Shown here: in pieces, positions 1-64,000 of the stretch | How the letters are laid out: each line of letters starts with the position of its first letter | Position numbering within the stretch: position 1 is the first letter of the stretch | Assembly (NCBI GenBank): GCA_964247055.1 | Contig: OZ176051.1 | Coordinates: 11,470,001 to 11,534,000 of the forward strand | DNA: 64,000 nucleotides | Source of the DNA: Paragordius varius | Taxonomy: Eukaryota; Animalia; Nematomorpha | Direction of reading: 5' to 3' | Program-made: the position numbers and the translations under genes | Notes under the pieces: model-generated | Told to the model about the DNA's origin: nothing | Seen by the model: only the letters and a program-made list of their open reading frames with translations | The model's database searches: none

Positions 1-1460
1 TTCCTGTGTTTGATGAAATTAACCTTTCAATGTCTAGCATGAATAAAGTTCCTGTCGATCAACTTTCAGGCATAGTTATATGTGAAGCAGGCTGCGTTCA
101 AAAAACCCTAGATGAAACAGTATCTGCTCACGGGCCTATCGTACCTCTCATTTGGGCTCCAAAGGCAGTTGTCAAATAGGAGGTAAAGTTGCAACCAATG
201 CAGGGGGTTTTCGACTTATTCGTTATGGTTTTTTAGGGGCTTAGTTTTAGGACTAGAAGTGGTTTTACATAGGAGAAATTTGTAACATGTTAAACCTTAC
301 GAATAGACAATACCGGATATGATTTAAAACAATTGTTTATAGGTTCTTAAGGAACATTGGGCATCATTACAAAAAATTTTTTCTATACGACCAAAAGATG
401 TGAATGTAGCTTTATTTGGATGTTCCAATTTTCAACAAATTATCGAAGCCTATATTAGCTCGTCAAGTATTGGGTGAAACATTATCTGCTTTTAAGTTTA
501 TGGATAAAGCTTGTATCGAAACGGTCATTTCATCTTTTAAGGATCAAAAAATATGTAACCATACTACTTTTTGGTCGAGTCTGGGACTTATAGAAACAAA
601 ATATTGATGCAAGACACAGACCAAAAACCTGACGATAAGGATATTGAAAGTGAATTTACCAGTATTAACAAGGAGAATTTAATGTTATATGGCACAAAAC
701 TCTCTGATATGATATCTAGAAATGTGAATGGTAAAGGTAGTTTTGAGGGTACATTAGCTAAAAATACTACTTAATACTATGATATATGGAAGTTGCTAGA
801 ACACATTTATCCAGCCCTTTCTAAAAGTTTTAGACAAAAAACTTCCAACAATGAAATCGCAAGTGATACAAAAGAATCGCCTAAATATGAAAACGATTTA
901 AGGCAAGATCAATTTTTAGTGATATGACGTTTCTATCCCTATTACTCATTGGAAAAATTACATAGCTGATATGGTGGAAATTGTCAACAAAAATAATATA
1001 GCGGACCAAGATGTCATTGCAGTGAGTGGCCACTTTGGTGATCAAAATATGCACCTCAATATTATGCCCACAAGACCAAACATGTTACAGCGTTTGGATA
1101 ATTCATCATTATCACCCAATCACTTGCTGCATAATAAAGTTGAATACTTGTAATACAACCGTTTGACTCCATCGTTTCCTCTTACAGTATTAGCGCTGAA
1201 CATGAGGTAGGTTTACGAAAATTTTATGTACTAAACCATATACATTGTCCGCCTTGGTCGTCGATCACCAACACAGATGAAAATAGTTTTTCTTATTTTA
1301 ATTCCCCTGCTGCAGAAAATGTAAATGGTAGGGAGACTCCCGAAAAGGGAAAGCATGGTCAGTCGAAAAATGTTAAATTGCGGCCCACATCTAAAGAGAA
1401 CCTTTTGTGTTCCTTGAAACGAATTTCGAATGGAATTATGAATCCGTATAAAATATTTGG
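1..1460 (+). pseudogene. D2HGDH: D-2-hydroxyglutarate dehydrogenase pseudogene, intronless, 5'-truncated by the window edge
   Basis: Colinear FAD-oxidase motifs across shifting frames: [67 protein letters not shown] (TAA at 348-350 where Glu is expected), LGETLSAFKFMD, GHFGDQNMHLNI, SISAEHEVG, GIMNPYKI. Several stops and frameshifts; no introns. Confidence 0.85.
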
Positions 1461-1719
1461 ATCGCTAATATATGAGTATAAAGGCTTTTACTATGGATTT
1501 TTATAAATCATAGATGCAAAATTTATACCTCAAATTTTTTATTTAGGAAATTGATTTTAGGCACTTTTCTAAATACATTTATATATTATATTCAAATTGT
1601 CATTACGTACTCACTCAAAATACCTAGCAATATATTATTATCATGCAGCATAATATTTATGATATTTGTATTAAAAATTAAAAAAATTATTAAAGAATGT
1701 TTAATACAATAGGGTAGAT

Positions 1720-4240
1720 GTATGGTCAGGGTAATTCAATGGTGAAACAAAATCTTTGGGTGTATGGTTGTGAGCGGCAGAAGGCCCCAGCAATTCTCGG
1801 TTGGGATTGGCTCCAAGAATTCCCCAATGCCATAAAACAGTTGATAAATTGACGTAAATATTTTAATAATATATTTGAGGAATATTCACTTGTTAATAAA
1901 TTTAATTCACTTTTTTGTGAAAAATTAGGGTGTTTCACTGGAACTCCTATCAAACTTTTTTTAAAAAACAATACAAAACCAAAAATTTTTAAGTGTCGCC
2001 GCATGCCGATACCATTAAAGAAAAAGTCGACTCTGAAATTAAGAGACTTTTAGTAGCGGACATAATTAAACCATTAGACTCCACGACTGAGAAACTAACC
2101 TGGGCCCCTATTATTTGTATAACAAAAGCGAATGGTGCCTTAAGATTATGTGCAGATTATAGTGTTACAATAAATTCGCATCTAGTAGATGACAGTCATA
2201 TGGCCGAACAAGCGCCCCCTGCATTTTGCAAAGATTAATGGATAAGATTCTAGGTGACTGCCTAGGAAAAGCTGTATATTTAGACGATATTTTAATAACA
2301 GGAAAAAACCGAAACGAACACAAAAGAAACTTTGAAAGGGTAAAGCGTCTAGACGAATCTGGTTTAAAATTAAGTAAAGGCAAACTAAAACTTTTTCAAC
2401 CGCCTGTAAGTAGGAAATGTTATATCAAACAACGACATCTCACCAGCCGCCGATAAGTTAAAGCCATACAAGAATCTCCAAGACCCACCAAAACAACACT
2501 CAAGTCTTTCTTAGGCTTAATAAATTTTCGCACACGTTTCCTCCCGAAATCGCATGGAAGTTTGGCTGTGCTTCACGAGCTAAGCAGTTATAAAAAACCC
2601 TGGATATGGACTGAAAACCACGAGGACTGTTTCAATAGAGTCATAAATTTAATATGCCATAATGTTAAACTAACTCCGTTGAACTCTGAGTTACTTATAT
2701 CGAAACAGATCCCTAAAATGGGTACGGAGCAGTGTTACTACAGACCACGAGGAGGGCATAAATAAACCCATTGCCTAAGCATCAAGAAAGTGGTCTAAAC
2801 CCGAAGAAAATTATTCAGTGATAGAAAAGGAATCACAAGCCATACTTTTCGCTTTTGAAAAATTTAGAAAGTTTATTACGGAGAAGAAATCTGAGCTGCG
2901 TACTGATCACAAACCACTAATAAAGCTGTTTGGAAATAATCGTAAACTAGACCAAATAAATTATAAGCTACTACGTTGGATATATAAAGCTACCGAATTT
3001 AATTACAATCTACGGTACATTAAAAGCCACGAATTGCAGATCCATTGTTCCGCATGCCGACAGAACCACAAAAACAAGGCACAGAAAGTCTTCAAACAGC
3101 AGAACATGTAAGGTTTGTCATAAAACAGGTAATAAGTCTACTAAGAACAAACAACTGGTCCAATAAAATTTTACATCCATTTTACAATTTTAGAAATGAA
3201 ATTGAAAATACGTACGGATATTATATTGGCATGATAGATTACTAATTCCCGAATTTCAAAAATTAAATATCTTACGATTATTACACAACTGACACCCGGG
3301 GTTTAAAATAATGTACGAACAAGCAAGACAATAGTTTTTTGGCACAGCATGGAAAGCGACATAAAAAAGTGGGTAGATACGTGTAAAAATGTCAAGAAAA
3401 CCGTCCAATGCGAAAATGAATCCCACATACAATTGGGCCACTAATAGAGCAATATGGCAGAGGTTACATTAGATGTAGCAGATCGGAATAGACAATTTTT
3501 ATTGGATGTTCTTATTGATAGTTATTCTCGATGGGTCAAAGTTAAACTATCGTAAATGATATCGACCAAAAATATCTTAAATTTCCTAGACGAATGTTTT
3601 AATCGATGTGGTTCTCCAAGAATGATAGTAACCGACAACGCGTCTTACTTTACATCTGAAGAGTTTAAAAGATTGATGGAAACGGGAAACATTAAATATG
3701 TAACATAAGTTCCCTATCAACCAAAAACGAGCGGAATGGTGGAACGAGTGATATATATCCTCAAAACACATTATCGGTCAGTAGAAGACTGTGACCCCCA
3801 ATCAAGAATAAATAACACGCTTTGGGGAGACCGCACTAACACACAGTGCTACAAATACATGTCCGGCATAACTTTTTATAAAACGCATCCCGCCCATCCA
3901 AATCACATGGCTAATATATAAACAAACAGACTTCTTAGACGATGTACAACTGAATCACGAATACCATGAAAATAAAAAAATATATATAAAATGAACTAGT
4001 GAATGGTTGGCGAGAAGGAATTGTAAAAGAATAATGGGAAGACAAGTTCGTCCGAAGAAACACCACCATCGCATGACCTATGTATCAGGTACCCTACTGC
4101 CACGACCGAAGCCCCGGAATTACCGCCCCAACCCTTGGAACCCTTCATTGAGTTGCCATCCCAACAAACACCCACCATAGCACTTACCACTGACACTCAC
4201 ATAGAACGGCGAACCCTACACGATCCGACACCCATCAGGT
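1720..4240 (+). mobile_element. Degraded Ty3/Gypsy LTR retrotransposon pol (protease end, RT, RNase H, integrase)
   Basis: AILGWDWL (protease end); WAPIICITKANGALRLCADY and AVYLDDILITG (RT); NYSVIEKESQAILFAFEKF and LRTDHKPL (RNase H); VTDNASYFTSEEF and PYQPKTSGMVER (integrase). The RT-RH-INT order is Gypsy-type. Frameshifted. Confidence 0.9.
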
Positions 4241-4246
4241 AAATAT

Positions 4247-4443
4247 CAAGGACAAGGAAAGAGTTATGTTAAGTTAGATCCTACTTTCGTGGATATACAA
4301 ACGCACCTATATAATTGCACACACTTATAACACTTTATGATACACGTAGTTAATGTTAATTGTATCTTCTGTGTATTTATCCCATATTTTATGTATTTAA
4401 TATAATATAGAACTGGTTCCTATTTACGGAAGATATGGAATCA
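4247..4443 (+). repeat. Possible polypurine tract and 3' LTR of the Gypsy element
   Basis: Purine run aaggacaaggaaagag follows the pol end, then an AT-rich tract. No matching 5' LTR in the window, so the boundaries are a guess. Confidence 0.3.
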
Positions 4444-4974
4444 TTATCTCTTTTTAAGTGTTAACCAATTATGATCTCTAAGAAAATTTTAAGAGCTACC
4501 TTTTTAGGGTGCGAGGTTTGGAACGAAACCGCGTTAGTTATCGAAAAATTAAAAATGGAATCAGGCTGGTTATTAAAATTTTACTGCAATTAGTTACAAA
4601 GTCATAACCAATTTAATTTCATATCAAAACCTCATCAATATTGAAGTTCTGGCAACATATACTTTCTTTTCGTTTTTAAAATTTTATGTTAGCAGAAAAA
4701 TATTTTTACGCTATCTGTTAAAATAAAATGATGTATTGGATATTGCTCGGTTCGTATTCACATGTGGAGGGATTAAAACATGGTAATTCTTCAGTAAAAA
4801 AATCGACGGTTCTAAGTTGATTGGTGCATCCCTAAAAACCAGTCCTCGCTGTTAATAATGATAAAAACATGCATAGGACAAACAAATTGCTTTATACACC
4901 AACAATTATATATATAAGTCTTTAATTAAATTCTTCACTGTTTTATAATGAGTAGGGCTATAATCAATCCTATT

Positions 4975-5045
4975 TCAGTCAAAAGCAACACTTTTTCAAG
5001 CAAACGCAACACTTTTTTAAGCGAACGCAACATTTTCCAGCTAAT
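4975..5045. repeat. Short ~21-bp tandem units (aagcaaacgcaacacttttt), family G
   Basis: Three diverged units; the same units recur at 15840-16030. Confidence 0.5.
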
Positions 5046-6239
5046 ATAAACTTAGTTTATAGTTAGCGCATTTCGACAAATCAAAAAACAATCGGCCACA
5101 CTATGGTAGGTTTTAGATAAATATTTTTGTTTTATTTTATAACCGAAAGTATACTTTACAAAGTTTAGAGGATGGCTTTTTAAGCATGTGCTCAAAAATG
5201 CCGCGATTGCTCGAAATTTCATTACAGACCATTTTTCGACCAGGAACAATGTTCCAATTTTATTTCATTTTTAATAAATTATTTTGTAATCGTTAATATT
5301 TTATGCAATTTAGATTCTTTAAAATTAGATTTTATCGCAATGATTAGCATTTAATTCTTTTCTTGCGTTATCTAAAATAATTCATTTATAAGTTTTCCAA
5401 AGGTAACTAAGCAATTTTTAAATCTTACAGTTGCCACCCTTCCCTTCCCGGAAAAATGACTTTTCTCGAACAAATATTCACTTTAATTTTCTGGAAAAGG
5501 TATATGTCTATTCCATTTAATTAATTTTTCGGAGATGTTGACTGAATTCGAATTTGCCCCTGTTTTATCAGCTTATTTAAGATAACATATTTTGAAATAA
5601 TAATGCTAACTATTATTTATAAATCTTTTGGAAATTTTTCGGTATTTATCATATGGAGGTCAAAATTGTTGCTGAACGGTCTTTTAATTAGCTCTGGTAA
5701 GGATCACCCTCTGTAAATTAAATTAAAATATGATAAAATAGAATTAGATTAGATACTTGTATTCTCATACATACTCTTACCTGGTATAATGGTTTAGAAT
5801 CCTTTTAATGGGACCGAGATTCTCATCACATAGGTAAATAAACGCAAATTAATATTTTGACCAATCGTACGAATTTCGAATTGAGGAATAGTAATAGTAG
5901 CTTAAATCAAGATGAGTTTTAATATGAGCAAGTTTTAGAATGACAAAATATGAGTGAAACCCTCTAAGGCGATGCTAATATTCTTTTTATGATATGAGAT
6001 ATCAAAATATTTTTATCACAATTTTCATAGTGAATTAAGATATTATAATATCAAAAATTTGTTGTTAAAATATATCAAAGTGTCATATTTAATTTAAATT
6101 ATTAACCATTTTGGCTAAACATGAAAAATGTTGGCCCATAAAAGGACGAGTTTTAAAAATATTTTTTATAGTGCCTTTAAAGCCATAAACATACATTTAC
6201 CAGATCACAACAACTTACCATTTTTAATAACAATAATAA

Positions 6240-6482
6240 TAATTATTACATTATGTGATATCACTCTTTCGAGCGGTCACATCCATAAATTTCGCCATAG
6301 AACCCTATCTCTGACGTCCTCGTGTTTTAGGTTCAGTTTTGCCATGTCCCTCTTAACTGTATCTATCCATCGCGTTTTAGGGATTCCCCTCTTACCTTTC
6401 ACAATATAATCATCAATCTTTTTACCAATGTAGTTATTATCTCTTCATTCTACATGTCCAAACCATCTTAGATGATTTAACA
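6240..6482 (-). mobile_element. RTE-clade non-LTR retrotransposon, 3' end
   Basis: Minus strand reads LNHLRWFGHVE...GKRGIPKTRWIDTVKRDMAKLNLKHEDVRDRVLWR, then an (ATT)n-like tail. Continues at 8474 across the hAT insertion. Confidence 0.75.
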
Positions 6483-8473
6483 CAGTAGTACTCACCAAAA
6501 AAATTTGAGGGCCAAATAAAATATAATTTTTTTCGAGGACCATGAACCTTATAATGGCAAATATTCCATAGCTATTTGACACATATGCACATATTTATAC
6601 TCTGAATCAGCACAATTTTTTTGCGGATCGCATATAAATCCAGCTAAACTCTCGTTTTGCACAAATTAGTTTAAAAAATTAAAATATTTTAATAACAACA
6701 TTTATTTTGATATTAACCAATATTTGACAAATTTGGTTTCGCCTCATGACAGGTCAATCTTATTTAATACGTCGTCCATATCATCGCTTAAGCGATTTCT
6801 GTATGTGTTTTTGACAAACTTCATTCTTGAATAAGCCGTCTCACACGTGTAAGTTGAGGGAAAAACAATTAGGATAACTTGAGCACATTTTTATTTATAT
6901 TTTCATATTTATTTGTAGGCAAATAAAACCACCATTTGTCACTATAAATTTCCTCGTCAAACTTTCTGTTATCTTTTATATAATTTCATTTAAAACAAAA
7001 AATCTATTTAATACTTTGCTAAGGCTTAGCCATCTCACAGCGTTGTAGAAAAGAATATCATCAAGCCCACTATGGATACTTTCAGATGGTTTTTGAATAT
7101 ACGGCGGTTAAATTTTCTGTCACGGATGTGGTTGAATATCAACAACCGTTTTAATTACTAAATTGAGTGATTCATCTCTACACGTAAGTTTTGCTGATGA
7201 ATAAAGCAGTCAAAGGATAAAATATTTTGCAAATTATATTTGTTTTTTAAAAGAGGAATAGATACTTTCTTTATTCCAATCATAGAGGGACAGCCATCTC
7301 TCCAGATCGAAACCAATTTTTTCATAGATATACCATTATTATTTAAAAAAATGCTAATTATTTTGAGAAAACCTCCTTTCGTATTATTATTCATTGGTAA
7401 TTTTAAATATTCTTCGTTGATTATGTTTTCGTCGCAAATCTCAGGGAGAGCGCACATTGAGGCGTTGAACCAAGTGCTAGAATCAACAGCAATAAATAAT
7501 GTATGGTTAAAAATATTTTTAGACATATCTTCAATTCGTCAAGCACATGTTGAATCAGAAAGTTGAAGTTTTTTAATTTGCCTCATGATTTGATCTTTAT
7601 ATGAAATATATCAAATAAAAAAGTGCAACCATTTATTAGACATTCTTTTATTAGTTGGGAATCAGTCAACGGGTCCATATTTTTTCCTAAAATATAGCAA
7701 ATTTTACACGAGGCTAATGTTACAGCTTTCCTGGGAGACAGCTATGGACATAATTTTTTCTTTCTAGTATAATTCCTTAATCTTTTTATATTTTCGTTTC
7801 TTTCCTCGTAATTTTCTGGTAATCTATGAGAATGATGGATTTTAAAATGTCTCAATATTGTATTTTTTTATGGTCTTTACATGTAAGACAAGTAACAATA
7901 TTTATCTTTAAAGACAAAGAATTTTTCTTCTTATTCTTTTTTAAAGGATGTTTTTACCGGATAATTTACGTTTTTTAGCATGTCATACTTTGAATTTATG
8001 TTTAAATATTATATATATCATTTTTTTAAAAATAGGAATATAATTTAAATTATGCTATAAAAAAGGTCGAAATTAATGATCTTGATAAATTTTATGGGAA
8101 TGAGTTTTAAAAATGATGCAGGATAGCAATGATATGCGAGTTTGGATGAAGGTTTGCTTAAATACAAAAAGAAATGCAATAAAAATTTACAAACAGAAAA
8201 GAAAATAGAATACAGAAACAGAAACAACGTGTGCCAAAATTTTGAAATCGTTTTAATGTAGGGAAATTTTTCTTCATTGTAAATTGGGTAAAAAATAAAA
8301 TTACCCAAATTAAAATCTAAAGAAATTAAATTTATATTAAAATAAGCGAAAATTTGTTAATGTGTATTTTAAAAATAAAAAAAAATAATTTAAGTATCAT
8401 TATGGTCATAGGGCATTTTTGAAGCACTCTTAGGGCCGCATGCAACCAGCGGGCCGCGGCTTGAGTACCACTG
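6483..8473 (-). mobile_element. hAT (Buster/SPIN/Charlie-type) transposon with decayed GTF2IRD2-like transposase
   Basis: TIRs CAGTAGTACTCA / TGAGTACCACTG. Exact 8-bp TSD ATTTAACA at 6475-6482 and 8474-8481. Transposase motifs IAVDSST, RDGCPSMIG, CFIHQQNL, NAVRWLSLSKVL at about 7010-7560. Confidence 0.92.
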
Positions 8474-9000
8474 ATTTAACATCATCTGTTGCGTTATCGG
8501 TTAAATTTCCATACTTCCTCAAATATTCATTCCTTATCTTGTCTTTCTTCGTTACACCGCTTATCAATCTAAGCATTCTAATTTAAGTAACTAAGAAGTG
8601 CCTCTCTTCTGATTTTTTTAATGCCCATATATGTGAGTTGTGCATCATTTTTGGCTGCACAACAGCACTGTATTACCCTTGACTTTTAGGTCAATATTTT
8701 TATCGCACAAAACATTTGAGATCCTTTTATAATTTGCCCAACTATTTTGAATTCTTAAATTTATATCATGCGTCTGCTGCTAAAATCGCTCCTTAATATT
8801 TGCATTTCTCCTGACCTTTACCCACCCTTCTTCTAATTCCGTTTTTATCCACCGAAATTTATAAGTTCCGTTTTCTTTTTATTAATTTTAAACCGCGCCG
8901 TCGTAACACATCAATCCATTTGCTCACCAATTCTTTCAATTCATGCAACTCGTCTTACAGCACTAAATTCATTCAAAAAAATGCGCGAAATTACCTTTAT
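8474..9000 (-). mobile_element. RTE-clade LINE remnant (RT C-terminal half), upstream part of the element split by the hAT
   Basis: Minus strand FKINKKKTELINF and RMLRLISGVTKKDKIRNEYL. Rejoins 6482 seamlessly once the hAT and one TSD are removed. Confidence 0.7.
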
Positions 9001-9689
9001 GATATTTTTTATAATTTTCTATTTATCGTTTTATTTAGAGTATATTACATATTCCGAATCATAATTGTTGTAAAGATGCGTATTTTATTTTTTTTATTTA
9101 TTGATATATTTAATTATTTTTTGGTTTCATTTTTTTCCATTTACTATTAGTACTATTAGTGTTTATTTTTTTATATCTATAATTATTCTTATTATTGTTT
9201 TTTTAGTTTTTTATGGGTGTTTTTTGTAAAGCGTGCTGGCCAGACCTGGCCAGTCGCTGCTTGGTGGACAATAGGGATAAGGAATGTTGTAGAGTGTGTT
9301 TTGCCAGTATACAACAAGTTACCATTTAATTAAATTAATTCTCGCGTTGTTTTGACAAATTTACTAGTCTTGGAGCTTTTAGGGAATCTGAACTACATAG
9401 AACGTTCTTGGCACATCAGACAACAGAGTCTAATTATCCAAATATTTGGCCTGAAACCTATATAATAAATAATACACCAAGTTATAGGCTTATTATTGTA
9501 TAAATAGTTCGTAGACAAATTATGTCAGATCAATATTGTGTTTTTTTCATAAAATTCAAATTTTTAAAAAAACGAACCTTAAAATTTTAATTCTAAAGCG
9601 AATTCTCAACGTCGAATTATATAGAAAAATGTTTTTATATATTCTCAAAGCGTTTCATGCCGTTTTCATCTTGTAACAAAATAGTGTGT

Positions 9690-10110
9690 GGTTTATTTCA
9701 ACAAAAATTTGTTAAAAATTAAATTTTTGAAAAATTTATGCATTTTTTGAATATTTTTAGTTAATATATCAAAATTTATCATTAAATTTGAACGTGCGAC
9801 CCCGGTATTTTTGCCTTTATTTAAGAAGGAATAGTTTAGAAGAGTAAACAATGAGCCTTTTGGCACCCACATCTAAAATTTTTTTCCAAATATTGCTTTG
9901 CTTTTTAACAGTAGTTTAAGATATATTTTGGAAAGCTAGCTTTTATCAGAAAAAAATTTATCAAAAAATAAGGTCAAATTTTGTCATCTGATATGTAGCA
10001 CTCACCACAAAAGTGTAAACTCAATCACTCGGGGCCAAAGCATCATGATAATCCTGATACATTTTCCTATCAGAATATATATATTCCAACAGGTTATTTT
10101 GTAAACACGT
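9690..10110 (+). repeat. Unclassified dispersed repeat family F, copy 1
   Basis: Shares gcatttttg..tttatttt, ccacaaaagtgta and catgataatcctgatacattttc..tcagaatatat blocks with 16740, 31880, 32900 and 53960. Confidence 0.65.
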
Positions 10111-10563
10111 AATGCTTTAATTATGTGAAAGAATTAAAAAAACTCTGTAAAATTAATTTGATATTTTCTGGTTTATTTATTTTTTATATGATTTACAAAT
10201 TATTTCTTAATACCATATTCTCTTTAAATTTGACCTTGAAAACCTAAACACAAAATTAGAATTGGCATAATATTGAAAATATCATTTTAATTGTAAAAAC
10301 TCTCAAAAATGAATTTGAATATTTGGTTGAAGTATATTAGAAAATTGTGATTTATGGTAATTTTTTTATAAGAAATTAGCTTGTGACCAATACTTTAATC
10401 TAGAAAATTAATTTTGGCCACCTACCAAGAGTTATTATATAAGATGACTGATTACAAATGATTTTGTCTGACCTTGAAAATTTTATGGCAACAAACCATA
10501 TTTTTATATATTAATAAACAACTTTAAATATTTTATGATTAATTATGATTATTCTGTCTAAGG

Positions 10564-10571
10564 TATAAATA
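10564..10571 (+). promoter_or_regulatory. Candidate TATA box (TATAAATA)
   Basis: About 42 nt upstream of the ATG at 10613 that opens a signal-peptide-like exon. TATA-like words are common in DNA this AT-rich. Confidence 0.35.
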
Positions 10572-10612
10572 GACCTACCTGGTTTGTTAAAATATTATTA
10601 TAAATTTTGAAC

Positions 10613-11743
10613 ATGAATATTCAAGGATTACTCCTCTTTTTGGGATATATTGTTTTGATGCTAACCGTTGGTACAACTAATTCTAGATTAGGTATAAAAG
10701 TATATTTATAAATTCTTTTTGTAATGATTAAAGAACACAAAAATGTTAACATATAATTATTATCCATGTGTCGTGTGTTATCAGCGAAAACGAATGCCAT
10801 TTTAACTCTAAATGCACTTTTATATAATGTTTTGAAAGAGGGTTGTTTATAAATAGGTTTGCTAGACGCAATAAATAAGGATATTGATATTAATAATTAT
10901 AATATAAGAATATAAATATGAGACTAATTGCCACAATAAAAATACGATTTTTCACCAATTTTTGTTGCCAGGGAAAAGCTACTCAGATACTCTGTTAAAG
11001 AAGTATCATTGTTATAATTTTATCAGCATTAAAAATTGTTATTAAAAATTTTTACGGACATAAGAACTCGGATAGCCGCATGTTAAAAACATCTCCTTTA
11101 AATACAAAACAAATAATAGTACATTGTGAACCGAATGCGAAATCATATTTTCTAATAAATTTATCTTACATTCAAATTCATTGATTAATCATGTTTAAAA
11201 TAAATGCAAATAAATTAATATAATACAGACAGAAATAAATGTTCGAAGTTAGTTTTGTCGTTATTTTGAATGAAAGATCAGGAAATTTTTTCCGATTAAA
11301 AACGTAAAATATACTCAGCACCATAAATCAATACCTTGACATATCGTGAAAATTTTAGGGTTGAAAAAAGTCTTAGAAGAGTTGTATTTCATTTACGAAA
11401 CTTTATATATCAATTTATTATTTTGAAATTGTATTTCTTTTTTACATAGTAAAACGTGGGGTACCAGCTGATTGGCAAATTCCTAAAGGAATATCCAAGA
11501 AACTTACCGAAGCAACTACTCAAGGGTGAAATAGTGTCAACTTAATCTTTTATTTATTAATTATCTTTAAAATTACATCATATATTTAGCATCTTTATAA
11601 ATACCTTTGCAGTTTTCTGTTATCCAAAAAAATTATGTGGGTTTAATAAATTATTCAATTAACTCAAACATTCGTACTGGTTCAAATACTAATATAGATG
11701 TAATCGATATAATAAAAAATATGGGTACTGCTTGTTTGGCTAA
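10613..11743 (+). CDS. Candidate small secreted-peptide gene (exons 10613-10691, 11450-11525, 11590-11640, 11698-11743)
   Basis: Exon 1 MNIQGLLLFLGYIVLMLTVGTTNSRL ends at a phase-1 GT. An in-phase acceptor with good pyrimidine tract at 11449 gives VKRGVPADWQIPKGISKKLTEATTQG. Later exons are tentative (CYPKKLCGCNRYNKKYGYCLFG*). No homolog recognised. Confidence 0.35.
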
Positions 11744-12186
11744 ATTTATGAAATAAATAGATATACCATTTTAAGAAACACTTTAACCGAACGTAACATT
11801 TTTTCTAGCTAACCAACATTTGTTAGTTACTTTAATCCCATCATAATAATCTATTAATATCCTAATATTTTGTAGCAAAGTCCAATCAATAACATAAAGT
11901 TTTTGCCATAATAAAATATCATTTATGGGTTATTAACAAAAATTATGTGATTATAGGTAATATATCTGCTAATTGGGACAAGTGAATCAGGTCCACTATT
12001 TAAATGAAGAAATGTTGTTGGAGTAAACAATAAGGAGTCAATCATTCTACCGATAATCTTTGTAACCTTTTTTGGGTATGTAACTCAATTTGTTGATTAT
12101 ACCAAGGGTTCTATGCATTAGTCTAAATGTTAGGCAAATTCAAAAAAGGATATTACTTAAAATAGTGAGTAAAGCGTCATTCAAAG

Positions 12187-14150
12187 CAGTGGCGTACTGA
12201 GCATTTGCGGCGCCCGGGACATAAAACTCTTATGACGCCCCCTCCCCCACATCATTTTGAAAGCCAATAAAACAATTAAGTAAAAAGATATAAACGTCCT
12301 TAAAAGCTTCATTAAAATCAATTTTAGGATCTTGCAATCTATGTTAAACCCTATTCATTCTTATAAGTATTTGATGCCAGAAATTAGGGTTAAAAAATTG
12401 AAATTTAAAACACTCTGAAGTAAATTGGATGCCTCACTTTTTCACAAGTATTTAAAATATTTTTACTTATACAAATAGCTCTCTCAAATCATCTATTCCC
12501 TCAAGAATGGCCACGCTTAACAGTTTTTATAGTTTATTTTTATAGGTACCATCTAATAGTTTAATAAAAAAAAGATGGATATTTTTAGTTATTCCAAAAC
12601 AGGTCACAACAATAACATCTCGTTCTACCGTGACTCCTATTAAATCAAGGAATGATTGTCAATTGACAAATATTGCGCTTTTATTTTTTCCAGAAATCTC
12701 ACAGCTGCATTATCATAGCATTGAGATCTACAATTTAATAACTGAATATTATCCATATTTTAATTTTCCAGACCGTTTTAATTGACATTGCATCTTTGTT
12801 TAATAACTGAAAAAAACCCAAAAAGGATTCCTTTATGACAACTTTCTTTTTCTCATGATCAATTAACACCATGGTAACTTGAAAAATTAGTTCCCGATGC
12901 TCTATATCTGGCGTTGAATCATCAGTCCCTAATATTTACTTTTTTTATCTCATTGATCAATTAAGCTTACAACTCTTGAAGCTAAAAGATGTATAAACAC
13001 GTTTTGAATTTTGGATGAAACATAGGATAAAGTGTTAGGAGATTTTATTTCTCATGTGTTCTACCATTATTGACTAATACCGAGCTACATGTCTTAGTAA
13101 AGATAAGATTCCAGGATTCGGGCTAAGTCATCTAGATACAGATCGATCAAAAAGTAGGCATCAATAACAATACTCAGATCTGTTCTTTGATAATATAAAA
13201 ACCAAGACCTCTCACTTTTAAATCCTTCTTTTTTACCGACACATCTAAAATCAAGATTGGGGCATTGAACGTGATTTTTTGTTTCAAAGAGATGGCATTT
13301 ATTATGATATACTTGAGGTCCACGAAAAATTTCTGTGCGAAGCTGATTCGATATTACGGGAGGAACATTATTAATAGAAAAAGGCGACATCATTAAACTC
13401 TATAGATATAGCGCTTGGAAAAACTAATGGTATATTTGCAGTTTTCTCATCTCTATATATTGGATCAATAATAGGGTTTCTGGTGTATTAAAGTTATTAT
13501 TAAGGGGTGCCGTTATGTTTGTGTCGCATACACTTTTAATGTTAGGGTCAGATATTTTCGTTAAATAAAATTCATAATCATTCGCATTTTATTTGTTTTA
13601 TTCTCTTCATAAATTTTTTGTTTCCTATTTGCATAACCGTTTGTTTAGGCATTGATATCTGATGAAAATGAAAGTAATTATAAAAAATACAAGGCTATAT
13701 TAATAATAAAAACTTACCCTGTTAGAGATGGAATGATCTTGTTAATAAATAAAATTGGGTTTTGAAATTGAATATGTATAAAATAAAAATGCAATTATAA
13801 ATTATAAGAATAAGAGATAAGGTTTTGAACAGAGCGAGAAGTTAAAATTATTTAATTAAAGGCAATAAAAGAATTAACAACATGTGCTTGATAAAGAAAC
13901 GTTTTTTAAGCGAAAAGATAAGTTTGCAGATGTTGAAGTGAATAATGAATGTTGTTTTTTGATAATGTTTGATCTTGATCTCATTTATATATTTTTAAAT
14001 TATTTTAGGGATTACCTAAGTTGCTGAAAAATGATTTTTAAATTAAATTTAATTTGAAAAAATCATTCAGGCGCCCCTAAATAACGGCGCCCGGGGCATG
14101 ATGCACCCCCTTGCCCCCCCCCCCCCCCCCCCCCCAACGGTACGCCACTG
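12187..14150 (-). mobile_element. hAT transposon family A with decayed ZMYM1-like transposase
   Basis: Perfect 11-bp TIR CAGTGGCGTAC / GTACGCCACTG. Exact TSD ATTCAAAG at 12179-12186 and 14151-14158. GC-rich subterminal GGCGCCC motifs. Minus-strand CRSQCYDNAA near 12715 and FWHQILIRMN near 12370. Confidence 0.9.
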
Positions 14151-14469
14151 ATTCAAAGGTTTTCGGGGCATCAAAGTATGCATTAGCGAATTTACCTATT
14201 CAACTCTTTATATATCGATATTAAAAAAATGCATATTACCAAAAGCTCAGATAGTTTTAACGGTAAACACGTTTTTATAACATTTGAAATAGCTATTTCG
14301 TGGTAATTTATGTTCATCAGTAAAAATAAAACGGTTATTTATTTGGGATAATTAACAAATGTTTTGCATAACACACATATTTGTTGTCCGTTTTTCAAGA
14401 TATTTAGCACCTGTCCACAAAATTTGGGTGATTATGCGCTAATCGAAATTGAAGCGTTTGCAAGTGTTA

Positions 14470-14731
14470 TTTCGACGCTCACTTAGTATGAATTATTTAT
14501 ATAGAAAATATCTCCTAAAATGATAATCAACCATAATATCTCAACTTTCTCATTAATTTTTGAATTATATTATCCTTAATTTTCACTTTTTGCCTAATTT
14601 CGATTTCTCTTAATATTTCAACTAGGTCGTCAACAGATTATAATTTTTGCAGGAAATGAATTCACTGGTCATAAGCTATTTCATAAAAAAAATTTTGTTA
14701 AAAAATTAACCCTCTTTTTTGCACACACAGT
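14470..14731 (-). repeat. Solo terminal arm of foldback family E
   Basis: Matches 39720-39935 and ends in tttgcacacacagt, the reverse complement of the actgtg(a)gcaaaa terminus at 38725. Confidence 0.7.
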
Positions 14732-15839
14732 TTTAGTATTTTTTCATTCAAAATTATTCCTATTATATCTTTATTTGTTTCAAATTAATTTTCTGCTAAC
14801 AATAATTAATGCTTTAAACCAGTGGCCAAAAGGAAGCAAAGTTCCCAAGAAAAATCTAGGGAGGCGCGAAAAATTTGGAGAAATTCTTAATATATGTTAT
14901 AAACATAATGTTTATTATTATTATTTAATTAGTTTATTTAATATTATTTATAAAATTTTTAAGTTAAAGTATTGGGAAGTGATCATTGCTAAATTATATA
15001 AATTCACACATATTGTATCTAATTATTTTCTCTGTTATTTAAAAATGCTGAAATTCGAATGGGCATTATAATATTATTTAAATATAAAGAATAATGTAAT
15101 ACATTCGTACAGGTCTTCTATGTGAATGGTCAATAAATTAACAATAAATCCATTTAAAGTTTATGTAAACACTGAACTAGAGGAGGCATTAACGTTGGAA
15201 ATAATTTATACCAAGAAATTTTGGATAAAAGCGACAAGTAGCACGGGTTAATTTCATTTAAAACGAATAAAAGCATTATGTATAAAACTTTTTATGAAAC
15301 TTTAGTTAAAATATTTACATCATTAAACCCCACGACATTTTTACAATTTTAAAGAATCCTATTGATTTTTTTTGAATTTTAGCCGCTTTACTTTTGAATG
15401 AGGCAATTTATTGAGAAGACTAATAATTTCATGTATTTTACATAAAATAATTAGCCTTTTAAATAAGCTGTGGTATTAAAGCGGCCAAACAAAAATATAT
15501 TAACATTTTATATAAAATTAGTTTCTTAAGGTTTTATACTAAAGTTTTAGTCTAAAGCTTTTATTATTTCATAATGCATTTAATTTTTGGGTTAGATGGA
15601 ATAACCCGTCTACTTGTAAGTGACAAATAATAAGCTCGACTAAAAAGATGTCATATGAAATTTGCATATAAGGCCCTAATTTACAAGCAAATATTAAAAC
15701 AGCTAAATATATGTATTTAAGCTATAAAATTTAATTATTCTTGAGACATATTATAAAGTTAAATTTGATTTTCATTATAAAAAAATATAAAATTTAGAAA
15801 CATAACTAAAGACACATACACTATATATATCCTTTTTTA

Positions 15840-16030
15840 GTTAGCAATACTTTTTCAAAAGCAACACTTTATTAAGCAAACGCAAAATTTTTAATCCAAA
15901 CGCATTATTTCTTCGATCTAACTCAACGTTTTTTAACCGAACGCAACATTTTGTCCACATCCAATATTTTTGGTTCCATTTGGATAGAATGCGTTTGTTT
16001 GAAAATGTTGCGTTTGGTTGAAAAATGGTA
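15840..16030. repeat. Family G ~21-bp units in direct, then inverted, orientation (MITE-like subterminal repeats)
   Basis: Units gcaacacttt, aaacgcaaaattt and gaacgcaacattt, followed by inverted aatgcgtttg and aatgttgcgtttgg. Confidence 0.5.
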
Positions 16031-16739
16031 TATATGTGGAATATAGTGTATCAAAGAAGGTTAACTTTTTGATGATTACGAACAAAAAATTAAACTAATC
16101 TTTTTATCCAATATTGTCGTTATAGTAAACTTAAAAATCATAACATTTGCGATACAATCGACATTTTTTAATATGTTCAATGATATGGCCAATAACATAA
16201 TAAAATTCTTATATCGATGATAATTAAGTTGAATTACTTGTAATAATATAGCTAAATTCGATTCATGTGCGATTTATTGACCCATGTTAAAATAAGTTAC
16301 TTACGTACTTTTACTTATCTCCTTATGCGTATGTTTTTTTACTTATACTTACTTTTTTAAATAAATATCACACATTCAACATAAGTCTGATCCTGGTAGA
16401 CTTTTTAAATTAAAAGTGTTTTTACCGTTTCCACTCTTTAAAATACCTAAATTGCTATCAAAAACCCTAAACTAATTTAAGGCAAAATATTTATCGGAAA
16501 GTTTATGTCAATACATATTTAAAACATTTATTGTGCAATATAGGTATTTTTGTAATTTTAATAAAACTTGCTCATTTTAGACGGGTCCGAAAACTAGACT
16601 ATCAGATCTAACATCTAAATTTAAATATATATATAATTATTATTTTGCATTTTATATATAGGTTCTAATATATTATAATAATAAAATTTGGAATAGGTCA
16701 TTTACCTCTCACCAAAAATATTTTATTAGCATAAGGTGC

Positions 16740-16880
16740 GCAAACTTCAAAATATTTTGATATGGAGCAGTTGCCACAAATGTTTCATTAACTTTCATAT
16801 GTGACCCATAAGGCACCGAAATAACATGATAATCCTGATACTTTTTTCTATCAGAAGATTATGATTTATCAGGATACAAC
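16740..16880 (+). repeat. Family F partial copy
   Basis: Contains gttgccacaaatg...catgataatcctgatacttttttctatcagaa. Confidence 0.55.
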
Positions 16881-17094
16881 ATATACTGATTTTGTGCGCA
16901 GTGTTTATATAAATCAGGGATACGCTTTGTTCGGTAAACAAAAGTGTTCTAAAAAATTATGACAAAAACAAAAAATTGAGTTTCAATCAATATTTAATGA
17001 TTATTTAGTAAATTTATCATCCATTGGACTTAAAACAAATAAGAAAACCAAAAATTATCAAAGCAGTTCGTGAAAATATTTGTGTTATACAACC

Positions 17095-17097
<3 letters not shown>

Positions 17098-17135
<38 letters not shown>
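17098..17135. repeat. (TA)n microsatellite
   Basis: Pure TA run. Confidence 0.95.
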
Positions 17136-17141
<6 letters not shown>

Positions 17142-18789
17142 GTGTTGTTCAATAAAAATATATTCTTAATGTTTGTATGTAGGCTAATGGTGAAAATATA
17201 TTTGACATAAGTCAAAAAAATTAATAATTCATGATTTGGTTTGACGAATAAATTTTTGAACTTTTTTTGTGAAAAAAATATTTTGGAGGAAACTTACTAA
17301 TAAATCATTTATTTTTATAAAAGACAACTAAAGCTTTGGTTAAAGTTTTTATGTCTTGTGAAGAATTGCCCAAAGTCATTTTTTACTTTAAGTAATATTA
17401 CCATATTATTTGACAGTATGAACCAATGTAGTTGACACTTTTTATTACTTTTTTATGACAGTTGAGAAATTGCAATGTATTTGCCTTTTTTACATGGAAT
17501 TTATTTTGATTATTTTACAAGTCACAATAATTTGCGATGCTTATCGATAATTATTTTATTCATTATGGCATATAAGATTTAATTGCTATATCACTTAAAA
17601 AATTTCAATAATTATGTAGAAAAGTTATTTATTTGTGGAAAAATAATTTAATATTTAATATATACCAAACGAAAATTTTATTTGATACAATTAATATAAA
17701 AGTTTAAAATGGTATTTTACATTTAAAAAATTTCACACAACTAGTATAATATTATTTATTGGCTTTCGAAAACTTAAAATTATTTTTAATTTAAAAATGA
17801 TATGTTACCTAATTTTCATGGTAAAACCGGTTAATAAAATTAAAATGTTCCTTCCTGTTACAAATTATGCATCTAAGTAATTGAATCGGTTATAAATGAT
17901 AATTTGTTTTATAGGGTTTGCAAATCTATTTCATTAATACATGCTATGATTAAAATTCTTAGTTTTATGTAACAAGCGACTACTTGTTATAATTAAATAA
18001 TTTTTTCGTCTATAAAAAAAATTTTTTGTTTATTCAAATATATACCATTATGAAATATCTTATACAAGTATTTAAAACTTATTGTGTTTATGAGTCGGAA
18101 ATTTATCTCATCATATGATTCAAAATTTCATTTTTTATATTGTTAATTCAAATAAATAATTATAGTTTAATTTGGTCCAATGCCTACCCCAAAAGCATTT
18201 TTCTGGACAGAGTGATTATGTTAACACCTTCAGTTTTTACAGGAGCTTAAATTGATTTGAAAAACGGTATTCGATAAGAGTGTCCGGTACTGAAACGAAT
18301 CGATTTACGTTTCGTTTCCAATTTATAAAAAATTGTTATTGGTTTTGTAAAATATAATGGTTAAATATAAATTAATATCGATAAAAATTGACAACTTTGG
18401 AAGAGTTGATAAACAACATTTACATAGTGTTGGACGTTGGCATGCGTTTGTATTTTAAAAGACAGTTTTAGAACTTAAATAATATTCTTTTTATACTTAT
18501 TTTTATTTTAATCAATAGACTTTTATGTAGGGACAATGATTAAATCAATAATATTTTAATATTCACATATTATGCAAATTTTTAATATTATTCACAAAAA
18601 ATAAACTGTTTCTACAGGAAACTTTTATATTTAATAAATAAACCACACACATACAACACATACAATAGATTCTACATATACAATAACAAGATATAAAGCA
18701 ACTCAACTCATTTCTTATCAGTTAATACATTTTTATAACATATAAAATTATTATTATTAACTTTTATTCGCAAAAATAAATTCCAAACA

Positions 18790-19018
18790 ATGAATGGTCA
18801 TTCCATTACAAACGGTTGCTGTCACCACGAACAAAATGATTTCTACGAGCTAATAGAAAAAGCTTCAGATTACATCAATAGCAAAGTGCCTAAGGATTGG
18901 CCGGAAAAGCCATCTTTTGGTATTATTTGTGGTTCCGGACTTCATCAAATTGGAAAAATATTGGAGGAATCTATCACTATTCCCTATGAAACCATACCTG
19001 GCATGTCAGTGAGCAAAG
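18790..19018 (+). CDS. PNP: Purine nucleoside phosphorylase (trimeric PNP family), exon 1 of 5; gene 18790-22112, 330 aa
   Basis: MNGH...FGIICGSGL...IPYETIPGMSVSK. Phase-1 donor g|gtaatt at 19019. Confidence 0.95.
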
Positions 19019-20024
19019 GTAATTTCGTTATGAAATTTTGCTATATTTTTTATATATCCAAAATTTAGTAAATGAACCACAACCAATGGGTTACAAACGG
19101 ATAAAAAATTTTCATATATAATAATCTAATTTGAAGAAAATGTCGCCATTTGTTAAATGTATGTCATACAATTTTAAACAGGGCTATTATTAAATGTTTC
19201 TTTTAACTAAAGTTCGGAATTTAACAAAAAATTTCTCATAGATTAGGAATGGCTTATTCCTGTTACACACTCCATGCATAAGCAAAATCATTTTTGAAAA
19301 CAAGAAAACTTATTTATCGAAACCCAGACATTTTCTCTTACAAGGCATTTTTTAAATCTACTCCGCAATCTAATTTAACTTAAAATGATAGCTAAATGGT
19401 AATTATGTTTTAAATAATAATGTTGATTAGCATAAAAGTTATGGGGATAGTTCGTTTGCAAAAAGAATATTAGAACGAAAAAAGGGTCCTGAGTTTGAAT
19501 TAGAAAATGTATAATTTTCAGACTTATATAATTGGTATTTTATAAATATTCACGAATACCTATAAAGTTAGTTGCTTTAGTGTTTTGGGAATACAAATAA
19601 TGTATAATAACTAACTAAAATATAGGGATATAAATTTTGAAATTTGATCATATTAATTCTGTAAATTAGTTACAAATAATTTATAGCCTCGTTATAAAAG
19701 GTTAGTATCCAAATACATAACCTAAAACCTTTAATCAGTATTCAATAAAATATGTTTAATTTATTATCTTACTAATATATTATGTAATTGAAAAAATTTC
19801 CTTATATTAACGCGTTTGCATGTTATGTTTGTTATAGGAGTTATAGGTTGAAAAAGTTTTCAACGGTTCGATAAAAAATAGATATTTTATTTTCTTTAAT
19901 TTATTTTATAAAACCAGTTTGGGCTATTCATCAAACCAACCACTATTTATTCGAATATTTTAACGTATTTCATTCTAATAAATTAGTGTTATATTAAAAA
20001 TAATCTTTTAAATTACAATATAAA

Positions 20025-20202
20025 TAAGTATTCCTTACTAGAAAGTTATTAATTATTGCCAAAAAGTTACGAAAACAAATGGCAGTATTATTGGCTTATA
20101 TATATTTTTTTCACTTTATATTATTATTAGCCAATTATTTCCTTTTGTTTTCTTAACTTTTCAATAATTACTAACTTTCTAGCAATGTATACTTACTCAT
20201 AA
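20025..20202. mobile_element. Hairpin MITE family H in PNP intron 1
   Basis: Palindromic arms ctagaaagtt..ttattgccaaaaag / caataatt..actttctag; homologous to 35287-35470. Confidence 0.65.
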
Positions 20203-20364
20203 TGTTTTTTGTATGGCTCATTGCCTATACTCCTTATAGTTATAAAACTGATTGCGTATAAACTATTTTATGTTAAGCAATAATTTATTTACAAAAATTA
20301 TTAAGTTGTTTAAATGTTATTCGAAATATAAAAAGTGGAAATGTAAATAAGATTCATATGTTAG

Positions 20365-20468
20365 TTCTTGGTCACCAAAATTCAGTTGTTATGGGGAAAG
20401 TGAAAGGACATGTTGTAGTCTGCTTCCAGGGCCGATCTCATTACTATGAAGGCAATCCCATGTGGAAG
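20365..20468 (+). CDS. PNP: PNP exon 2
   Basis: ttag| (V)LGHQNSVVMGKVKGHVVVCFQGRSHYYEGNPMWK |gtaaaa. His64, Arg84, His86 and Tyr88 equivalents are present. Confidence 0.95.
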
Positions 20469-20545
20469 GTAAAAAATGCATATATAATTATAAATAACGC
20501 TTACTTAAGTTTTGGCACCGCTTAAAATATTTTCCATATTCGAAG

Positions 20546-20721
20546 GTTACTATGCCAGTACGAATTATGAAGCTATTAGGGTGTCACACACTTATTATTA
20601 CCAATTGCGCAGGTGGAATCAACCCAAAGTTTAAAGTGGGGGATATAATGGTTATGAAAGATCATATCAATTTTGTGGGACTAGCAGGAGAAAATGCATT
20701 GCGTGGACCTAATAACCCAAA
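20546..20721 (+). CDS. PNP: PNP exon 3
   Basis: gaag| VTMPVRIMKLLGCHTLIITNCAGGINPKFKVGDIMVMKDHINF...LRGPNNP(K) |gtatac, phase 2. Confidence 0.95.
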
Positions 20722-21290
20722 GTATACGCAATACTTTGTAAAAAAATTAATAATAAATAAATTCGTTAAGAAATTTTTTTGAAATGTTAAAATAATAATT
20801 GTTATAAAAAGTTTGTCCTATTTAACCGACCCACAACTTTCAAAGCAGTCAAGTAGTTATATAATATATTGAGATTTCCCGGAGAACATTTTAAAATTAA
20901 ATTAACCAATCATTGACAGGGTATAAATTGAAAAATATTCAGTGAATTGGCATAAAGGTTCCCCTGACACTGACTGTAAACACGTTGGAAAAAAAACTCA
21001 AAATCTTTCTAACATATGTTAATTTATATAATTTAAACGTAAGATAAGATCGGATTTTAGATTATGTGCAAAATAGGTCAATTCAATATCCATTTTTCCC
21101 GCCAGATAAATTAAGATTTACTCTACTGTTATGTTTAAGTATTAATTTTAGTTATTAAATTAAGAAATAAAAATGCAAATATGGATATCCAACCTCTAGC
21201 CATTTTGTCCAAAAAATAAGCAAATGTCCCAAAATTCTTATTTATATTTAAGGGATATATTTTAAAAACTAATATGCTATGTGTTAAACT

Positions 21291-21293
<3 letters not shown>

Positions 21294-21323
<30 letters not shown>
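21294..21323. repeat. (TA)n microsatellite abutting the PNP exon-4 acceptor
   Basis: The TA run goes straight into ag at 21323-21324. Confidence 0.95.
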
Positions 21324-21324
<1 letters not shown>

Positions 21325-21325
<1 letters not shown>

Positions 21326-21515
21326 TTTGGAACACGATTTCCACCCATGGAATATTGTTATGATAAGCGGCTCCGATCTAAAGTTAATCAGTTATTCCGC
21401 AAACATCATTTAAGTCATATGCATCAACAAGGAGTTTACTGTTGTATTGGTGGACCGTGCTATGAAACATTTGCTGAATATCGAATGCTTAAAGTTATTG
21501 GATCCGATGCTGTAG
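21325..21515 (+). CDS. PNP: PNP exon 4
   Basis: FGTRFPPM...GVYCCIGGPCYETFAEYRMLKVIGSDAV(G) |gtttga. The Glu201 equivalent is present. Confidence 0.95.
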
Positions 21516-21819
21516 GTTTGAATTGTTGAATTTAAAAGTAGAAGAATGTTTTTACGATATTGATGTGAGTCTGTTATTTAAAAATTATTTTCGATATTTA
21601 TATTCTAAAACTCTATGACTAAAGCTTAATTCTATATATTTTTGATACCTATAACGGATGCTAGTTTGATATTTTAGTAGTTTTTAACAGGAAAAGGAAG
21701 GTACAGGGTACCAATCTTTCACCAGTTAAATAAAAGGCTTATGGATTATACAGTTACAATTTAAAGGAAATATCTATATTCAAATCATATAAATTTGTCA
21801 TTCTTTACGCCTGTTTTAG

Positions 21820-22112
21820 GCATGAGTACGGCACATGAGGTAACCGTGGCCCGGCATTGTGATATGAAAGTTGTAGGACTAAGCCTAATATCTGACATTG
21901 TTAATACACATGAAATGGAGGAAATGTTGAATGAAAGTGCAGATAGTGATTCTGACGATATCAATCCCCATTCTACAGTAAATGGCTCGAATGTGGTTAA
22001 AGCCACTAGTAATGGTACTAGCACAGTAAGTCATGATCAAGTCTTGGCAAGTGCCGAAAACTCTGTTCAACATTTGGCTCTTATCATTAAAAATTTGATT
22101 ACGTCTCTTTAA
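21820..22112 (+). CDS. PNP: PNP exon 5 (terminal)
   Basis: ttttag| (G)MSTAHEVTVARHCDMKVVGLSLISDIV...VSHDQVL...ITSL*. Exon lengths 229+104+176+191+293 = 993 nt give one open frame. Confidence 0.95.
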
Positions 22113-23261
22113 AAATATTAATTTTATAAATCGGGTTATTAGGTCATCAATCTTTTAGCGAAACAAATTATTTATAAGGTGCTATTAGCCTAATTAATTT
22201 TAAAATTTTTTATGAGATTGTACAATAGTGTTTTATAGGATATTTTTTTTATACAACATTAAAACAATAATAAATAATGGTTTTGAAATTTTTTACGTAT
22301 TATGCATTTAGGTTCATTTTTTAGGCTTTCTGATTGTATTCGAATTCATTCGTTTCCGAAATATAAAATATAAAGGTCACTTTGCATAAAAAACTGATTT
22401 AATCACTATATAGTATTATTTATCAAAATAAATAATACCTGTTCAAATAAGGCATGATTTTTTTACGGTTGATTTAATTAACTACGATATAGAGTAAACG
22501 TTACCTAAACTTGTTTGTGATAAATCAAAGTTAACAGAAAAGTCTCAAAGATATAACTAAAGTTTCACTTTTGTCTAACGCCTTTTTGGACACTATAATA
22601 TTTTTAAATGATTAGTTCATGCGGTGGTAAGATCTTAATAACACTTGGATACAACATTCATTTCAGACCTTAGATTCAAATTGGGGTAGATAAATACCCT
22701 AGGCCTGTTTAAAATTAAATACTTAAAAAAATATGAAAAAATCGAAATCATGGCTAAATTTTGCACTTACATAACAATAAACCGAAAAATAGAAAATATT
22801 TCGTTCTAAAATATTGATATTAATTATTTTGAGGTAAAACCTAAAGGTAAAAATTTCGTCACATATGTGCATTAGCTAACATGAAAAATAAAACAATATA
22901 AACCATTTTTTCTATTCCTATCAATGTTAGATGTGATTTAAATAAAAAAATTAGCTTTGCGAAATTTTCAAAAATGATGTAGAATAAAAATAGCCTCAAA
23001 GTAGTTTGACATGGACTTTTTTTTTAAACTAATTATTATTTTATATAATTTTGATTAGGATAAGAGAATAAATTTAAATTTAGACAGTTTCCTACAGTAG
23101 TTTTTTAAGAATATTAACTTAAATACAGTTTGGGATTTCTAGATACCCCAAATTGAATCGAAGTGTCAAATATGTGTGTTGTTAAATAACTTTCCAATTT
23201 GTTTAAAAATATAAACATATACTTAAGTAAACTCTTTTACATTTATACATATATTATAATA

Positions 23262-24500
23262 CTAGCGGGCCCTTTCACGCTTCGCTGTGACGTAGTCTCA
23301 CCAATAATTATTTTTAATATACAATGAATAGAAGTAATGAAGATAAAAAAATAATAAAAAACATATTTAAAATGTCTTTAATTTTCTTTTACAGATTTTT
23401 GCATAGGCTGAAATACTGTTAACTCGAAATTGACCATATTTAAACTGCCTCTTATAAAGTTAATATTCAACTATCATTGGAATTATTTTAAGATTTCCGT
23501 TTTACGAAACGATTTTTAAACGTTTATTTTAAAATTGTGTACACACAGCTGGGATCAAGGAATATAAGTAAATCATTTGTGGTCCCTTTTTAAAGGTAAG
23601 ACTGATATTATACAAATTCCCAAGAAATTTTAACTGAACTCGTATGGCTTCTTAGGTTTTTAGAAAATTAGCTCCAAGACCACGCCATTTTTCTATGTCC
23701 CAGTTTTAAACCGATAGACCCTTACCCATAGACCTATATGAAAATAGCGCTGAGATTTTTGCCTTTATAGGGCAAATATTTGGAATCATCTTTGATAGCA
23801 TCGTCTCATAGGTTATTTGAAAAAATACCTCAACACTAAATTATTGTTATATGATGGCGTATTTTTAGGGCATAAAGGCCCCAAATTAACGGCTAATAAA
23901 AAACGCCTGACCTTAATGCCTAGTTACGCGGAATATTTCAAGCTTTAATGAGCTCATATGGCTTCAAAAATTTTCTCTAAATTAACTCCTAAACAACGCA
24001 ATTATGATATGATGGCGCAGTTTTAGGCGGGTAGCCTACCCAGGGGTGATACAAAAAAAGCGCTTATTAAAATTTCCTTTTTACGGCGACCTGGAATCAT
24101 GATTGATTCCAAATGGTCTCATAAGTTTTTGGGAAAAATGCCTCAAAACTAAAAAATCATTCTATGGTAGTTCATTTTTCAGGGCCTGAAGGGCCTAATT
24201 AACTGCTAATTTCAAACAACGCACGACCTAAATTTTTGCGTTGTTACAGGTAATATTTTAGCAGCTATTGAACTCATATGGCCTGATAGTAAGTAAAAAA
24301 AATCATACCTGAGATCGAATGGTTCAACATATTTTCCGGAAAATGTCTCAAAGACACGATTTCGAAAAACCCGTTTTTTACACGGGGTGGGTCCGAACTG
24401 GGGGCCTAATTCAAAAAAAGAGCGAAGCTATTGTCGGGGCATTCATTAATGATTATATTTTTTTGACATTTGGATTTGAACTACTGGTTTTCCAAAACAT
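23262..24500 (-). mobile_element. Non-autonomous Helitron family C, copy 1 (intact 3' end)
   Basis: Minus strand ends cacagcgaagcgtg (GCGAAGC-type hairpin) aaagggcccg CTAG|T at 23262. About 45 bp are missing at the 5' end, and there is an internal deletion of about 250 bp. Confidence 0.85.
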
Positions 24501-24504
24501 CCTT

Positions 24505-26590
24505 CGATTTCAAATATGATTATTTTTACTTATTTTCGATTGCGCCGAACATAGTCGGTTTGCTTTTTTAATTTAGGCCCTATTTTTACCCGCTCACCCC
24601 GTAAAATGCCATATTTTTCAAAAAAACTAAGTCCACAAAAATAAAATTTTAAATCTATTCGCCCAAATTATGAGACCGTAAAAATTCAATAAGAATTCCA
24701 GGTACTACCTGTTAAAACGCACAAATTTTTGTCAAACGTTTCTTTGATGTTGGGTAAAAAAACTGATTCGTCATATCGAAATAGCGTTTTGGGGATAAAA
24801 ACCTATCAGGCCATATGAGTCTAATAGCTGCTTAAAATATTACCCGTAACAAGGCAAAAATTTAGATTGTGTGGTTTTCTAAAATTAACCGTTAATTAGG
24901 CCATTCACCCCCTGAAAAATGCGCCACCATAGATTGATTTTTTAATTTTGAGGCAATTTTACAAAAACTAATGAGAGCATATGGAATCAATCATGATTCC
25001 AGGTATCTCCGTAAAAAGGCAAAAATTTTAATCAAGCGCTTTTTTGTATCAGCCTCTGGGTAGGGAGCTACCGCCTAAAACTGAGCCACTATATCAAAAT
25101 TGGTTGTTTAGGAGTTAATTTTCAGAAATCCTCCATACTTTATAAGGGCCTTATATAATACCTATAAAAAGGCAAAAATTTAATTCGAGCGGTTTTTTAA
25201 ATTAGCCATTAATTAGGCTCTTTACGCCCTAAAAATGCGCTATCAGTGAACTATTATTTAGTTTTGAAGCCATTCTTTAAAAAAAGAACATATGGTATAA
25301 ATGACAGGCATTCCCCTTTAAAGTTAAATTTTTTATCGAACATCTTTTTTATATTGGCCTTTGGGTAGGGGGTTACCCGCCTACAACTGCCTTACCATAT
25401 CGATACAGCGTGACTTTGGAGGCAAATTTTAGAAAACTTATCAGACCATAGGAGTTTAGTAAGGGCTTGAAATATTACCCGTAAGCAAAAATTTAAGTTA
25501 CCTTGCCCTAAAAATGCCACCATAGAATGATTTTTAGGTTTTGAGGCAATTTTTCGAAAATATCACGAGAGTATATGGAATCAGTCATGATTCCAGGTAT
25601 TACCCGAATTAAGGCAAAAATTTTAATCGAGCGTTATTTGTTTCGCCCCTGGTTAGGGGGCTACCCGCATAAAAATGCGATTCCATATCGACACAGCATG
25701 CCTTTGGAGCGAAAATTTCTGTAAACCTATGTGCCTAATGAATATATGGAATTCCTGATAATACCAGATTATCCCCATATAAAGTCAAAATTTTGCTCAA
25801 CGCTTTTATATACCTGCCACTGGGTAAGGGTACCCGAAAAACAGTGCCACTATATAGAAATTGCGTTGCTTTGGAGCTAATTTACAGAAAATTTATGAAG
25901 CCATATGAGTTCATTAAAAGCTTGAAATATTACCCGTAACTAGATTAAAAAATTTCAGGCGATTTTTAATTAGTCTTTAATTTGGGGCCTTTATGCCACT
26001 AAAAATACGCCATCATATAACGATTATTTAGTGTTGAGGTATTTTTTCGAATACGTGAGACGATTGCATCAAAGATGATTCCGAATATTTGCTTTATAAA
26101 GGCAACGAATTATAGGTCTATTCGGGGTCTACCGGTTTAAAACTCAGACGCCATACAAAAATGCCCTGGTTTTGGAGCTGATTAAAACACTTAAGAACAC
26201 ATACGAGTTCTGTCAAGCACATTTGTGGCGAATTTGAAATCATTCTTTCCTTTAAAAAGGGACCAAAAATGAGTTACTTTTTATATCCCTTGATCCCAGC
26301 TGTGTAAACACAATTTCAAAATAAAACTTTTAACCATAATTTCGTAAAATAAAATCTTAAATAAAATCCAATGATAGTTGAATATTAACTTTCATAAGGG
26401 GCAGATTAAATATGGTCGATTTCGAGTAAACAATATTTGATCCTATGCAAAAACCCGTAAAAGAATAATTAAAGACATTTTTTATTTAATATGTTTTTCA
26501 TTATTTTATCTCCATTACCTCTATTTTTTGCAAATTATTAAGAATAATTATCGTTGAGACTACATCACAGCGAAGCGTTGGAGCTTGTTG
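24505..26590 (+). mobile_element. Helitron family C, copy 2 (inverted partner of copy 1)
   Basis: Colinear with the reverse complement of 23275-24300. Ends cacagcgaagcgttggagcttg. Internal ~155-170 bp diverged tandem units. Confidence 0.85.
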
Positions 26591-27119
26591 TTAAATCAAT
26601 TATAAACCATTCTCATATAAACAGCAATGATTCGCATATATGATGGAACATCAGAATAATTTTATTAAATTCAAAACAAATCGGCCTAAGATAAAACCAT
26701 AAATGCATAAAATTTATTATAGATATAGTGTTTCGGATAGCCAACAGCTAGAAACCAATAAAAACTACGGATGCGATGATTTATAATATTTTAAGACAAT
26801 AAATTAAAATAAAAATAGCAAAAGTTATGAATGGATGATTTTAAACATACCATTTATTTAATAAATATAACTTCTTTTCCCGTTAACCAATATGTTTGAA
26901 ATATAGTCAAATAAAATTAACGTTGAATAGTTAAAATTAACATAGTATATGGAAACTCACCAGTTTTAGGATGCAGATATATGGGTCACGTTGCATTTAT
27001 ACAATAAAATGTTAATTGATCATCTTGTTTTACAATTCATTAATCATAAGGGCTAAAACTTCCAAATAATAGATATAAAATTTATAATAAATGGTAAAAT
27101 CATATTGTTTTATATAAAT

Positions 27120-27618
27120 CAAAATCTCCTTACCCAGCAGCCATAAAAAACGCGCGACTAAAATTTTTGCCTTTTAACAGGGAATACCTTGAGTCCTCAT
27201 TGATATTTTACGGTCTCATACCTTGGGCTAAAAATAGATTCAAAAATTTATTTTTGTAGACTTGTTTTTTTTGAAAAAAGGGCATACGGGGGGAGCCGGC
27301 AAAAAGAGGGCCTAAATTAAAAAAGCGAGCCGACTATGTTCGGCGCAATCGAAAATAAGTAAAAAAAATATTTGAAATCGAATGGTCCAAGACGTTTTCC
27401 GGAAAATTGTCTCAAAGACACGATTTTCGTGGACTTGTGTTTTCCAAAAAATCATTTTTTACACGGGTGGGCCCAAACTGGGGGCCTAATTCAAAAAAAG
27501 GGCGCTATTGTCGGGGTATTCATTAATAATTAAATTTTTCTACTTTGGATTTGAATGGTACCGGTCTTCCGGAAACAGATCACAAAGACAGCATTTTTTA
27601 TTTTTATAAATAAATAGT
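27120..27618 (-). mobile_element. Helitron family C, copy 3 (5' ~500 bp)
   Basis: Reverse complement of the 5' part seen at 36490, 56341 and 58178. Confidence 0.8.
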
Positions 27619-28400
27619 TTTCAGTAAGAATGTCTTTGTGTCCCTTTGATTTGTCTATACCAGAGTGTTTAATAGCATAAACTTCTTCTTTTATTAGGTG
27701 GGTCTTTCTCTTGAGGAGGTACTTGGATAATATAGGAGTTATTCACGTCGTTAAGTTTTCTTATATGATTAAGCCAAAGTGCGCGAATTTCATCTTTTTC
27801 GGTGACAATAGAGTTTTCCTCGTTTCTCATAGGACCCTTGTGCTAAGTATTTTTGTGTGGAATAATAATCTTTGCATGAAAATGGTTAAGGTAATTTTAG
27901 GCGTCTGTTTCTATTTAGCATAGTTGGGGTAATAACTATTTTGCTCTCTTGCACTCTTTTTACGCTGTTTGGTTGTTTGTAGCCTTTCCATTTGCATTTA
28001 ATTTTGGCTCTATACACTTTTCTGGGATGAAAAGACATTTTGTTTTGAAACTTTTACTTTTTGTTTAATATGTTTGTGAGGCTGAATAGATTCGTCGACT
28101 GTATCTCTGCAAATGGTGTGTATCGCGTTCCAAAAGGAATGGGTTGTGACAGTTTTCGCAAGACACTCGATAAGATTTAATAAAGCGGTGCTAAACTTAT
28201 CGTCGATTGTGTCATAATGTACTCTTGGTCTGGCGAGTTTGATTTTGGGAAGTTGTTTAATGCAGAATTAAGAAGTTGTGGTCACTGTCATTCCAATCCC
28301 GGCAAGCACTTCATTATGGAATGAACTTTTATATTTTTCCATATCTAATATGAGTCAATATTACGGTATCTTTGATACGGTGAACGCCATGTGTATAAAC
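27619..28400 (-). mobile_element. RTE-like LINE fragment (endonuclease end plus linker), inverted
   Basis: Minus strand RDWNDSDHNFLI (endonuclease SDH motif), FWNAIHTIC and EKDEIRALWLNHI. Confidence 0.55.
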
Positions 28401-29065
28401 GTCGTTCAGGTTGTTTAAAATTGTGTACGAAGAGACGATGAATCTCTCAAAAACAAAGATAATGCAAACTAACCCAAAAGTTGCAAACGCTTCAATAATT
28501 GTTAACAGTTCTATTGAAACAGTCAAAAGTTACACATATCTCGAGATTTTAATACCTGATGATAATAATTGTGCTCCCAAGACAACGGAGGGTAGCTATG
28601 GCCAAAACGGCCAATAAATTATAACAAAATTCGGGCATCCCATGATGTTAGACAACAAAAATTCGACCACTAATGCAATCATTTTTCTAACCTTCCTCTA
28701 CGGTCTGAAGGTTGGACTCAAAATAATCCGACCACGGACAATAAACTCCTTTAAACTCTGGTTGTGAGAAAACTCTTGCAAATAAAATGGACGAATAAAA
28801 TAACCAACATCGAAATTTTAAATAAAATTAATCCCGATATGTCATTGCTTGCAACGTCCATCACCAAATTATCCTACTTTGACCACAATATATGATCTAA
28901 CACACTGGAAAAATCCTTGATGTTGCGAAAAATTAGTGGTACTCCTAAAAGGGGCCGAAGAAGGATAAGTGGAATGGACAAAATTATACAAGAAACCCAT
29001 GCAACCTTGGCAGAACTCAACATTAAAACTAAGAATCGCAACCTATGAATAAGTTTTATTTACAA
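28400..29065 (+). mobile_element. RTE-like LINE 3' fragment; its tail continues at 31840-31872 with a (CA)n run
   Basis: MNLSKTKIM, IETVKSYTYL, LQIKWTNKITNIEILNKI and GTPKRGRRRI. Confidence 0.75.
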
Positions 29066-30805
29066 CAGGGGTGCCCAACAGGGTACTCGCGAGCCACTAG
29101 TGGTTATTGAAAATTTCGAGTGCCTCTTTGAAAATTTGGAAAAAAAAATAATTTCTAATTTTTTTTAAAAAATTTTTATATGTAAATTATGCATTTTTAT
29201 TTTGACATTTAAATTATTTTAGAAACTTTTAATAAAATTCTTTATTATGAATATCTATCAATGCATTCATTTAATCATTTATAAAACACATTTTTTCCTG
29301 CATGTTATTTCCAATTTCAAGATTAACTTTTACATTAAATTAAAACATCAAATTACCAAAAAATAGGTATTAAAATAATTTATTTAGCTTTCTTACCAAT
29401 ACTGGGAATTATAAATAAAATCCATCGAATAAATTATTTGCAAAAAATAGGTATTTAAAATAATTTATATAGCTTTCATACCAATACTGGGAAATATAAT
29501 TTGGGTCCATTGAAACATTAAATTAATCGCAAAAAAAAGGTATTTAAAATAATTTATTTAGCTTTCAATATGCATAAATCTAAAAGAGTAACTATAAAAT
29601 ACAATCCCGACTGGGATTAAAATATATGTTTATAACAAAGCGGAGTGCCTTATTTGCAAATTTACGAAACGGGTTTCGAATATAATTTAAAAATACATGC
29701 CAATACCATGCATTTGGATTTTATTAATAGACTACAGAAATGAAAATAATAAAATTAGAATCTGTAAAAAATATTAATAATCTCAAACCAACAATTTCAT
29801 GCACGCAACCTTATCCGATAGTAAAGGCAACTTATATGTTGCCACGCCAAAAAAAATGAAGCCTTATTCTGATGGTGAGTGTGTAAAGGAATGCGTACTG
29901 GAAATTATAAAATGTGTTTTGCCTAATAAAGTTGAATTAATATTCAGTATAAGTTCGCGCAATACTATGTGTCGACGAATTACAGACATCGCGGAAGAAA
30001 TTCAACTTTTCCTAAATTCAAATTGTGGCGTTTTCCTTGTCATTTGATGAAAGCACAGATATAAGCAACATATCACAAGTAGTCTTTATTCGAGGTATAG
30101 ATGAATTTTTTAATATCACAGAAGATATGTTAGGCATACTTCCGATGAAAAATACAACTAAGGGAGATGATATGTTTCATGCAATTTAAAAATATATTGT
30201 GGACAATAAAAATAAGAGGGGGCTATCTTGTTTGACAACAGATGGTGCCCCAACTATGATGGGAAAAAACAAGGGAACCGGTTAAATAAGATGGAATCCG
30301 ATGGTATTAATGTTGACTATATATATATAATGCATTGCATGATTCACCGTGAATCTCTGCGCACATGCTTTGACAATGGACAATGTTGTGACCGTTGTTA
30401 TTAAAGTAGTTAATTTTATAAAATCTCATGCTTTGAAGCATAGGCAGTTTAAGGATTTAAAGAAATTCATTCAGAATATGATTCATATGAAGATCTTATA
30501 TTTTTTTCAAATATAAGGTGGCTTAGTCGAGGAAAATGTCTAAAAGGTTTTAATTATTAAAAGAAATAAAAAATTTTCTATTGCAGAATAATTATTTGGT
30601 AGAGGAATTAACCAATGAAGATTGGTTGTCAGATTTATGCTTTCCCGTAGATATTACCGAAAAACTAAATCGTTATAATATTTGGTTGAATTTTGGTATT
30701 ATCGGTTGTCCAATATGGACTCTAAGCTCTATAATATTCATTTCCCCGACTCTATTGGGTTTCAATGTAAAACTCAATATATATACAAGTACCCGTGCTC
30801 ATTAT

Positions 30806-30849
30806 GTGTGGCTGATGAGTCCACAAAAAGGACGAAACGCGTCTCACAC
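30806..30849 (+). ncRNA. Minimal type I hammerhead ribozyme (Penelope-like-element type)
   Basis: gtgtgg (stem I), CTGATGA, GTCC acaaaaa GGAC (stem II), GAAA, C GC G (palindromic stem III ACGCGT), TC^, tcacac (stem I). The full catalytic core is present; predicted cleavage after 30843. Confidence 0.85.
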
Positions 30850-31747
30850 TATGACACGTGGTAAACACTGTCAACAAAATTTGGTTTCTCATAGTCTCTG
30901 TTGCTAATTAGGATACACTAATATATCCAACCTGCAACTCGGTAGACTAACTATCTATACTCCTCTTGATTTATTGTGAATGCCATTTAAAAAAAATAAT
31001 GCTAAACATTTCCCAGAATCGAATAGATTTAAAGCTAGTAAAACTGACGATTTTTCAAAATATGCAGATCAAATTAACATATTATCAAAACCTTTTAACA
31101 ATCGATACGGGGATATGACAATATATGAAAAAATATTTGATTTATTTTGTTGCCCATTCTACGTTGAAGCTATCAACGCTCTTATTAATTTACAGAATTA
31201 CTAGATTTGCAATCCAATAATGAATTAAAATTATTATTTAAGCAAACAAATAAAATTGAATTTTATAAAAAATATATAACGTTTGATAAATTTCCTAATT
31301 AAAGAATTTTTGCACAAAGATTAATTCGTGCTTTTGGGTCCAATTATCTTTGTGAAAGTTTTTTCTAAAATGAAATACACAAAATCTCTTTCACGTTCAT
31401 TATTAACTGATGAAAATTATTAAGATGTGCTATATCAAATATTGATATATACCTGAATAAGCAAAAAAATTACAAAACAAATATAACATTAAAAATTTAA
31501 TTATGCAATGAAAAATATATATTTCTTTTAATTTTATTAGATAAAAAAAGTTTACATTTTGGCGATTAAATTCGCCACAGTCTACTCTAGTCATACTATC
31601 GAATTGCAATAATATCTTTTTTTTACATATTGATATAAATTAATTAGCAAAGCATTATTATATTTATACTGTTTATTTTCTTTTTGATATGAAAATTAGC
31701 ACATCTATATTTTAATATAATAAATTTATTTGTTACCAATGTCTTGA

Positions 31748-31766
31748 TATATATATATATATATAT
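31748..31766. repeat. (TA)n microsatellite
   Basis: TA run inside the hAT right end. Confidence 0.9.
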
Positions 31767-31879
31767 AAATAAAAAGGGCTCTTTGGAATTATGAGGTCGA
31801 AAAGGTGGCTCTTCAAGCCTTTTGTGTTGGACACCCCTGATTTACAATATTGCAAAAATCCACCTCGACTGTAGCAACA

Positions 31880-32340
31880 CACACACACACGCTTCAACAA
31901 AATTTTGTTAAAATTAAATTTAAAAAATAATTTTTAAAAAATATTTTAAGTCGATATTAGAATTTGCATTAAAAATTTTATGGCAATCCCCGCATTTTTG
32001 CGTTTATTTTAAGACCTGCCCATAAAGAGCCAAAAAATTTGGTACTTTAGATGCATTAATCTCAAAATAATTTTTTTAAAAATATTGTTTTGCTATTTAG
32101 TTTATAACATATTTTAGTGATATTTTTGGAACGAAGCTCTTAGCTTTCAAAAAAATTTATTTAAAAAATGTGCGGAAGTTTTGCCATTTTCTGATCTAGA
32201 ACTATTGCCACAAAAGTGTAGATACCTTTATAAAACGACTCGTAAAGCCAAAACCAAAAGCACTATGATAATCCCGATAAAATTTCTCGTCAGAATATAT
32301 ATATTATATAAGGTTATATTTTTTTGTGGACCTGTGTTAT
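31880..32340 (+). repeat. Family F copy
   Basis: Same blocks as 9690-10110 and 53960-54400. Confidence 0.7.
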
Positions 32341-32449
32341 TTTTAAGTAAACATACTTTTTTCTATAAATTTTTATTTATATACGATAATTTAAAGGAAA
32401 TAATAAGAAAATTACAGAGGGTAACAAATATAATATGTGTTTCCCAAAA

Positions 32450-32650
32450 TGGGAGTTAGGCACCCTAGGTGCGAACCAAAATTATCTCAAATTGCCTTGC
32501 GTATTTTGTACTTTTTGTATCAATGCCTTTATGTGAAACTGGTTTCTCAGCCCTATACAAAGTTAAAATTGATTAGGATTTCTAGTGTAAATCAAGATTT
32601 TTCCAGCGTTTTGGATAATATCAGTAACATTTGCATTAACAATTTAGGTG
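32450..32650 (+). mobile_element. hAT transposase C-terminal (dimerisation domain) remnant
   Basis: KLSQIALRIL followed by LCETGFSAL, resembling the ZBED5/8-Charlie C-terminus. Confidence 0.55.
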
Positions 32651-32899
32651 ATATATTGAAATGTAGAGGTAACATGATAAGACCCAAGGTTACTTTATAA
32701 TTCTGATTTTTTTATAAAACACAGTTTATATTTAACTTATTTAATAAGACGAACGAATATTTTAATCAAAACTCTGAGATGATTGTTCAACATCATGGAA
32801 TGATATGAAAACACTGTTTTTTTATTATCTTAAATCGTTTTTATACAGTTTCCATCATGCCTCAAATTATTATGAAATACGCTTCAATAGAACGCTAAT

Positions 32900-33200
32900 T
32901 TGTGGCATTTGTGGGTTTAATTTAATAGAATTAGCCCATTTAGAAAAGAAAAAAAATTCGGCTTTCGGAAGCCGCACCTAAAATTATTTTTTTTAAAAAG
33001 TTTTCCTTTTATATGTAGTTTATGACATATTTTAGTGATATTTTTTGGAAGGAAGCATTAGTATTTCACCAAAAAAATTTTATTCAAAAAATTTGTAAAA
33101 ATTTTGCCATTTTAAATAACTATACTCGTCAGGTACAAAGCCAAAAGCACATGATAATGATACATTTTTCTATCATTATATTTCATCAGCATATTTTTTT
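32900..33200 (+). repeat. Family F copy
   Basis: Contains tatgacatattttagtgatatttttt and gccaaaagcacatgataat blocks. Confidence 0.65.
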
Positions 33201-33681
33201 GTAGATATATAGGATAATACTTTATTAACCTAATCTTAGAGTGCAAGGCTAAGATATAATGTATTTGTGTTGTATATGCTCCAAATTAATACAATAAATC
33301 ATAAATTTTTACAAGGGCCTGATATTTTCCTTCTCAGTATTATATAAGTGGTGTACTATAAATTTCGAGCCCATGTGTGCACATAATATATCATTTATAT
33401 CAAGAAATGATTTCGTCAATTTATTCCATACACATGTTGGCCAATTCACATTATTGTGAGCCAATTTGAAATACTAGCGTATGACCAATCTAAAACAAAG
33501 ACAGTCCATAAAACAAATTTTATACTGTCGAATAAAATATATGTTTCAACCATTTGTTGTTTTCCCATACTCTTTTATATTGCCAATTGGCTGAAATGTG
33601 AATTGGCCAACATAAATGTGCATACTGTATATTAATAATAGCATAAGATTAGATGAGATGATATGATATGATGTATGTCTA

Positions 33682-34133
33682 TTATCCCACGGTAGTGGCC
33701 GCCGTCGTAGTAGTCGTAGCCGTCGTAGTCGAGACCGTCGTGGTCGAAGCCGTTGTGGTTGTAACCGTCGTGCTACTTGTGGTAGACGCTGTTGTGGAGG
33801 CTGTAGTTGCTGTACTAACGGTTGAAATAGAGCTGCTGCTTGTTCCCCCCAAAATTGTTCCGCCTGATAAGACTGTAGTACTGGGCGTCGTTGTACTTAA
33901 TGTTGAGGTTTGTTTTGGAGCTCGACTCCTCCTGGATACGACGCGTGGTATGAAAGGAAGGCGTGTTCTAGAGTTTGGTTTGCGGGTTCTCTTAGTCCGT
34001 ACCGTCCGTCGAAATAAACGGGTTGTAGTTAATAATCGGGGTCTTCTGGCGCGGGAAGTAATCTGAGGCCCTCGGCAAAAAGGACGACATCTATAAGGAT
34101 TCTTTGGGCACCTACGAGCAATAGGCATGCATC
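33682..34133 (-). CDS. Secreted Cys/Arg-rich, Thr-tailed protein, paralog 1, exon 2 (gene 33682-34289, 175 aa)
   Basis: actatag| (R)CMPIARRCPKNPYRCRPFC...TRLFRRTVRTKRTR...Thr/Ser-rich tail, stop TAA at 33682-33684. Clear paralog at 60605. Confidence 0.85.
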
Positions 34134-34213
34134 CTATAGTAACATGCATAATTATTAAATTTAAGCTTTCAAAACGCTAAATAGTAAAAAAACTAGAGCT
34201 ATAATCAATATAC

Positions 34214-34289
34214 TTATTCTTTGGGCTTCGCTTGTCCACATCAAAAATACGGTTATAATAGTCGTTAAGAAAATTTTTGCGCACCACAT
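34214..34289 (-). CDS. Paralog 1, exon 1 (signal peptide)
   Basis: MWCAKIFLTTIITVFLMWTSEAQRI a|gtatat. An 80-bp phase-1 intron joins in frame to exon 2. Confidence 0.8.
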
Positions 34290-34340
34290 TTGTTAAGAAA
34301 TTAGTATAATTAAAAAAATAAAAAATATACTTGACTCACG

Positions 34341-34347
34341 CTTTATA
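34341..34347 (-). promoter_or_regulatory. Candidate TATA box (TATAAAG) for paralog 1
   Basis: About 55 nt upstream of the ATG at 34289. Confidence 0.45.
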
Positions 34348-34431
34348 TTGCACAACAAAATTATTATATAATATATTTTGGCTAACACAAATATTCTCCT
34401 CATTACCTTGATACAACTAGAATCTGAAACG

Positions 34432-34569
34432 ATGAAGATTACCAATATTTGTTTGTTAAATTTATATATTATTTATGCGTCAGGTCTGAAAGATAAAATA
34501 ATTCGACGAAGAAAGGTTTGCCATCACAAACAAAACTGTCAAAAAATCAAGGTTATATTCAATTTTTGA
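34432..34569 (+). CDS. Candidate small secreted cationic peptide, divergent from paralog 1
   Basis: MKITNICLLNLYIIYASG-LKDKIIRRRKVCHHKQNCQKIKVIFNF*. Weak signal peptide; possible donor aag|gttata at 34552. Confidence 0.3.
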   Translation: MKITNICLLNLYIIYASGLKDKIIRRRKVCHHKQNCQKIKVIFNF

Positions 34570-34749
34570 GCATATATTATAAATAAAATAACAAGGTTGT
34601 ATACCTTTCAGTTACACATAATTATTGTAAATATTGATATTATTTATTAACGATATTTATCCCAAGGATTGCAAGAGTTCAAATCTATTTTCGCATTGGG
34701 CAGGCGAGGTGCCATTTATCTTGATAATGTTTAAATTTTGATAGGATAG

Positions 34750-34905
34750 TTTGCTGCAAATGGTCGAAAAAGAATAAGGTGGATGGATTAAATATACTAA
34801 AAAAACCAATAGAATATTGGCAGAAACATCAAAACTAAAAATAGCAATCTATAGAGGAGTTTTATTTATAATGTTGAAAAAAGCCAACTTCGACTGTAAC
34901 ACATC
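34750..34905 (+). mobile_element. Short RTE 3'-end fragment
   Basis: Matches 28950-29065 plus 31848-31870 (gaataag.tgga.tgga, agttttattta, cgactgta.caca). Confidence 0.6.
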
Positions 34906-35286
34906 CTAAAACAAATTAATAATTTTATATTAAAACAAGTAGAAAGTATAAATTATAAAGCAAAAATAATTTTTTTTACATTCAATATAATGAAAAATTT
35001 AAAGGGTAAATTGTATCTGAAGCAACATGTATATTTCATTACTTTACTACAGAGGCAATATATTTTGTGATTTTAGTATCAATATTATATATTATACTAC
35101 TAGTACCAAACAACTTCATTCTAACCTAACAGTTTCATTCTACAAAAATCCGAAATCCGCATAATCCCATGTCAACTCTTATGAAAAAAACTATACACTA
35201 GAAACAATACAAAAATTAATATAAAAAAATTGAATTTAATATATTTAAAATATAACTATTCATTACCCCCAAGAAACTTATATTTT

Positions 35287-35470
35287 CAGTTTGCGTAAGT
35301 ATTTGGTAAAATTTCAATTATTGCCAAAAAGCATATACAACAAAGGGAAGTATTATTGGCTTATAGTTATTTTTTTTACTTTCCACTATTATCAGCCATA
35401 ATAACCTTTGCTGCATATGCCCTTTGGCAATAATCAATAACTTTCTAGCAATATATACTTACTCATACTG
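35287..35470. mobile_element. Hairpin MITE family H (CAGT...ACTG termini, Tc1/pogo-like)
   Basis: TIR CAGTTTGCGTAAGTAT vs ATACTTACTCATACTG (14/16 match); internal arms are palindromic; 184 bp. Confidence 0.7.
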
Positions 35471-36278
35471 TATATCAACAAATAAAGTCTTAATTTTTGG
35501 CACAGATGATTTTAATTCATTGAGTATTTTTTATGTTGCTAATATAAAGGGCTAAATTTATTTAAATTAGAGGATTATTTAAATCTATCCATTCTATTGA
35601 GCCAAAATTTGCAAATATTAAGTCATATTAATTATATTATATATTTATAATTTATCACCTATTATGCAAATATTGATTTTTTCCGATTATAACCATATAT
35701 GGTAAAAGGAATTTTCTTCTATATTTTCAATTTTTTAATCCTTGTATTTTTGATCAGATCTCACACCGGTCATATTGAGCTAGGTGTGATATCCTGAGGA
35801 AACTTTACCCCCAATTTCGCACAATGTGTATTATCTGCATAATCTAAAAGTAAAAAAGATTTTTAATAATTCACGCAATCAAATATTATATAAGTAGAAA
35901 CGGATTTTATAACTCTTTTTTACTTTTTCCATATTTTAAAACCAGTTAATTATTTAATTATACTAAGAGCGTTTTAAATAAAGCCCAACATTAATTGTAA
36001 TTTAATAAGGCAGAATTTGAATCTATTTATTTTTTCGCAAAAACCATTTTTGTCGGCTATGATTACGCTATATAAATTGATTCAGTGGAGTGTTTTTGAT
36101 TTTCCATTTCATATGATCATATAATAACCATTTAAAAAGGACTAAAATCATTCCCAATTTATTATTCAGCCCTACCCTCCTATGTGTAATTCTCAACATA
36201 CAAATGCTAATTTGGTCTCAATATAAACAGCACCGCCGGTCGCATTTTAAATTCAAAAAAGACTTCAATGCACTAGTT

Positions 36279-36489
36279 CAGGGCTTCTTAAACTAGGGGT
36301 CGCGACCTCATTTGGGGTCGCATAGTTAAATTATGGGGTCGCTACTGATAAAATACAATTTGACAAAAAATGTTTTTTTAACATATAAAATTATTGTTAT
36401 AAAGAAAATATCAATCATTGTAGATAAATATATCATAAAATTTCTGATTCGGAAAGACTTATATACCTGAATTTCTATTCCGATTACAA
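36279..36489 (+). mobile_element. hAT family B left end (one-ended)
   Basis: CAGGGCTTCTTAAACT plus GGGGTCGCGACC subterminal motifs; homologous to 56250; interrupted by a Helitron at 36490. Confidence 0.75.
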
Positions 36490-37890
36490 TCTATATATTT
36501 ATAAAATAAAAAATGCTGGCTTTGTCGGTTTCCGAAAACCGGTAGACCCATTCAAATCCAAATGTCAAAAAATATAATTAATAATGAATGCCTCGACAAT
36601 AGTTTCGCCCCTTTTTTGAATTAGGCTCCCAGTTTGATCCCACCCCGTGTAAAAAACGGTTTTTTTTGAAAACGTCCACAAAAATCGTGTCTTTAAGAAT
36701 TTTCCGGAAAACATGTTGAACCATTCGATTTCAAATATTTTTTTTACTTATTTCGATTGCGCCGAACAGAGTCGGCTCGCTTTTTTAATTTAGGCCCTCG
36801 TTTTACTCGCTCCCCCCGTAAAATGCCACTTTTTTCAAAAAAATTAAGTCCACAAAAATAGTTTTTTGAATCTATTTTTCGCTTAAAGTATGAGACCATA
36901 AAAATTCAATAAGAACTCCAGATATTCCCTGTTAAAAGGCAAAATAATTCGTGCGTTTCTTTTATGGTAGCTGCTTAGTAGGGAGATACCCGCTAAAAAC
37001 TAACCTGTCATATCGAATTGGGGCTAAATTTCAAAAAACCTCTCAGGCCATATGAGTTCAATAACTGCTTAAAATATTACCCGTAACAAGGCATATATTT
37101 TGATCGTGCGGTTTTTTAAAATTAGCCGTTAATTAGGTCCTTCACGTCCTGAAAAATGCGCCACCATAGAATAATTTTTTAATTGAGGCAATTTTTTCAA
37201 AAACTAATCATGCATATGGAATCAATCATGAATCCAGGTATTCTCCATAAAAAAGCAAAATTTTAATCAACCGCTTTTTTTGTATCAGCCTCTGGGTAGG
37301 GAGCTAAACGCCTAAAACTGCGCCACCATATCGATATTGCGTTGATTACGAGTTATTTTTCAGAATATCAGGCCACATAAGTTTCATAAAGACCTGAAAT
37401 ATTATCCGTAAAAAGGCGAAAATTTAAGTCGAGCGGTTTTTTTGAATTAGCCGTTGATTAGGCTTGCGCCTTAAAAAATGCGCTATCATTGAACTATTAT
37501 TTAGTTTTGAAGCCATTCTTCCATAAACTATAAAGAACATATTAAATGAATGATGATTCCAGGTATTCCCATAAATTTTTTTATCTAACTACATTTTTAT
37601 ATTGGCCTCTAGGTTGGGGGCTACCCGCCTACAACTGCGCCACCATATCGATACAGCGTGACTTTGGGGACAAATTTTAAAAAACATATCAGACCATATG
37701 AGTTCAATAAGGGCTTGAAATATTACCCGTAAAAGGCAAAATTTAAGTCGAGCGGTTTTATTAAATTACCCCTAGGCCCTTGCCCTGAAATATGCGCCAC
37801 CATAGAATGACTTTTTGGTTTTTAGGCAATTTTTCGAAAATCCCGAGAGAGCATATGGAATTGTTCATGATTCTAGGTATTACACTAAAT
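36490..37890 (+). mobile_element. Helitron family C, copy 4 (5' end intact, 3'-truncated)
   Basis: A|TCTATATATTTATAAAAT at 36489/36490; colinear with the other copies. Confidence 0.85.
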
Positions 37891-37919
37891 ATGGCCAAAA
37901 TTTGAATCACAGTCATAAA

Positions 37920-38603
37920 TAGGGTTGTATTGACCTGGTCATGACCCGGTCAGTGACTATTTTTTTTGACCATGGTCATTTAAAAGAAACAGCTGTTTTT
38001 TGAAAAATTGCTGGTAAACTTTTTTTGGAAGAGAAATAGTAAGATTTCAGTGTTTTTTAATAAGTTTTTTAAAATATAAATTAAATATTTAAATATGCTT
38101 ATTTAACAATATAAAATTGTTAAACACGCATCGTTATAACATTAGCATTTAAGCATATCCAGTTACTTCAACTAACAAAACAATCAAGCACTTTGCAAAA
38201 CATGCAATTATTCCATCACCAATAAAATAAGAAAACATCTTATATTTGGATATTAATTCATTGATGAAAGAAAGTGTAATTAGGTAAAATTTAATTTGAA
38301 ATATCCAGTATTAAAAGCTATGTATTTGAAGATTAAGAAGGCCACAAACACGTGGCAAAATGTGAAAACAAAATTCTTGGTTTGATTCATGATATTTGTA
38401 TATAATAAATATCAAAAAATGTATAATAAACTTTCAAGAAAAAACATGATATTATTGTGAAACGCTAGTGTCGTACAAACATTATTTTCAAAATCCAATA
38501 TGTGATATTTACTTAAGTAAAAAGTGGCCCTGACCGTGGTCATGAGCATAGTCTGTGGGTGTGACCGGACTTTTTTGAAAAAGCAGTCAAATGCACAACC
38601 CTA
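37920..38603 (+). mobile_element. hAT-type MITE family D, copy 1
   Basis: Termini TAGGGTTGT...ACAACCCTA with GGTCATGACC subterminal repeats. Reverse complement of 58690-59406. No TSD at this copy. Confidence 0.8.
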
Positions 38604-38724
38604 TTTAAACAAGGTTTTTCTATTGAATATAAAAAGGAGGTTGATACTCAAGCGTAACATTATTGCACACGCGTATTAAATAAACGATTGTAAAATCCCT
38701 ACGAAAGCATATATATATATATAT

Positions 38725-40740
38725 ACTGTGAGCAAAAAAAATTTGACAAAATATTTTTTTTTCATGAGATAGCTTATGACCAGCGTATTCATTCGCCGCA
38801 AGAATTTTTATTTGTTGACAACCTAGTTTTTGAAATATTGAGATCGAAATCGGGCAAAAAGTAAAAACTAAGGATTATTAAGGATATCAAAAAATAATGA
38901 TAAAATTTGAGATATTATGGTATATTATTTTTTTGGGATATATTTTTAATATATAAATAGCCTAAAATCATATATTTAGGGTTTCTAAAAATTTCAGCTC
39001 AAAAGCTGGCGTTTTTCTTTTAAGACACTTAAATAATAAAAAAATTTTAAAACTATATTAAAATAATTTTTTTAATTATTTATTACCTAACACTATTAGA
39101 ATCTTAAAATTCATATTTTATTTAGTAAAAAAAACTTATGTATTAAAATTGAACCAAAAATATTGTTTTTTATTCCCGCATTTTTTTGTCATCTGGTTAT
39201 GACTCTATAAAAAGTTTATACTGTTTTATTTTTAAATCTTACAAAAGTGGGAATTATTTAGTATATAATTCATGCAAAATAGGATTTAAAAGTAGTGGAA
39301 TATCAACTAACACTCCGTACAAATCCCAATAAAAATATTAATTTGTCTTAAAACAGACTTGTTACAGGTATTTGTAAAGATTGTTGGTTGATATTCCATT
39401 ACTTTTATATCCTATTTTCCATAAATTATATACTTTATAACTCCCACTCATGTAAGATTCCAAAAACAGTATAAACTTTTTATACTCTCATAAACCAGAT
39501 GACAAAAAATGCGAAAATAAAAAACAATATTTTTGGTTTAATTTTAAATAAGTTTTTTTACTGTATAAAATATATATGAGGATTTTAACAGAGTTTGGGT
39601 AGAAATAATTAAAAAAATTATTTTAATATAATTTCATTAAAAATTTTTGCATTTTAAGTGTCTAAAACGTCATTTTTTGAGCTGAAGTTTTATAGAAACC
39701 CTAACTATATGATTTTACGCTATTTATATATTGAAAATATATCCTAAAATGATAATAAACCATAATATCTCAAATTTTATCATTTTTTGAATTATACTTT
39801 ATCCTTAATTTTCACTTTTTGCCCGATTTCAATTTTCTCTCAATATTCAAAAACTAGGTTGTCAAAAAATAAAAACGCGGTAAATGAATACGCTGGTCAT
39901 AAGCTATCTCATTAAAAAAAATTTTTGTTAAATTTTTTTTTCATGAAATAGCTTCAATTTATGCTTGTTTACCACCTAGTTTTTGAAATATTGATAGAAA
40001 TTGGGCAAAAAACTAAGGATATTAGGGATAATTGGAAAAATGATTGTCCATATTAACACTTTATTAACAGCCTAAAATCATATATTAAGGTTTAAAAAAA
40101 CAAAAAATCGTGTTTTTTTAAACATACTTATTACAAATTTTTTTAAGAAATATATTAAAATATTTTTTTAACTATTTACTACTAAACTGATTATTATAAT
40201 CTTAACATATATATACAGTAAAAAAACTTATAATGAGAAATTTGCTGTTTTATTTTAGAATCTTACATGTTCGGAAATCACAAAATATAATACAAAATAG
40301 GATTTAAAAGTAGTGGAGTAGCAACCAAAACTTAGAAATCCCAGATAAATTTGTGTTAAATCAAACCTACAGGGATATTTACGGATTCTTAGTTGATATT
40401 TCTCTGTTTTTCATATATTTGTATTTACGATTCCCGTTCATGTACCAACAGTAAATTTTTTATGCATTCATAAACCAGAATGAAAAAATAAAAACAATAT
40501 TTTTTTAGTTTTATTTTGACACATAAGTTATTTTAATGTTAATATGAATGTAAGATTTAATTATTAATTTGACTGGTAAAAATCACAAAAATTATTTTTA
40601 TATACTTTCATAAGAAATTTTTGTGTATTAAGTATATTTAGAAAACACACAATTTTTTGACCTCAGTTTTTTTATAAAAACCTTAATTATATGATTTTAG
40701 GCAATTATAAATTGTAGATATCTGATAAAATGATAATTTA
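38725..40740. mobile_element. Two tandem foldback (long inverted repeat) units, family E
   Basis: Arm 38725-39330 is mirrored by 39365-39935. A second, more decayed palindrome spans 39935-40740, centred near 40355. Confidence 0.8.
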
Positions 40741-41649
40741 GATTCATATTGCATTCATATAGTATTGAGCATGGAATACTTATATTGTGATCATATTCAA
40801 CAAAAGTAAAAGTCAAAATCTTTGATAACTTGATATTGAAATTGATTTATAAAAATTGGACAAATGTATTTGTCAAGTTGTTTTTAATTAAATTTCTTTG
40901 AAAATATAACACGGCGTATAGAGCATATTTTACCAACTATACAAAAACGCAATTACATTTGTGTCACGATACCGCTATCTATATCCAATGTGTCAAGGAT
41001 AGGTTTCTCTCGTTTTGAAATTTCTTAGGCATACTCAGTACACTACGTTTTTGGATATTTTATTAAAACGTTCATATTTAAAAATACTGAACGTTTATAG
41101 TCTTTTAAAGATAAAATTTATTTAATTTATATTGCAGGACTTAGCATCAAAATAATATCGTTTCTTATTGATCAAAAGATGTTTGTTATCCAATTTCTTA
41201 ACAAAATAACACTAATTCAAATGCGTAATGAAATACATTGATAATATTATATTTATTTTCATGCTCCTCGTGTTTAAATAATAAGTAAATAGAATTTTAA
41301 AGCCTATTAATACATTTTAAAAATATTACAGGGTCCCTGAACGTCTGAAAAAGGCAGAATAAAATTATTAACGAACACAGGACGGAAGCTTTTAATGCTA
41401 TTTCATATAATGACTGCAAAAATGCAATATCAGAATATATATTTATTCATGGAGGTTATATGGGGAATATGGTTATTTGATTAATACTGAATTATATCCA
41501 CTATTTTACTATACTTTATAAATAATTATAAGAAATATTAATCTAAAAAATAATAATATTTTGCAATTTATTGTTAAAAATATTTTAAATATAAAATTAA
41601 CTATTTATATAATATTGTGAGACCATTTATTGGTTAAGGGTATTTTAAT

Positions 41650-41930
41650 GGAACCACAATATATACCATTATCAGTTAAATTCACCCTAAAATAAATTAT
41701 GTGTTTTTTAAGATCAAAAATTAGCTCTATTCCATATTATTTTCAAAATATGAAATTCTGTTTACAATAATATAATGCTGGAAAAATAATAAACTATGTC
41801 GTAAAAATATATTTCATATTAATGATAAGTTTATATTATCCCGAAAACACATAATTAATGTTTAGGGTGATTTTTTGTTCGAGGGTGAATTTAAATTGTT
41901 CAATAGTGAATTTGAATTGTAAATGGTAAA
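41650..41930. repeat. Inverted repeat, MITE-like
   Basis: tcaccctaaaataaattatgtgtttt (about 41681) versus aaaacacataattaatgtttagggtga (about 41845). Confidence 0.5.
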
Positions 41931-42774
41931 TATGGCTTTTTACAGTAATATTAAAATAAATAATCAGAATAATTTTTATTATATTGTCATTAGAATTATA
42001 TTGTATATATTATTGATATAAATATTAATGATTTTAAGAGGTGCACGGATAGTATATTGATTGCACTATGAGAATTGGATGATGAAGTTGAGGATCTTTT
42101 AACATTTTCTAGAAAAACAATAAAATAAATATTATAACAAATGAATGATTCAATAAGATAAAAACCAATTTTTTCCCTAATATAAAAACAATAAAACGGT
42201 TAGCTAATTAAGTTAAATTTGTTAATAAAGTATAAAAAAGTTAAAAAATAGCGAACATACCTTCAAACTAAAAGTGGTATAAGTAAAGTCTTTGAAAATA
42301 TAATAAATGAATAACATACGGTAGTTTGATTATATTAATTGTTTAAGTATTTTTACTTCTAAAAATAAATTTATTTAACTATATACGCTGTCAATGCATT
42401 TCCGTAATGCCTTATTTTCCTGGTAATTCGAATAAATAAAAAAATGATTTTATGAAAATACATATGGACAAATGTTTAAGCTCCAAAATTTTATCAAACG
42501 AACCTTATAATGAAGGGTATATAGTTTTACTTAGATTAGAATTTTCTGATATTACTCTCCAATATATACATACAGAATCCTCCATAAAAAGTATAGTAAT
42601 TTAAATTTCAAGCTTAAATAAAAAAAAGTAGTGTATGGAAATTAAATTGTAATAAAAATTTGGGTAATAAGTAAAATATGAGCCAAATTAAATTTAGCAG
42701 ATATATAAATATTATTCCAAACAACATTGCATCAAATAACGCAATAGAGCTGATTTGGATTGATAATACATATA

Positions 42775-42890
42775 ATTATGTGTAAGTACACATTGCTACT
42801 TTTTAATTAATTGCCAGATATTCAGCAAAGGAAATTATAGTATCTGGCATATTTAATAAAAAAACTAGCAATGTATACTTTTTTCACCGT
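42775..42890. mobile_element. Hairpin MITE family H, internally deleted copy
   Basis: gtaagtacacattgcta...ttgccagata / tatctggca...tagcaatgtatactt. Confidence 0.55.
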
Positions 42891-44016
42891 ATAGAGATGA
42901 TATTTTTAAAGCGATGGCTTTTCTTTTCGTTACCTATCTCACATATACTTAATTTAAAAAAAATAAACTATAATTTAGAATGGACGAAAGCGGGTTGATT
43001 CAAAACAATGTTAACTAAAATTTGTCATACGAGCCCCAAAACTCAATATTATATCTAAGACATTTTTTTGAATAAATAACATAAACATAACCTTTTGTTC
43101 GGAGTGATTTTAAATGCAGATATTTTGGCAACAGTAGTTCTGGTGTATCTACATGTTATAAATACCGGATTTAATAAATTAATGTATAATCTAGTCTACA
43201 AAAATAAGCAGGAGAATTTTTAAGTTTATGACTACTAATTATCTACTACCAGAAAAGTGTAAATATAATGCCAAAAATATGTAACTTTAAAATATATTAT
43301 AAACAATTTTATTAATTATTAGTTATTATAAAAAAGATCATTTGGATATACTTAATTTTATAGAAAATATATCTAAAATAAGATTGAATAGTAGGTAGGC
43401 CAGACTTTTACGCTTGTGTGAAGCATTGTGTTAAAAACCCGAAACTACCAATTTTATATCATTACTATCAACCTTGATGGGTGAGTGTACCGATACAATT
43501 CTAACCGTATTTTATTTTTATGTTTTATTAATAAAATAAATAACGATTCTGTATTAATTAATAAAATACCTGGAAATATGAAAAAATCCAGATATTGTAA
43601 ATATTAAATTAATTTTGGCATATGATATTTTATATTATTTTAAGTGGAAAGCATTTGTATATTTAGCTTATATTAATTTATAACAGTTAGATTGTATCTA
43701 AAAACCCAAAATCATTTATTAGTAAAAAATCTTTACAGCGAAAAAATTTGCGATACATGCTTCTTAGAGATATAAGCCCTCTCGTAAAAATTAATTTTCT
43801 TATATGTATTCATTTTCATTTTTGCAAATTGTGTTATACATCGTGTCCTATATTTATTTTCTCTCAAATCTATAAAAATATATATGATTTTTTAGTATTC
43901 GAAGTCAAATTGCAAATTATTATACTAAAGTTAATCCAACCAAATGATATTTTATGTTTTTTGAAAAGGGAAAAAAGATTAAAAATTTGTCATAGATGGT
44001 TTAAACTTGTAAGGAC

Positions 44017-44293
44017 CTTTAACTTGTGTCGTTATGGTTAGATTAAAAAGTATGGCTAATTTTTCATTGTTGTAAGGTGCTTGAGAAATATCGTAATCTA
44101 GGGATTGACACTCATAAATCCCCTCATCTGCTTTCCTTGTATAAGCTATCCTAAGGATAGAATTAACTGATGACCCTTGGTTTTGAGATCTCTTTTTATT
44201 ATTCAATACTAAGATGGAGAGTCTAGGATTTTCTACAATTTTTTCACTTCCAATGGCTAGGATATGGTTATCATTTAATTTCATCCAAGATAT
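44017..44293 (-). CDS. Ig-domain exon of a Dpr/zig-8-like cell-surface protein
   Basis: ttttag| ISWMKLNDNHILAIG...NPRLSI...SILRIAYTRKADEGIYECQS, with the C-strand Trp and the D-x-G-x-Y-x-C motif. The 3' splice site is uncertain. Confidence 0.8.
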
Positions 44294-44509
44294 CTAAAAT
44301 ATTAAGTGGTGTGCATATATAAAAGCGTATGAAAAGTCTTTTTTACAGTTTTAAGTTTTAATTAAAAGGCTGGATATATTTTTAAAGCTGTTTTTAAAAA
44401 TTATTTCGAGATATCCTTTGCAAAAAAATTTAATAACATAACTGGTGCGTTATTCAAATTTTTTAACAGCATTTGATACTTAAAAATTCTAATTAATTTT
44501 AATTTCTCA

Positions 44510-45660
44510 AACACTAGGTGTAGTCACACAACATATTCCAGGTTAGCATATCAGTCGCAAACGACAAATTTGATACAGACTATTTCTTTAATCTGCCATT
44601 AAACAAAAAACAACACCTTACAAGTCTAGTCCGCTAAAAGGTAGCGTTCTGTTTTTACCATTCAGCAATTATGTTGAATTTTTTCCATGAAAGAGAACCT
44701 TTGCGGTTCCATCAGAAGAAAAAGCCGTTTAGAATTATCGTTTGCTGCAAAAATATGACCATGATCCATCAATGTGAAATGGTTTCGCATTTAAAGCAAT
44801 GATTTCAATATGAATGAGAGTGGTTCTTTGAAAGCCTACATAACTGCGAAGACAATCATACAAGAGTTACAGTAGATATCAATTATCAGTAGATATCAAT
44901 TAATAATCGGCCAGACGTGCATATAAAAAAATCAGTAGACGTCTCGAACAATGTTAATCAATAAACTCGCTAAACAGGCCTCTCACAATTTGAATTTATA
45001 TTAGATCGAACATAAAAGTGACTTGTGAAAATCCAAACGTCACCAAAAATGCGAATTGTGACGAATTGTGACTGGTTATGAAAGGTGAATTTATTTTGTA
45101 ATCCAAGGTGGTAAATATCTGTCTTTCACCCGCCAAGGTCCATCAACACCAAGGCTGAATAGCATCGACAAGAAGACCATCAGTGTACCGTGGAATCAGA
45201 GCGGTAGTGTAAATTATGTTTTGAAACCCGGTCAAACGGTTAATACACAAAGCTGCCAGCAATTAATTAATAAAACATACGATAGTGATTTCGCTAATGC
45301 TGCTAAAAACCAGCAAACGACACTTGGGTAGGAAATTTTTCCCACATCCGCCGTACTGTCCTGATCTACGTTCTCCGACTTCTACTTCTTTGCATCATAG
45401 CCACACTCGCAAACAGCACTTCAGTAATTTTGAAGACAAATGGCCTGACAAATGATTTGTCGCAACAGACAATCAGTTTTTATGGCATGGCTTTCATTTA
45501 CTTGATGGGGGAAATGCGGAGAGGGCGATACATAAATAATTAATTCCTTACAAAATTACGTGTTTTTACCAAAATATCTTTAAAAGTTTGAACCTCGTCA
45601 AGGGGCAAAAAGAATTTTTTTAATAATTCAGATAATAAAAACACGGGAATCGGTTGATCT
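44510..45660 (+). mobile_element. Mos1-like mariner remnant in the Ig-gene intron
   Basis: RIVTGYER (for RIVTGDEKW), WNQSGSVNYVLKPGQTVN and EIFPHPPYCPDL. Decayed ORF starts at about 44671. Confidence 0.85.
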
Positions 45661-46457
45661 GCCCGCATTGTAATTATACCTGTGACAAAAAATTCGATTG
45701 CAAAATTTAGAAAACTTATGTCGAATATTAACTTTTAATTTTTTATTTAAAAATGTTAATAATAATTTAGTCACATTATTTTGCGCACTTTCAATCATTT
45801 CTCTAAAAAAGTCAATTTTTATTAGGACATATCTCTATTAAAACAATATTATGCCTAATTATGCAAATAAAATTGTTGTATTTATTTACGATATGACAAA
45901 AAATTAGAGAAAATAGCAATCTAAATTAAAATTAGTGGACTATTTATCAGTATTAAAATTTCATTAATTTATACAATATATGACAATCGTTGTGGAGTAT
46001 ACACTGGAAGATAATTGTTTAACTATGTTGAGCTTATATAAGAAATATTTAATATATTCATTTTATAGAAATAAAATTTAGTATGAACATCAAATTTTGA
46101 AATAAAACAATACTCAGGAGACCTGTTATATATTTTATAATTTTAAGGTCCATAATTTATTGTTTTATATGTGTGGTATATGTGTGCTACTAAATATTTA
46201 AATATTTATGACAAAAGTTCAATGGCCAAAAACTGATTTTAGAGCAAAAATTAATTTCTAAAATCGATTAAATTTAGAAAAATTAAAAAATCACAAATCG
46301 ATTAACCAAGTTTTACGTTTCTTATGTTAACTGAACTCTGATTTTTGTGCTAAAATAAATGAACGACATACAATTTCGAACATCTATCAATAATTGATTT
46401 TTTGAAAAATAAAATAATTAAATATTGGGGATATTATTATAATTAATAAAAATTTAC

Positions 46458-46576
46458 CTCATCGATTGTCCGATTCGGAAATTGACAATTGAGATAAGTC
46501 GGCGCACCAATATGGGATATAATGTCATGTTTAGAAATCCAGCATTCAAACAAGTTTATCAAACAAATGTGAATGA
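46458..46576 (-). CDS. Upstream exon of the Dpr-like Ig protein
   Basis: aataatag| IHICLINLFECWISKHDIISHIGAPTYLNCQFPNRTIDE |gtaaat. Phase 0 joins ISW at 44293 and supplies the B-strand Cys. Confidence 0.75.
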
Positions 46577-49299
46577 CTATTATTAAAATGGATTAAAAAT
46601 ATTTCTAATAAATTATTTGAAACAGGCATAACTTAAATGATATTTTTTCACATATAAGGCATGAGGCTAGGAAGTTTTATTTCATAAAACTAACATCTAA
46701 CTATATTTTTATAAATGGGACAGAATAGGGGGTGCTCCCCATGACGGCTTAAAATCTAAGGCGCAAGATTGAGAAACGACCCTAATGTTAATAAACCGTA
46801 ATGTTTATGGTTATTTGATAATTGGTTTATTTAAAATTATTTAATTTAAAACTGAATGAACTAATCATTGTTAGTTTTTTCACACATATTGTATTTATAA
46901 TTTATTTACTGGTTCTTTCTAAATATTATATTATAAAAATTAAAATAGTGCCACGGAAAGCTAAAACTAATATTAAATTTTGCATTTTTATCTTTGTTTT
47001 TTGGAGGACGAGGAGGGGGCAAGATTCATTTTTCATAATTGGTGGCATCTAAACAAAAAAGGTTAAGAACCATTTAACACGTCATGAATTTTTTAAATTC
47101 TTTTTTAAGTTCCAAAGAAGCGAATAGAAGGGAGGGCTACAAGGGCTTGCAGATTGATGTTTTTACAATCGAGCTGAACTGATTGGAATAATAAATAAAT
47201 CTACGTGGATATAAAAATGAAATTAAATTTTTATTTCTTTTATCTTAAACCTATCCTTACTCTATCCTTCAATTAATTAAATCTAGGCTATAAAAATATC
47301 TAAACTTTAATAAAAATAATCGTGATTTATAGATATATTCCGTTTCTTAGGATATTGTGTTGTAATTTTTATTGATATAAAATTGATAAATCATAAAATA
47401 ATGGTTTGATGATAGCTCGTATAAACTATAGCATGTTGATGTTTAACCAATTTTTCCATTTTTTGGTTTTATAAACTAATAAATTTTATTTGGTTTTGTT
47501 TTTACATTAAAAAAGAAAATTAAATAGTTTAAAAATCTCATCCATCACATGATTATCTAACACAAAATATAAAAAGTAGTAAGTAGACTGACTAATTCTT
47601 AATTGGATATTTCACGTAAATGATTGTTTTGTCTCGCTTTTTCGCTTTTAGACAAAACAAATACAATGCATGAGCATAATTTAACTGTCCAAGACACAAA
47701 ATGAAAAAATAACCTGATTTATTGATCGTATTTATAGAGTAGAAAATAATATTTTGCAGAATTATTGGTAAAAAACTATTTATAAGTTTAGATTAGAGGT
47801 CGCATGCCGCACAAAATATCGGGCTGCATATTGGGTCTGCTTGAAAATCCATAAGATAAAAGATAAATGAGTTGGCTATGATTCAACGATTATGCTAATA
47901 TATAATAACATACAGATAATTATTAACTAATTTTGACAAATAAAAAAACAAAAGGTACAGCCTTTTCTATAATAAATATCTAAACAATCACTACATTTAG
48001 TTAATTATCCTTAAAATCATATATAACTCCAATTGAATATCAATTATTTCGGAAATAAGAATTCGTTAACATTCAATCAATATTTGAGGCTAAATAAAAA
48101 CGTTAATATGAAAAGTTACGATTCAGGTCCTGCGTTAATGAAATTACGTAGAACGATTGATAAAAAGTGCGATGTCTAAAAAGTGATCTGTTTAATGTTA
48201 AAATAATTTCATTTTTGAATAGTAAAAATATAAATGTTACAAGAGATTTCGTATTTGGTGTATATAAGTATTACTACTTAAAATCCGGCTCAATATTTAT
48301 CCATATACATAATATATCGCTGACTAATAAATATTATTTCAAAATTCGTAACTATTAGCATACCTAAAGCGGTTTTGAATATCATTATGTGGGTAGAGTT
48401 ACCGATGATATAGTGTGTAATTAAAATATTCCAACATGATATTTTCTATCATCATATTTAATATATTATAAGGAATTCATCTCCAAAAATAATCCTTTTA
48501 AGTCCATTAGCATGCAGATCATATATGTAATAATCAAATTAATTATTTTTTTCATGATTATATGATAATATCAATCGAAAATTTCACATTTGAGATAGGA
48601 AATCAATTTTAACGAATTACCAAAAATAAGCATAACTAAGGATCATATATCAGATTATAAATCAATATTATTAGTAGAAAAAATAAAAATTATATATTTA
48701 CACATACATAAATATATATACACAAATGTCAATAGTGATGAAAAATTATTATAATCTTAATAATAATAAAAAAATATAGGAAAGAAAAAATAAAAAAGAA
48801 AATAAAAAGAATAGGATATTTTATAATTGTCGTAAATTGATTGGTGGACATACATATATATACATGATCAGTTTATCACACTATTGGGAATTCTATGATT
48901 GGTATGTATTACCAAAAAATATTATTGAATTTTTATCCTATTAGATGATAATTGATGAATAAGCTTTATTTTTTAAATTTTTTTATTTGAACTTTGGGTA
49001 ATGTCATAGAAATCGGATCTGTTATAATGAGCGAGCTTATAGATTTAAAACATATCATATCATTTTTTAAAAACCTATTTTTGCTGTTTTAGTAGAGAGA
49101 ATTAACAAATTTTATAATATTTTATATAATAAATCTCTGATTTATTTTGGGTTATAATAATTATTAAATCATTAAAATATCGTTTTTTGGCGATCAATAC
49201 AAGATTTAGCGAAATTTGTTCCAATAGGCTGTAAACCAAGCTAATTAAATCTAAAGCACTTTATATAATTTAAAGAAAAGTATTTAAAAGGGTGAAAAA

Positions 49300-50220
49300 T
49301 TTGATAATATTAAATTGTGTAGAAAAGCTGTTTATCGCTATTTTACCAGATATCAAAGCTTTTGTGTATTGGTAAACTGGTAATTTAAAGAGAAAAGTAC
49401 GGCGGTCACGATAAAAATTTTCATCAAGCGTAAGGTATATTTCACTGGTTTTTCTGTGTTAGACGGAGCATTGTCATAGGGCAAAATATCTTGCCATGCT
49501 TTTTGGCTCATTTTGGTCTTTTCTATTACAGCATGGTTTGGTGGCGTTGTTAATATTAGGTTTCACAAATATATAATACTAGATAGATACCACTCTGGTC
49601 CAACAAGACGCAGAAAATTACCATCTTTCAATTTGTCTTGGCGTGAAAGAAACTTAAAAGATGCTACGATTCTTTATGTTATGGATTTGCAAAATAAAAC
49701 TCTTTCTCATCACCCATACAAATCGATAAATGACTGTTATTTTGTGATACTCTATTAGACGTTTGAATTGTGATGGACCAATATACCGGTTTATTGGTCT
49801 TTTGCTCATAGACGTTTATGGATTGTTTTTTGTGTTTCACCTAATCCTTCCGCCAATTCTCATTAAGCTTGCGGTGGGTCATTCTCTATTAATTGTTGTC
49901 TTTATTGTCTTCGCAGTTGTGTAGTCAAGCGCCGACTCTCTTCACATTCAAATTCAAAAATTTGAAACTATTTTTCACATGTTTTTACCTGTGGTACCTC
50001 TTTACCATATGGTATCAGCATGGGTTTAATGGACTTTTTTCTTATGGAAGAAAGCAATACGGCCGCAAATATTCTTTTTCGAACATAAAATTCGACATCA
50101 TTAATGAATAATAAAAATAGGAGGCTAGTTTTTGGATAAAACTTGTGGGTGCTTTTTGTTTAATTAAAGATAAACAAAATAACATTTCAACCGAATCCAT
50201 TTGCTGCGTATTTCGCTTAA
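49300..50220 (-). mobile_element. Mos1-like mariner remnant
   Basis: MSNFMFEKEYLR (ATG at 50098), ENDPPQA..ELAEGLG, SICMGDEKEFYFANP and DNAPS. Shares sequence with the 44510 copy. Confidence 0.8.
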
Positions 50221-51257
50221 ATTAAAAGGGGATGAATGACCTTTGATTACACATGTATTTATAGGGCAAATTTAGGGTCAAAAATGTAGGCTTTCAAATA
50301 TTCTCATTTTTGGAGGGTGATAGGTTTTAAATATAATGCAAGATTGTGGCATCGATATGGAGAGATGAAAATTACATTTTCCTAATCCAAAACATTGGAG
50401 TAGTTTTTTTTAATAATAATGCTTATTTTCATATTTTGGTAAAAATATTTAACAATAAGAATATTATTTTAACGCTTAAATTCTCTATCCAAGGTTTGGG
50501 GTTAATATGTTCTAAAATATGTTGAGAAGTTAATGTGGATAAAATCTTTTTAAACATAGTTTTGCGGCCCGCAAAAATTTCAGATACATAATTTTAGCAA
50601 TTTAACTAGTGTGATTTTTTAGAACAAATTTTTTCAATAATTTTCCCCGAATTTCGGCCATGAAGTAGCAAAAAATATTGAGATAAATAGTAGTATCTAC
50701 AAACTCATGTTACTAACTTAATAGAATATTTTGCAGCGTCCAAACACAATAATATAAAGCAACTAAAAATTGAATAACAATTCTATTTTACATATATATT
50801 CGTGGTATATTCAATAAGTTACGATTAAATTATTCTAGTTTAAAAAATAAATTCCTTAATATGTTGCCATGAAGCGTGATCAATAGTTCTTGTATTTTTT
50901 AAACATTTGGGGTCACTAAAAGGCCTTATTTATCTCTAAATATTTGTTTGTTAATAGTACCACCATTTTTTACGTCCCTTTTTGGTGATAGTGATAAAAT
51001 AGCGGTCAAGTTAATAAAAAATTAAATTTGTTTCTATAGATTCTATTTCAAAAAATATATAATTTATTTTTAATGAAACCTCATAAATATATAGAAGATG
51101 GTTAAAATAAATAAATATGGTAACATTGAAATCGAAATGACCAATATAGTAAACTAACGTTTCTGGCGCAACCGTAGAGTTTTTATTGGTAAGATAAAAC
51201 ACATTTTAACAGTAACTCCAAACCGCATTAAAGGATTACATAGCTAGCCTATTAAAT

Positions 51258-51281
51258 GTATATATATATATATATATATAT
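51258..51281. repeat. (TA)n microsatellite
   Basis: TA run. Confidence 0.9.
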
Positions 51282-51497
51282 AACTGTTTTGGAAACAAAA
51301 GAAAAAATTCGACACCAAGCGACATCTTCAAAGAAAATATAATATATATTAATAGTAGAATTATGAATTTATCTTTGACCATTTATCCTTACAAAATGAC
51401 CATCGAATTATTCAAAAAATGGGATTTCTATCAAAAGAATTATGGAATAATCTTTAACATTATGTATTCTGAGCTTTAATTTGGTTATGGAATGTAT

Positions 51498-51537
51498 ACA
51501 TATATATATATATATTTATATATATATATATATATAT
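51498..51537. repeat. Interrupted (TA)n microsatellite
   Basis: TA run with one interruption. Confidence 0.9.
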
Positions 51538-53959
51538 AACAATAATATTATTCGTGTCATGGCAAATTCAATTTTGTGGTCTTTGTTTAAGATTTACTCA
51601 TAATTTTTTATTTCGACCTAATCTAATCAGTCTCATTAATTATATTAAATTCGACATAATTATGAGATAATTTATAAATTTTATTAAAATATTCGATTAG
51701 TTTTCCTTTAAAATGTCTTTAAAACTTGTTTAAATAAATCTTAAATATCGTTATAGGTAATGCGTTAAGGATTATTAATTCTGTAAATAAAGGTAAAATT
51801 AAAATATCTAACCCGAAATCTCCAGATAAACTTTTGAATTCCACATCATTTCATAAAAATTTAGTGTAACAAATTCAAATAACACTATTCTGTATTTTTA
51901 AAGGAAATATTTAGAAATTAATAAATTGATAAAGATGTAATATTTTGTGTTTAAACAATTTTCGTAATATAGCCATTTGTCTCAATAAATCATATACGGC
52001 TATTTAACTATTGTGGCGTTAATTATTTGCACGCATTATATATATATATAATGAAATTTAATGATATTTTAATGTATTAATATATATGAATACTAGTTTG
52101 ATTTCAATATATTTTCTTTTATTGCACAAACAATTAAAAACTTGGATAATATCTGATAATATAATATAATAATTTTATGTATAAGGCAGAAAGATATTTG
52201 GCGCACGTTAATTTTATTAAAAGGGATATTTTCATATATAATTAATTCATATTGATTGATTATTAATTATGAACGACTTGAAATATATTTTTCGATGCCT
52301 CATAAATTTAATTTTAAATATAATTTGTTTTTCAGTAACGGAATCGTATAACCTTACTATTTATGTGGTTTTTTTTGTTAAAATAATAATTTTCAAGATT
52401 TTATTTGGTTGTAAAACAAGAATGCAGTTTGATTGTCTTGAAGTAGACTTGTCAAATTTTCATATTTTTTTACTGCAATGAATTCTATGCAACGCATATC
52501 TTATTAAAATTAAATTATACTATCTATAGTGATGACAAAAAATTATTTATATTTTTTATTTTTTTATGACGCAAACAATAAGACTTATTTCCTGTTAAAT
52601 TTGTTAAATCACTATTTGGTTGTTAGTTACATCATGCACAAGGCCACTCAAAAGTAAGTTTTTTTTTCTTTTAAACCAGTTAGAAAACACCTTAAAGTCT
52701 TCATTTATGACTGGGAAAAAATAAATATGAAATAAGAAAAAATTATTTTAATCATATTATTATACAAATTATAATAAGTTATTTAGCATGGCATTTTGAC
52801 ATATTGTGTAGACAAAATTTGTGTGTGTAATTTACATAAATTTAATTAAATTCTACCAAATTTAGGTTGATAAAAGAATAAAAATTTTTTTTTAAACTAT
52901 TAAATATTTAAATTAAAGCATCTTAAATATCTTTACAATATGTTAGCATTAAATAAAATCATTTATGGTATTTTATTAAAGGGTTCATCGCAAATATGTT
53001 CCCCCAAAAAAGGGTGGACATAAGAATAAGATGGGTGGATTACAATATTGTGCATTTTTTAGGAAATAAAACCACAATAATATACTGCATAATTTTAAAG
53101 TTTATGATTATTTCATCAGATGAAAAATTAAAATACAGAGTTAGAATTTGGTAATCATTGTTCCATAAAACAGTTTAAGGGGGCGTTCCATAAGTTATTT
53201 TAAAAAACACCATAATACTCATGGCATAATTAAAATATAATGGTATTATTTTGGGTTATAAATGGTTTTCACCCAAAAAAATTTAAAAAGTTAAAGGGCA
53301 CCTAGAAAAATTTTTATATTTTTAGGAATCGTTCATAATTTCGACTAATTAATAAATTTTATTTTTTGCCGGTAACGGTATCTGAAACTAACCTTTATTA
53401 ATTGATTCATAAATAAATTATAAAGAGATATTAGAAAGTTTTTGGCCTCGTTTTCCGAAGTGTTTTCAAGACACCATTTTACACTTTGAACGTAAATCCA
53501 CAAACTTAATTAAAACAAAACCTTTCAAAAGGCTGATTATTAAAAATAAGCTCCAGCTTAATTTTGTAAATATTGTTGCCTTATCGTCCTGAATCAATAT
53601 TAAATTTGTTAAATAATAATTAATGGATCCAATTTTGTTGTTTTTTTATTAGTTTTGTTCTATCAATAACAATCAAGTTTGACATTTAAAGAGGTCGATA
53701 ACAAAAAATTGATTAAATTGTAAACGACAGAAAAATATCCTGATGATATATATCTTTTGCTAGGCATCAAAATTATCAATTTTCTTTTGATTTTGGCCCT
53801 TGAAAGTGATTTGAGAAAATTATTTACACTTTTTGGATAGTATTCCACATAAAATGGCATTGCGCATTTTTTAATAAATTTTTATGGTAAAAGCTTATTC
53901 TTTCCAAAAAAATATTACTAAAATAAATTATAAACCACATATAAAAAGCAAGATAATAT

Positions 53960-54400
53960 TTTTTACGCTTAAAAAATTGTCAAAAATTAAATTTTTGGAA
54001 AAAGGTATCCATTTAAATATTAGTTGATATTAAAATTTAGCATACATTTAATTTTTTCACGCACGGCATTTTTGTGTTTATTTTAAAAGAACTAGCCCAT
54101 TAGAAGAGCAAAAATATTTGGGACTTTCGCAGTCGTCCATATCTGAATTTTTTTAAAAATATTGTTTTGGTCTTTATATGTAGTTTAGGATATATTTTAT
54201 AATATTTTTAGGAATGAAGCATTTACCATAAAATTTGCTTAACAATATGTGCCCAGATGCCATTTTCTGATATTGATCACTTGCCAAAAAAGTGTAAATA
54301 AGTTTCCTAAACCACTCGTAAGGCCAAAACTAAAAGAACCATGATAATCCTAATACATTTTCATATTAGAATATATATATTTAATAAGAATATTTTTTAT
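53960..54400 (+). repeat. Family F copy
   Basis: Same blocks as 31880-32340. Confidence 0.7.
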
Positions 54401-55348
54401 ACCACCGATTTCGGACGTAGTGTATTTTAAAGTGAATATTTTTAAAATGACTTTGTTTATATATTTTTATGCCAACTTTATTATTTTACCCCTGTAAGCG
54501 GAACAAGTATCAAGGGAAAGGCAAAACCATCTTAACACAAAATTTGGACTGCATACTTAAAATTTTTAACTGGTAGTGATTTTTTAAATAATAAAAACAA
54601 CCACGGTTTCAATCCTAAAACGGTAATTTTGGTCGGATCAAATATTTTTCAATGATAATTGAGAAGGCTTTTGATCCTTAAAAATTATAATATCGCAAAA
54701 ATACTTTAAAGTTGCATATTCTTAGGAAATTATGACGATAAAACCCATACTTTTGCCATTTAATGCTATAAGATTTAGGTATAATACTATGTCAGATAGG
54801 CAACTTCTGATTAATTACAATTACGACTTATCTCTAACAATTACAAAATAAAAAATTATCCTGAGACCATTCTTCCTTACCAACACCTTTGAGACATTTT
54901 TAATGGATTATTGTAGTTTTCATCGGGGTTTATTAAAAATTGGCATTGTTGCACCAAATTAAAATGTTTCAAAATTTTAACGAATCACGCAATAAATCAT
55001 AGCGATTATGTTATTTAGGTATTATTTAATTATATTTTTCTAATACGATGCCTTACATTGGTAAAAACTTATTGTCATTTAGATTTGTCCTTGATTTTAC
55101 TTGTAGTTTAGAATAATTGATTAATCTAATATTAATGCTTGTTTGAGTTTATCATAAATTGAATTATTTTATCAAATCAAGATAAGTATTAAGTGTTTTA
55201 GCGTTAGATTTGTTAATGTGCGTGCACATTGAGGACTCGACCCATATACCAATGAATAAACGAATCAAACCCTTATATCTTGGGTAGGATGTGATTTAAA
55301 CTTCACCACAGAGACTGGTTCTTAATGTTCATAATTAACCAATTTTAC

Positions 55349-55433
55349 CATAGTAATTAACACAAATGGCTTCACAATCCGATTTTTTGATCCAAAAAAT
55401 TAGGCCCAAGATAAAAATAATTGCCAGTATCAT
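55349..55433 (-). CDS. Candidate signal-peptide first exon, possibly of the Dpr-like gene
   Basis: MILAIIFILGLIFWIKKSDCEAICVNYY g|gtaaaa. Phase 1 is compatible with the phase-1 acceptor at 46577. Confidence 0.3.
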
Positions 55434-56197
55434 CGATCGATTTTTAATTATGTTTATTATTCCAAAAAATTAGTTGAACAATTTTATTAACTTTTGAGTC
55501 AAAGCCTCACATTACTGTAATTTTTGGCTTAATCTCCGTTGAATTAAAAAAAGTTTTTGATTAACAAAACTTTGTTTTCAGCGAAAGCCAATTAATATGC
55601 TTTTCGCTGGCCCATTTTAATTTTTAAACTTTTTCTATCAAGTTTAAGGATATTCTAAGGCCATAATATAATAGCTTTTATTATATTAAACTATAATTAA
55701 AAAATTTAATTAAATTTTAATTCTTAATTGGGGGCCTTCAATATCGCAATGAGACTCTCAATAGGATCCAAGCAAAAACGCTGAAATTGGCTCGATAATA
55801 TTTTTTTATGCTATATTTAGTCATTAACAATTTATTTTTATAAAAGAGAGTTTTTCTAATTAATTATTAAAATTTTGTTCAACCGTTAAAATGGTTTTTT
55901 GAAGCATGGTGGAAACGGTAAAACACTCAAAAATATTATAAAAGGCTTCTATATGAGCTCGATGATGCTGAATATTTATATAGCTTATTTAATAAAAAAC
56001 CGGTTTTACTTCAAATATAAATGTTAGTGAAATACAGTGGCGTACCGAGCATTTGCGGCGCCCGGGGCATAAAACTTCTATGGCGCCCCCCCCCCCCCTC
56101 CCCTTTTTTTTAAAAGCCAATAATACAATTTAGTAAAAAAATACAAACGTTGAACCTTAACACCATAGATAAGACAGCACAGTCATATAAATTTTAA

Positions 56198-56202
<5 letters not shown>

Positions 56203-56249
<47 letters not shown>
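56203..56249. repeat. (TA)n microsatellite merged with the hAT-B left TSD
   Basis: Pure TA run ending at the TIR. Confidence 0.95.
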
Positions 56250-56252
<3 letters not shown>

Positions 56253-58108
56253 GGCTTCTTAAACTATGGGTCGCGACCCCAAATGGGGTCGCGAGTGATA
56301 AAATTAAAATTTAACAAAAAATGTTTTTTAACTTGTAAAATCTATATGTTTATAAAAATGGAAAATGCGGCTTTGTATGTTTCCGGAAAACCGGTAGACC
56401 CATTGATATCCAAATGTCGAAAAAATATAATCAATAATGAATGCCCCGACAATAGCTGCGTCTTTTTTTGAATTAGGCCCCCAGTTCAAGCCCACGTGTA
56501 AAAAACGGTTTTTTTTGAAAAATCGTGTCTTTGAGACAATTTTCCTGAAAACGTGTTGGATTATTCGATTTCACATATATTTTTTTACTTATTTTGCGCC
56601 GAACATAGGCTCGCTTTTTTAATTTCCACCCCCTTTTTACCCGCTCCCCCCGTAAAATGCCATTTTTTCAAAAAATTTGTCCACTAAAATAATTTTTTGA
56701 ATCTATTTTTCGCCCAAGGTACGAGACTCTAAGGATCCCAGGTATTCCCTGTTAAAAGGCATATATTTTAGTTTTTTATATTGGCTGCTGTGTAAATAGA
56801 TACCCGCCAAAAATTGCCCCATCATAAGAAGATAGCGCGCCCTTGTGGTTAAATTTCAAAAAACCTATCAGGCCATATCAATAAAAAATATTACCAATAA
56901 CAGGGCAATAATTTAGGTCGTACGAATTTTTATTCACGCCCTGAAAAATACGCCACTATACAATGATTTTTTAGTTATAAGGCAATTTTTCCAAAACCTA
57001 ATGAGAGCATATGGAATCAATAATGATTCCAGGTATTCTCCGTAAAAACGCAAAAATTTCAATCAAGCGTTTTTTTGTATCAGCTTTTGGGTTAGGAGCT
57101 ACTTGCCTAAAACTGCGCCACCATATCGATACAGCGTGACTTTGGAGGCAAATGTTAGAAAACTTATCAAGCCATATGGGTTCAATAAGGGCTTGAAATA
57201 TTACCTAAAAAAAGCAAAAATTTGAGTAGAGCGGTTTTATTAAATTACCCTTAATTAAACCCTTTCCCTGAAAAAATGCGCCACCATAGAATGACTTTTT
57301 GGTTTTGGGGCACCAGGAGGGCATATGGAATCAATCATGATTCCAGGTATTGCCCGAATTAAGGCAAAAATTTTAATTAAGCGTTTTTTTTTCGCCTCTG
57401 GTTAGAGGCTACCCGCGTAAAACTGCGTCCAATCTCGATACAGCAAGCCAAATTTCAGAAAACCTATGAGTCTAATAGGAACATTGAATTCCACGATAAT
57501 TCCAGATAATCCCCATATGAGGGCAAAAATTTCAACCAGCGCTTTTTTATACCTGCCCTAGGTTAGGAGTACCCTCCACAAACTGCTCCACTATATAGAA
57601 ATTGCTTGATTTGGAGCTAATTTACAGAAAATTTAAAAGGCATATGAGCTCATTACCTTGAAATATTATCCGTAACTAAATAAAAAATCAGGCGTTTTTT
57701 ATAGCAGTTAATTTGTGGCTTTTATGCCCTAAAAGTACGCCATCTTTTAACAATAATTTAGTGTTGAGGTATTTTTTCGAAACTCCATAAATGTCAAAGA
57801 TGATTCCAAATATTTGTCAATAAGAAGCCATACGAGTTCAGTTAAACACATTTCTGGGGAATTTGTAGAATATCATTCTTTCCTTCAAAAAGGCCACCGA
57901 TCAATAACTTGTATAACTTTACTATGAATCAGAAGATGTTAAAGAAATTTATAAAAATGTAAATTTATGTTTGTAAATCTCTTAAAACCGAAATAATCCT
58001 GATAAATATTATCAACAAAATTTATAAGCGTTTTTCGAATTGTTGGGGTCGTTAAGAAACTCGATATCATAAATGGGGTAGGGAATTACAAAAGTTTAAA
58101 AAGCCCTG
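56250..58108 (+). mobile_element. hAT family B, complete copy
   Basis: TIR CAGGGCTTCTTAAACT / AGTTTAAAAAGCCCTG. TSD ATATATAT / ATCTATAT (7/8 match). Confidence 0.85.
56341..57900 (+). mobile_element. Helitron family C, copy 5 (inside hAT-B)
   Basis: A|TCTATATGTTTATAAAAATG at 56340/56341; 3'-truncated. Confidence 0.85.
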
Positions 58109-58177
58109 ATCTATATGATAGTAAATTTATTCCTTTTTGAATGCATAAATATTCTAATAAATTCTATAATATAGAAA

Positions 58178-59481
58178 TCTATATAATTATAAAAATGGAA
58201 AATGGTGGCTTTGTGATCTGTTTCCGAAAAACCGGTAGACCCAATCAAATCCAAACATCGAAAAAATATAATCATTAATAAATGCCCCGACAATAGCTTC
58301 GCCCTTTTTTGAAATAGGCCCCCAGTTCGGGCACACCCCGTGTAAAAAACGGTTTTCTTTGAAAACAGAAGTCTACAAAAATCGTGTCTTTGAGACAATC
58401 TTCCGGAGAACGTGTTGAAACATATTTCAAATGTGATTTTCGTTTACCATTTTCGATTGCGCCGAAAATGGTCGTCTCTGTTTTTTAATTTAGGCCCTAT
58501 ATTTACTTGCTCCCCCCATAAAATGCCATTTTTTTCAAAAAAACAAAGTCCACAAAAATAATTTATTAAATCTGTTTTTCGCCCTAGGTGTGAGATCGTT
58601 TGGCCCAAGTAAACAATATATTAGTATGGATGCACCGTTTTAAAATTTAATGAGATCATAGCTAAATAATGTTTTGAAATACTTTCAACTAGGGTTGTGC
58701 ATTTGACTGCTTTTTCAAAAAAGTCCGGTCAGACCCGGTCAGACCATAGTCATGACCACGGTCATGACCACTTTTTACTTAAGTTACCATTCGATATTGG
58801 ATTGCAAAAATAATGTTAGAACGACACTTGCATTTTATTATTAATATCACATTTTTCCTTAAAAGTTTGTATTATACTTTCTAATATTTATTATTTACGA
58901 ATATATTTAATCAAATTTAATCAAGAATTTTGTTTTCAAATAAATTTTGGCACATGTTTGTGGCTTTATGAATACATAGCTTTTACTTGATTTTTTGAAT
59001 AAAATTTTACCTAGTTTGTTTTACATTTTCTTTTATCATTGGAATATCCAATTACAAAATGTTTTTTCATTTTATTGGTTCACACATATGGAAGAATTGG
59101 ATATTTTGCGAAGTGCCTGATTGTTTTGTTTTTCGCAATGACTGGATAAAATGTTAATGTTATAAGGATGCATGTTAAACAATTTTATATTTTTAAATAA
59201 GGAAATTTCAATAATTAATCTATATTTTTTAAAATATATATCAAAAAATAATATAATCTTAGTATCTCTATTCCAAAGAAAATTTACCAGCAATTTTTCA
59301 GAAAACAGCTGTTATTTTAAATGACCATGGTCAAAAAATAAATAGTCACTGACCAAGTCATGACCCGTTCACTTGACTGGGTCATGACTTGGTCAGCACA
59401 ACCCTACTTTTAACGCTCCCCTCCCACCCGGAAGTCCGAAGGACTTCCTCGGGTTGCTTAGCAGCCCGAGATTTTCGCTAG
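58178..59481 (+). mobile_element. Helitron family C 5' end joined to a different 3' terminus (copy 6)
   Basis: A|TCTATATAATTATAAAAATG at 58178. About 410 bp of family C, then unrelated sequence, two GC hairpins and CTAG|T at 59478-59482. Confidence 0.7.
58690..59406 (-). mobile_element. hAT-type MITE family D, copy 2
   Basis: Perfect 11-bp TIR TAGGGTTGTGC / GCACAACCCTA. TSD CTTTCAAC / CTTTTAAC (7/8 match). Confidence 0.88.
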
Positions 59482-60604
59482 TTATATATAAAAATAATGT
59501 TTTTGTTGCATATATTGAATTGATCTTATGATAATGGCAAACAATAATGATTTAAAAAATAATTGTAAATCTAGAAGAATTTTACAATACTTAAACAGAA
59601 TTATAATGCATTTTATTTAATAAAATATTAATTATATGAAGATTTTATCACTTGGAAAGGAAAAAAGCAACCTAGAGAAAAATATCTTTTATGTAAAAAT
59701 TTTTCTGGCTTTTGATATTGCAAAATTATCAATTATATTATAAAAATCTATCATATTTTTCTTTTTCCACTCTCAACAATGTTAAGTCATTCTGTATGGT
59801 ACTAATTAAATGAATAATATAGATATATTTTAGGGATTATTACTCAATTGCTGAAAAATCTCATTTGAAAGTTCTTATTATTTTTGGATAATTAAAATTT
59901 AATTTTAAAAAATCATTTAGGCGCCCCTAAATAACGGCGCCCGGGGCATGATGCACCCCCTTGCCCCCCCGTCGGTACCTGGTGAAATACTGTAAGTTAA
60001 ATGCCAATAATAAATTCTGAGGTAAAGAAAATGTTCTGCATTATCGAATTATGGAGATAAAGTACTTTTTAACGTTTTCATATTGAATATAAAATGCGAT
60101 TTAACGAAATTGTCTGAAATTTATTGCCAAGTATATTTCCAAACTTATATTGATCTTATAATGCAAATAAAGAATTAAGAACGAAAAGGACAGTGAAAAT
60201 GATACATTCTCGTAATTTTAAATTTTTTATAAGGATACATATTATGGCCCACGATTTTTTTGACTGTGTTACAATCGATAGACTTATAAATATATTAAAA
60301 ACTATTTGTGTTTATATTTTAAAAATATTAGAGTTTATTAGGATAATTTTAGGTTATTACAAAACATAATCAATCCGTCATTTACCATTAAGTTTTAATA
60401 AATTTATGGATGTATACATAATTTATAATGAAATTGAGACAATATCAGTTTTCAGGACAAAAAACCATTTAATTAATAAAATTATTTAAAAACACTTTAG
60501 TATGTGCAACTATATAAAGAATATAATTTAGGATGATATATGAACAGTAATTTGTAAAGTGTCAGCACAAATTAATGGTAAAATAATTCCTAAATATATC
60601 ATGG

Positions 60605-60966
60605 TCATGGTGTTGTGATTGGAGAAAACAATACTGTGGTCCTTCTTCTTATGCCAGTGGATAAGGTACTCATCATAGAAGAAGGAATCATAGATGATAG
60701 GGTACTTAATGGAGGAAAAGGCCTAACCCTTGACACTCTTGGTGAAAATAGTATACGAGTTCGACCTCTAATTCTAGGTACTCGAGTCCGTTTGGTCCTA
60801 ACCGTCCGTGTGAATAGGCGGCGGGTTGTTAAGCGCCTCCTCCTTCTTGTATGTGCATTTCGCCTTACATCAAATCCTCGAATGCTTATAGTGGGTGCAG
60901 TTACAGAACAGTTTGGTCTACAACGATAAGGGTGCCCACGACATCGCAGTTCAACGGGAAAACATT
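60605..60966 (-). CDS. Secreted Cys/Arg-rich protein, paralog 2, exon 2 (gene 60605-61176, 142 aa)
   Basis: aaaatag| (K)CFPVELRCRGHPYRCRPNC...LTTRRLFTRTVRTKRTR...Ser/Thr tail, stop TGA at 60605-60607. Confidence 0.85.
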
Positions 60967-61109
60967 CTATTTTGAACAAAGGGAACAGTCATATATATAT
61001 ATTATATATATATATATATAAGGATAAATTGGTCAATAGTAAAAATTAATAACATGGGGTTTTTTGAGTATGGCTTATTTTTTTGTGAAATATTTTATTA
61101 GCATTTTAC

Positions 61110-61176
61110 TTGCTTTTTGGGATTCACCTGTCCAAATGATTGAAAATGAAAGCAATATTAAGTATAAAAGATTCAT
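61110..61176 (-). CDS. Paralog 2, exon 1 (signal peptide)
   Basis: MNLLYLILLSFSIIWTGESQKA a|gtaaaa. The 143-bp phase-1 intron is at the same position as in paralog 1. Confidence 0.8.
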
Positions 61177-61749
61177 AGAGCAAAAAAGTTTTAAAACGCC
61201 AATGGAAAAAAATTTAATTTTCTGCAAAATGATTTTTCTTTAATTTAATTATACTTTAATTTTAATTATATGTCTACTTTAAAAGTAATTTATAGGCCTT
61301 GAGTTATATAACGACTCTCGTAAATTTTTAATCTAAATTTTGTTTTGATTAACTAATTAAATTATAATAAAATGTTTGTTTTTTAGGTAATTAGATTTTT
61401 ATTGACTAATTATACATTGATAAAAAACTGATATTTTTTTTAACAGAAAATGTTTAGATTAAATAATTATTTTTTGACGTCTTATATATTGGCAAACCTC
61501 TATAAAACCTGAAAACATTATTTAACGACATAAGGGCAATGCTGGAATAAAAACTTATTCTGTGTAAAAAAAATTATATAATTAATGTAAAAAGACGTTT
61601 GGAATTTTTACAAAAATTACTTTGCTAATAAAAATTATAATTAATAATATTTTATTTATTTGTTAACTGCAAAAGGCCAAAACTAATTAGTGTTGTTGTT
61701 GAGATTGAAGTCGATTATCAACCATTAAAGATTTTATAGGAAAACTTTT

Positions 61750-63330
61750 TTAACTCTGTTCTGTCGTGGGTTTATCATTTACCAAATATCTGCTACAGGA
61801 ACCCGCTAAGGGTGGTTACGGTATTGATATCGAGGAATAAATTCGTCATACGCACGGATTGCAACTGAAAAAACTTGATTTAGAACTCCTAATCCGTTTT
61901 TATGACGCAAGAATTGTTGGTGAACAGATAAGTTTTAATACCTTATTCGATATTGTTATGATCAATGGCAATATGTAGTACGGATATTTACCGTGAGGCC
62001 ATCAATCGATGTGCTAAACAAACAATGCTTAGGCTGCAAAAGATGGGGTTTTAATCAAAATGTACCAAACCACAGGAAAGATCAGTAGTATTGCACACCA
62101 ACCACCGAGATAAACGTAAGACTCGAGACGAATTCAGTATGACACCGGGTCGTCCGTATCAATCATCAATCGTTACACCTGAAAAATGGATGACAACAGT
62201 CCAAAACCCAAGAAAGTGGTTGACTATGGGGCAAATGGGAATGTTAAATCTTGAAGAATGGTTAGAATGTGTCGCTTGTAAAAAAGGCCTACCTTTAATT
62301 TTTGGTTGGTATTTGATTAAGGTATTTAACAATATGCATTGAAATTGTGTTTAAACTCTTTAAATAAAAATTAACTTTTTTGTGAAAAAATAGGTAAAGG
62401 GATCCACAGCTAAGTAAGATCCAACCGCTAAAACCATATAAGGAAGAAATAGCATGTTTAGGAAACGCTATTAAACATAGATCCATTAAAGAATACAATG
62501 GGGATCTCAGACTTGGGGCGAATTTAAGAAGTTACTATCTTCAGGTATTTGACGTAGCCACAGCCCTCCTGCGAGGTGGTTTTTTTAAGTAGGGTTGCAT
62601 AAAACCTTTCCATTTTGGACTTAAAGGACTCCTATTACTAAATCCCAATATATAATGAGAGCCAACACCTTTCAACAAACGCAAACTCATTGAGTACCAA
62701 TCAAAGACTCCCTTTCGGGGTATGATCAGAACCCAATATTTATCAACGAGTCATGGATCGATTGATGATCGAGCCCCGCTTCTATAAGATCACGAGTTAC
62801 TAACCGGAACAGATTTAGAGCTAAACAAAACTACATCAAGATTTACGAAAATTGCAAATGCGGTTCTTAAATTCGAATAAGTTTAAGCTTTTCCATCTGC
62901 AGTCGGTTACTTAGGGTCCTAAAAAACAAATGGTAACTCCAAGTCCAAAATAAAGGTCATAAAAAATTACCTAGGGTCGGTTCACCGAATAGTCTCAAAT
63001 CCTTTTTTAGCATATTTGCTTTTAATCTTATTATTTTATCTCTGCATGAGAAGATAATTCCTTTGACGTTTTTTATGCGGACCCAGAGGTAGGGAATGGG
63101 ATTCGATGCACGAACAATGCTATTATTGGAGAAAAAGCTAATTAAAACACTCAAATTAATGACATTTAACCCAGAATTACCGATATAAGGGTTTGGTTGG
63201 CATATATCACATAACGCCTCAAAAAACAAAACAACCAATAGCTCATGCATCAAAGTGCACTGTAGCGGAAAACAACTATTCTATAATACAGTGAGAAGAC
63301 AAGGCGATACTGATTGCTTTTGAGTTTAAA
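61750..63330 (-). mobile_element. Probable L1/Tx1-like LINE remnant (RT C-terminal region)
   Basis: SGLNVINLSVL and PIPYLWVRI resemble GLxIN..KS and PFxYLG of late RT domains. A Cys/His-containing segment lies near 62200. GC-elevated and full of stops. Confidence 0.45.
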
Positions 63331-64000
63331 ACAAATATAGGTAATTTGAATTACAGACCATAAGGCACTGAAATTATTTGGAAATCAGCCCAATTTAAAT
63401 AACTTAAACAATACTAAACTAATCTGGATATATAAAGTGTCTGAATTAATCTATATAAAATACAACACAAAAAAGTTATAATTTAGCAGACCCGCTATCT
63501 CGTTCAATTAGAGACAATAATTTAGAAAATCAAGAGGTTGACTAGTCAGAAAATATTATGCTTATCCGTTGCGAAAATATAAAAATGGAAATAATAAGAG
63601 TAGGTATCAAAAATATCAAAACTTTGAGAGTAAAAAGACTTCAATATCAAATGATCGGTCACATGAGGAATCGAAACTCTTTAGATATATTAGAAACTTA
63701 TTATAAAATTTATGTCTGCTTCTAAACTAGAATGATAGGCTATTAATTCAGAAGGTAGAGCAGGCCAATGAACTATTAAACGTAGGTGACATAGGTAATG
63801 GTATGAAGGAAAAGGCAAAAGATGTTATATATTCGGGTCTAAATAAAGGCATAGCGACTCTCAAATTTCGCCTGAATTGCCAACTCAACTGCCTCAATAT
63901 TATCCCAAACCCTACATATCCATAAATCAAAAATTATTTAGAAACAACTACGTTTAGATATTAGTATTTTTGAATCAATCTTTTATTATATTCCGCTTCA

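Follow-up and report, generated by a model that had tools for sequence, protein, structure and literature searches.

A hairworm purine nucleoside phosphorylase with Asp at the human Asn243 column: a candidate adenosine-accepting enzyme within a nematomorph paralog radiation

What does an animal purine nucleoside phosphorylase (PNP) do when the Asn with which it recognizes its base is naturally an Asp? A PNP gene in a 64,000-nucleotide stretch of hairworm DNA (the window) raises this question. The Asn at the human 243 column donates to O6/N7. Whether this site holds Asn or Asp is the textbook difference between the 6-oxopurine PNPs of mammals and phosphorylases that accept adenosine, and prodrug strategies based on PNP build on this switch. 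The original prediction for this locus proposed that an intact gene carries just this exchange and that its product may cleave adenosine.

The gene comprises five exons (Table 1), and tblastn found a single PNP copy within the 64-kb window. Its frame is intact, as had been claimed: the 993-nt coding sequence is open, encoding 330 residues, and all four introns are GT-AG. When profile scores were computed exon by exon, exons 3-5 each rose above the Pfam PNP_UDP_1 (PF01048) cut-off on their own, and the top NCBIfam models for the individual exons were PNPH, PRK08202 and TIGR01697 (PNPH-PUNA-XAPA), with MTAP much lower; for exon 4, TIGR01697 scored 61.7 bits (PNP models, 55-62) versus 31.4 bits for the MTAP model TIGR01694. 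F175 aligns with Phe159, which in the homotrimer comes from the neighboring subunit and completes the active site. Judged by the profile matches and by the phosphate-, ribose- and base-site residues that it keeps, the gene belongs to the low-molecular-mass (trimeric-type) PNP family, which has the NP-I fold. An MTAP identity was considered and dropped, with the MTAP profiles far below the PNP profiles and E217 kept where a Ser would be expected at position 201.

Table 1. Features of the window. Positions count from its first nucleotide; residues of the window protein are paired with those of human PNP.
Feature	Position	Strand	Remarks
LTR-retrotransposon pol remnant	2758-3783	+	degraded, with stop codons
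PNP gene	18790-22112	+	five exons
PNP exon 1	18790..19018	+	ATG start; GSGL phosphate loop; S49 = Ser33; donor GT at 19019
MITE-like element in intron 1	20010-20210		foldback; 49-nt inverted arms, 82% complementary
PNP exon 2	20365..20468	+	H80, R100, H102, Y104, E105 = His64, Arg84, His86, Tyr88, Glu89; AG/GT borders
PNP exon 3	20546..20721	+	N131, C132 = Asn115, Ala116; highest conservation of the exons
(TA)n microsatellite in intron 3	21281-21324		last ~40 nt of the intron, up to the AG acceptor
PNP exon 4	21325..21515	+	F175, Y208, Y216, E217 = Phe159, Tyr192, Phe200, Glu201; ungapped versus human 155-217
E217 codon (= Glu201)	21464-21466	+	in exon 4
PNP exon 5	21820..22112	+	M235, S236 = Met219, Ser220; S258, D259, I260 = Thr242, Asn243, Lys244; H305 = His257; stop TAA
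Asp259 codon (GAC)	21894-21896	+	in exon 5
Codons between Asp259 and His305	21897..22031	+	45 codons, 13 in human PNP; 32 extra residues

Two repeats lie in the introns. The (TA)n microsatellite occupies the place of a polypyrimidine tract in front of exon 4, and the read contigs break there. For the MITE-like element of intron 1, the summed contig depth is 1.8e5-5.7e5 in runs X1 and X4, compared with roughly 600 nearby, and the runs with the labels organism B and organism C contain the element as well; because of this depth and this distribution, we regard it as a member of a very high-copy repeat family.

The Asp itself is encoded by GAC and lies within the peptide ARHCDMKVVGLSLISDIV, just as the original prediction read it. 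HMMER alignment to PDB chains places exon 5 residues 1-36 on human PNP 218-254, gap-free up to the Asp, so that residue D26 of the exon, which is D259 of the protein, falls on human N243 and the following Ile, I260, on K244, again as predicted. Among the PDB chains, this exon matches 3gb9 best, a human protein engineered to carry E201Q and N243D. Upstream, the exons align to human and bovine PNP without gaps at residues 63-95, 96-152 and 155-217, and we combined these alignments with a MAFFT alignment to obtain the residue equivalences of Table 1. They bear out the claim that the remaining active-site residues are kept: the phosphate site (human Ser33, His64, Arg84, His86 and Ser220) is complete, as are the ribose, catalytic and base contacts Tyr88, Met219, His257 and Glu201, and Asn115, Phe159 and Tyr192 also have identical counterparts. 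A 6-oxopurine-specific PNP in the sense of TIGR01700 has Asn at 243; the window protein has Asp259.

Besides Asn243 to Asp, the substitutions relative to the human enzyme are Phe200 to Tyr, Ala116 to Cys, Thr242 to Ser and Lys244 to Ile. Those at Lys244, Thr242 and Phe200 weigh little, since these positions vary among ordinary Asn-type animal PNPs too, and Tyr at the Phe200 site is common in invertebrate and bacterial members of the family. Cys at the Ala116 site was seen, among the aligned sequences, in hairworm paralogs only.

The original prediction overlooked a second departure from the human protein. The 32 extra residues between Asp259 and His305 follow directly on the Asp, inside the 241-260 gate loop that in mammalian PNP closes over the substrate, and they form an acidic segment rich in Ser, Asn, Thr, Asp and Glu. 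We take the insert as coding because its GC content (0.37) is exon-like (exons 0.38-0.44, introns 0.23-0.26) and because a search within it for an in-frame GT..AG pair with a convincing donor found none; for the same reasons a retained micro-intron is unlikely. The insert is probably a disordered surface extension, and it may modulate loop closure and alter the effect of the Asp on specificity.

Where the gene comes from is best seen against the PNPs of another hairworm, Gordionus sp. m RMFG-2023, which supplies the nearest protein (56% identity; the Asn-type XP_065318127). No ortholog above 56% identity appeared in a protein HMMER scan with exon 3 or in a follow-up search, and an exon 5 query of a collection of 5.8 billion proteins gave no match. 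Gordionus has at least five PNP genes, and they differ in just the residues that concern us here. One copy (P0280) is canonical, with Asn at 243 and no loop insert, and in the last exon of the Asn type the sequence runs from the Asn to the His257 equivalent uninterrupted. Three others (P0039, P0271 and P0197, locus L001 10001-19417; accessions of this type are XP_065318773 and XP_065318134) combine Ser243, Gln201 and Thr33 with a loop insert of ~30 residues, and two more (P0242, P0130) carry Thr at 243; Asp is absent from all the Gordionus copies sampled. The hairworm paralogs share invariant phosphate and ribose sites (the Ser-type copies being listed with Thr33) and vary at base-pocket positions 116, 201, 242, 243 and 244 only. 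In the Ser-type copies, whose pocket is thus fully rebuilt around a catalytic core that stays intact, the insert is located at the same place as in the window protein, and an additional intron interrupts it; similarity between the two inserts was undetectable in Smith-Waterman comparisons against shuffled sequences (p = 0.26-0.63).

In two maximum-likelihood trees, the window protein falls within the clade of all Gordionus PNP paralogs with high support (100/98 and 100/100), and its sister there is the Gordionus Asn-type copy, a pairing that is moderately supported (94/72; 85/81); placing it with the Ser-type copies is also compatible with the data (AU p = 0.137). Its terminal branch is 0.7-1.1 substitutions per site, similar in length to the branch of its Gordionus sister. 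The window and Gordionus genes also have exon borders in common, at residues 76/77, 111-113, 170/171 and 233/234. Within 10 kb of the genes we found the window to share no synteny with the Gordionus loci: LTR-retroelement pol remnants are the only matches there, so synteny is neutral on orthology. One such remnant in the window (Table 1) resembles an RNase H/integrase ORF beside a Gordionus PNP gene (L002 1-1449). On the evidence of the trees and the sampled copies, the window gene is a member of a hairworm (Nematomorpha)-specific PNP paralog radiation and not a single-copy gene that switched on its own, and this radiation is a more interesting lead than the Asp switch itself.

How unusual the Asp is depends on where one looks. 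The original prediction named a common, already characterized Asp in invertebrate PNPs as a finding that would refute it, and it called for a survey of the column; we ran this survey on 147 other, mostly animal, PNPs and found Asn in 138 and Asp in a single one, the remaining exceptions being chiefly the Gordionus Ser and Thr copies. Asp is thus not common there, the prediction stands on this point, and the Asp of the window protein goes beyond what chance would give. The one other Asp belongs to a gene model of the seed beetle Callosobruchus analis (P0002, CAI5848494.1) that fuses three tandem copies; the middle copy has Asp and the flanking copies have Asn, as does a relative from C. maculatus (P0214). 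Bacteria present another picture. In a survey that took one genome per species and kept the best 80 loci, the 82 motif instances of the trimeric-type family divided into 62 with Asn and 20 with Asp, the latter including every sampled Bacteroidota locus, some Paenibacillus, Cohnella and Bacillus copies (three of the four with Met at 201), and Thermosipho, Gemmatimonas and WOR-3. Among the solved structures in our alignment, four from this family (8swt, 4m1e, 4lna and 6tk9) have Asp as well. Asp is therefore not limited to hexameric PNPs and MTAP, the Asp users that the original prediction named, and since Asp is frequent in bacterial trimeric-type members, its chemistry is not new to the family.

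Some of these bacterial proteins also differ at the Glu201 site: PunA-type copies from the Bacillales Cohnella, Halalkalibacter and Bacillus piscicola (L030, L032 and L033) pair Asp243 with Met there, and in 6tk9 the residue is Ala.

Horizontal transfer from Asp-type bacteria is excluded by the tree and by the introns shared with Gordionus. Because of those introns, and because the protein sits inside the animal clade, the Asp is an independent, convergent change; as far as the sampled sequences indicate, Asp is a common natural state in the bacterial trimeric-type family and is rare in animals, with an independent origin here.

A literature search on hairworm purine metabolism returned nothing relevant, and to our knowledge hairworm metabolism is essentially unstudied. 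A trimeric PNP of Thermus reportedly prefers adenosine. The expectation in the original prediction that Asn to Asp should admit adenosine finds backing in published mutants of the human, calf and K. lactis enzymes (PMC6128611, PMC5074518, PMC6274182). The adenosine kcat of human N243D is up about 5000-fold (cited in PMC6128611), and K. lactis N256D reaches an adenosine kcat/Km of 2.2e6 when the wild type has no detectable adenosine activity, its inosine efficiency being about tenfold lower (PMC5074518). In calf N243D, the base regiochemistry is altered (PMC6274182). The 243 column is not the sole determinant of specificity, however, because S. mansoni PNP2 cleaves adenosine and yet keeps its Asn (Asn245; PMC6128611), and in the window protein A116C and T242S add to the differences from human PNP.

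On balance we think it somewhat probable that the window gene encodes a working PNP whose specificity has been broadened or shifted to adenosine, in convergence with the bacterial Asp-type enzymes. D259 replaces the base-recognition Asn in a site that otherwise keeps Glu201, the phosphate and ribose sites and the counterpart of the neighboring subunit's Phe159, and the Asp carboxylate would contact N7/N6 of adenine as in the mammalian and yeast mutants. The enzyme would phosphorolyze adenosine (and deoxyadenosine) to adenine and ribose-1-phosphate, with activity on inosine and guanosine reduced but kept, and the adenine could then feed APRT, giving the parasite a route of adenine salvage. The change from Asn to Asp arose within an animal PNP lineage as part of the hairworm-specific paralog expansion. 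The analysis establishes how the gene is built, which residues it has, where it falls in the tree, that it is under purifying selection and that its Asp is rare among animals; the adenosine activity, trimeric state, role of the insert and physiological use are what we infer.

Could the Asp be an artifact, or the mark of a gene on its way out? GAC and AAC are one base apart, which is the opening for an assembly or sequencing error, but the read contigs make such an error hardly credible. A contig from run X1 (21742-22064; depth about 743) and one from run X3, a separate study (21755-22038), both span the Asp codon, and the two match the window over 21755-22038 with one difference each. The Asp codon is not among the differences listed for these contigs, where one that had high depth and lay well inside a contig would be expected to rank. 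GAC is well supported in X1 and falls short of formal proof in X3 and in X4, a run with a divergent haplotype. That the gene is a redundant copy drifting to loss of function, or unexpressed, with the Asp and the insert as signs of relaxed constraint, would fit its long terminal branch, and none of the RNA runs that we checked for the PNP gene contained it. Such drift is nevertheless very unlikely, given the open frame and four GT-AG introns, catalytic residues that are all kept except the one for base specificity, and a Gordionus sister branch of similar length. The haplotypes speak against it too: the exonic differences listed are 14 synonymous and 6 non-synonymous, when chance predicts a synonymous share of ~21% (binomial p = 4e-6; 7e-4 counting transitions only), and all six replacements lie in variable surface regions. 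This excess of synonymous changes points to purifying selection and therefore to a working gene. In run X1, most of the region at 18700-22200 is represented by two versions of the contigs about 3% apart (for example records 5 and 6 at 20726-21034), which points to high heterozygosity or a pooled sample.

If the gene is working, it may still do something other than cleave adenosine. It could be an ordinary inosine/guanosine phosphorylase in which the Asp is neutral or compensated, for instance because it stays protonated or because the enlarged loop shifts its position. Glu201 and all the other pocket residues conserved in 6-oxopurine PNPs are retained, N-to-D mutants are still appreciably active on inosine (PMC5074518), and the gene, in the trees sister to the canonical Gordionus copy, may be the housekeeping ortholog. 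We consider this unlikely, however, because in each of the trimeric PNPs given the N-to-D change (human, calf and yeast; PMC5074518, PMC6128611, PMC6274182), adenosine became a good substrate, and because the near-constancy of Asn in the animal survey implies that Asp is not neutral. Alternatively, the protein could be a neofunctionalized paralog for another substrate, such as methylthioadenosine, a pyrimidine riboside, nicotinamide riboside or a host-derived nucleoside. The hairworm paralogs do vary specifically at the pocket sites, the gate-loop insert is large, and S. mansoni PNP2 is a precedent for a trimeric PNP that accepts cytidine (PMC6128611); but the low MTAP scores and the retained Glu201 argue against it, and we found no pointer to a specific alternative ligand, so that we hold it to be about equally doubtful.

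The gene is of interest in several ways. As a naturally Asp-switched animal PNP under purifying selection, it offers a test of how far one residue reaches in setting the specificity of trimeric PNPs, an example of convergence with the bacterial Asp-type enzymes and a lead into the purine salvage of hairworms. This value is tempered because the chemistry is known from mutants and the Asp type is common in bacteria. More speculatively, and we put this forward as a tentative possibility only, hairworms may have built, from a single housekeeping PNP, a whole set of paralogs that differ in their base pockets (Asn/Glu, the Asp/Glu of the window protein, Ser/Gln and Thr) around an unchanged core, several of them with an enlarged gate loop. 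If so, the phosphorylases of an obligate parasite would act on adenosine and perhaps also on pyrimidine or MTA-like substrates, and animals would have replayed repeatedly, in nature, a specificity switch known from mutagenesis.

Among known systems, MTAP has the NP-I fold, is trimeric and recognizes adenine with an Asp at the equivalent site; it combines this Asp with a Ser in place of Glu201, whereas the window protein has the Asp and keeps the Glu as Glu217. S. mansoni PNP2 is, like the protein described here, a trimeric-type paralog of a parasitic animal, with a relaxed base specificity that includes adenosine, but it keeps Asn245, achieves its breadth by other substitutions and is not close kin (PMC6128611). 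The Gordionus PNPs are the nearest relatives and share the introns, with the Asp found in the window protein only among the sampled copies. The engineered trimeric mutants (human N243D and E201Q/N243D, 3gb9/3ggs; calf N243D; K. lactis N256D) share its fold and carry their Asp at the equivalent site, and the single N-to-D mutants also keep Glu201 as the window protein does; by comparison, the window protein is natural, is known here from its sequence, and has the 32-residue insert along with A116C, T242S and F200Y. Finally, the bacterial Asp-type PunA/PNPH enzymes (for example those of Bacteroidota; 8swt, 4m1e, 4lna, 6tk9), for which we sought kinetic data in the literature and found none for 8swt and its relatives, are members of its family with Asp at the equivalent site, but their loop is short and some copies replace Glu201 with Met or Ala, whereas the window protein has a long loop and keeps the Glu. 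With its spliceosomal introns and its place in the animal clade, the window gene resembles these PunA-like PNPs by convergence and not by shared descent.

What the first reader, a model, noticed from the sequence alone, without database searches (positions are those of the whole stretch)
33682..61176. Unrecognised family of secreted, highly cationic 4-Cys proteins with mucin-like tails (two paralogs 27 kb apart)
Seen: both genes are on the minus strand and have a signal-peptide exon ending WT(S/G)E(A/S)Q with a phase-1 intron at the same place. Both then have C-x-P-x4-C-x3-PYRCRP-x-C (C-x6-C-x6-C-x3-C), an Arg-rich block sharing LTTxRLFxRTVRTKRTR, and a Thr/Ser tail. By hand count paralog 1 has about 23 Arg and no Asp or Glu after the signal peptide; paralog 2 has about 28 Arg and 2 acidic residues. 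Conserved Cys and motif against divergent linkers and tails suggests selection on the protein. I do not recognise the family. Inference: antimicrobial or host-interaction effectors (loosely like Arg/Pro-plus-Cys peptides such as arasins, but in a different domain order), or adhesive, cuticle or egg-coat components.
Basis: partly seen in the sequence, partly recalled or inferred. Interest (0 to 1): 0.8.

Follow-up and report, generated by a model that had tools for sequence, protein, structure and literature searches.

The report
Orphan secreted arginine-rich four-cysteine protein family
The two genes are real, and at least one is spliced and expressed; they belong to a nine-gene family, seen so far only in this AT-rich (probably horsehair-worm) genome, of secreted proteins with a tiny four-cysteine cap, an acid-free arginine-rich block and usually a Ser/Thr-rich tail, whose function is still only inferred.

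Summary
Both minus-strand genes have a signal-peptide exon, a phase-1 intron one codon before the first Cys, and a second exon. That exon encodes C-x6-C-x6-C-x3-C, an acid-free Arg-rich block and a Ser/Thr tail, which is long in paralog 1 and short and poor in paralog 2.

- **Family size:** the genome holds nine members with the same gene structure. Eight have net charge +20 to +31; one couples the Cys cap to an acidic/His-rich tail.
- **Expression:** an RNA-like run holds a contig with paralog 1's 80-nt intron removed exactly as predicted. DNA of the same sample keeps the intron.
- **Selection:** where dS is unsaturated, dN/dS of the cationic domain is 0.07-0.44.
- **Relatives:** none found by Pfam, the word search, an exhaustive profile search of 1.84 billion proteins, PDB sequences, the ESM Atlas or Foldseek.
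- **Structure:** AlphaFold gives a small ordered cap (pLDDT about 80) and a disordered remainder.
- **New detail:** a conserved Gln sits at the likely mature N-terminus, and five of nine genes end in Gly-stop.

Function is inferred only. I favour a polyanion-binding defence-type peptide (about 0.35) over a surface-coat or adhesive glycoprotein (about 0.3).

The parts
34214..34289 (-). Paralog 1 exon 1: start codon at 34289, 25-codon signal peptide (K at position 5, 11-residue hydrophobic core, S-E-A then Q) plus the first base of the junction codon
   Evidence: Its 3' part (34228-34274, plus the 11 allelic letters up to the junction) lies in the spliced contig of run X4 (record 28).
34134..34213 (-). 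Paralog 1 intron, 80 nt, GT..AG, phase 1
   Evidence: X4 record 28 joins the exon 1 end directly to 34133. The 11 'between' letters are the exon 1 end carrying this sample's own allele (a 3-nt deletion and A>G at 34216). Both changes are also seen in unspliced DNA contigs of run X3 from the same sample.
34075..34131 (-). Paralog 1 four-cysteine cap (19 aa, C-x6-C-x6-C-x3-C, with invariant P3, P12, P17 and Y/F13)
   Evidence: invariant columns; pLDDT about 80 for residues 1-20.
33919..34074 (-). Paralog 1 acid-free Arg-rich block. With the 19-aa cap it forms a 71-aa domain with 21 Arg, 3 Lys and no Asp or Glu. It includes the LTTTRLFRRTVRTKRT and RTRLPFIPRV motifs.
   Evidence: purifying selection; pLDDT 50-55, no secondary structure.
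33685..33918 (-). Paralog 1 Ser/Thr/Ala-rich tail (78 aa, 36 Thr and 16 Ser), ending in Gly
   Evidence: (imperfect 15/30-nt repeats).
33682..33684 (-). Paralog 1 stop codon (TAA)
34342..34347 (-). TATAAA box 58 nt upstream of the paralog 1 start codon (candidate core promoter). A matching TATAAA aligns in the closest paralog on C2 at 13.549 Mb.
   Evidence: Inference only.
34605..34804 (-). Alternative upstream non-coding exon spliced (GT..AG) to the exon 2 acceptor, skipping the signal-peptide exon. Low depth.
   Evidence: X4 record 29, joint 34132/3 to 34604/5, only 21 letters on the exon 2 side. (stop codons in the exon).
61110..61176 (-). Paralog 2 exon 1: start codon at 61176, 22-codon signal peptide plus one base
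60967..61109 (-). Paralog 2 intron, 143 nt, GT..AG, phase 1, containing a (TA)n run
   Evidence: The position and phase match paralog 1 and the other seven genes. There is no RNA evidence for this copy.
60908..60964 (-). Paralog 2 four-cysteine cap
   Evidence: E 1.7e-14.
60713..60907 (-). Paralog 2 Arg-rich block. With the cap it forms an 84-aa domain with 25 Arg, 1 Asp and 1 Glu.
60605..60712 (-). Paralog 2 short tail (35 aa, 15 Ser/Thr, 3 Arg, ends in Pro) and stop codon
   Evidence: no Ser/Thr-rich continuation in any frame.

Best explanation
These are two of nine genes of a taxon-restricted family of small secreted proteins.

Shown:
- Each gene has a signal-peptide exon, a phase-1 intron and one large exon.
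- Paralog 1 is transcribed and spliced as modelled.
- The cap plus Arg block evolves under purifying selection.
- No relatives are detectable elsewhere.

Inferred build of the mature protein:
- Signal peptidase cuts after the conserved E-(A/S), leaving an N-terminal Gln that could cyclise.
- A 19-residue cap follows, stapled by two disulfides and stiffened by three invariant prolines.
- Next comes a disordered block of about 55-90 residues with 20-27 Arg and essentially no acidic residue. It includes a period-3 R-T-x pattern and Pro/Arg motifs such as RxPFxPRV.
- In most members the protein ends in a 70-80-residue Ser/Thr/Ala tail, likely O-glycosylated. Five of nine members end in Gly, the substrate signal for C-terminal amidation.

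Most likely mechanism (inferred): the acid-free guanidinium-rich block binds phosphate- or sulphate-rich polyanions. I favour microbial envelopes or nucleic acids, making this a host-defence (antimicrobial-type) peptide family released from secretory cells. The cap and the blocked termini would protect against exopeptidases. The glycosylated tail would keep the polycation soluble.
For: - Gene structure and family.
- Splicing and expression of paralog 1. A contig of X4, which covers only exons and repeats, joins exon 1 to 34133 and carries the allele seen in unspliced X3 DNA of the same sample.
- Selection: (C6a/C6b dN/dS 0.12 at dS 0.47; P1/C6 0.08-0.11; P1/C2c 0.44).
- Composition: (net +20 to +31, at most 2 acidic residues, Arg far more than Lys).
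- Order and disorder.
- No known family.
- Features typical of processed bioactive or defence peptides (my knowledge of gomesin, tachyplesin and the Pro/Arg-rich O-glycosylated insect peptides): conserved Gln at the predicted mature N-terminus, Gly-stop in 5 of 9 despite unalignable tails, four Cys within 19 residues, Arg rather than Lys, local tandem duplication, and amino-acid-changing allelic variation (4 nonsynonymous, 0 synonymous, plus an in-frame 3-nt deletion).
- At least one copper type II monooxygenase gene is present.
Against: - No activity, tissue or stage data exist.
- A 70-80-residue Ser/Thr tail is unusual for antimicrobial peptides and typical of coat or matrix glycoproteins.
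- The conserved part is the mature domain, not only the signal or pro-region as in many fast-evolving defence peptides.
- One member (C4) carries the same cap on an acidic/His-rich tail, so the cap has a role independent of charge.
- Amidation machinery is not proven: the PHM N-terminal domain was not found, and cannot tell PHM from dopamine or tyramine beta-hydroxylase.
- Signal peptides and O-glycosylation were judged by eye and hydropathy only, not with SignalP or NetOGlyc.
- Paralog 2's expression is untested.
Confidence: 0.35

Rival explanations
1. Surface-coat, matrix or adhesive glycoprotein. The polyarginine block anchors the protein electrostatically to an anionic surface, such as the epicuticle, egg-string jelly or a mating or sperm mass. 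The Cys cap cross-links or docks it. The O-glycosylated Ser/Thr tail forms a hydrated brush.
For: Long Ser/Thr/Ala tails, including (AST)n arrays in the C6 tandem pair. The cap, block and tail are modular: the order is changed in C6c and the tail is replaced in C4. The conserved domain is under purifying selection. Earlier unchecked notes report many mucin-like genes in this genome and an unrelated family with a Cys domain, mucin stalk and acid-free polybasic tail (s1-243131). This parallels nematode surface-coat mucins, which have a signal peptide, a Ser/Thr region and a small Cys domain (my knowledge of Toxocara TES-120/MUC).
Against: The tails lack the Pro typical of mucin PTS regions. Paralog 2 and C2c have short tails or none. 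Gly-stop and a conserved N-terminal Gln are hallmarks of processed peptides rather than matrix proteins. Arg-only cations are unusual in known bioadhesives, which use Lys. No ShK/SXC or other matrix domain was found.
Confidence: 0.3
2. Parasite effector or reproductive protein. A secreted, cell-penetrating Arg-rich protein acts on insect host cells during the parasitic stage, or a seminal or egg-associated protein acts between the sexes.
For: Arg-rich tracts of this density are cell-penetrating and resemble nuclear-localisation signals (general knowledge). The family is lineage-restricted, tandemly duplicated and varies between individuals at the amino-acid level. The genome is probably that of a parasite (and earlier notes).
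Against: There are no stage-specific data. The one RNA-like run is of unknown stage. The paralogs show purifying rather than diversifying selection in the Arg block.
Confidence: 0.15
3. Prohormone or neuropeptide-type precursor, cut at the many basic sites (for example the conserved R-T-(K/R)-R) into small peptides, with the terminal Gly amidated.
For: An R-x-(K/R)-R site is conserved at the same alignment position in most members. Five of nine end in Gly-stop. There is a signal peptide.
Against: In a block that is about 30% Arg, such sites are expected by chance. Cleavage would mince the conserved block into fragments of 2-10 residues. No Gly precedes any internal basic site. Nine paralogs with mucin-like tails do not fit known neuropeptide genes.
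Confidence: 0.05
4. Sperm nuclear basic protein (protamine-like), or non-functional open frames.
For: The composition is Arg-rich, Cys-containing and acid-free, like protamines.
Against: All nine have a hydrophobic signal-peptide exon. Splicing is shown. dN/dS is below 1. All nine exon-2 frames are open; only C2c has lost its Ser/Thr tail through a frame change.
Confidence: 0.03

Closest known systems
Two-disulfide cationic hairpin peptides of arthropods (gomesin, tachyplesin/polyphemusin, androctonin)
   Same: Secreted. Four Cys within about 20 residues. Arg-rich. Termini often blocked (pyroglutamate in gomesin, C-terminal amide in tachyplesin and gomesin). Here Gln is conserved at the predicted N-terminus and 5 of 9 genes end in Gly.
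   Different: The Cys spacing is 6-6-3, against 3-5/4-5/3. Three invariant prolines lie inside the motif. AlphaFold shows no beta-hairpin. The motif is only the cap of a protein of about 125-190 residues that also has a long Arg block and a Ser/Thr tail. There is no sequence similarity. The comparison is from memory.
Chimeric crustacean peptides with a Pro/Arg-rich and a Cys-rich domain (arasins, penaeidins)
   Same: A secreted cationic protein that combines a Pro/Arg-rich stretch with a small disulfide domain.
   Different: The order is reversed: here the Cys domain comes first. Here there are 4 Cys in 19 residues, and a Ser/Thr tail is added. No Pfam hit was obtained, Penaeidin included.
Nematode surface-coat mucins (Toxocara TES-120/MUC family)
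   Same: Signal peptide, a Ser/Thr-rich region likely to be O-glycosylated, and a small cysteine module. Multigene and parasite-restricted.
   Different: Those carry six-Cys ShK/SXC domains and are not polycationic. No ShK match here. Here a block of net +20 to +31 lies between the cap and the tail.
O-glycosylated Pro/Arg-rich insect peptides (drosocin, pyrrhocoricin) and mammalian Bac7/PR-39
   Same: Motifs of Arg, Pro and a hydrophobic residue (RxPFxPRV here), and Thr residues that could be glycosylated.
   Different: Those are peptides of 19-60 residues without Cys. No homology. Resemblance from memory only.
Protamines / sperm nuclear basic proteins
   Same: Extreme Arg content, few or no acidic residues, and Cys present.
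   Different: Protamines have no signal peptide and no Ser/Thr tail. All nine genes here begin with a signal-peptide exon.

Membership tests
Any Pfam-A family (including Penaeidin, ShK, defensin-type, mucin-associated domains) | Score above the curated gathering threshold | tested here: not met
   The best hit was Herpes_capsid at 14 bits against a cut-off of 25, a compositional match. Paralog 2 had no hit.
Two-disulfide beta-hairpin antimicrobial peptides (tachyplesin/gomesin/androctonin type) | Four Cys spaced about 3-5/4-5/3 in a peptide of 17-25 residues that folds as an antiparallel hairpin | tested here: not met
   The spacing is 6-6-3 in all nine. The model shows no paired strands. The motif is part of a much longer protein.
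Two-disulfide beta-hairpin antimicrobial peptides (tachyplesin/gomesin/androctonin type) | Antimicrobial activity and membrane or LPS binding | not testable with these tools
   Needs synthetic peptide assays.
Arasin/penaeidin-type chimeric peptides | N-terminal Pro/Arg-rich domain followed by a C-terminal Cys domain | tested here: not met
   The order here is Cys cap, then Arg block, then tail.
Secreted protein (classical pathway) | N-terminal signal peptide: basic n-region, hydrophobic core of 10-13 residues, small residues at -3 and -1 | tested here: met
   All nine exon 1 products have a maximum Kyte-Doolittle mean over 11 residues of 2.6-3.5 and S/G/N/T/I-E-(A/S/T) before a conserved Gln. 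SignalP was not available, so the cleavage site is inferred.
Mucin-like (O-glycosylated) protein | Long Ser/Thr(/Pro)-rich region that is actually O-glycosylated | tested here: inconclusive
   Composition is met in six of nine. Counted tails: paralog 1 67%, C6a 61%, C6b 59% and C10a 62% Ser+Thr; C10b and C6c were judged from their sequences. It is weak in paralog 2 (43% of 35 residues). It is lost by a frame change in C2c and absent in C4. The tails are Pro-poor. Glycosylation is not testable here.
Amidated secretory peptides | C-terminal Gly before the stop codon (or before a basic site), and PAM/PHM in the genome | tested here: inconclusive
   Gly-stop occurs in 5 of 9. PF01082 was not found. 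PF03712 was found at several loci but is shared with other monooxygenases.
Protamine / sperm nuclear basic proteins | Nuclear protein without a signal peptide | tested here: not met
   A signal-peptide exon is present in all nine. The spliced transcript contains it.
Nematode surface-coat mucins (TES-120/MUC) | ShK/SXC six-cysteine domains flanking a Ser/Thr-rich region | tested here: not met
   No ShK hit. Only four Cys are present, with different spacing.

The most novel reading that the evidence does not exclude
A phylum-restricted class of completely acid-free 'polyarginine-glycan' secreted proteins: disulfide-capped, with both termini blocked. The parasite would use them as a cell-penetrating or surface-masking agent inside its insect host, either as a polycationic anchor carrying a glycan brush that hides the worm from haemocytes, or as an effector that enters host cells. 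This would be a new molecular solution for parasite-host interaction, with the 19-residue cap as a new mini-fold.
Probability: 0.1. Interest if true: 0.75.

Novelty: new variant of a known kind. Interest (0 to 1): 0.45.

Why it matters
Horsehair worms are among the least studied animal phyla, and nothing is known of their secreted defence, coat or host-interaction molecules. This is an expressed, selected, nine-gene family with no detectable relatives and an extreme composition: 20-28 Arg, almost no acidic residues, a proline-stiffened four-Cys cap, a Ser/Thr tail and possibly blocked termini. It gives a concrete, cheaply testable candidate. The 19-residue cap and the cap-plus-Arg block can be synthesised and assayed. 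The family can serve as a marker in stage-specific expression studies. If active, it would add a new scaffold to the cationic host-defence peptides. If structural, it would point to electrostatic anchoring as a design principle of the worm's surface or egg matrix.

Tried and rejected
- **Pfam**: only sub-threshold compositional hits.
- **Word-index protein searches**: exon 2 of paralog 1, residues 1-85, and the divergent C4 member. Nothing at E <= 1.
- **Exhaustive profile search** of 1.84 billion representatives with the six-member domain alignment: 0 hits at E <= 0.001. These small two-exon genes may simply be unannotated in other hairworm assemblies, so this does not prove absence from related species.
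- **Structure and look-alike libraries**: PDB sequence profile, ESM Atlas and Foldseek against PDB with the AlphaFold model all gave nothing. The model has only about 20 confident residues, so the fold search has little power.
- **Literature**: nothing on such proteins in Nematomorpha, and the species was not identified.
- **PHM N-terminal domain**: no hit, uninformative in a genome with tiny exons.
- **Earlier findings by sequence**: blank.
- **Antisense Val-rich frame** 33668-34066 (+): rejected as the mirror of the Thr-rich tail.
- **Protamine reading**: rejected because of the signal peptides.
- **Allele dN/dS** (4 nonsynonymous, 0 synonymous): too few sites to call positive selection.
- All searches used exon 2 or parts of it by reference. 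The two exons were concatenated once, inside the script, only to number codons for four SNPs; nothing joined was printed, saved or searched.
Full report
**1. What is in the sequence**

The window is AT-rich (23-36% G+C). It lies at C2:11470001-11534000 of a 110.6-Mb, 44-contig assembly. Reading the minus strand gives two small two-exon genes.

- Paralog 1: exon 1 at 34289..34214, intron at 34213..34134 (80 nt, GT..AG), exon 2 at 34133..33682.
- Paralog 2: exon 1 at 61176..61110, intron at 61109..60967 (143 nt, GT..AG), exon 2 at 60966..60605.

In both, exon 1 encodes a typical signal peptide that ends W-T-(S/G)-E-(A/S)-Q-(R/K)-x, followed by one base of the next codon (phase 1). The first Cys is the first complete codon of exon 2.

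Exon 2 begins with C-x-P-x4-C-x3-PYRCRP-x-C. It continues with an Arg-rich block containing LTT(T/R)RLF(R/T)RTVRTKRTR and RTR(L/I)(P/L)F(I/S)PRV, and ends in a Ser/Thr-rich tail.

Counts by script:
- Paralog 1 exon 2 has 21 Arg, 4 Lys and no Asp or Glu. Its 78-residue tail has 52 Ser/Thr.
- Paralog 2 has 28 Arg, 1 Lys, 1 Asp and 1 Glu. Its tail is only 35 residues, with 15 Ser/Thr and 3 Arg.

The signal exon runs two codons past the Gln. The 'mucin-like tail' is weak in paralog 2.

**2. It is a nine-member family, not a pair**

A six-frame search of the whole assembly was run with exon 2, then with a profile of the conserved domain, then with a profile of the 29-residue cap region alone. These found nine loci and no more:

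| Contig | Position | Name used here | Note |
|---|---|---|---|
| C2 | 11.504 Mb | paralog 1 | in the window |
| C2 | 11.531 Mb | paralog 2 | in the window |
| C2 | 13.549 Mb | C2c | |
| C6 | 2.9057 and 2.9110 Mb | C6b and C6a | tandem pair with (AST)n tails |
| C6 | 3.0678 Mb | C6c | Arg/Thr block lies inside the Ser/Thr region |
| C10 | 2.9081 and 2.9160 Mb | C10b and C10a | |
| C4 | 7.2563 Mb | C4 | same cap, tail is acidic/His-rich, net -4 |

All nine have a hydrophobic signal exon and a phase-1 intron one codon before the first Cys. A degenerate DNA pattern for the end of the signal exon occurs six times in 110 Mb, each time at a family gene, and never in the reversed control.

Invariant residues are C1, P3, C8, P12, C15, P17 and C19, with Y/F at position 13 and usually (V/I)TAPT after the cap. 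Eight members have net charge +20 to +31 and at most two acidic residues.

- The residue after the predicted signal cleavage, E-(A/S/T) then Q, is a conserved Gln in eight genes.
- Five genes (paralog 1, C6a, C6b, C10a, C6c) end in Gly-stop although their tails cannot be aligned.

**3. Is it expressed and spliced?**

One run search and one read-laying run were allowed. Four runs of one study hold the locus.
- X1 and X2 (sample S1) match the reference.
- X3 and X4 (sample S2) are a diverged individual.

X4 has only 24 Mb of contigs. Within the stretch it covers only exon sequence and repeats, as a transcriptome would, although its type is not on record.

X4's record 28 matches 34274-34228, then has 11 letters, then matches 34133-33943. 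Those 11 letters are exactly the end of exon 1 carrying sample S2's own allele: a 3-nt in-frame deletion at 34225 and A>G at 34216. Both changes are seen independently in X3, whose contig (record 22) runs unspliced through the intron. The 80-nt intron 34213-34134 is therefore removed precisely as modelled, in RNA and not in DNA of the same sample.

A second, weaker X4 contig (record 29, depth 2.8 against 8.3) joins an upstream exon (34605-34804) to the same acceptor with GT..AG ends. It skips the signal exon. That exon contains stop codons, so it is a non-coding alternative leader of unknown meaning.

Paralog 2 could not be examined.

**4. Selection**

Nei-Gojobori estimates on the codon-aligned cap-plus-Arg domain:

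| Pair | dN | dS | dN/dS |
|---|---|---|---|
| C6a / C6b | 0.056 | 0.47 | 0.12 |
| Paralog 1 / C6a, C6b | 0.15-0.16 | 1.4-1.9 | 0.08-0.11 |
| Paralog 1 / C2c | 0.195 | 0.44 | 0.44 |
| Paralog 1 / paralog 2 | 0.38 | saturated | - |

The domain is therefore under purifying selection.

C2c has the highest ratio. It has also lost its tail: a recognisable Ser/Thr tail, homologous to that of paralog 1, continues in another reading frame downstream. C2c is thus a truncated or decaying copy.

Between the two individuals, paralog 1 differs by four coding SNPs, all amino-acid-changing (V14L, I25T, Q49R, R53P), plus the in-frame deletion. There are 3 SNPs in the 80-nt intron. The numbers are too small for a test.

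**5. Relatives and fold**

No Pfam family was found. The word-indexed 5.8-billion-protein collection gave no hit for paralog 1 or for the C4 member. HMMER with the family profile over 1.84 billion representatives gave none at E <= 0.001. PDB sequences and the ESM Atlas also gave none.

AlphaFold2 with the nine-sequence alignment gives pLDDT of about 80 for residues 1-20 and 50-55 for the rest, with no secondary structure. That is a small ordered disulfide cap followed by an intrinsically disordered polycation. Foldseek against the PDB found nothing, as expected for so small an ordered part.

Small two-exon genes like these are easily missed by annotation. The negative result therefore means 'no annotated relative', not 'absent from other hairworms'.

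**6. Whose genome?**

Earlier notes of this scan call it a probable horsehair worm. I checked this only partly. The mitochondrial contig (C44, COX1 at E 5e-122) carries long, perfect or near-perfect palindromes with no spacer. The earlier follow-up (s1-252886) says this trait was published for that phylum. I treat 'hairworm' as likely but not established.

**7. How it probably works**

Shown:
- The build is secretory.
- The cap is ordered and the Arg block is disordered, acid-free and conserved.
- The tail is variable.
- Paralog 1 is expressed.

Inferred:
- Cleavage occurs before the conserved Gln.
- Two intramolecular disulfides form.
- The tail is O-glycosylated.
- Amidation may occur where the gene ends in Gly. 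A copper type II monooxygenase C-domain is present in the genome, but PHM itself is unproven.

The chemistry common to every reading is multivalent binding of guanidinium groups to phosphate or sulphate polyanions.

I rank a defence-type (antimicrobial-like) role first, at about 0.35. The supporting features are Arg rather than Lys, four Cys in 19 residues, signals for blocked termini, Pro/Arg motifs, tandem duplication and amino-acid-level polymorphism. This combination is typical of processed host-defence peptides.

A coat, matrix or adhesive glycoprotein is a close second, at about 0.3. It is favoured by the long Ser/Thr tails, by the modularity of cap, block and tail, and by unchecked notes of other mucin-plus-polybasic genes in this genome.

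A host-directed or reproductive effector (0.15), a prohormone (0.05) and a protamine-like or non-functional reading (0.03) follow.

**8. Comparison with known systems**

It works like a cationic, disulfide-stabilised secreted peptide, but it is a member of none of the families considered.
- The Cys spacing and prolines differ from the tachyplesin, gomesin and androctonin hairpins.
- The domain order is the reverse of arasins and penaeidins.
- It lacks the ShK domains of nematode coat mucins.
- Its signal peptide excludes protamines.

I therefore class it as a new family within a known kind: taxon-restricted secreted cationic Cys-peptides or glycoproteins.

**9. Verdict**

Interest is moderate (0.45). 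It is a well-defined orphan family with extreme composition in a neglected phylum, and it is directly testable. Orphan secreted cationic families are, however, common in animals, and no mechanism is yet shown.

I could not establish whether they belong to this family.

Noticed in passing
window 34605-34804 (-), joined to 34133: A low-depth contig of the RNA-like run splices an upstream non-coding exon (it contains stop codons) to the exon 2 acceptor with GT..AG ends, skipping the signal-peptide exon. It is either an alternative promoter or transcriptional noise next to a high-copy repeat at 34825-34905.
   Followed up: partly
L004:1150-1560 (-), i.e. G000:C2 about 13.549 Mb: The closest paralog of paralog 1 has lost its Ser/Thr tail. 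A tail clearly homologous to paralog 1's continues in a different reading frame downstream, so the open frame ends after 33 unrelated residues. Its domain also has the highest dN/dS (0.44). It is a truncated or decaying copy.
   Followed up: partly
L016:1168-1596 (-), i.e. G000:C4 about 7.256 Mb: A ninth member has the same signal exon, phase-1 intron and four-Cys cap, but its tail is acidic and His-rich (net -4, two extra Cys). The cap is therefore a module used independently of the polycation.
   Followed up: partly
window 34290-34640 (-) and L004:1910-2259 (-): Paralog 1 and C2c share an upstream block of about 30 nt (TTTGTGAT.GCAAACC...GTCGAAT, about 250 nt before the ATG) and a TATAAA box about 60 nt before the ATG. 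These are candidate shared cis-elements.
   Followed up: partly
window 33575-33863: Run X2, from the same sample as the reference-like X1, holds a variant contig with 9 differences and a 1-nt gap across the 3' end of paralog 1. By my hand reading of the codons (not computed by a tool) these are one Val-to-Leu and two synonymous changes in the last codons, with the terminal Gly kept. It is probably the second haplotype.
   Followed up: no
window 32962-33123 and 34825-34905: Very high summed contig depth (thousands against about 240), so high-copy repeat fragments flank paralog 1.
   Followed up: no
window 33668-34066 (+): A 132-aa Val-rich open frame lies antisense to the Thr-rich tail. It is a mirror-image artefact of the ACN-rich coding strand, not a gene.
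   Followed up: yes
L017 (G000:C44:5980-10320): The mitochondrial contig contains spacer-less palindromes of 39-131 nt per arm and a tandem array of 49-nt hairpin units upstream of COX1.
   Followed up: partly
window 60985-61025 (-): A (TA)n microsatellite lies inside paralog 2's intron just upstream of the acceptor. A similar (TA)n run sits in the long intron of the C10a member.
   Followed up: no
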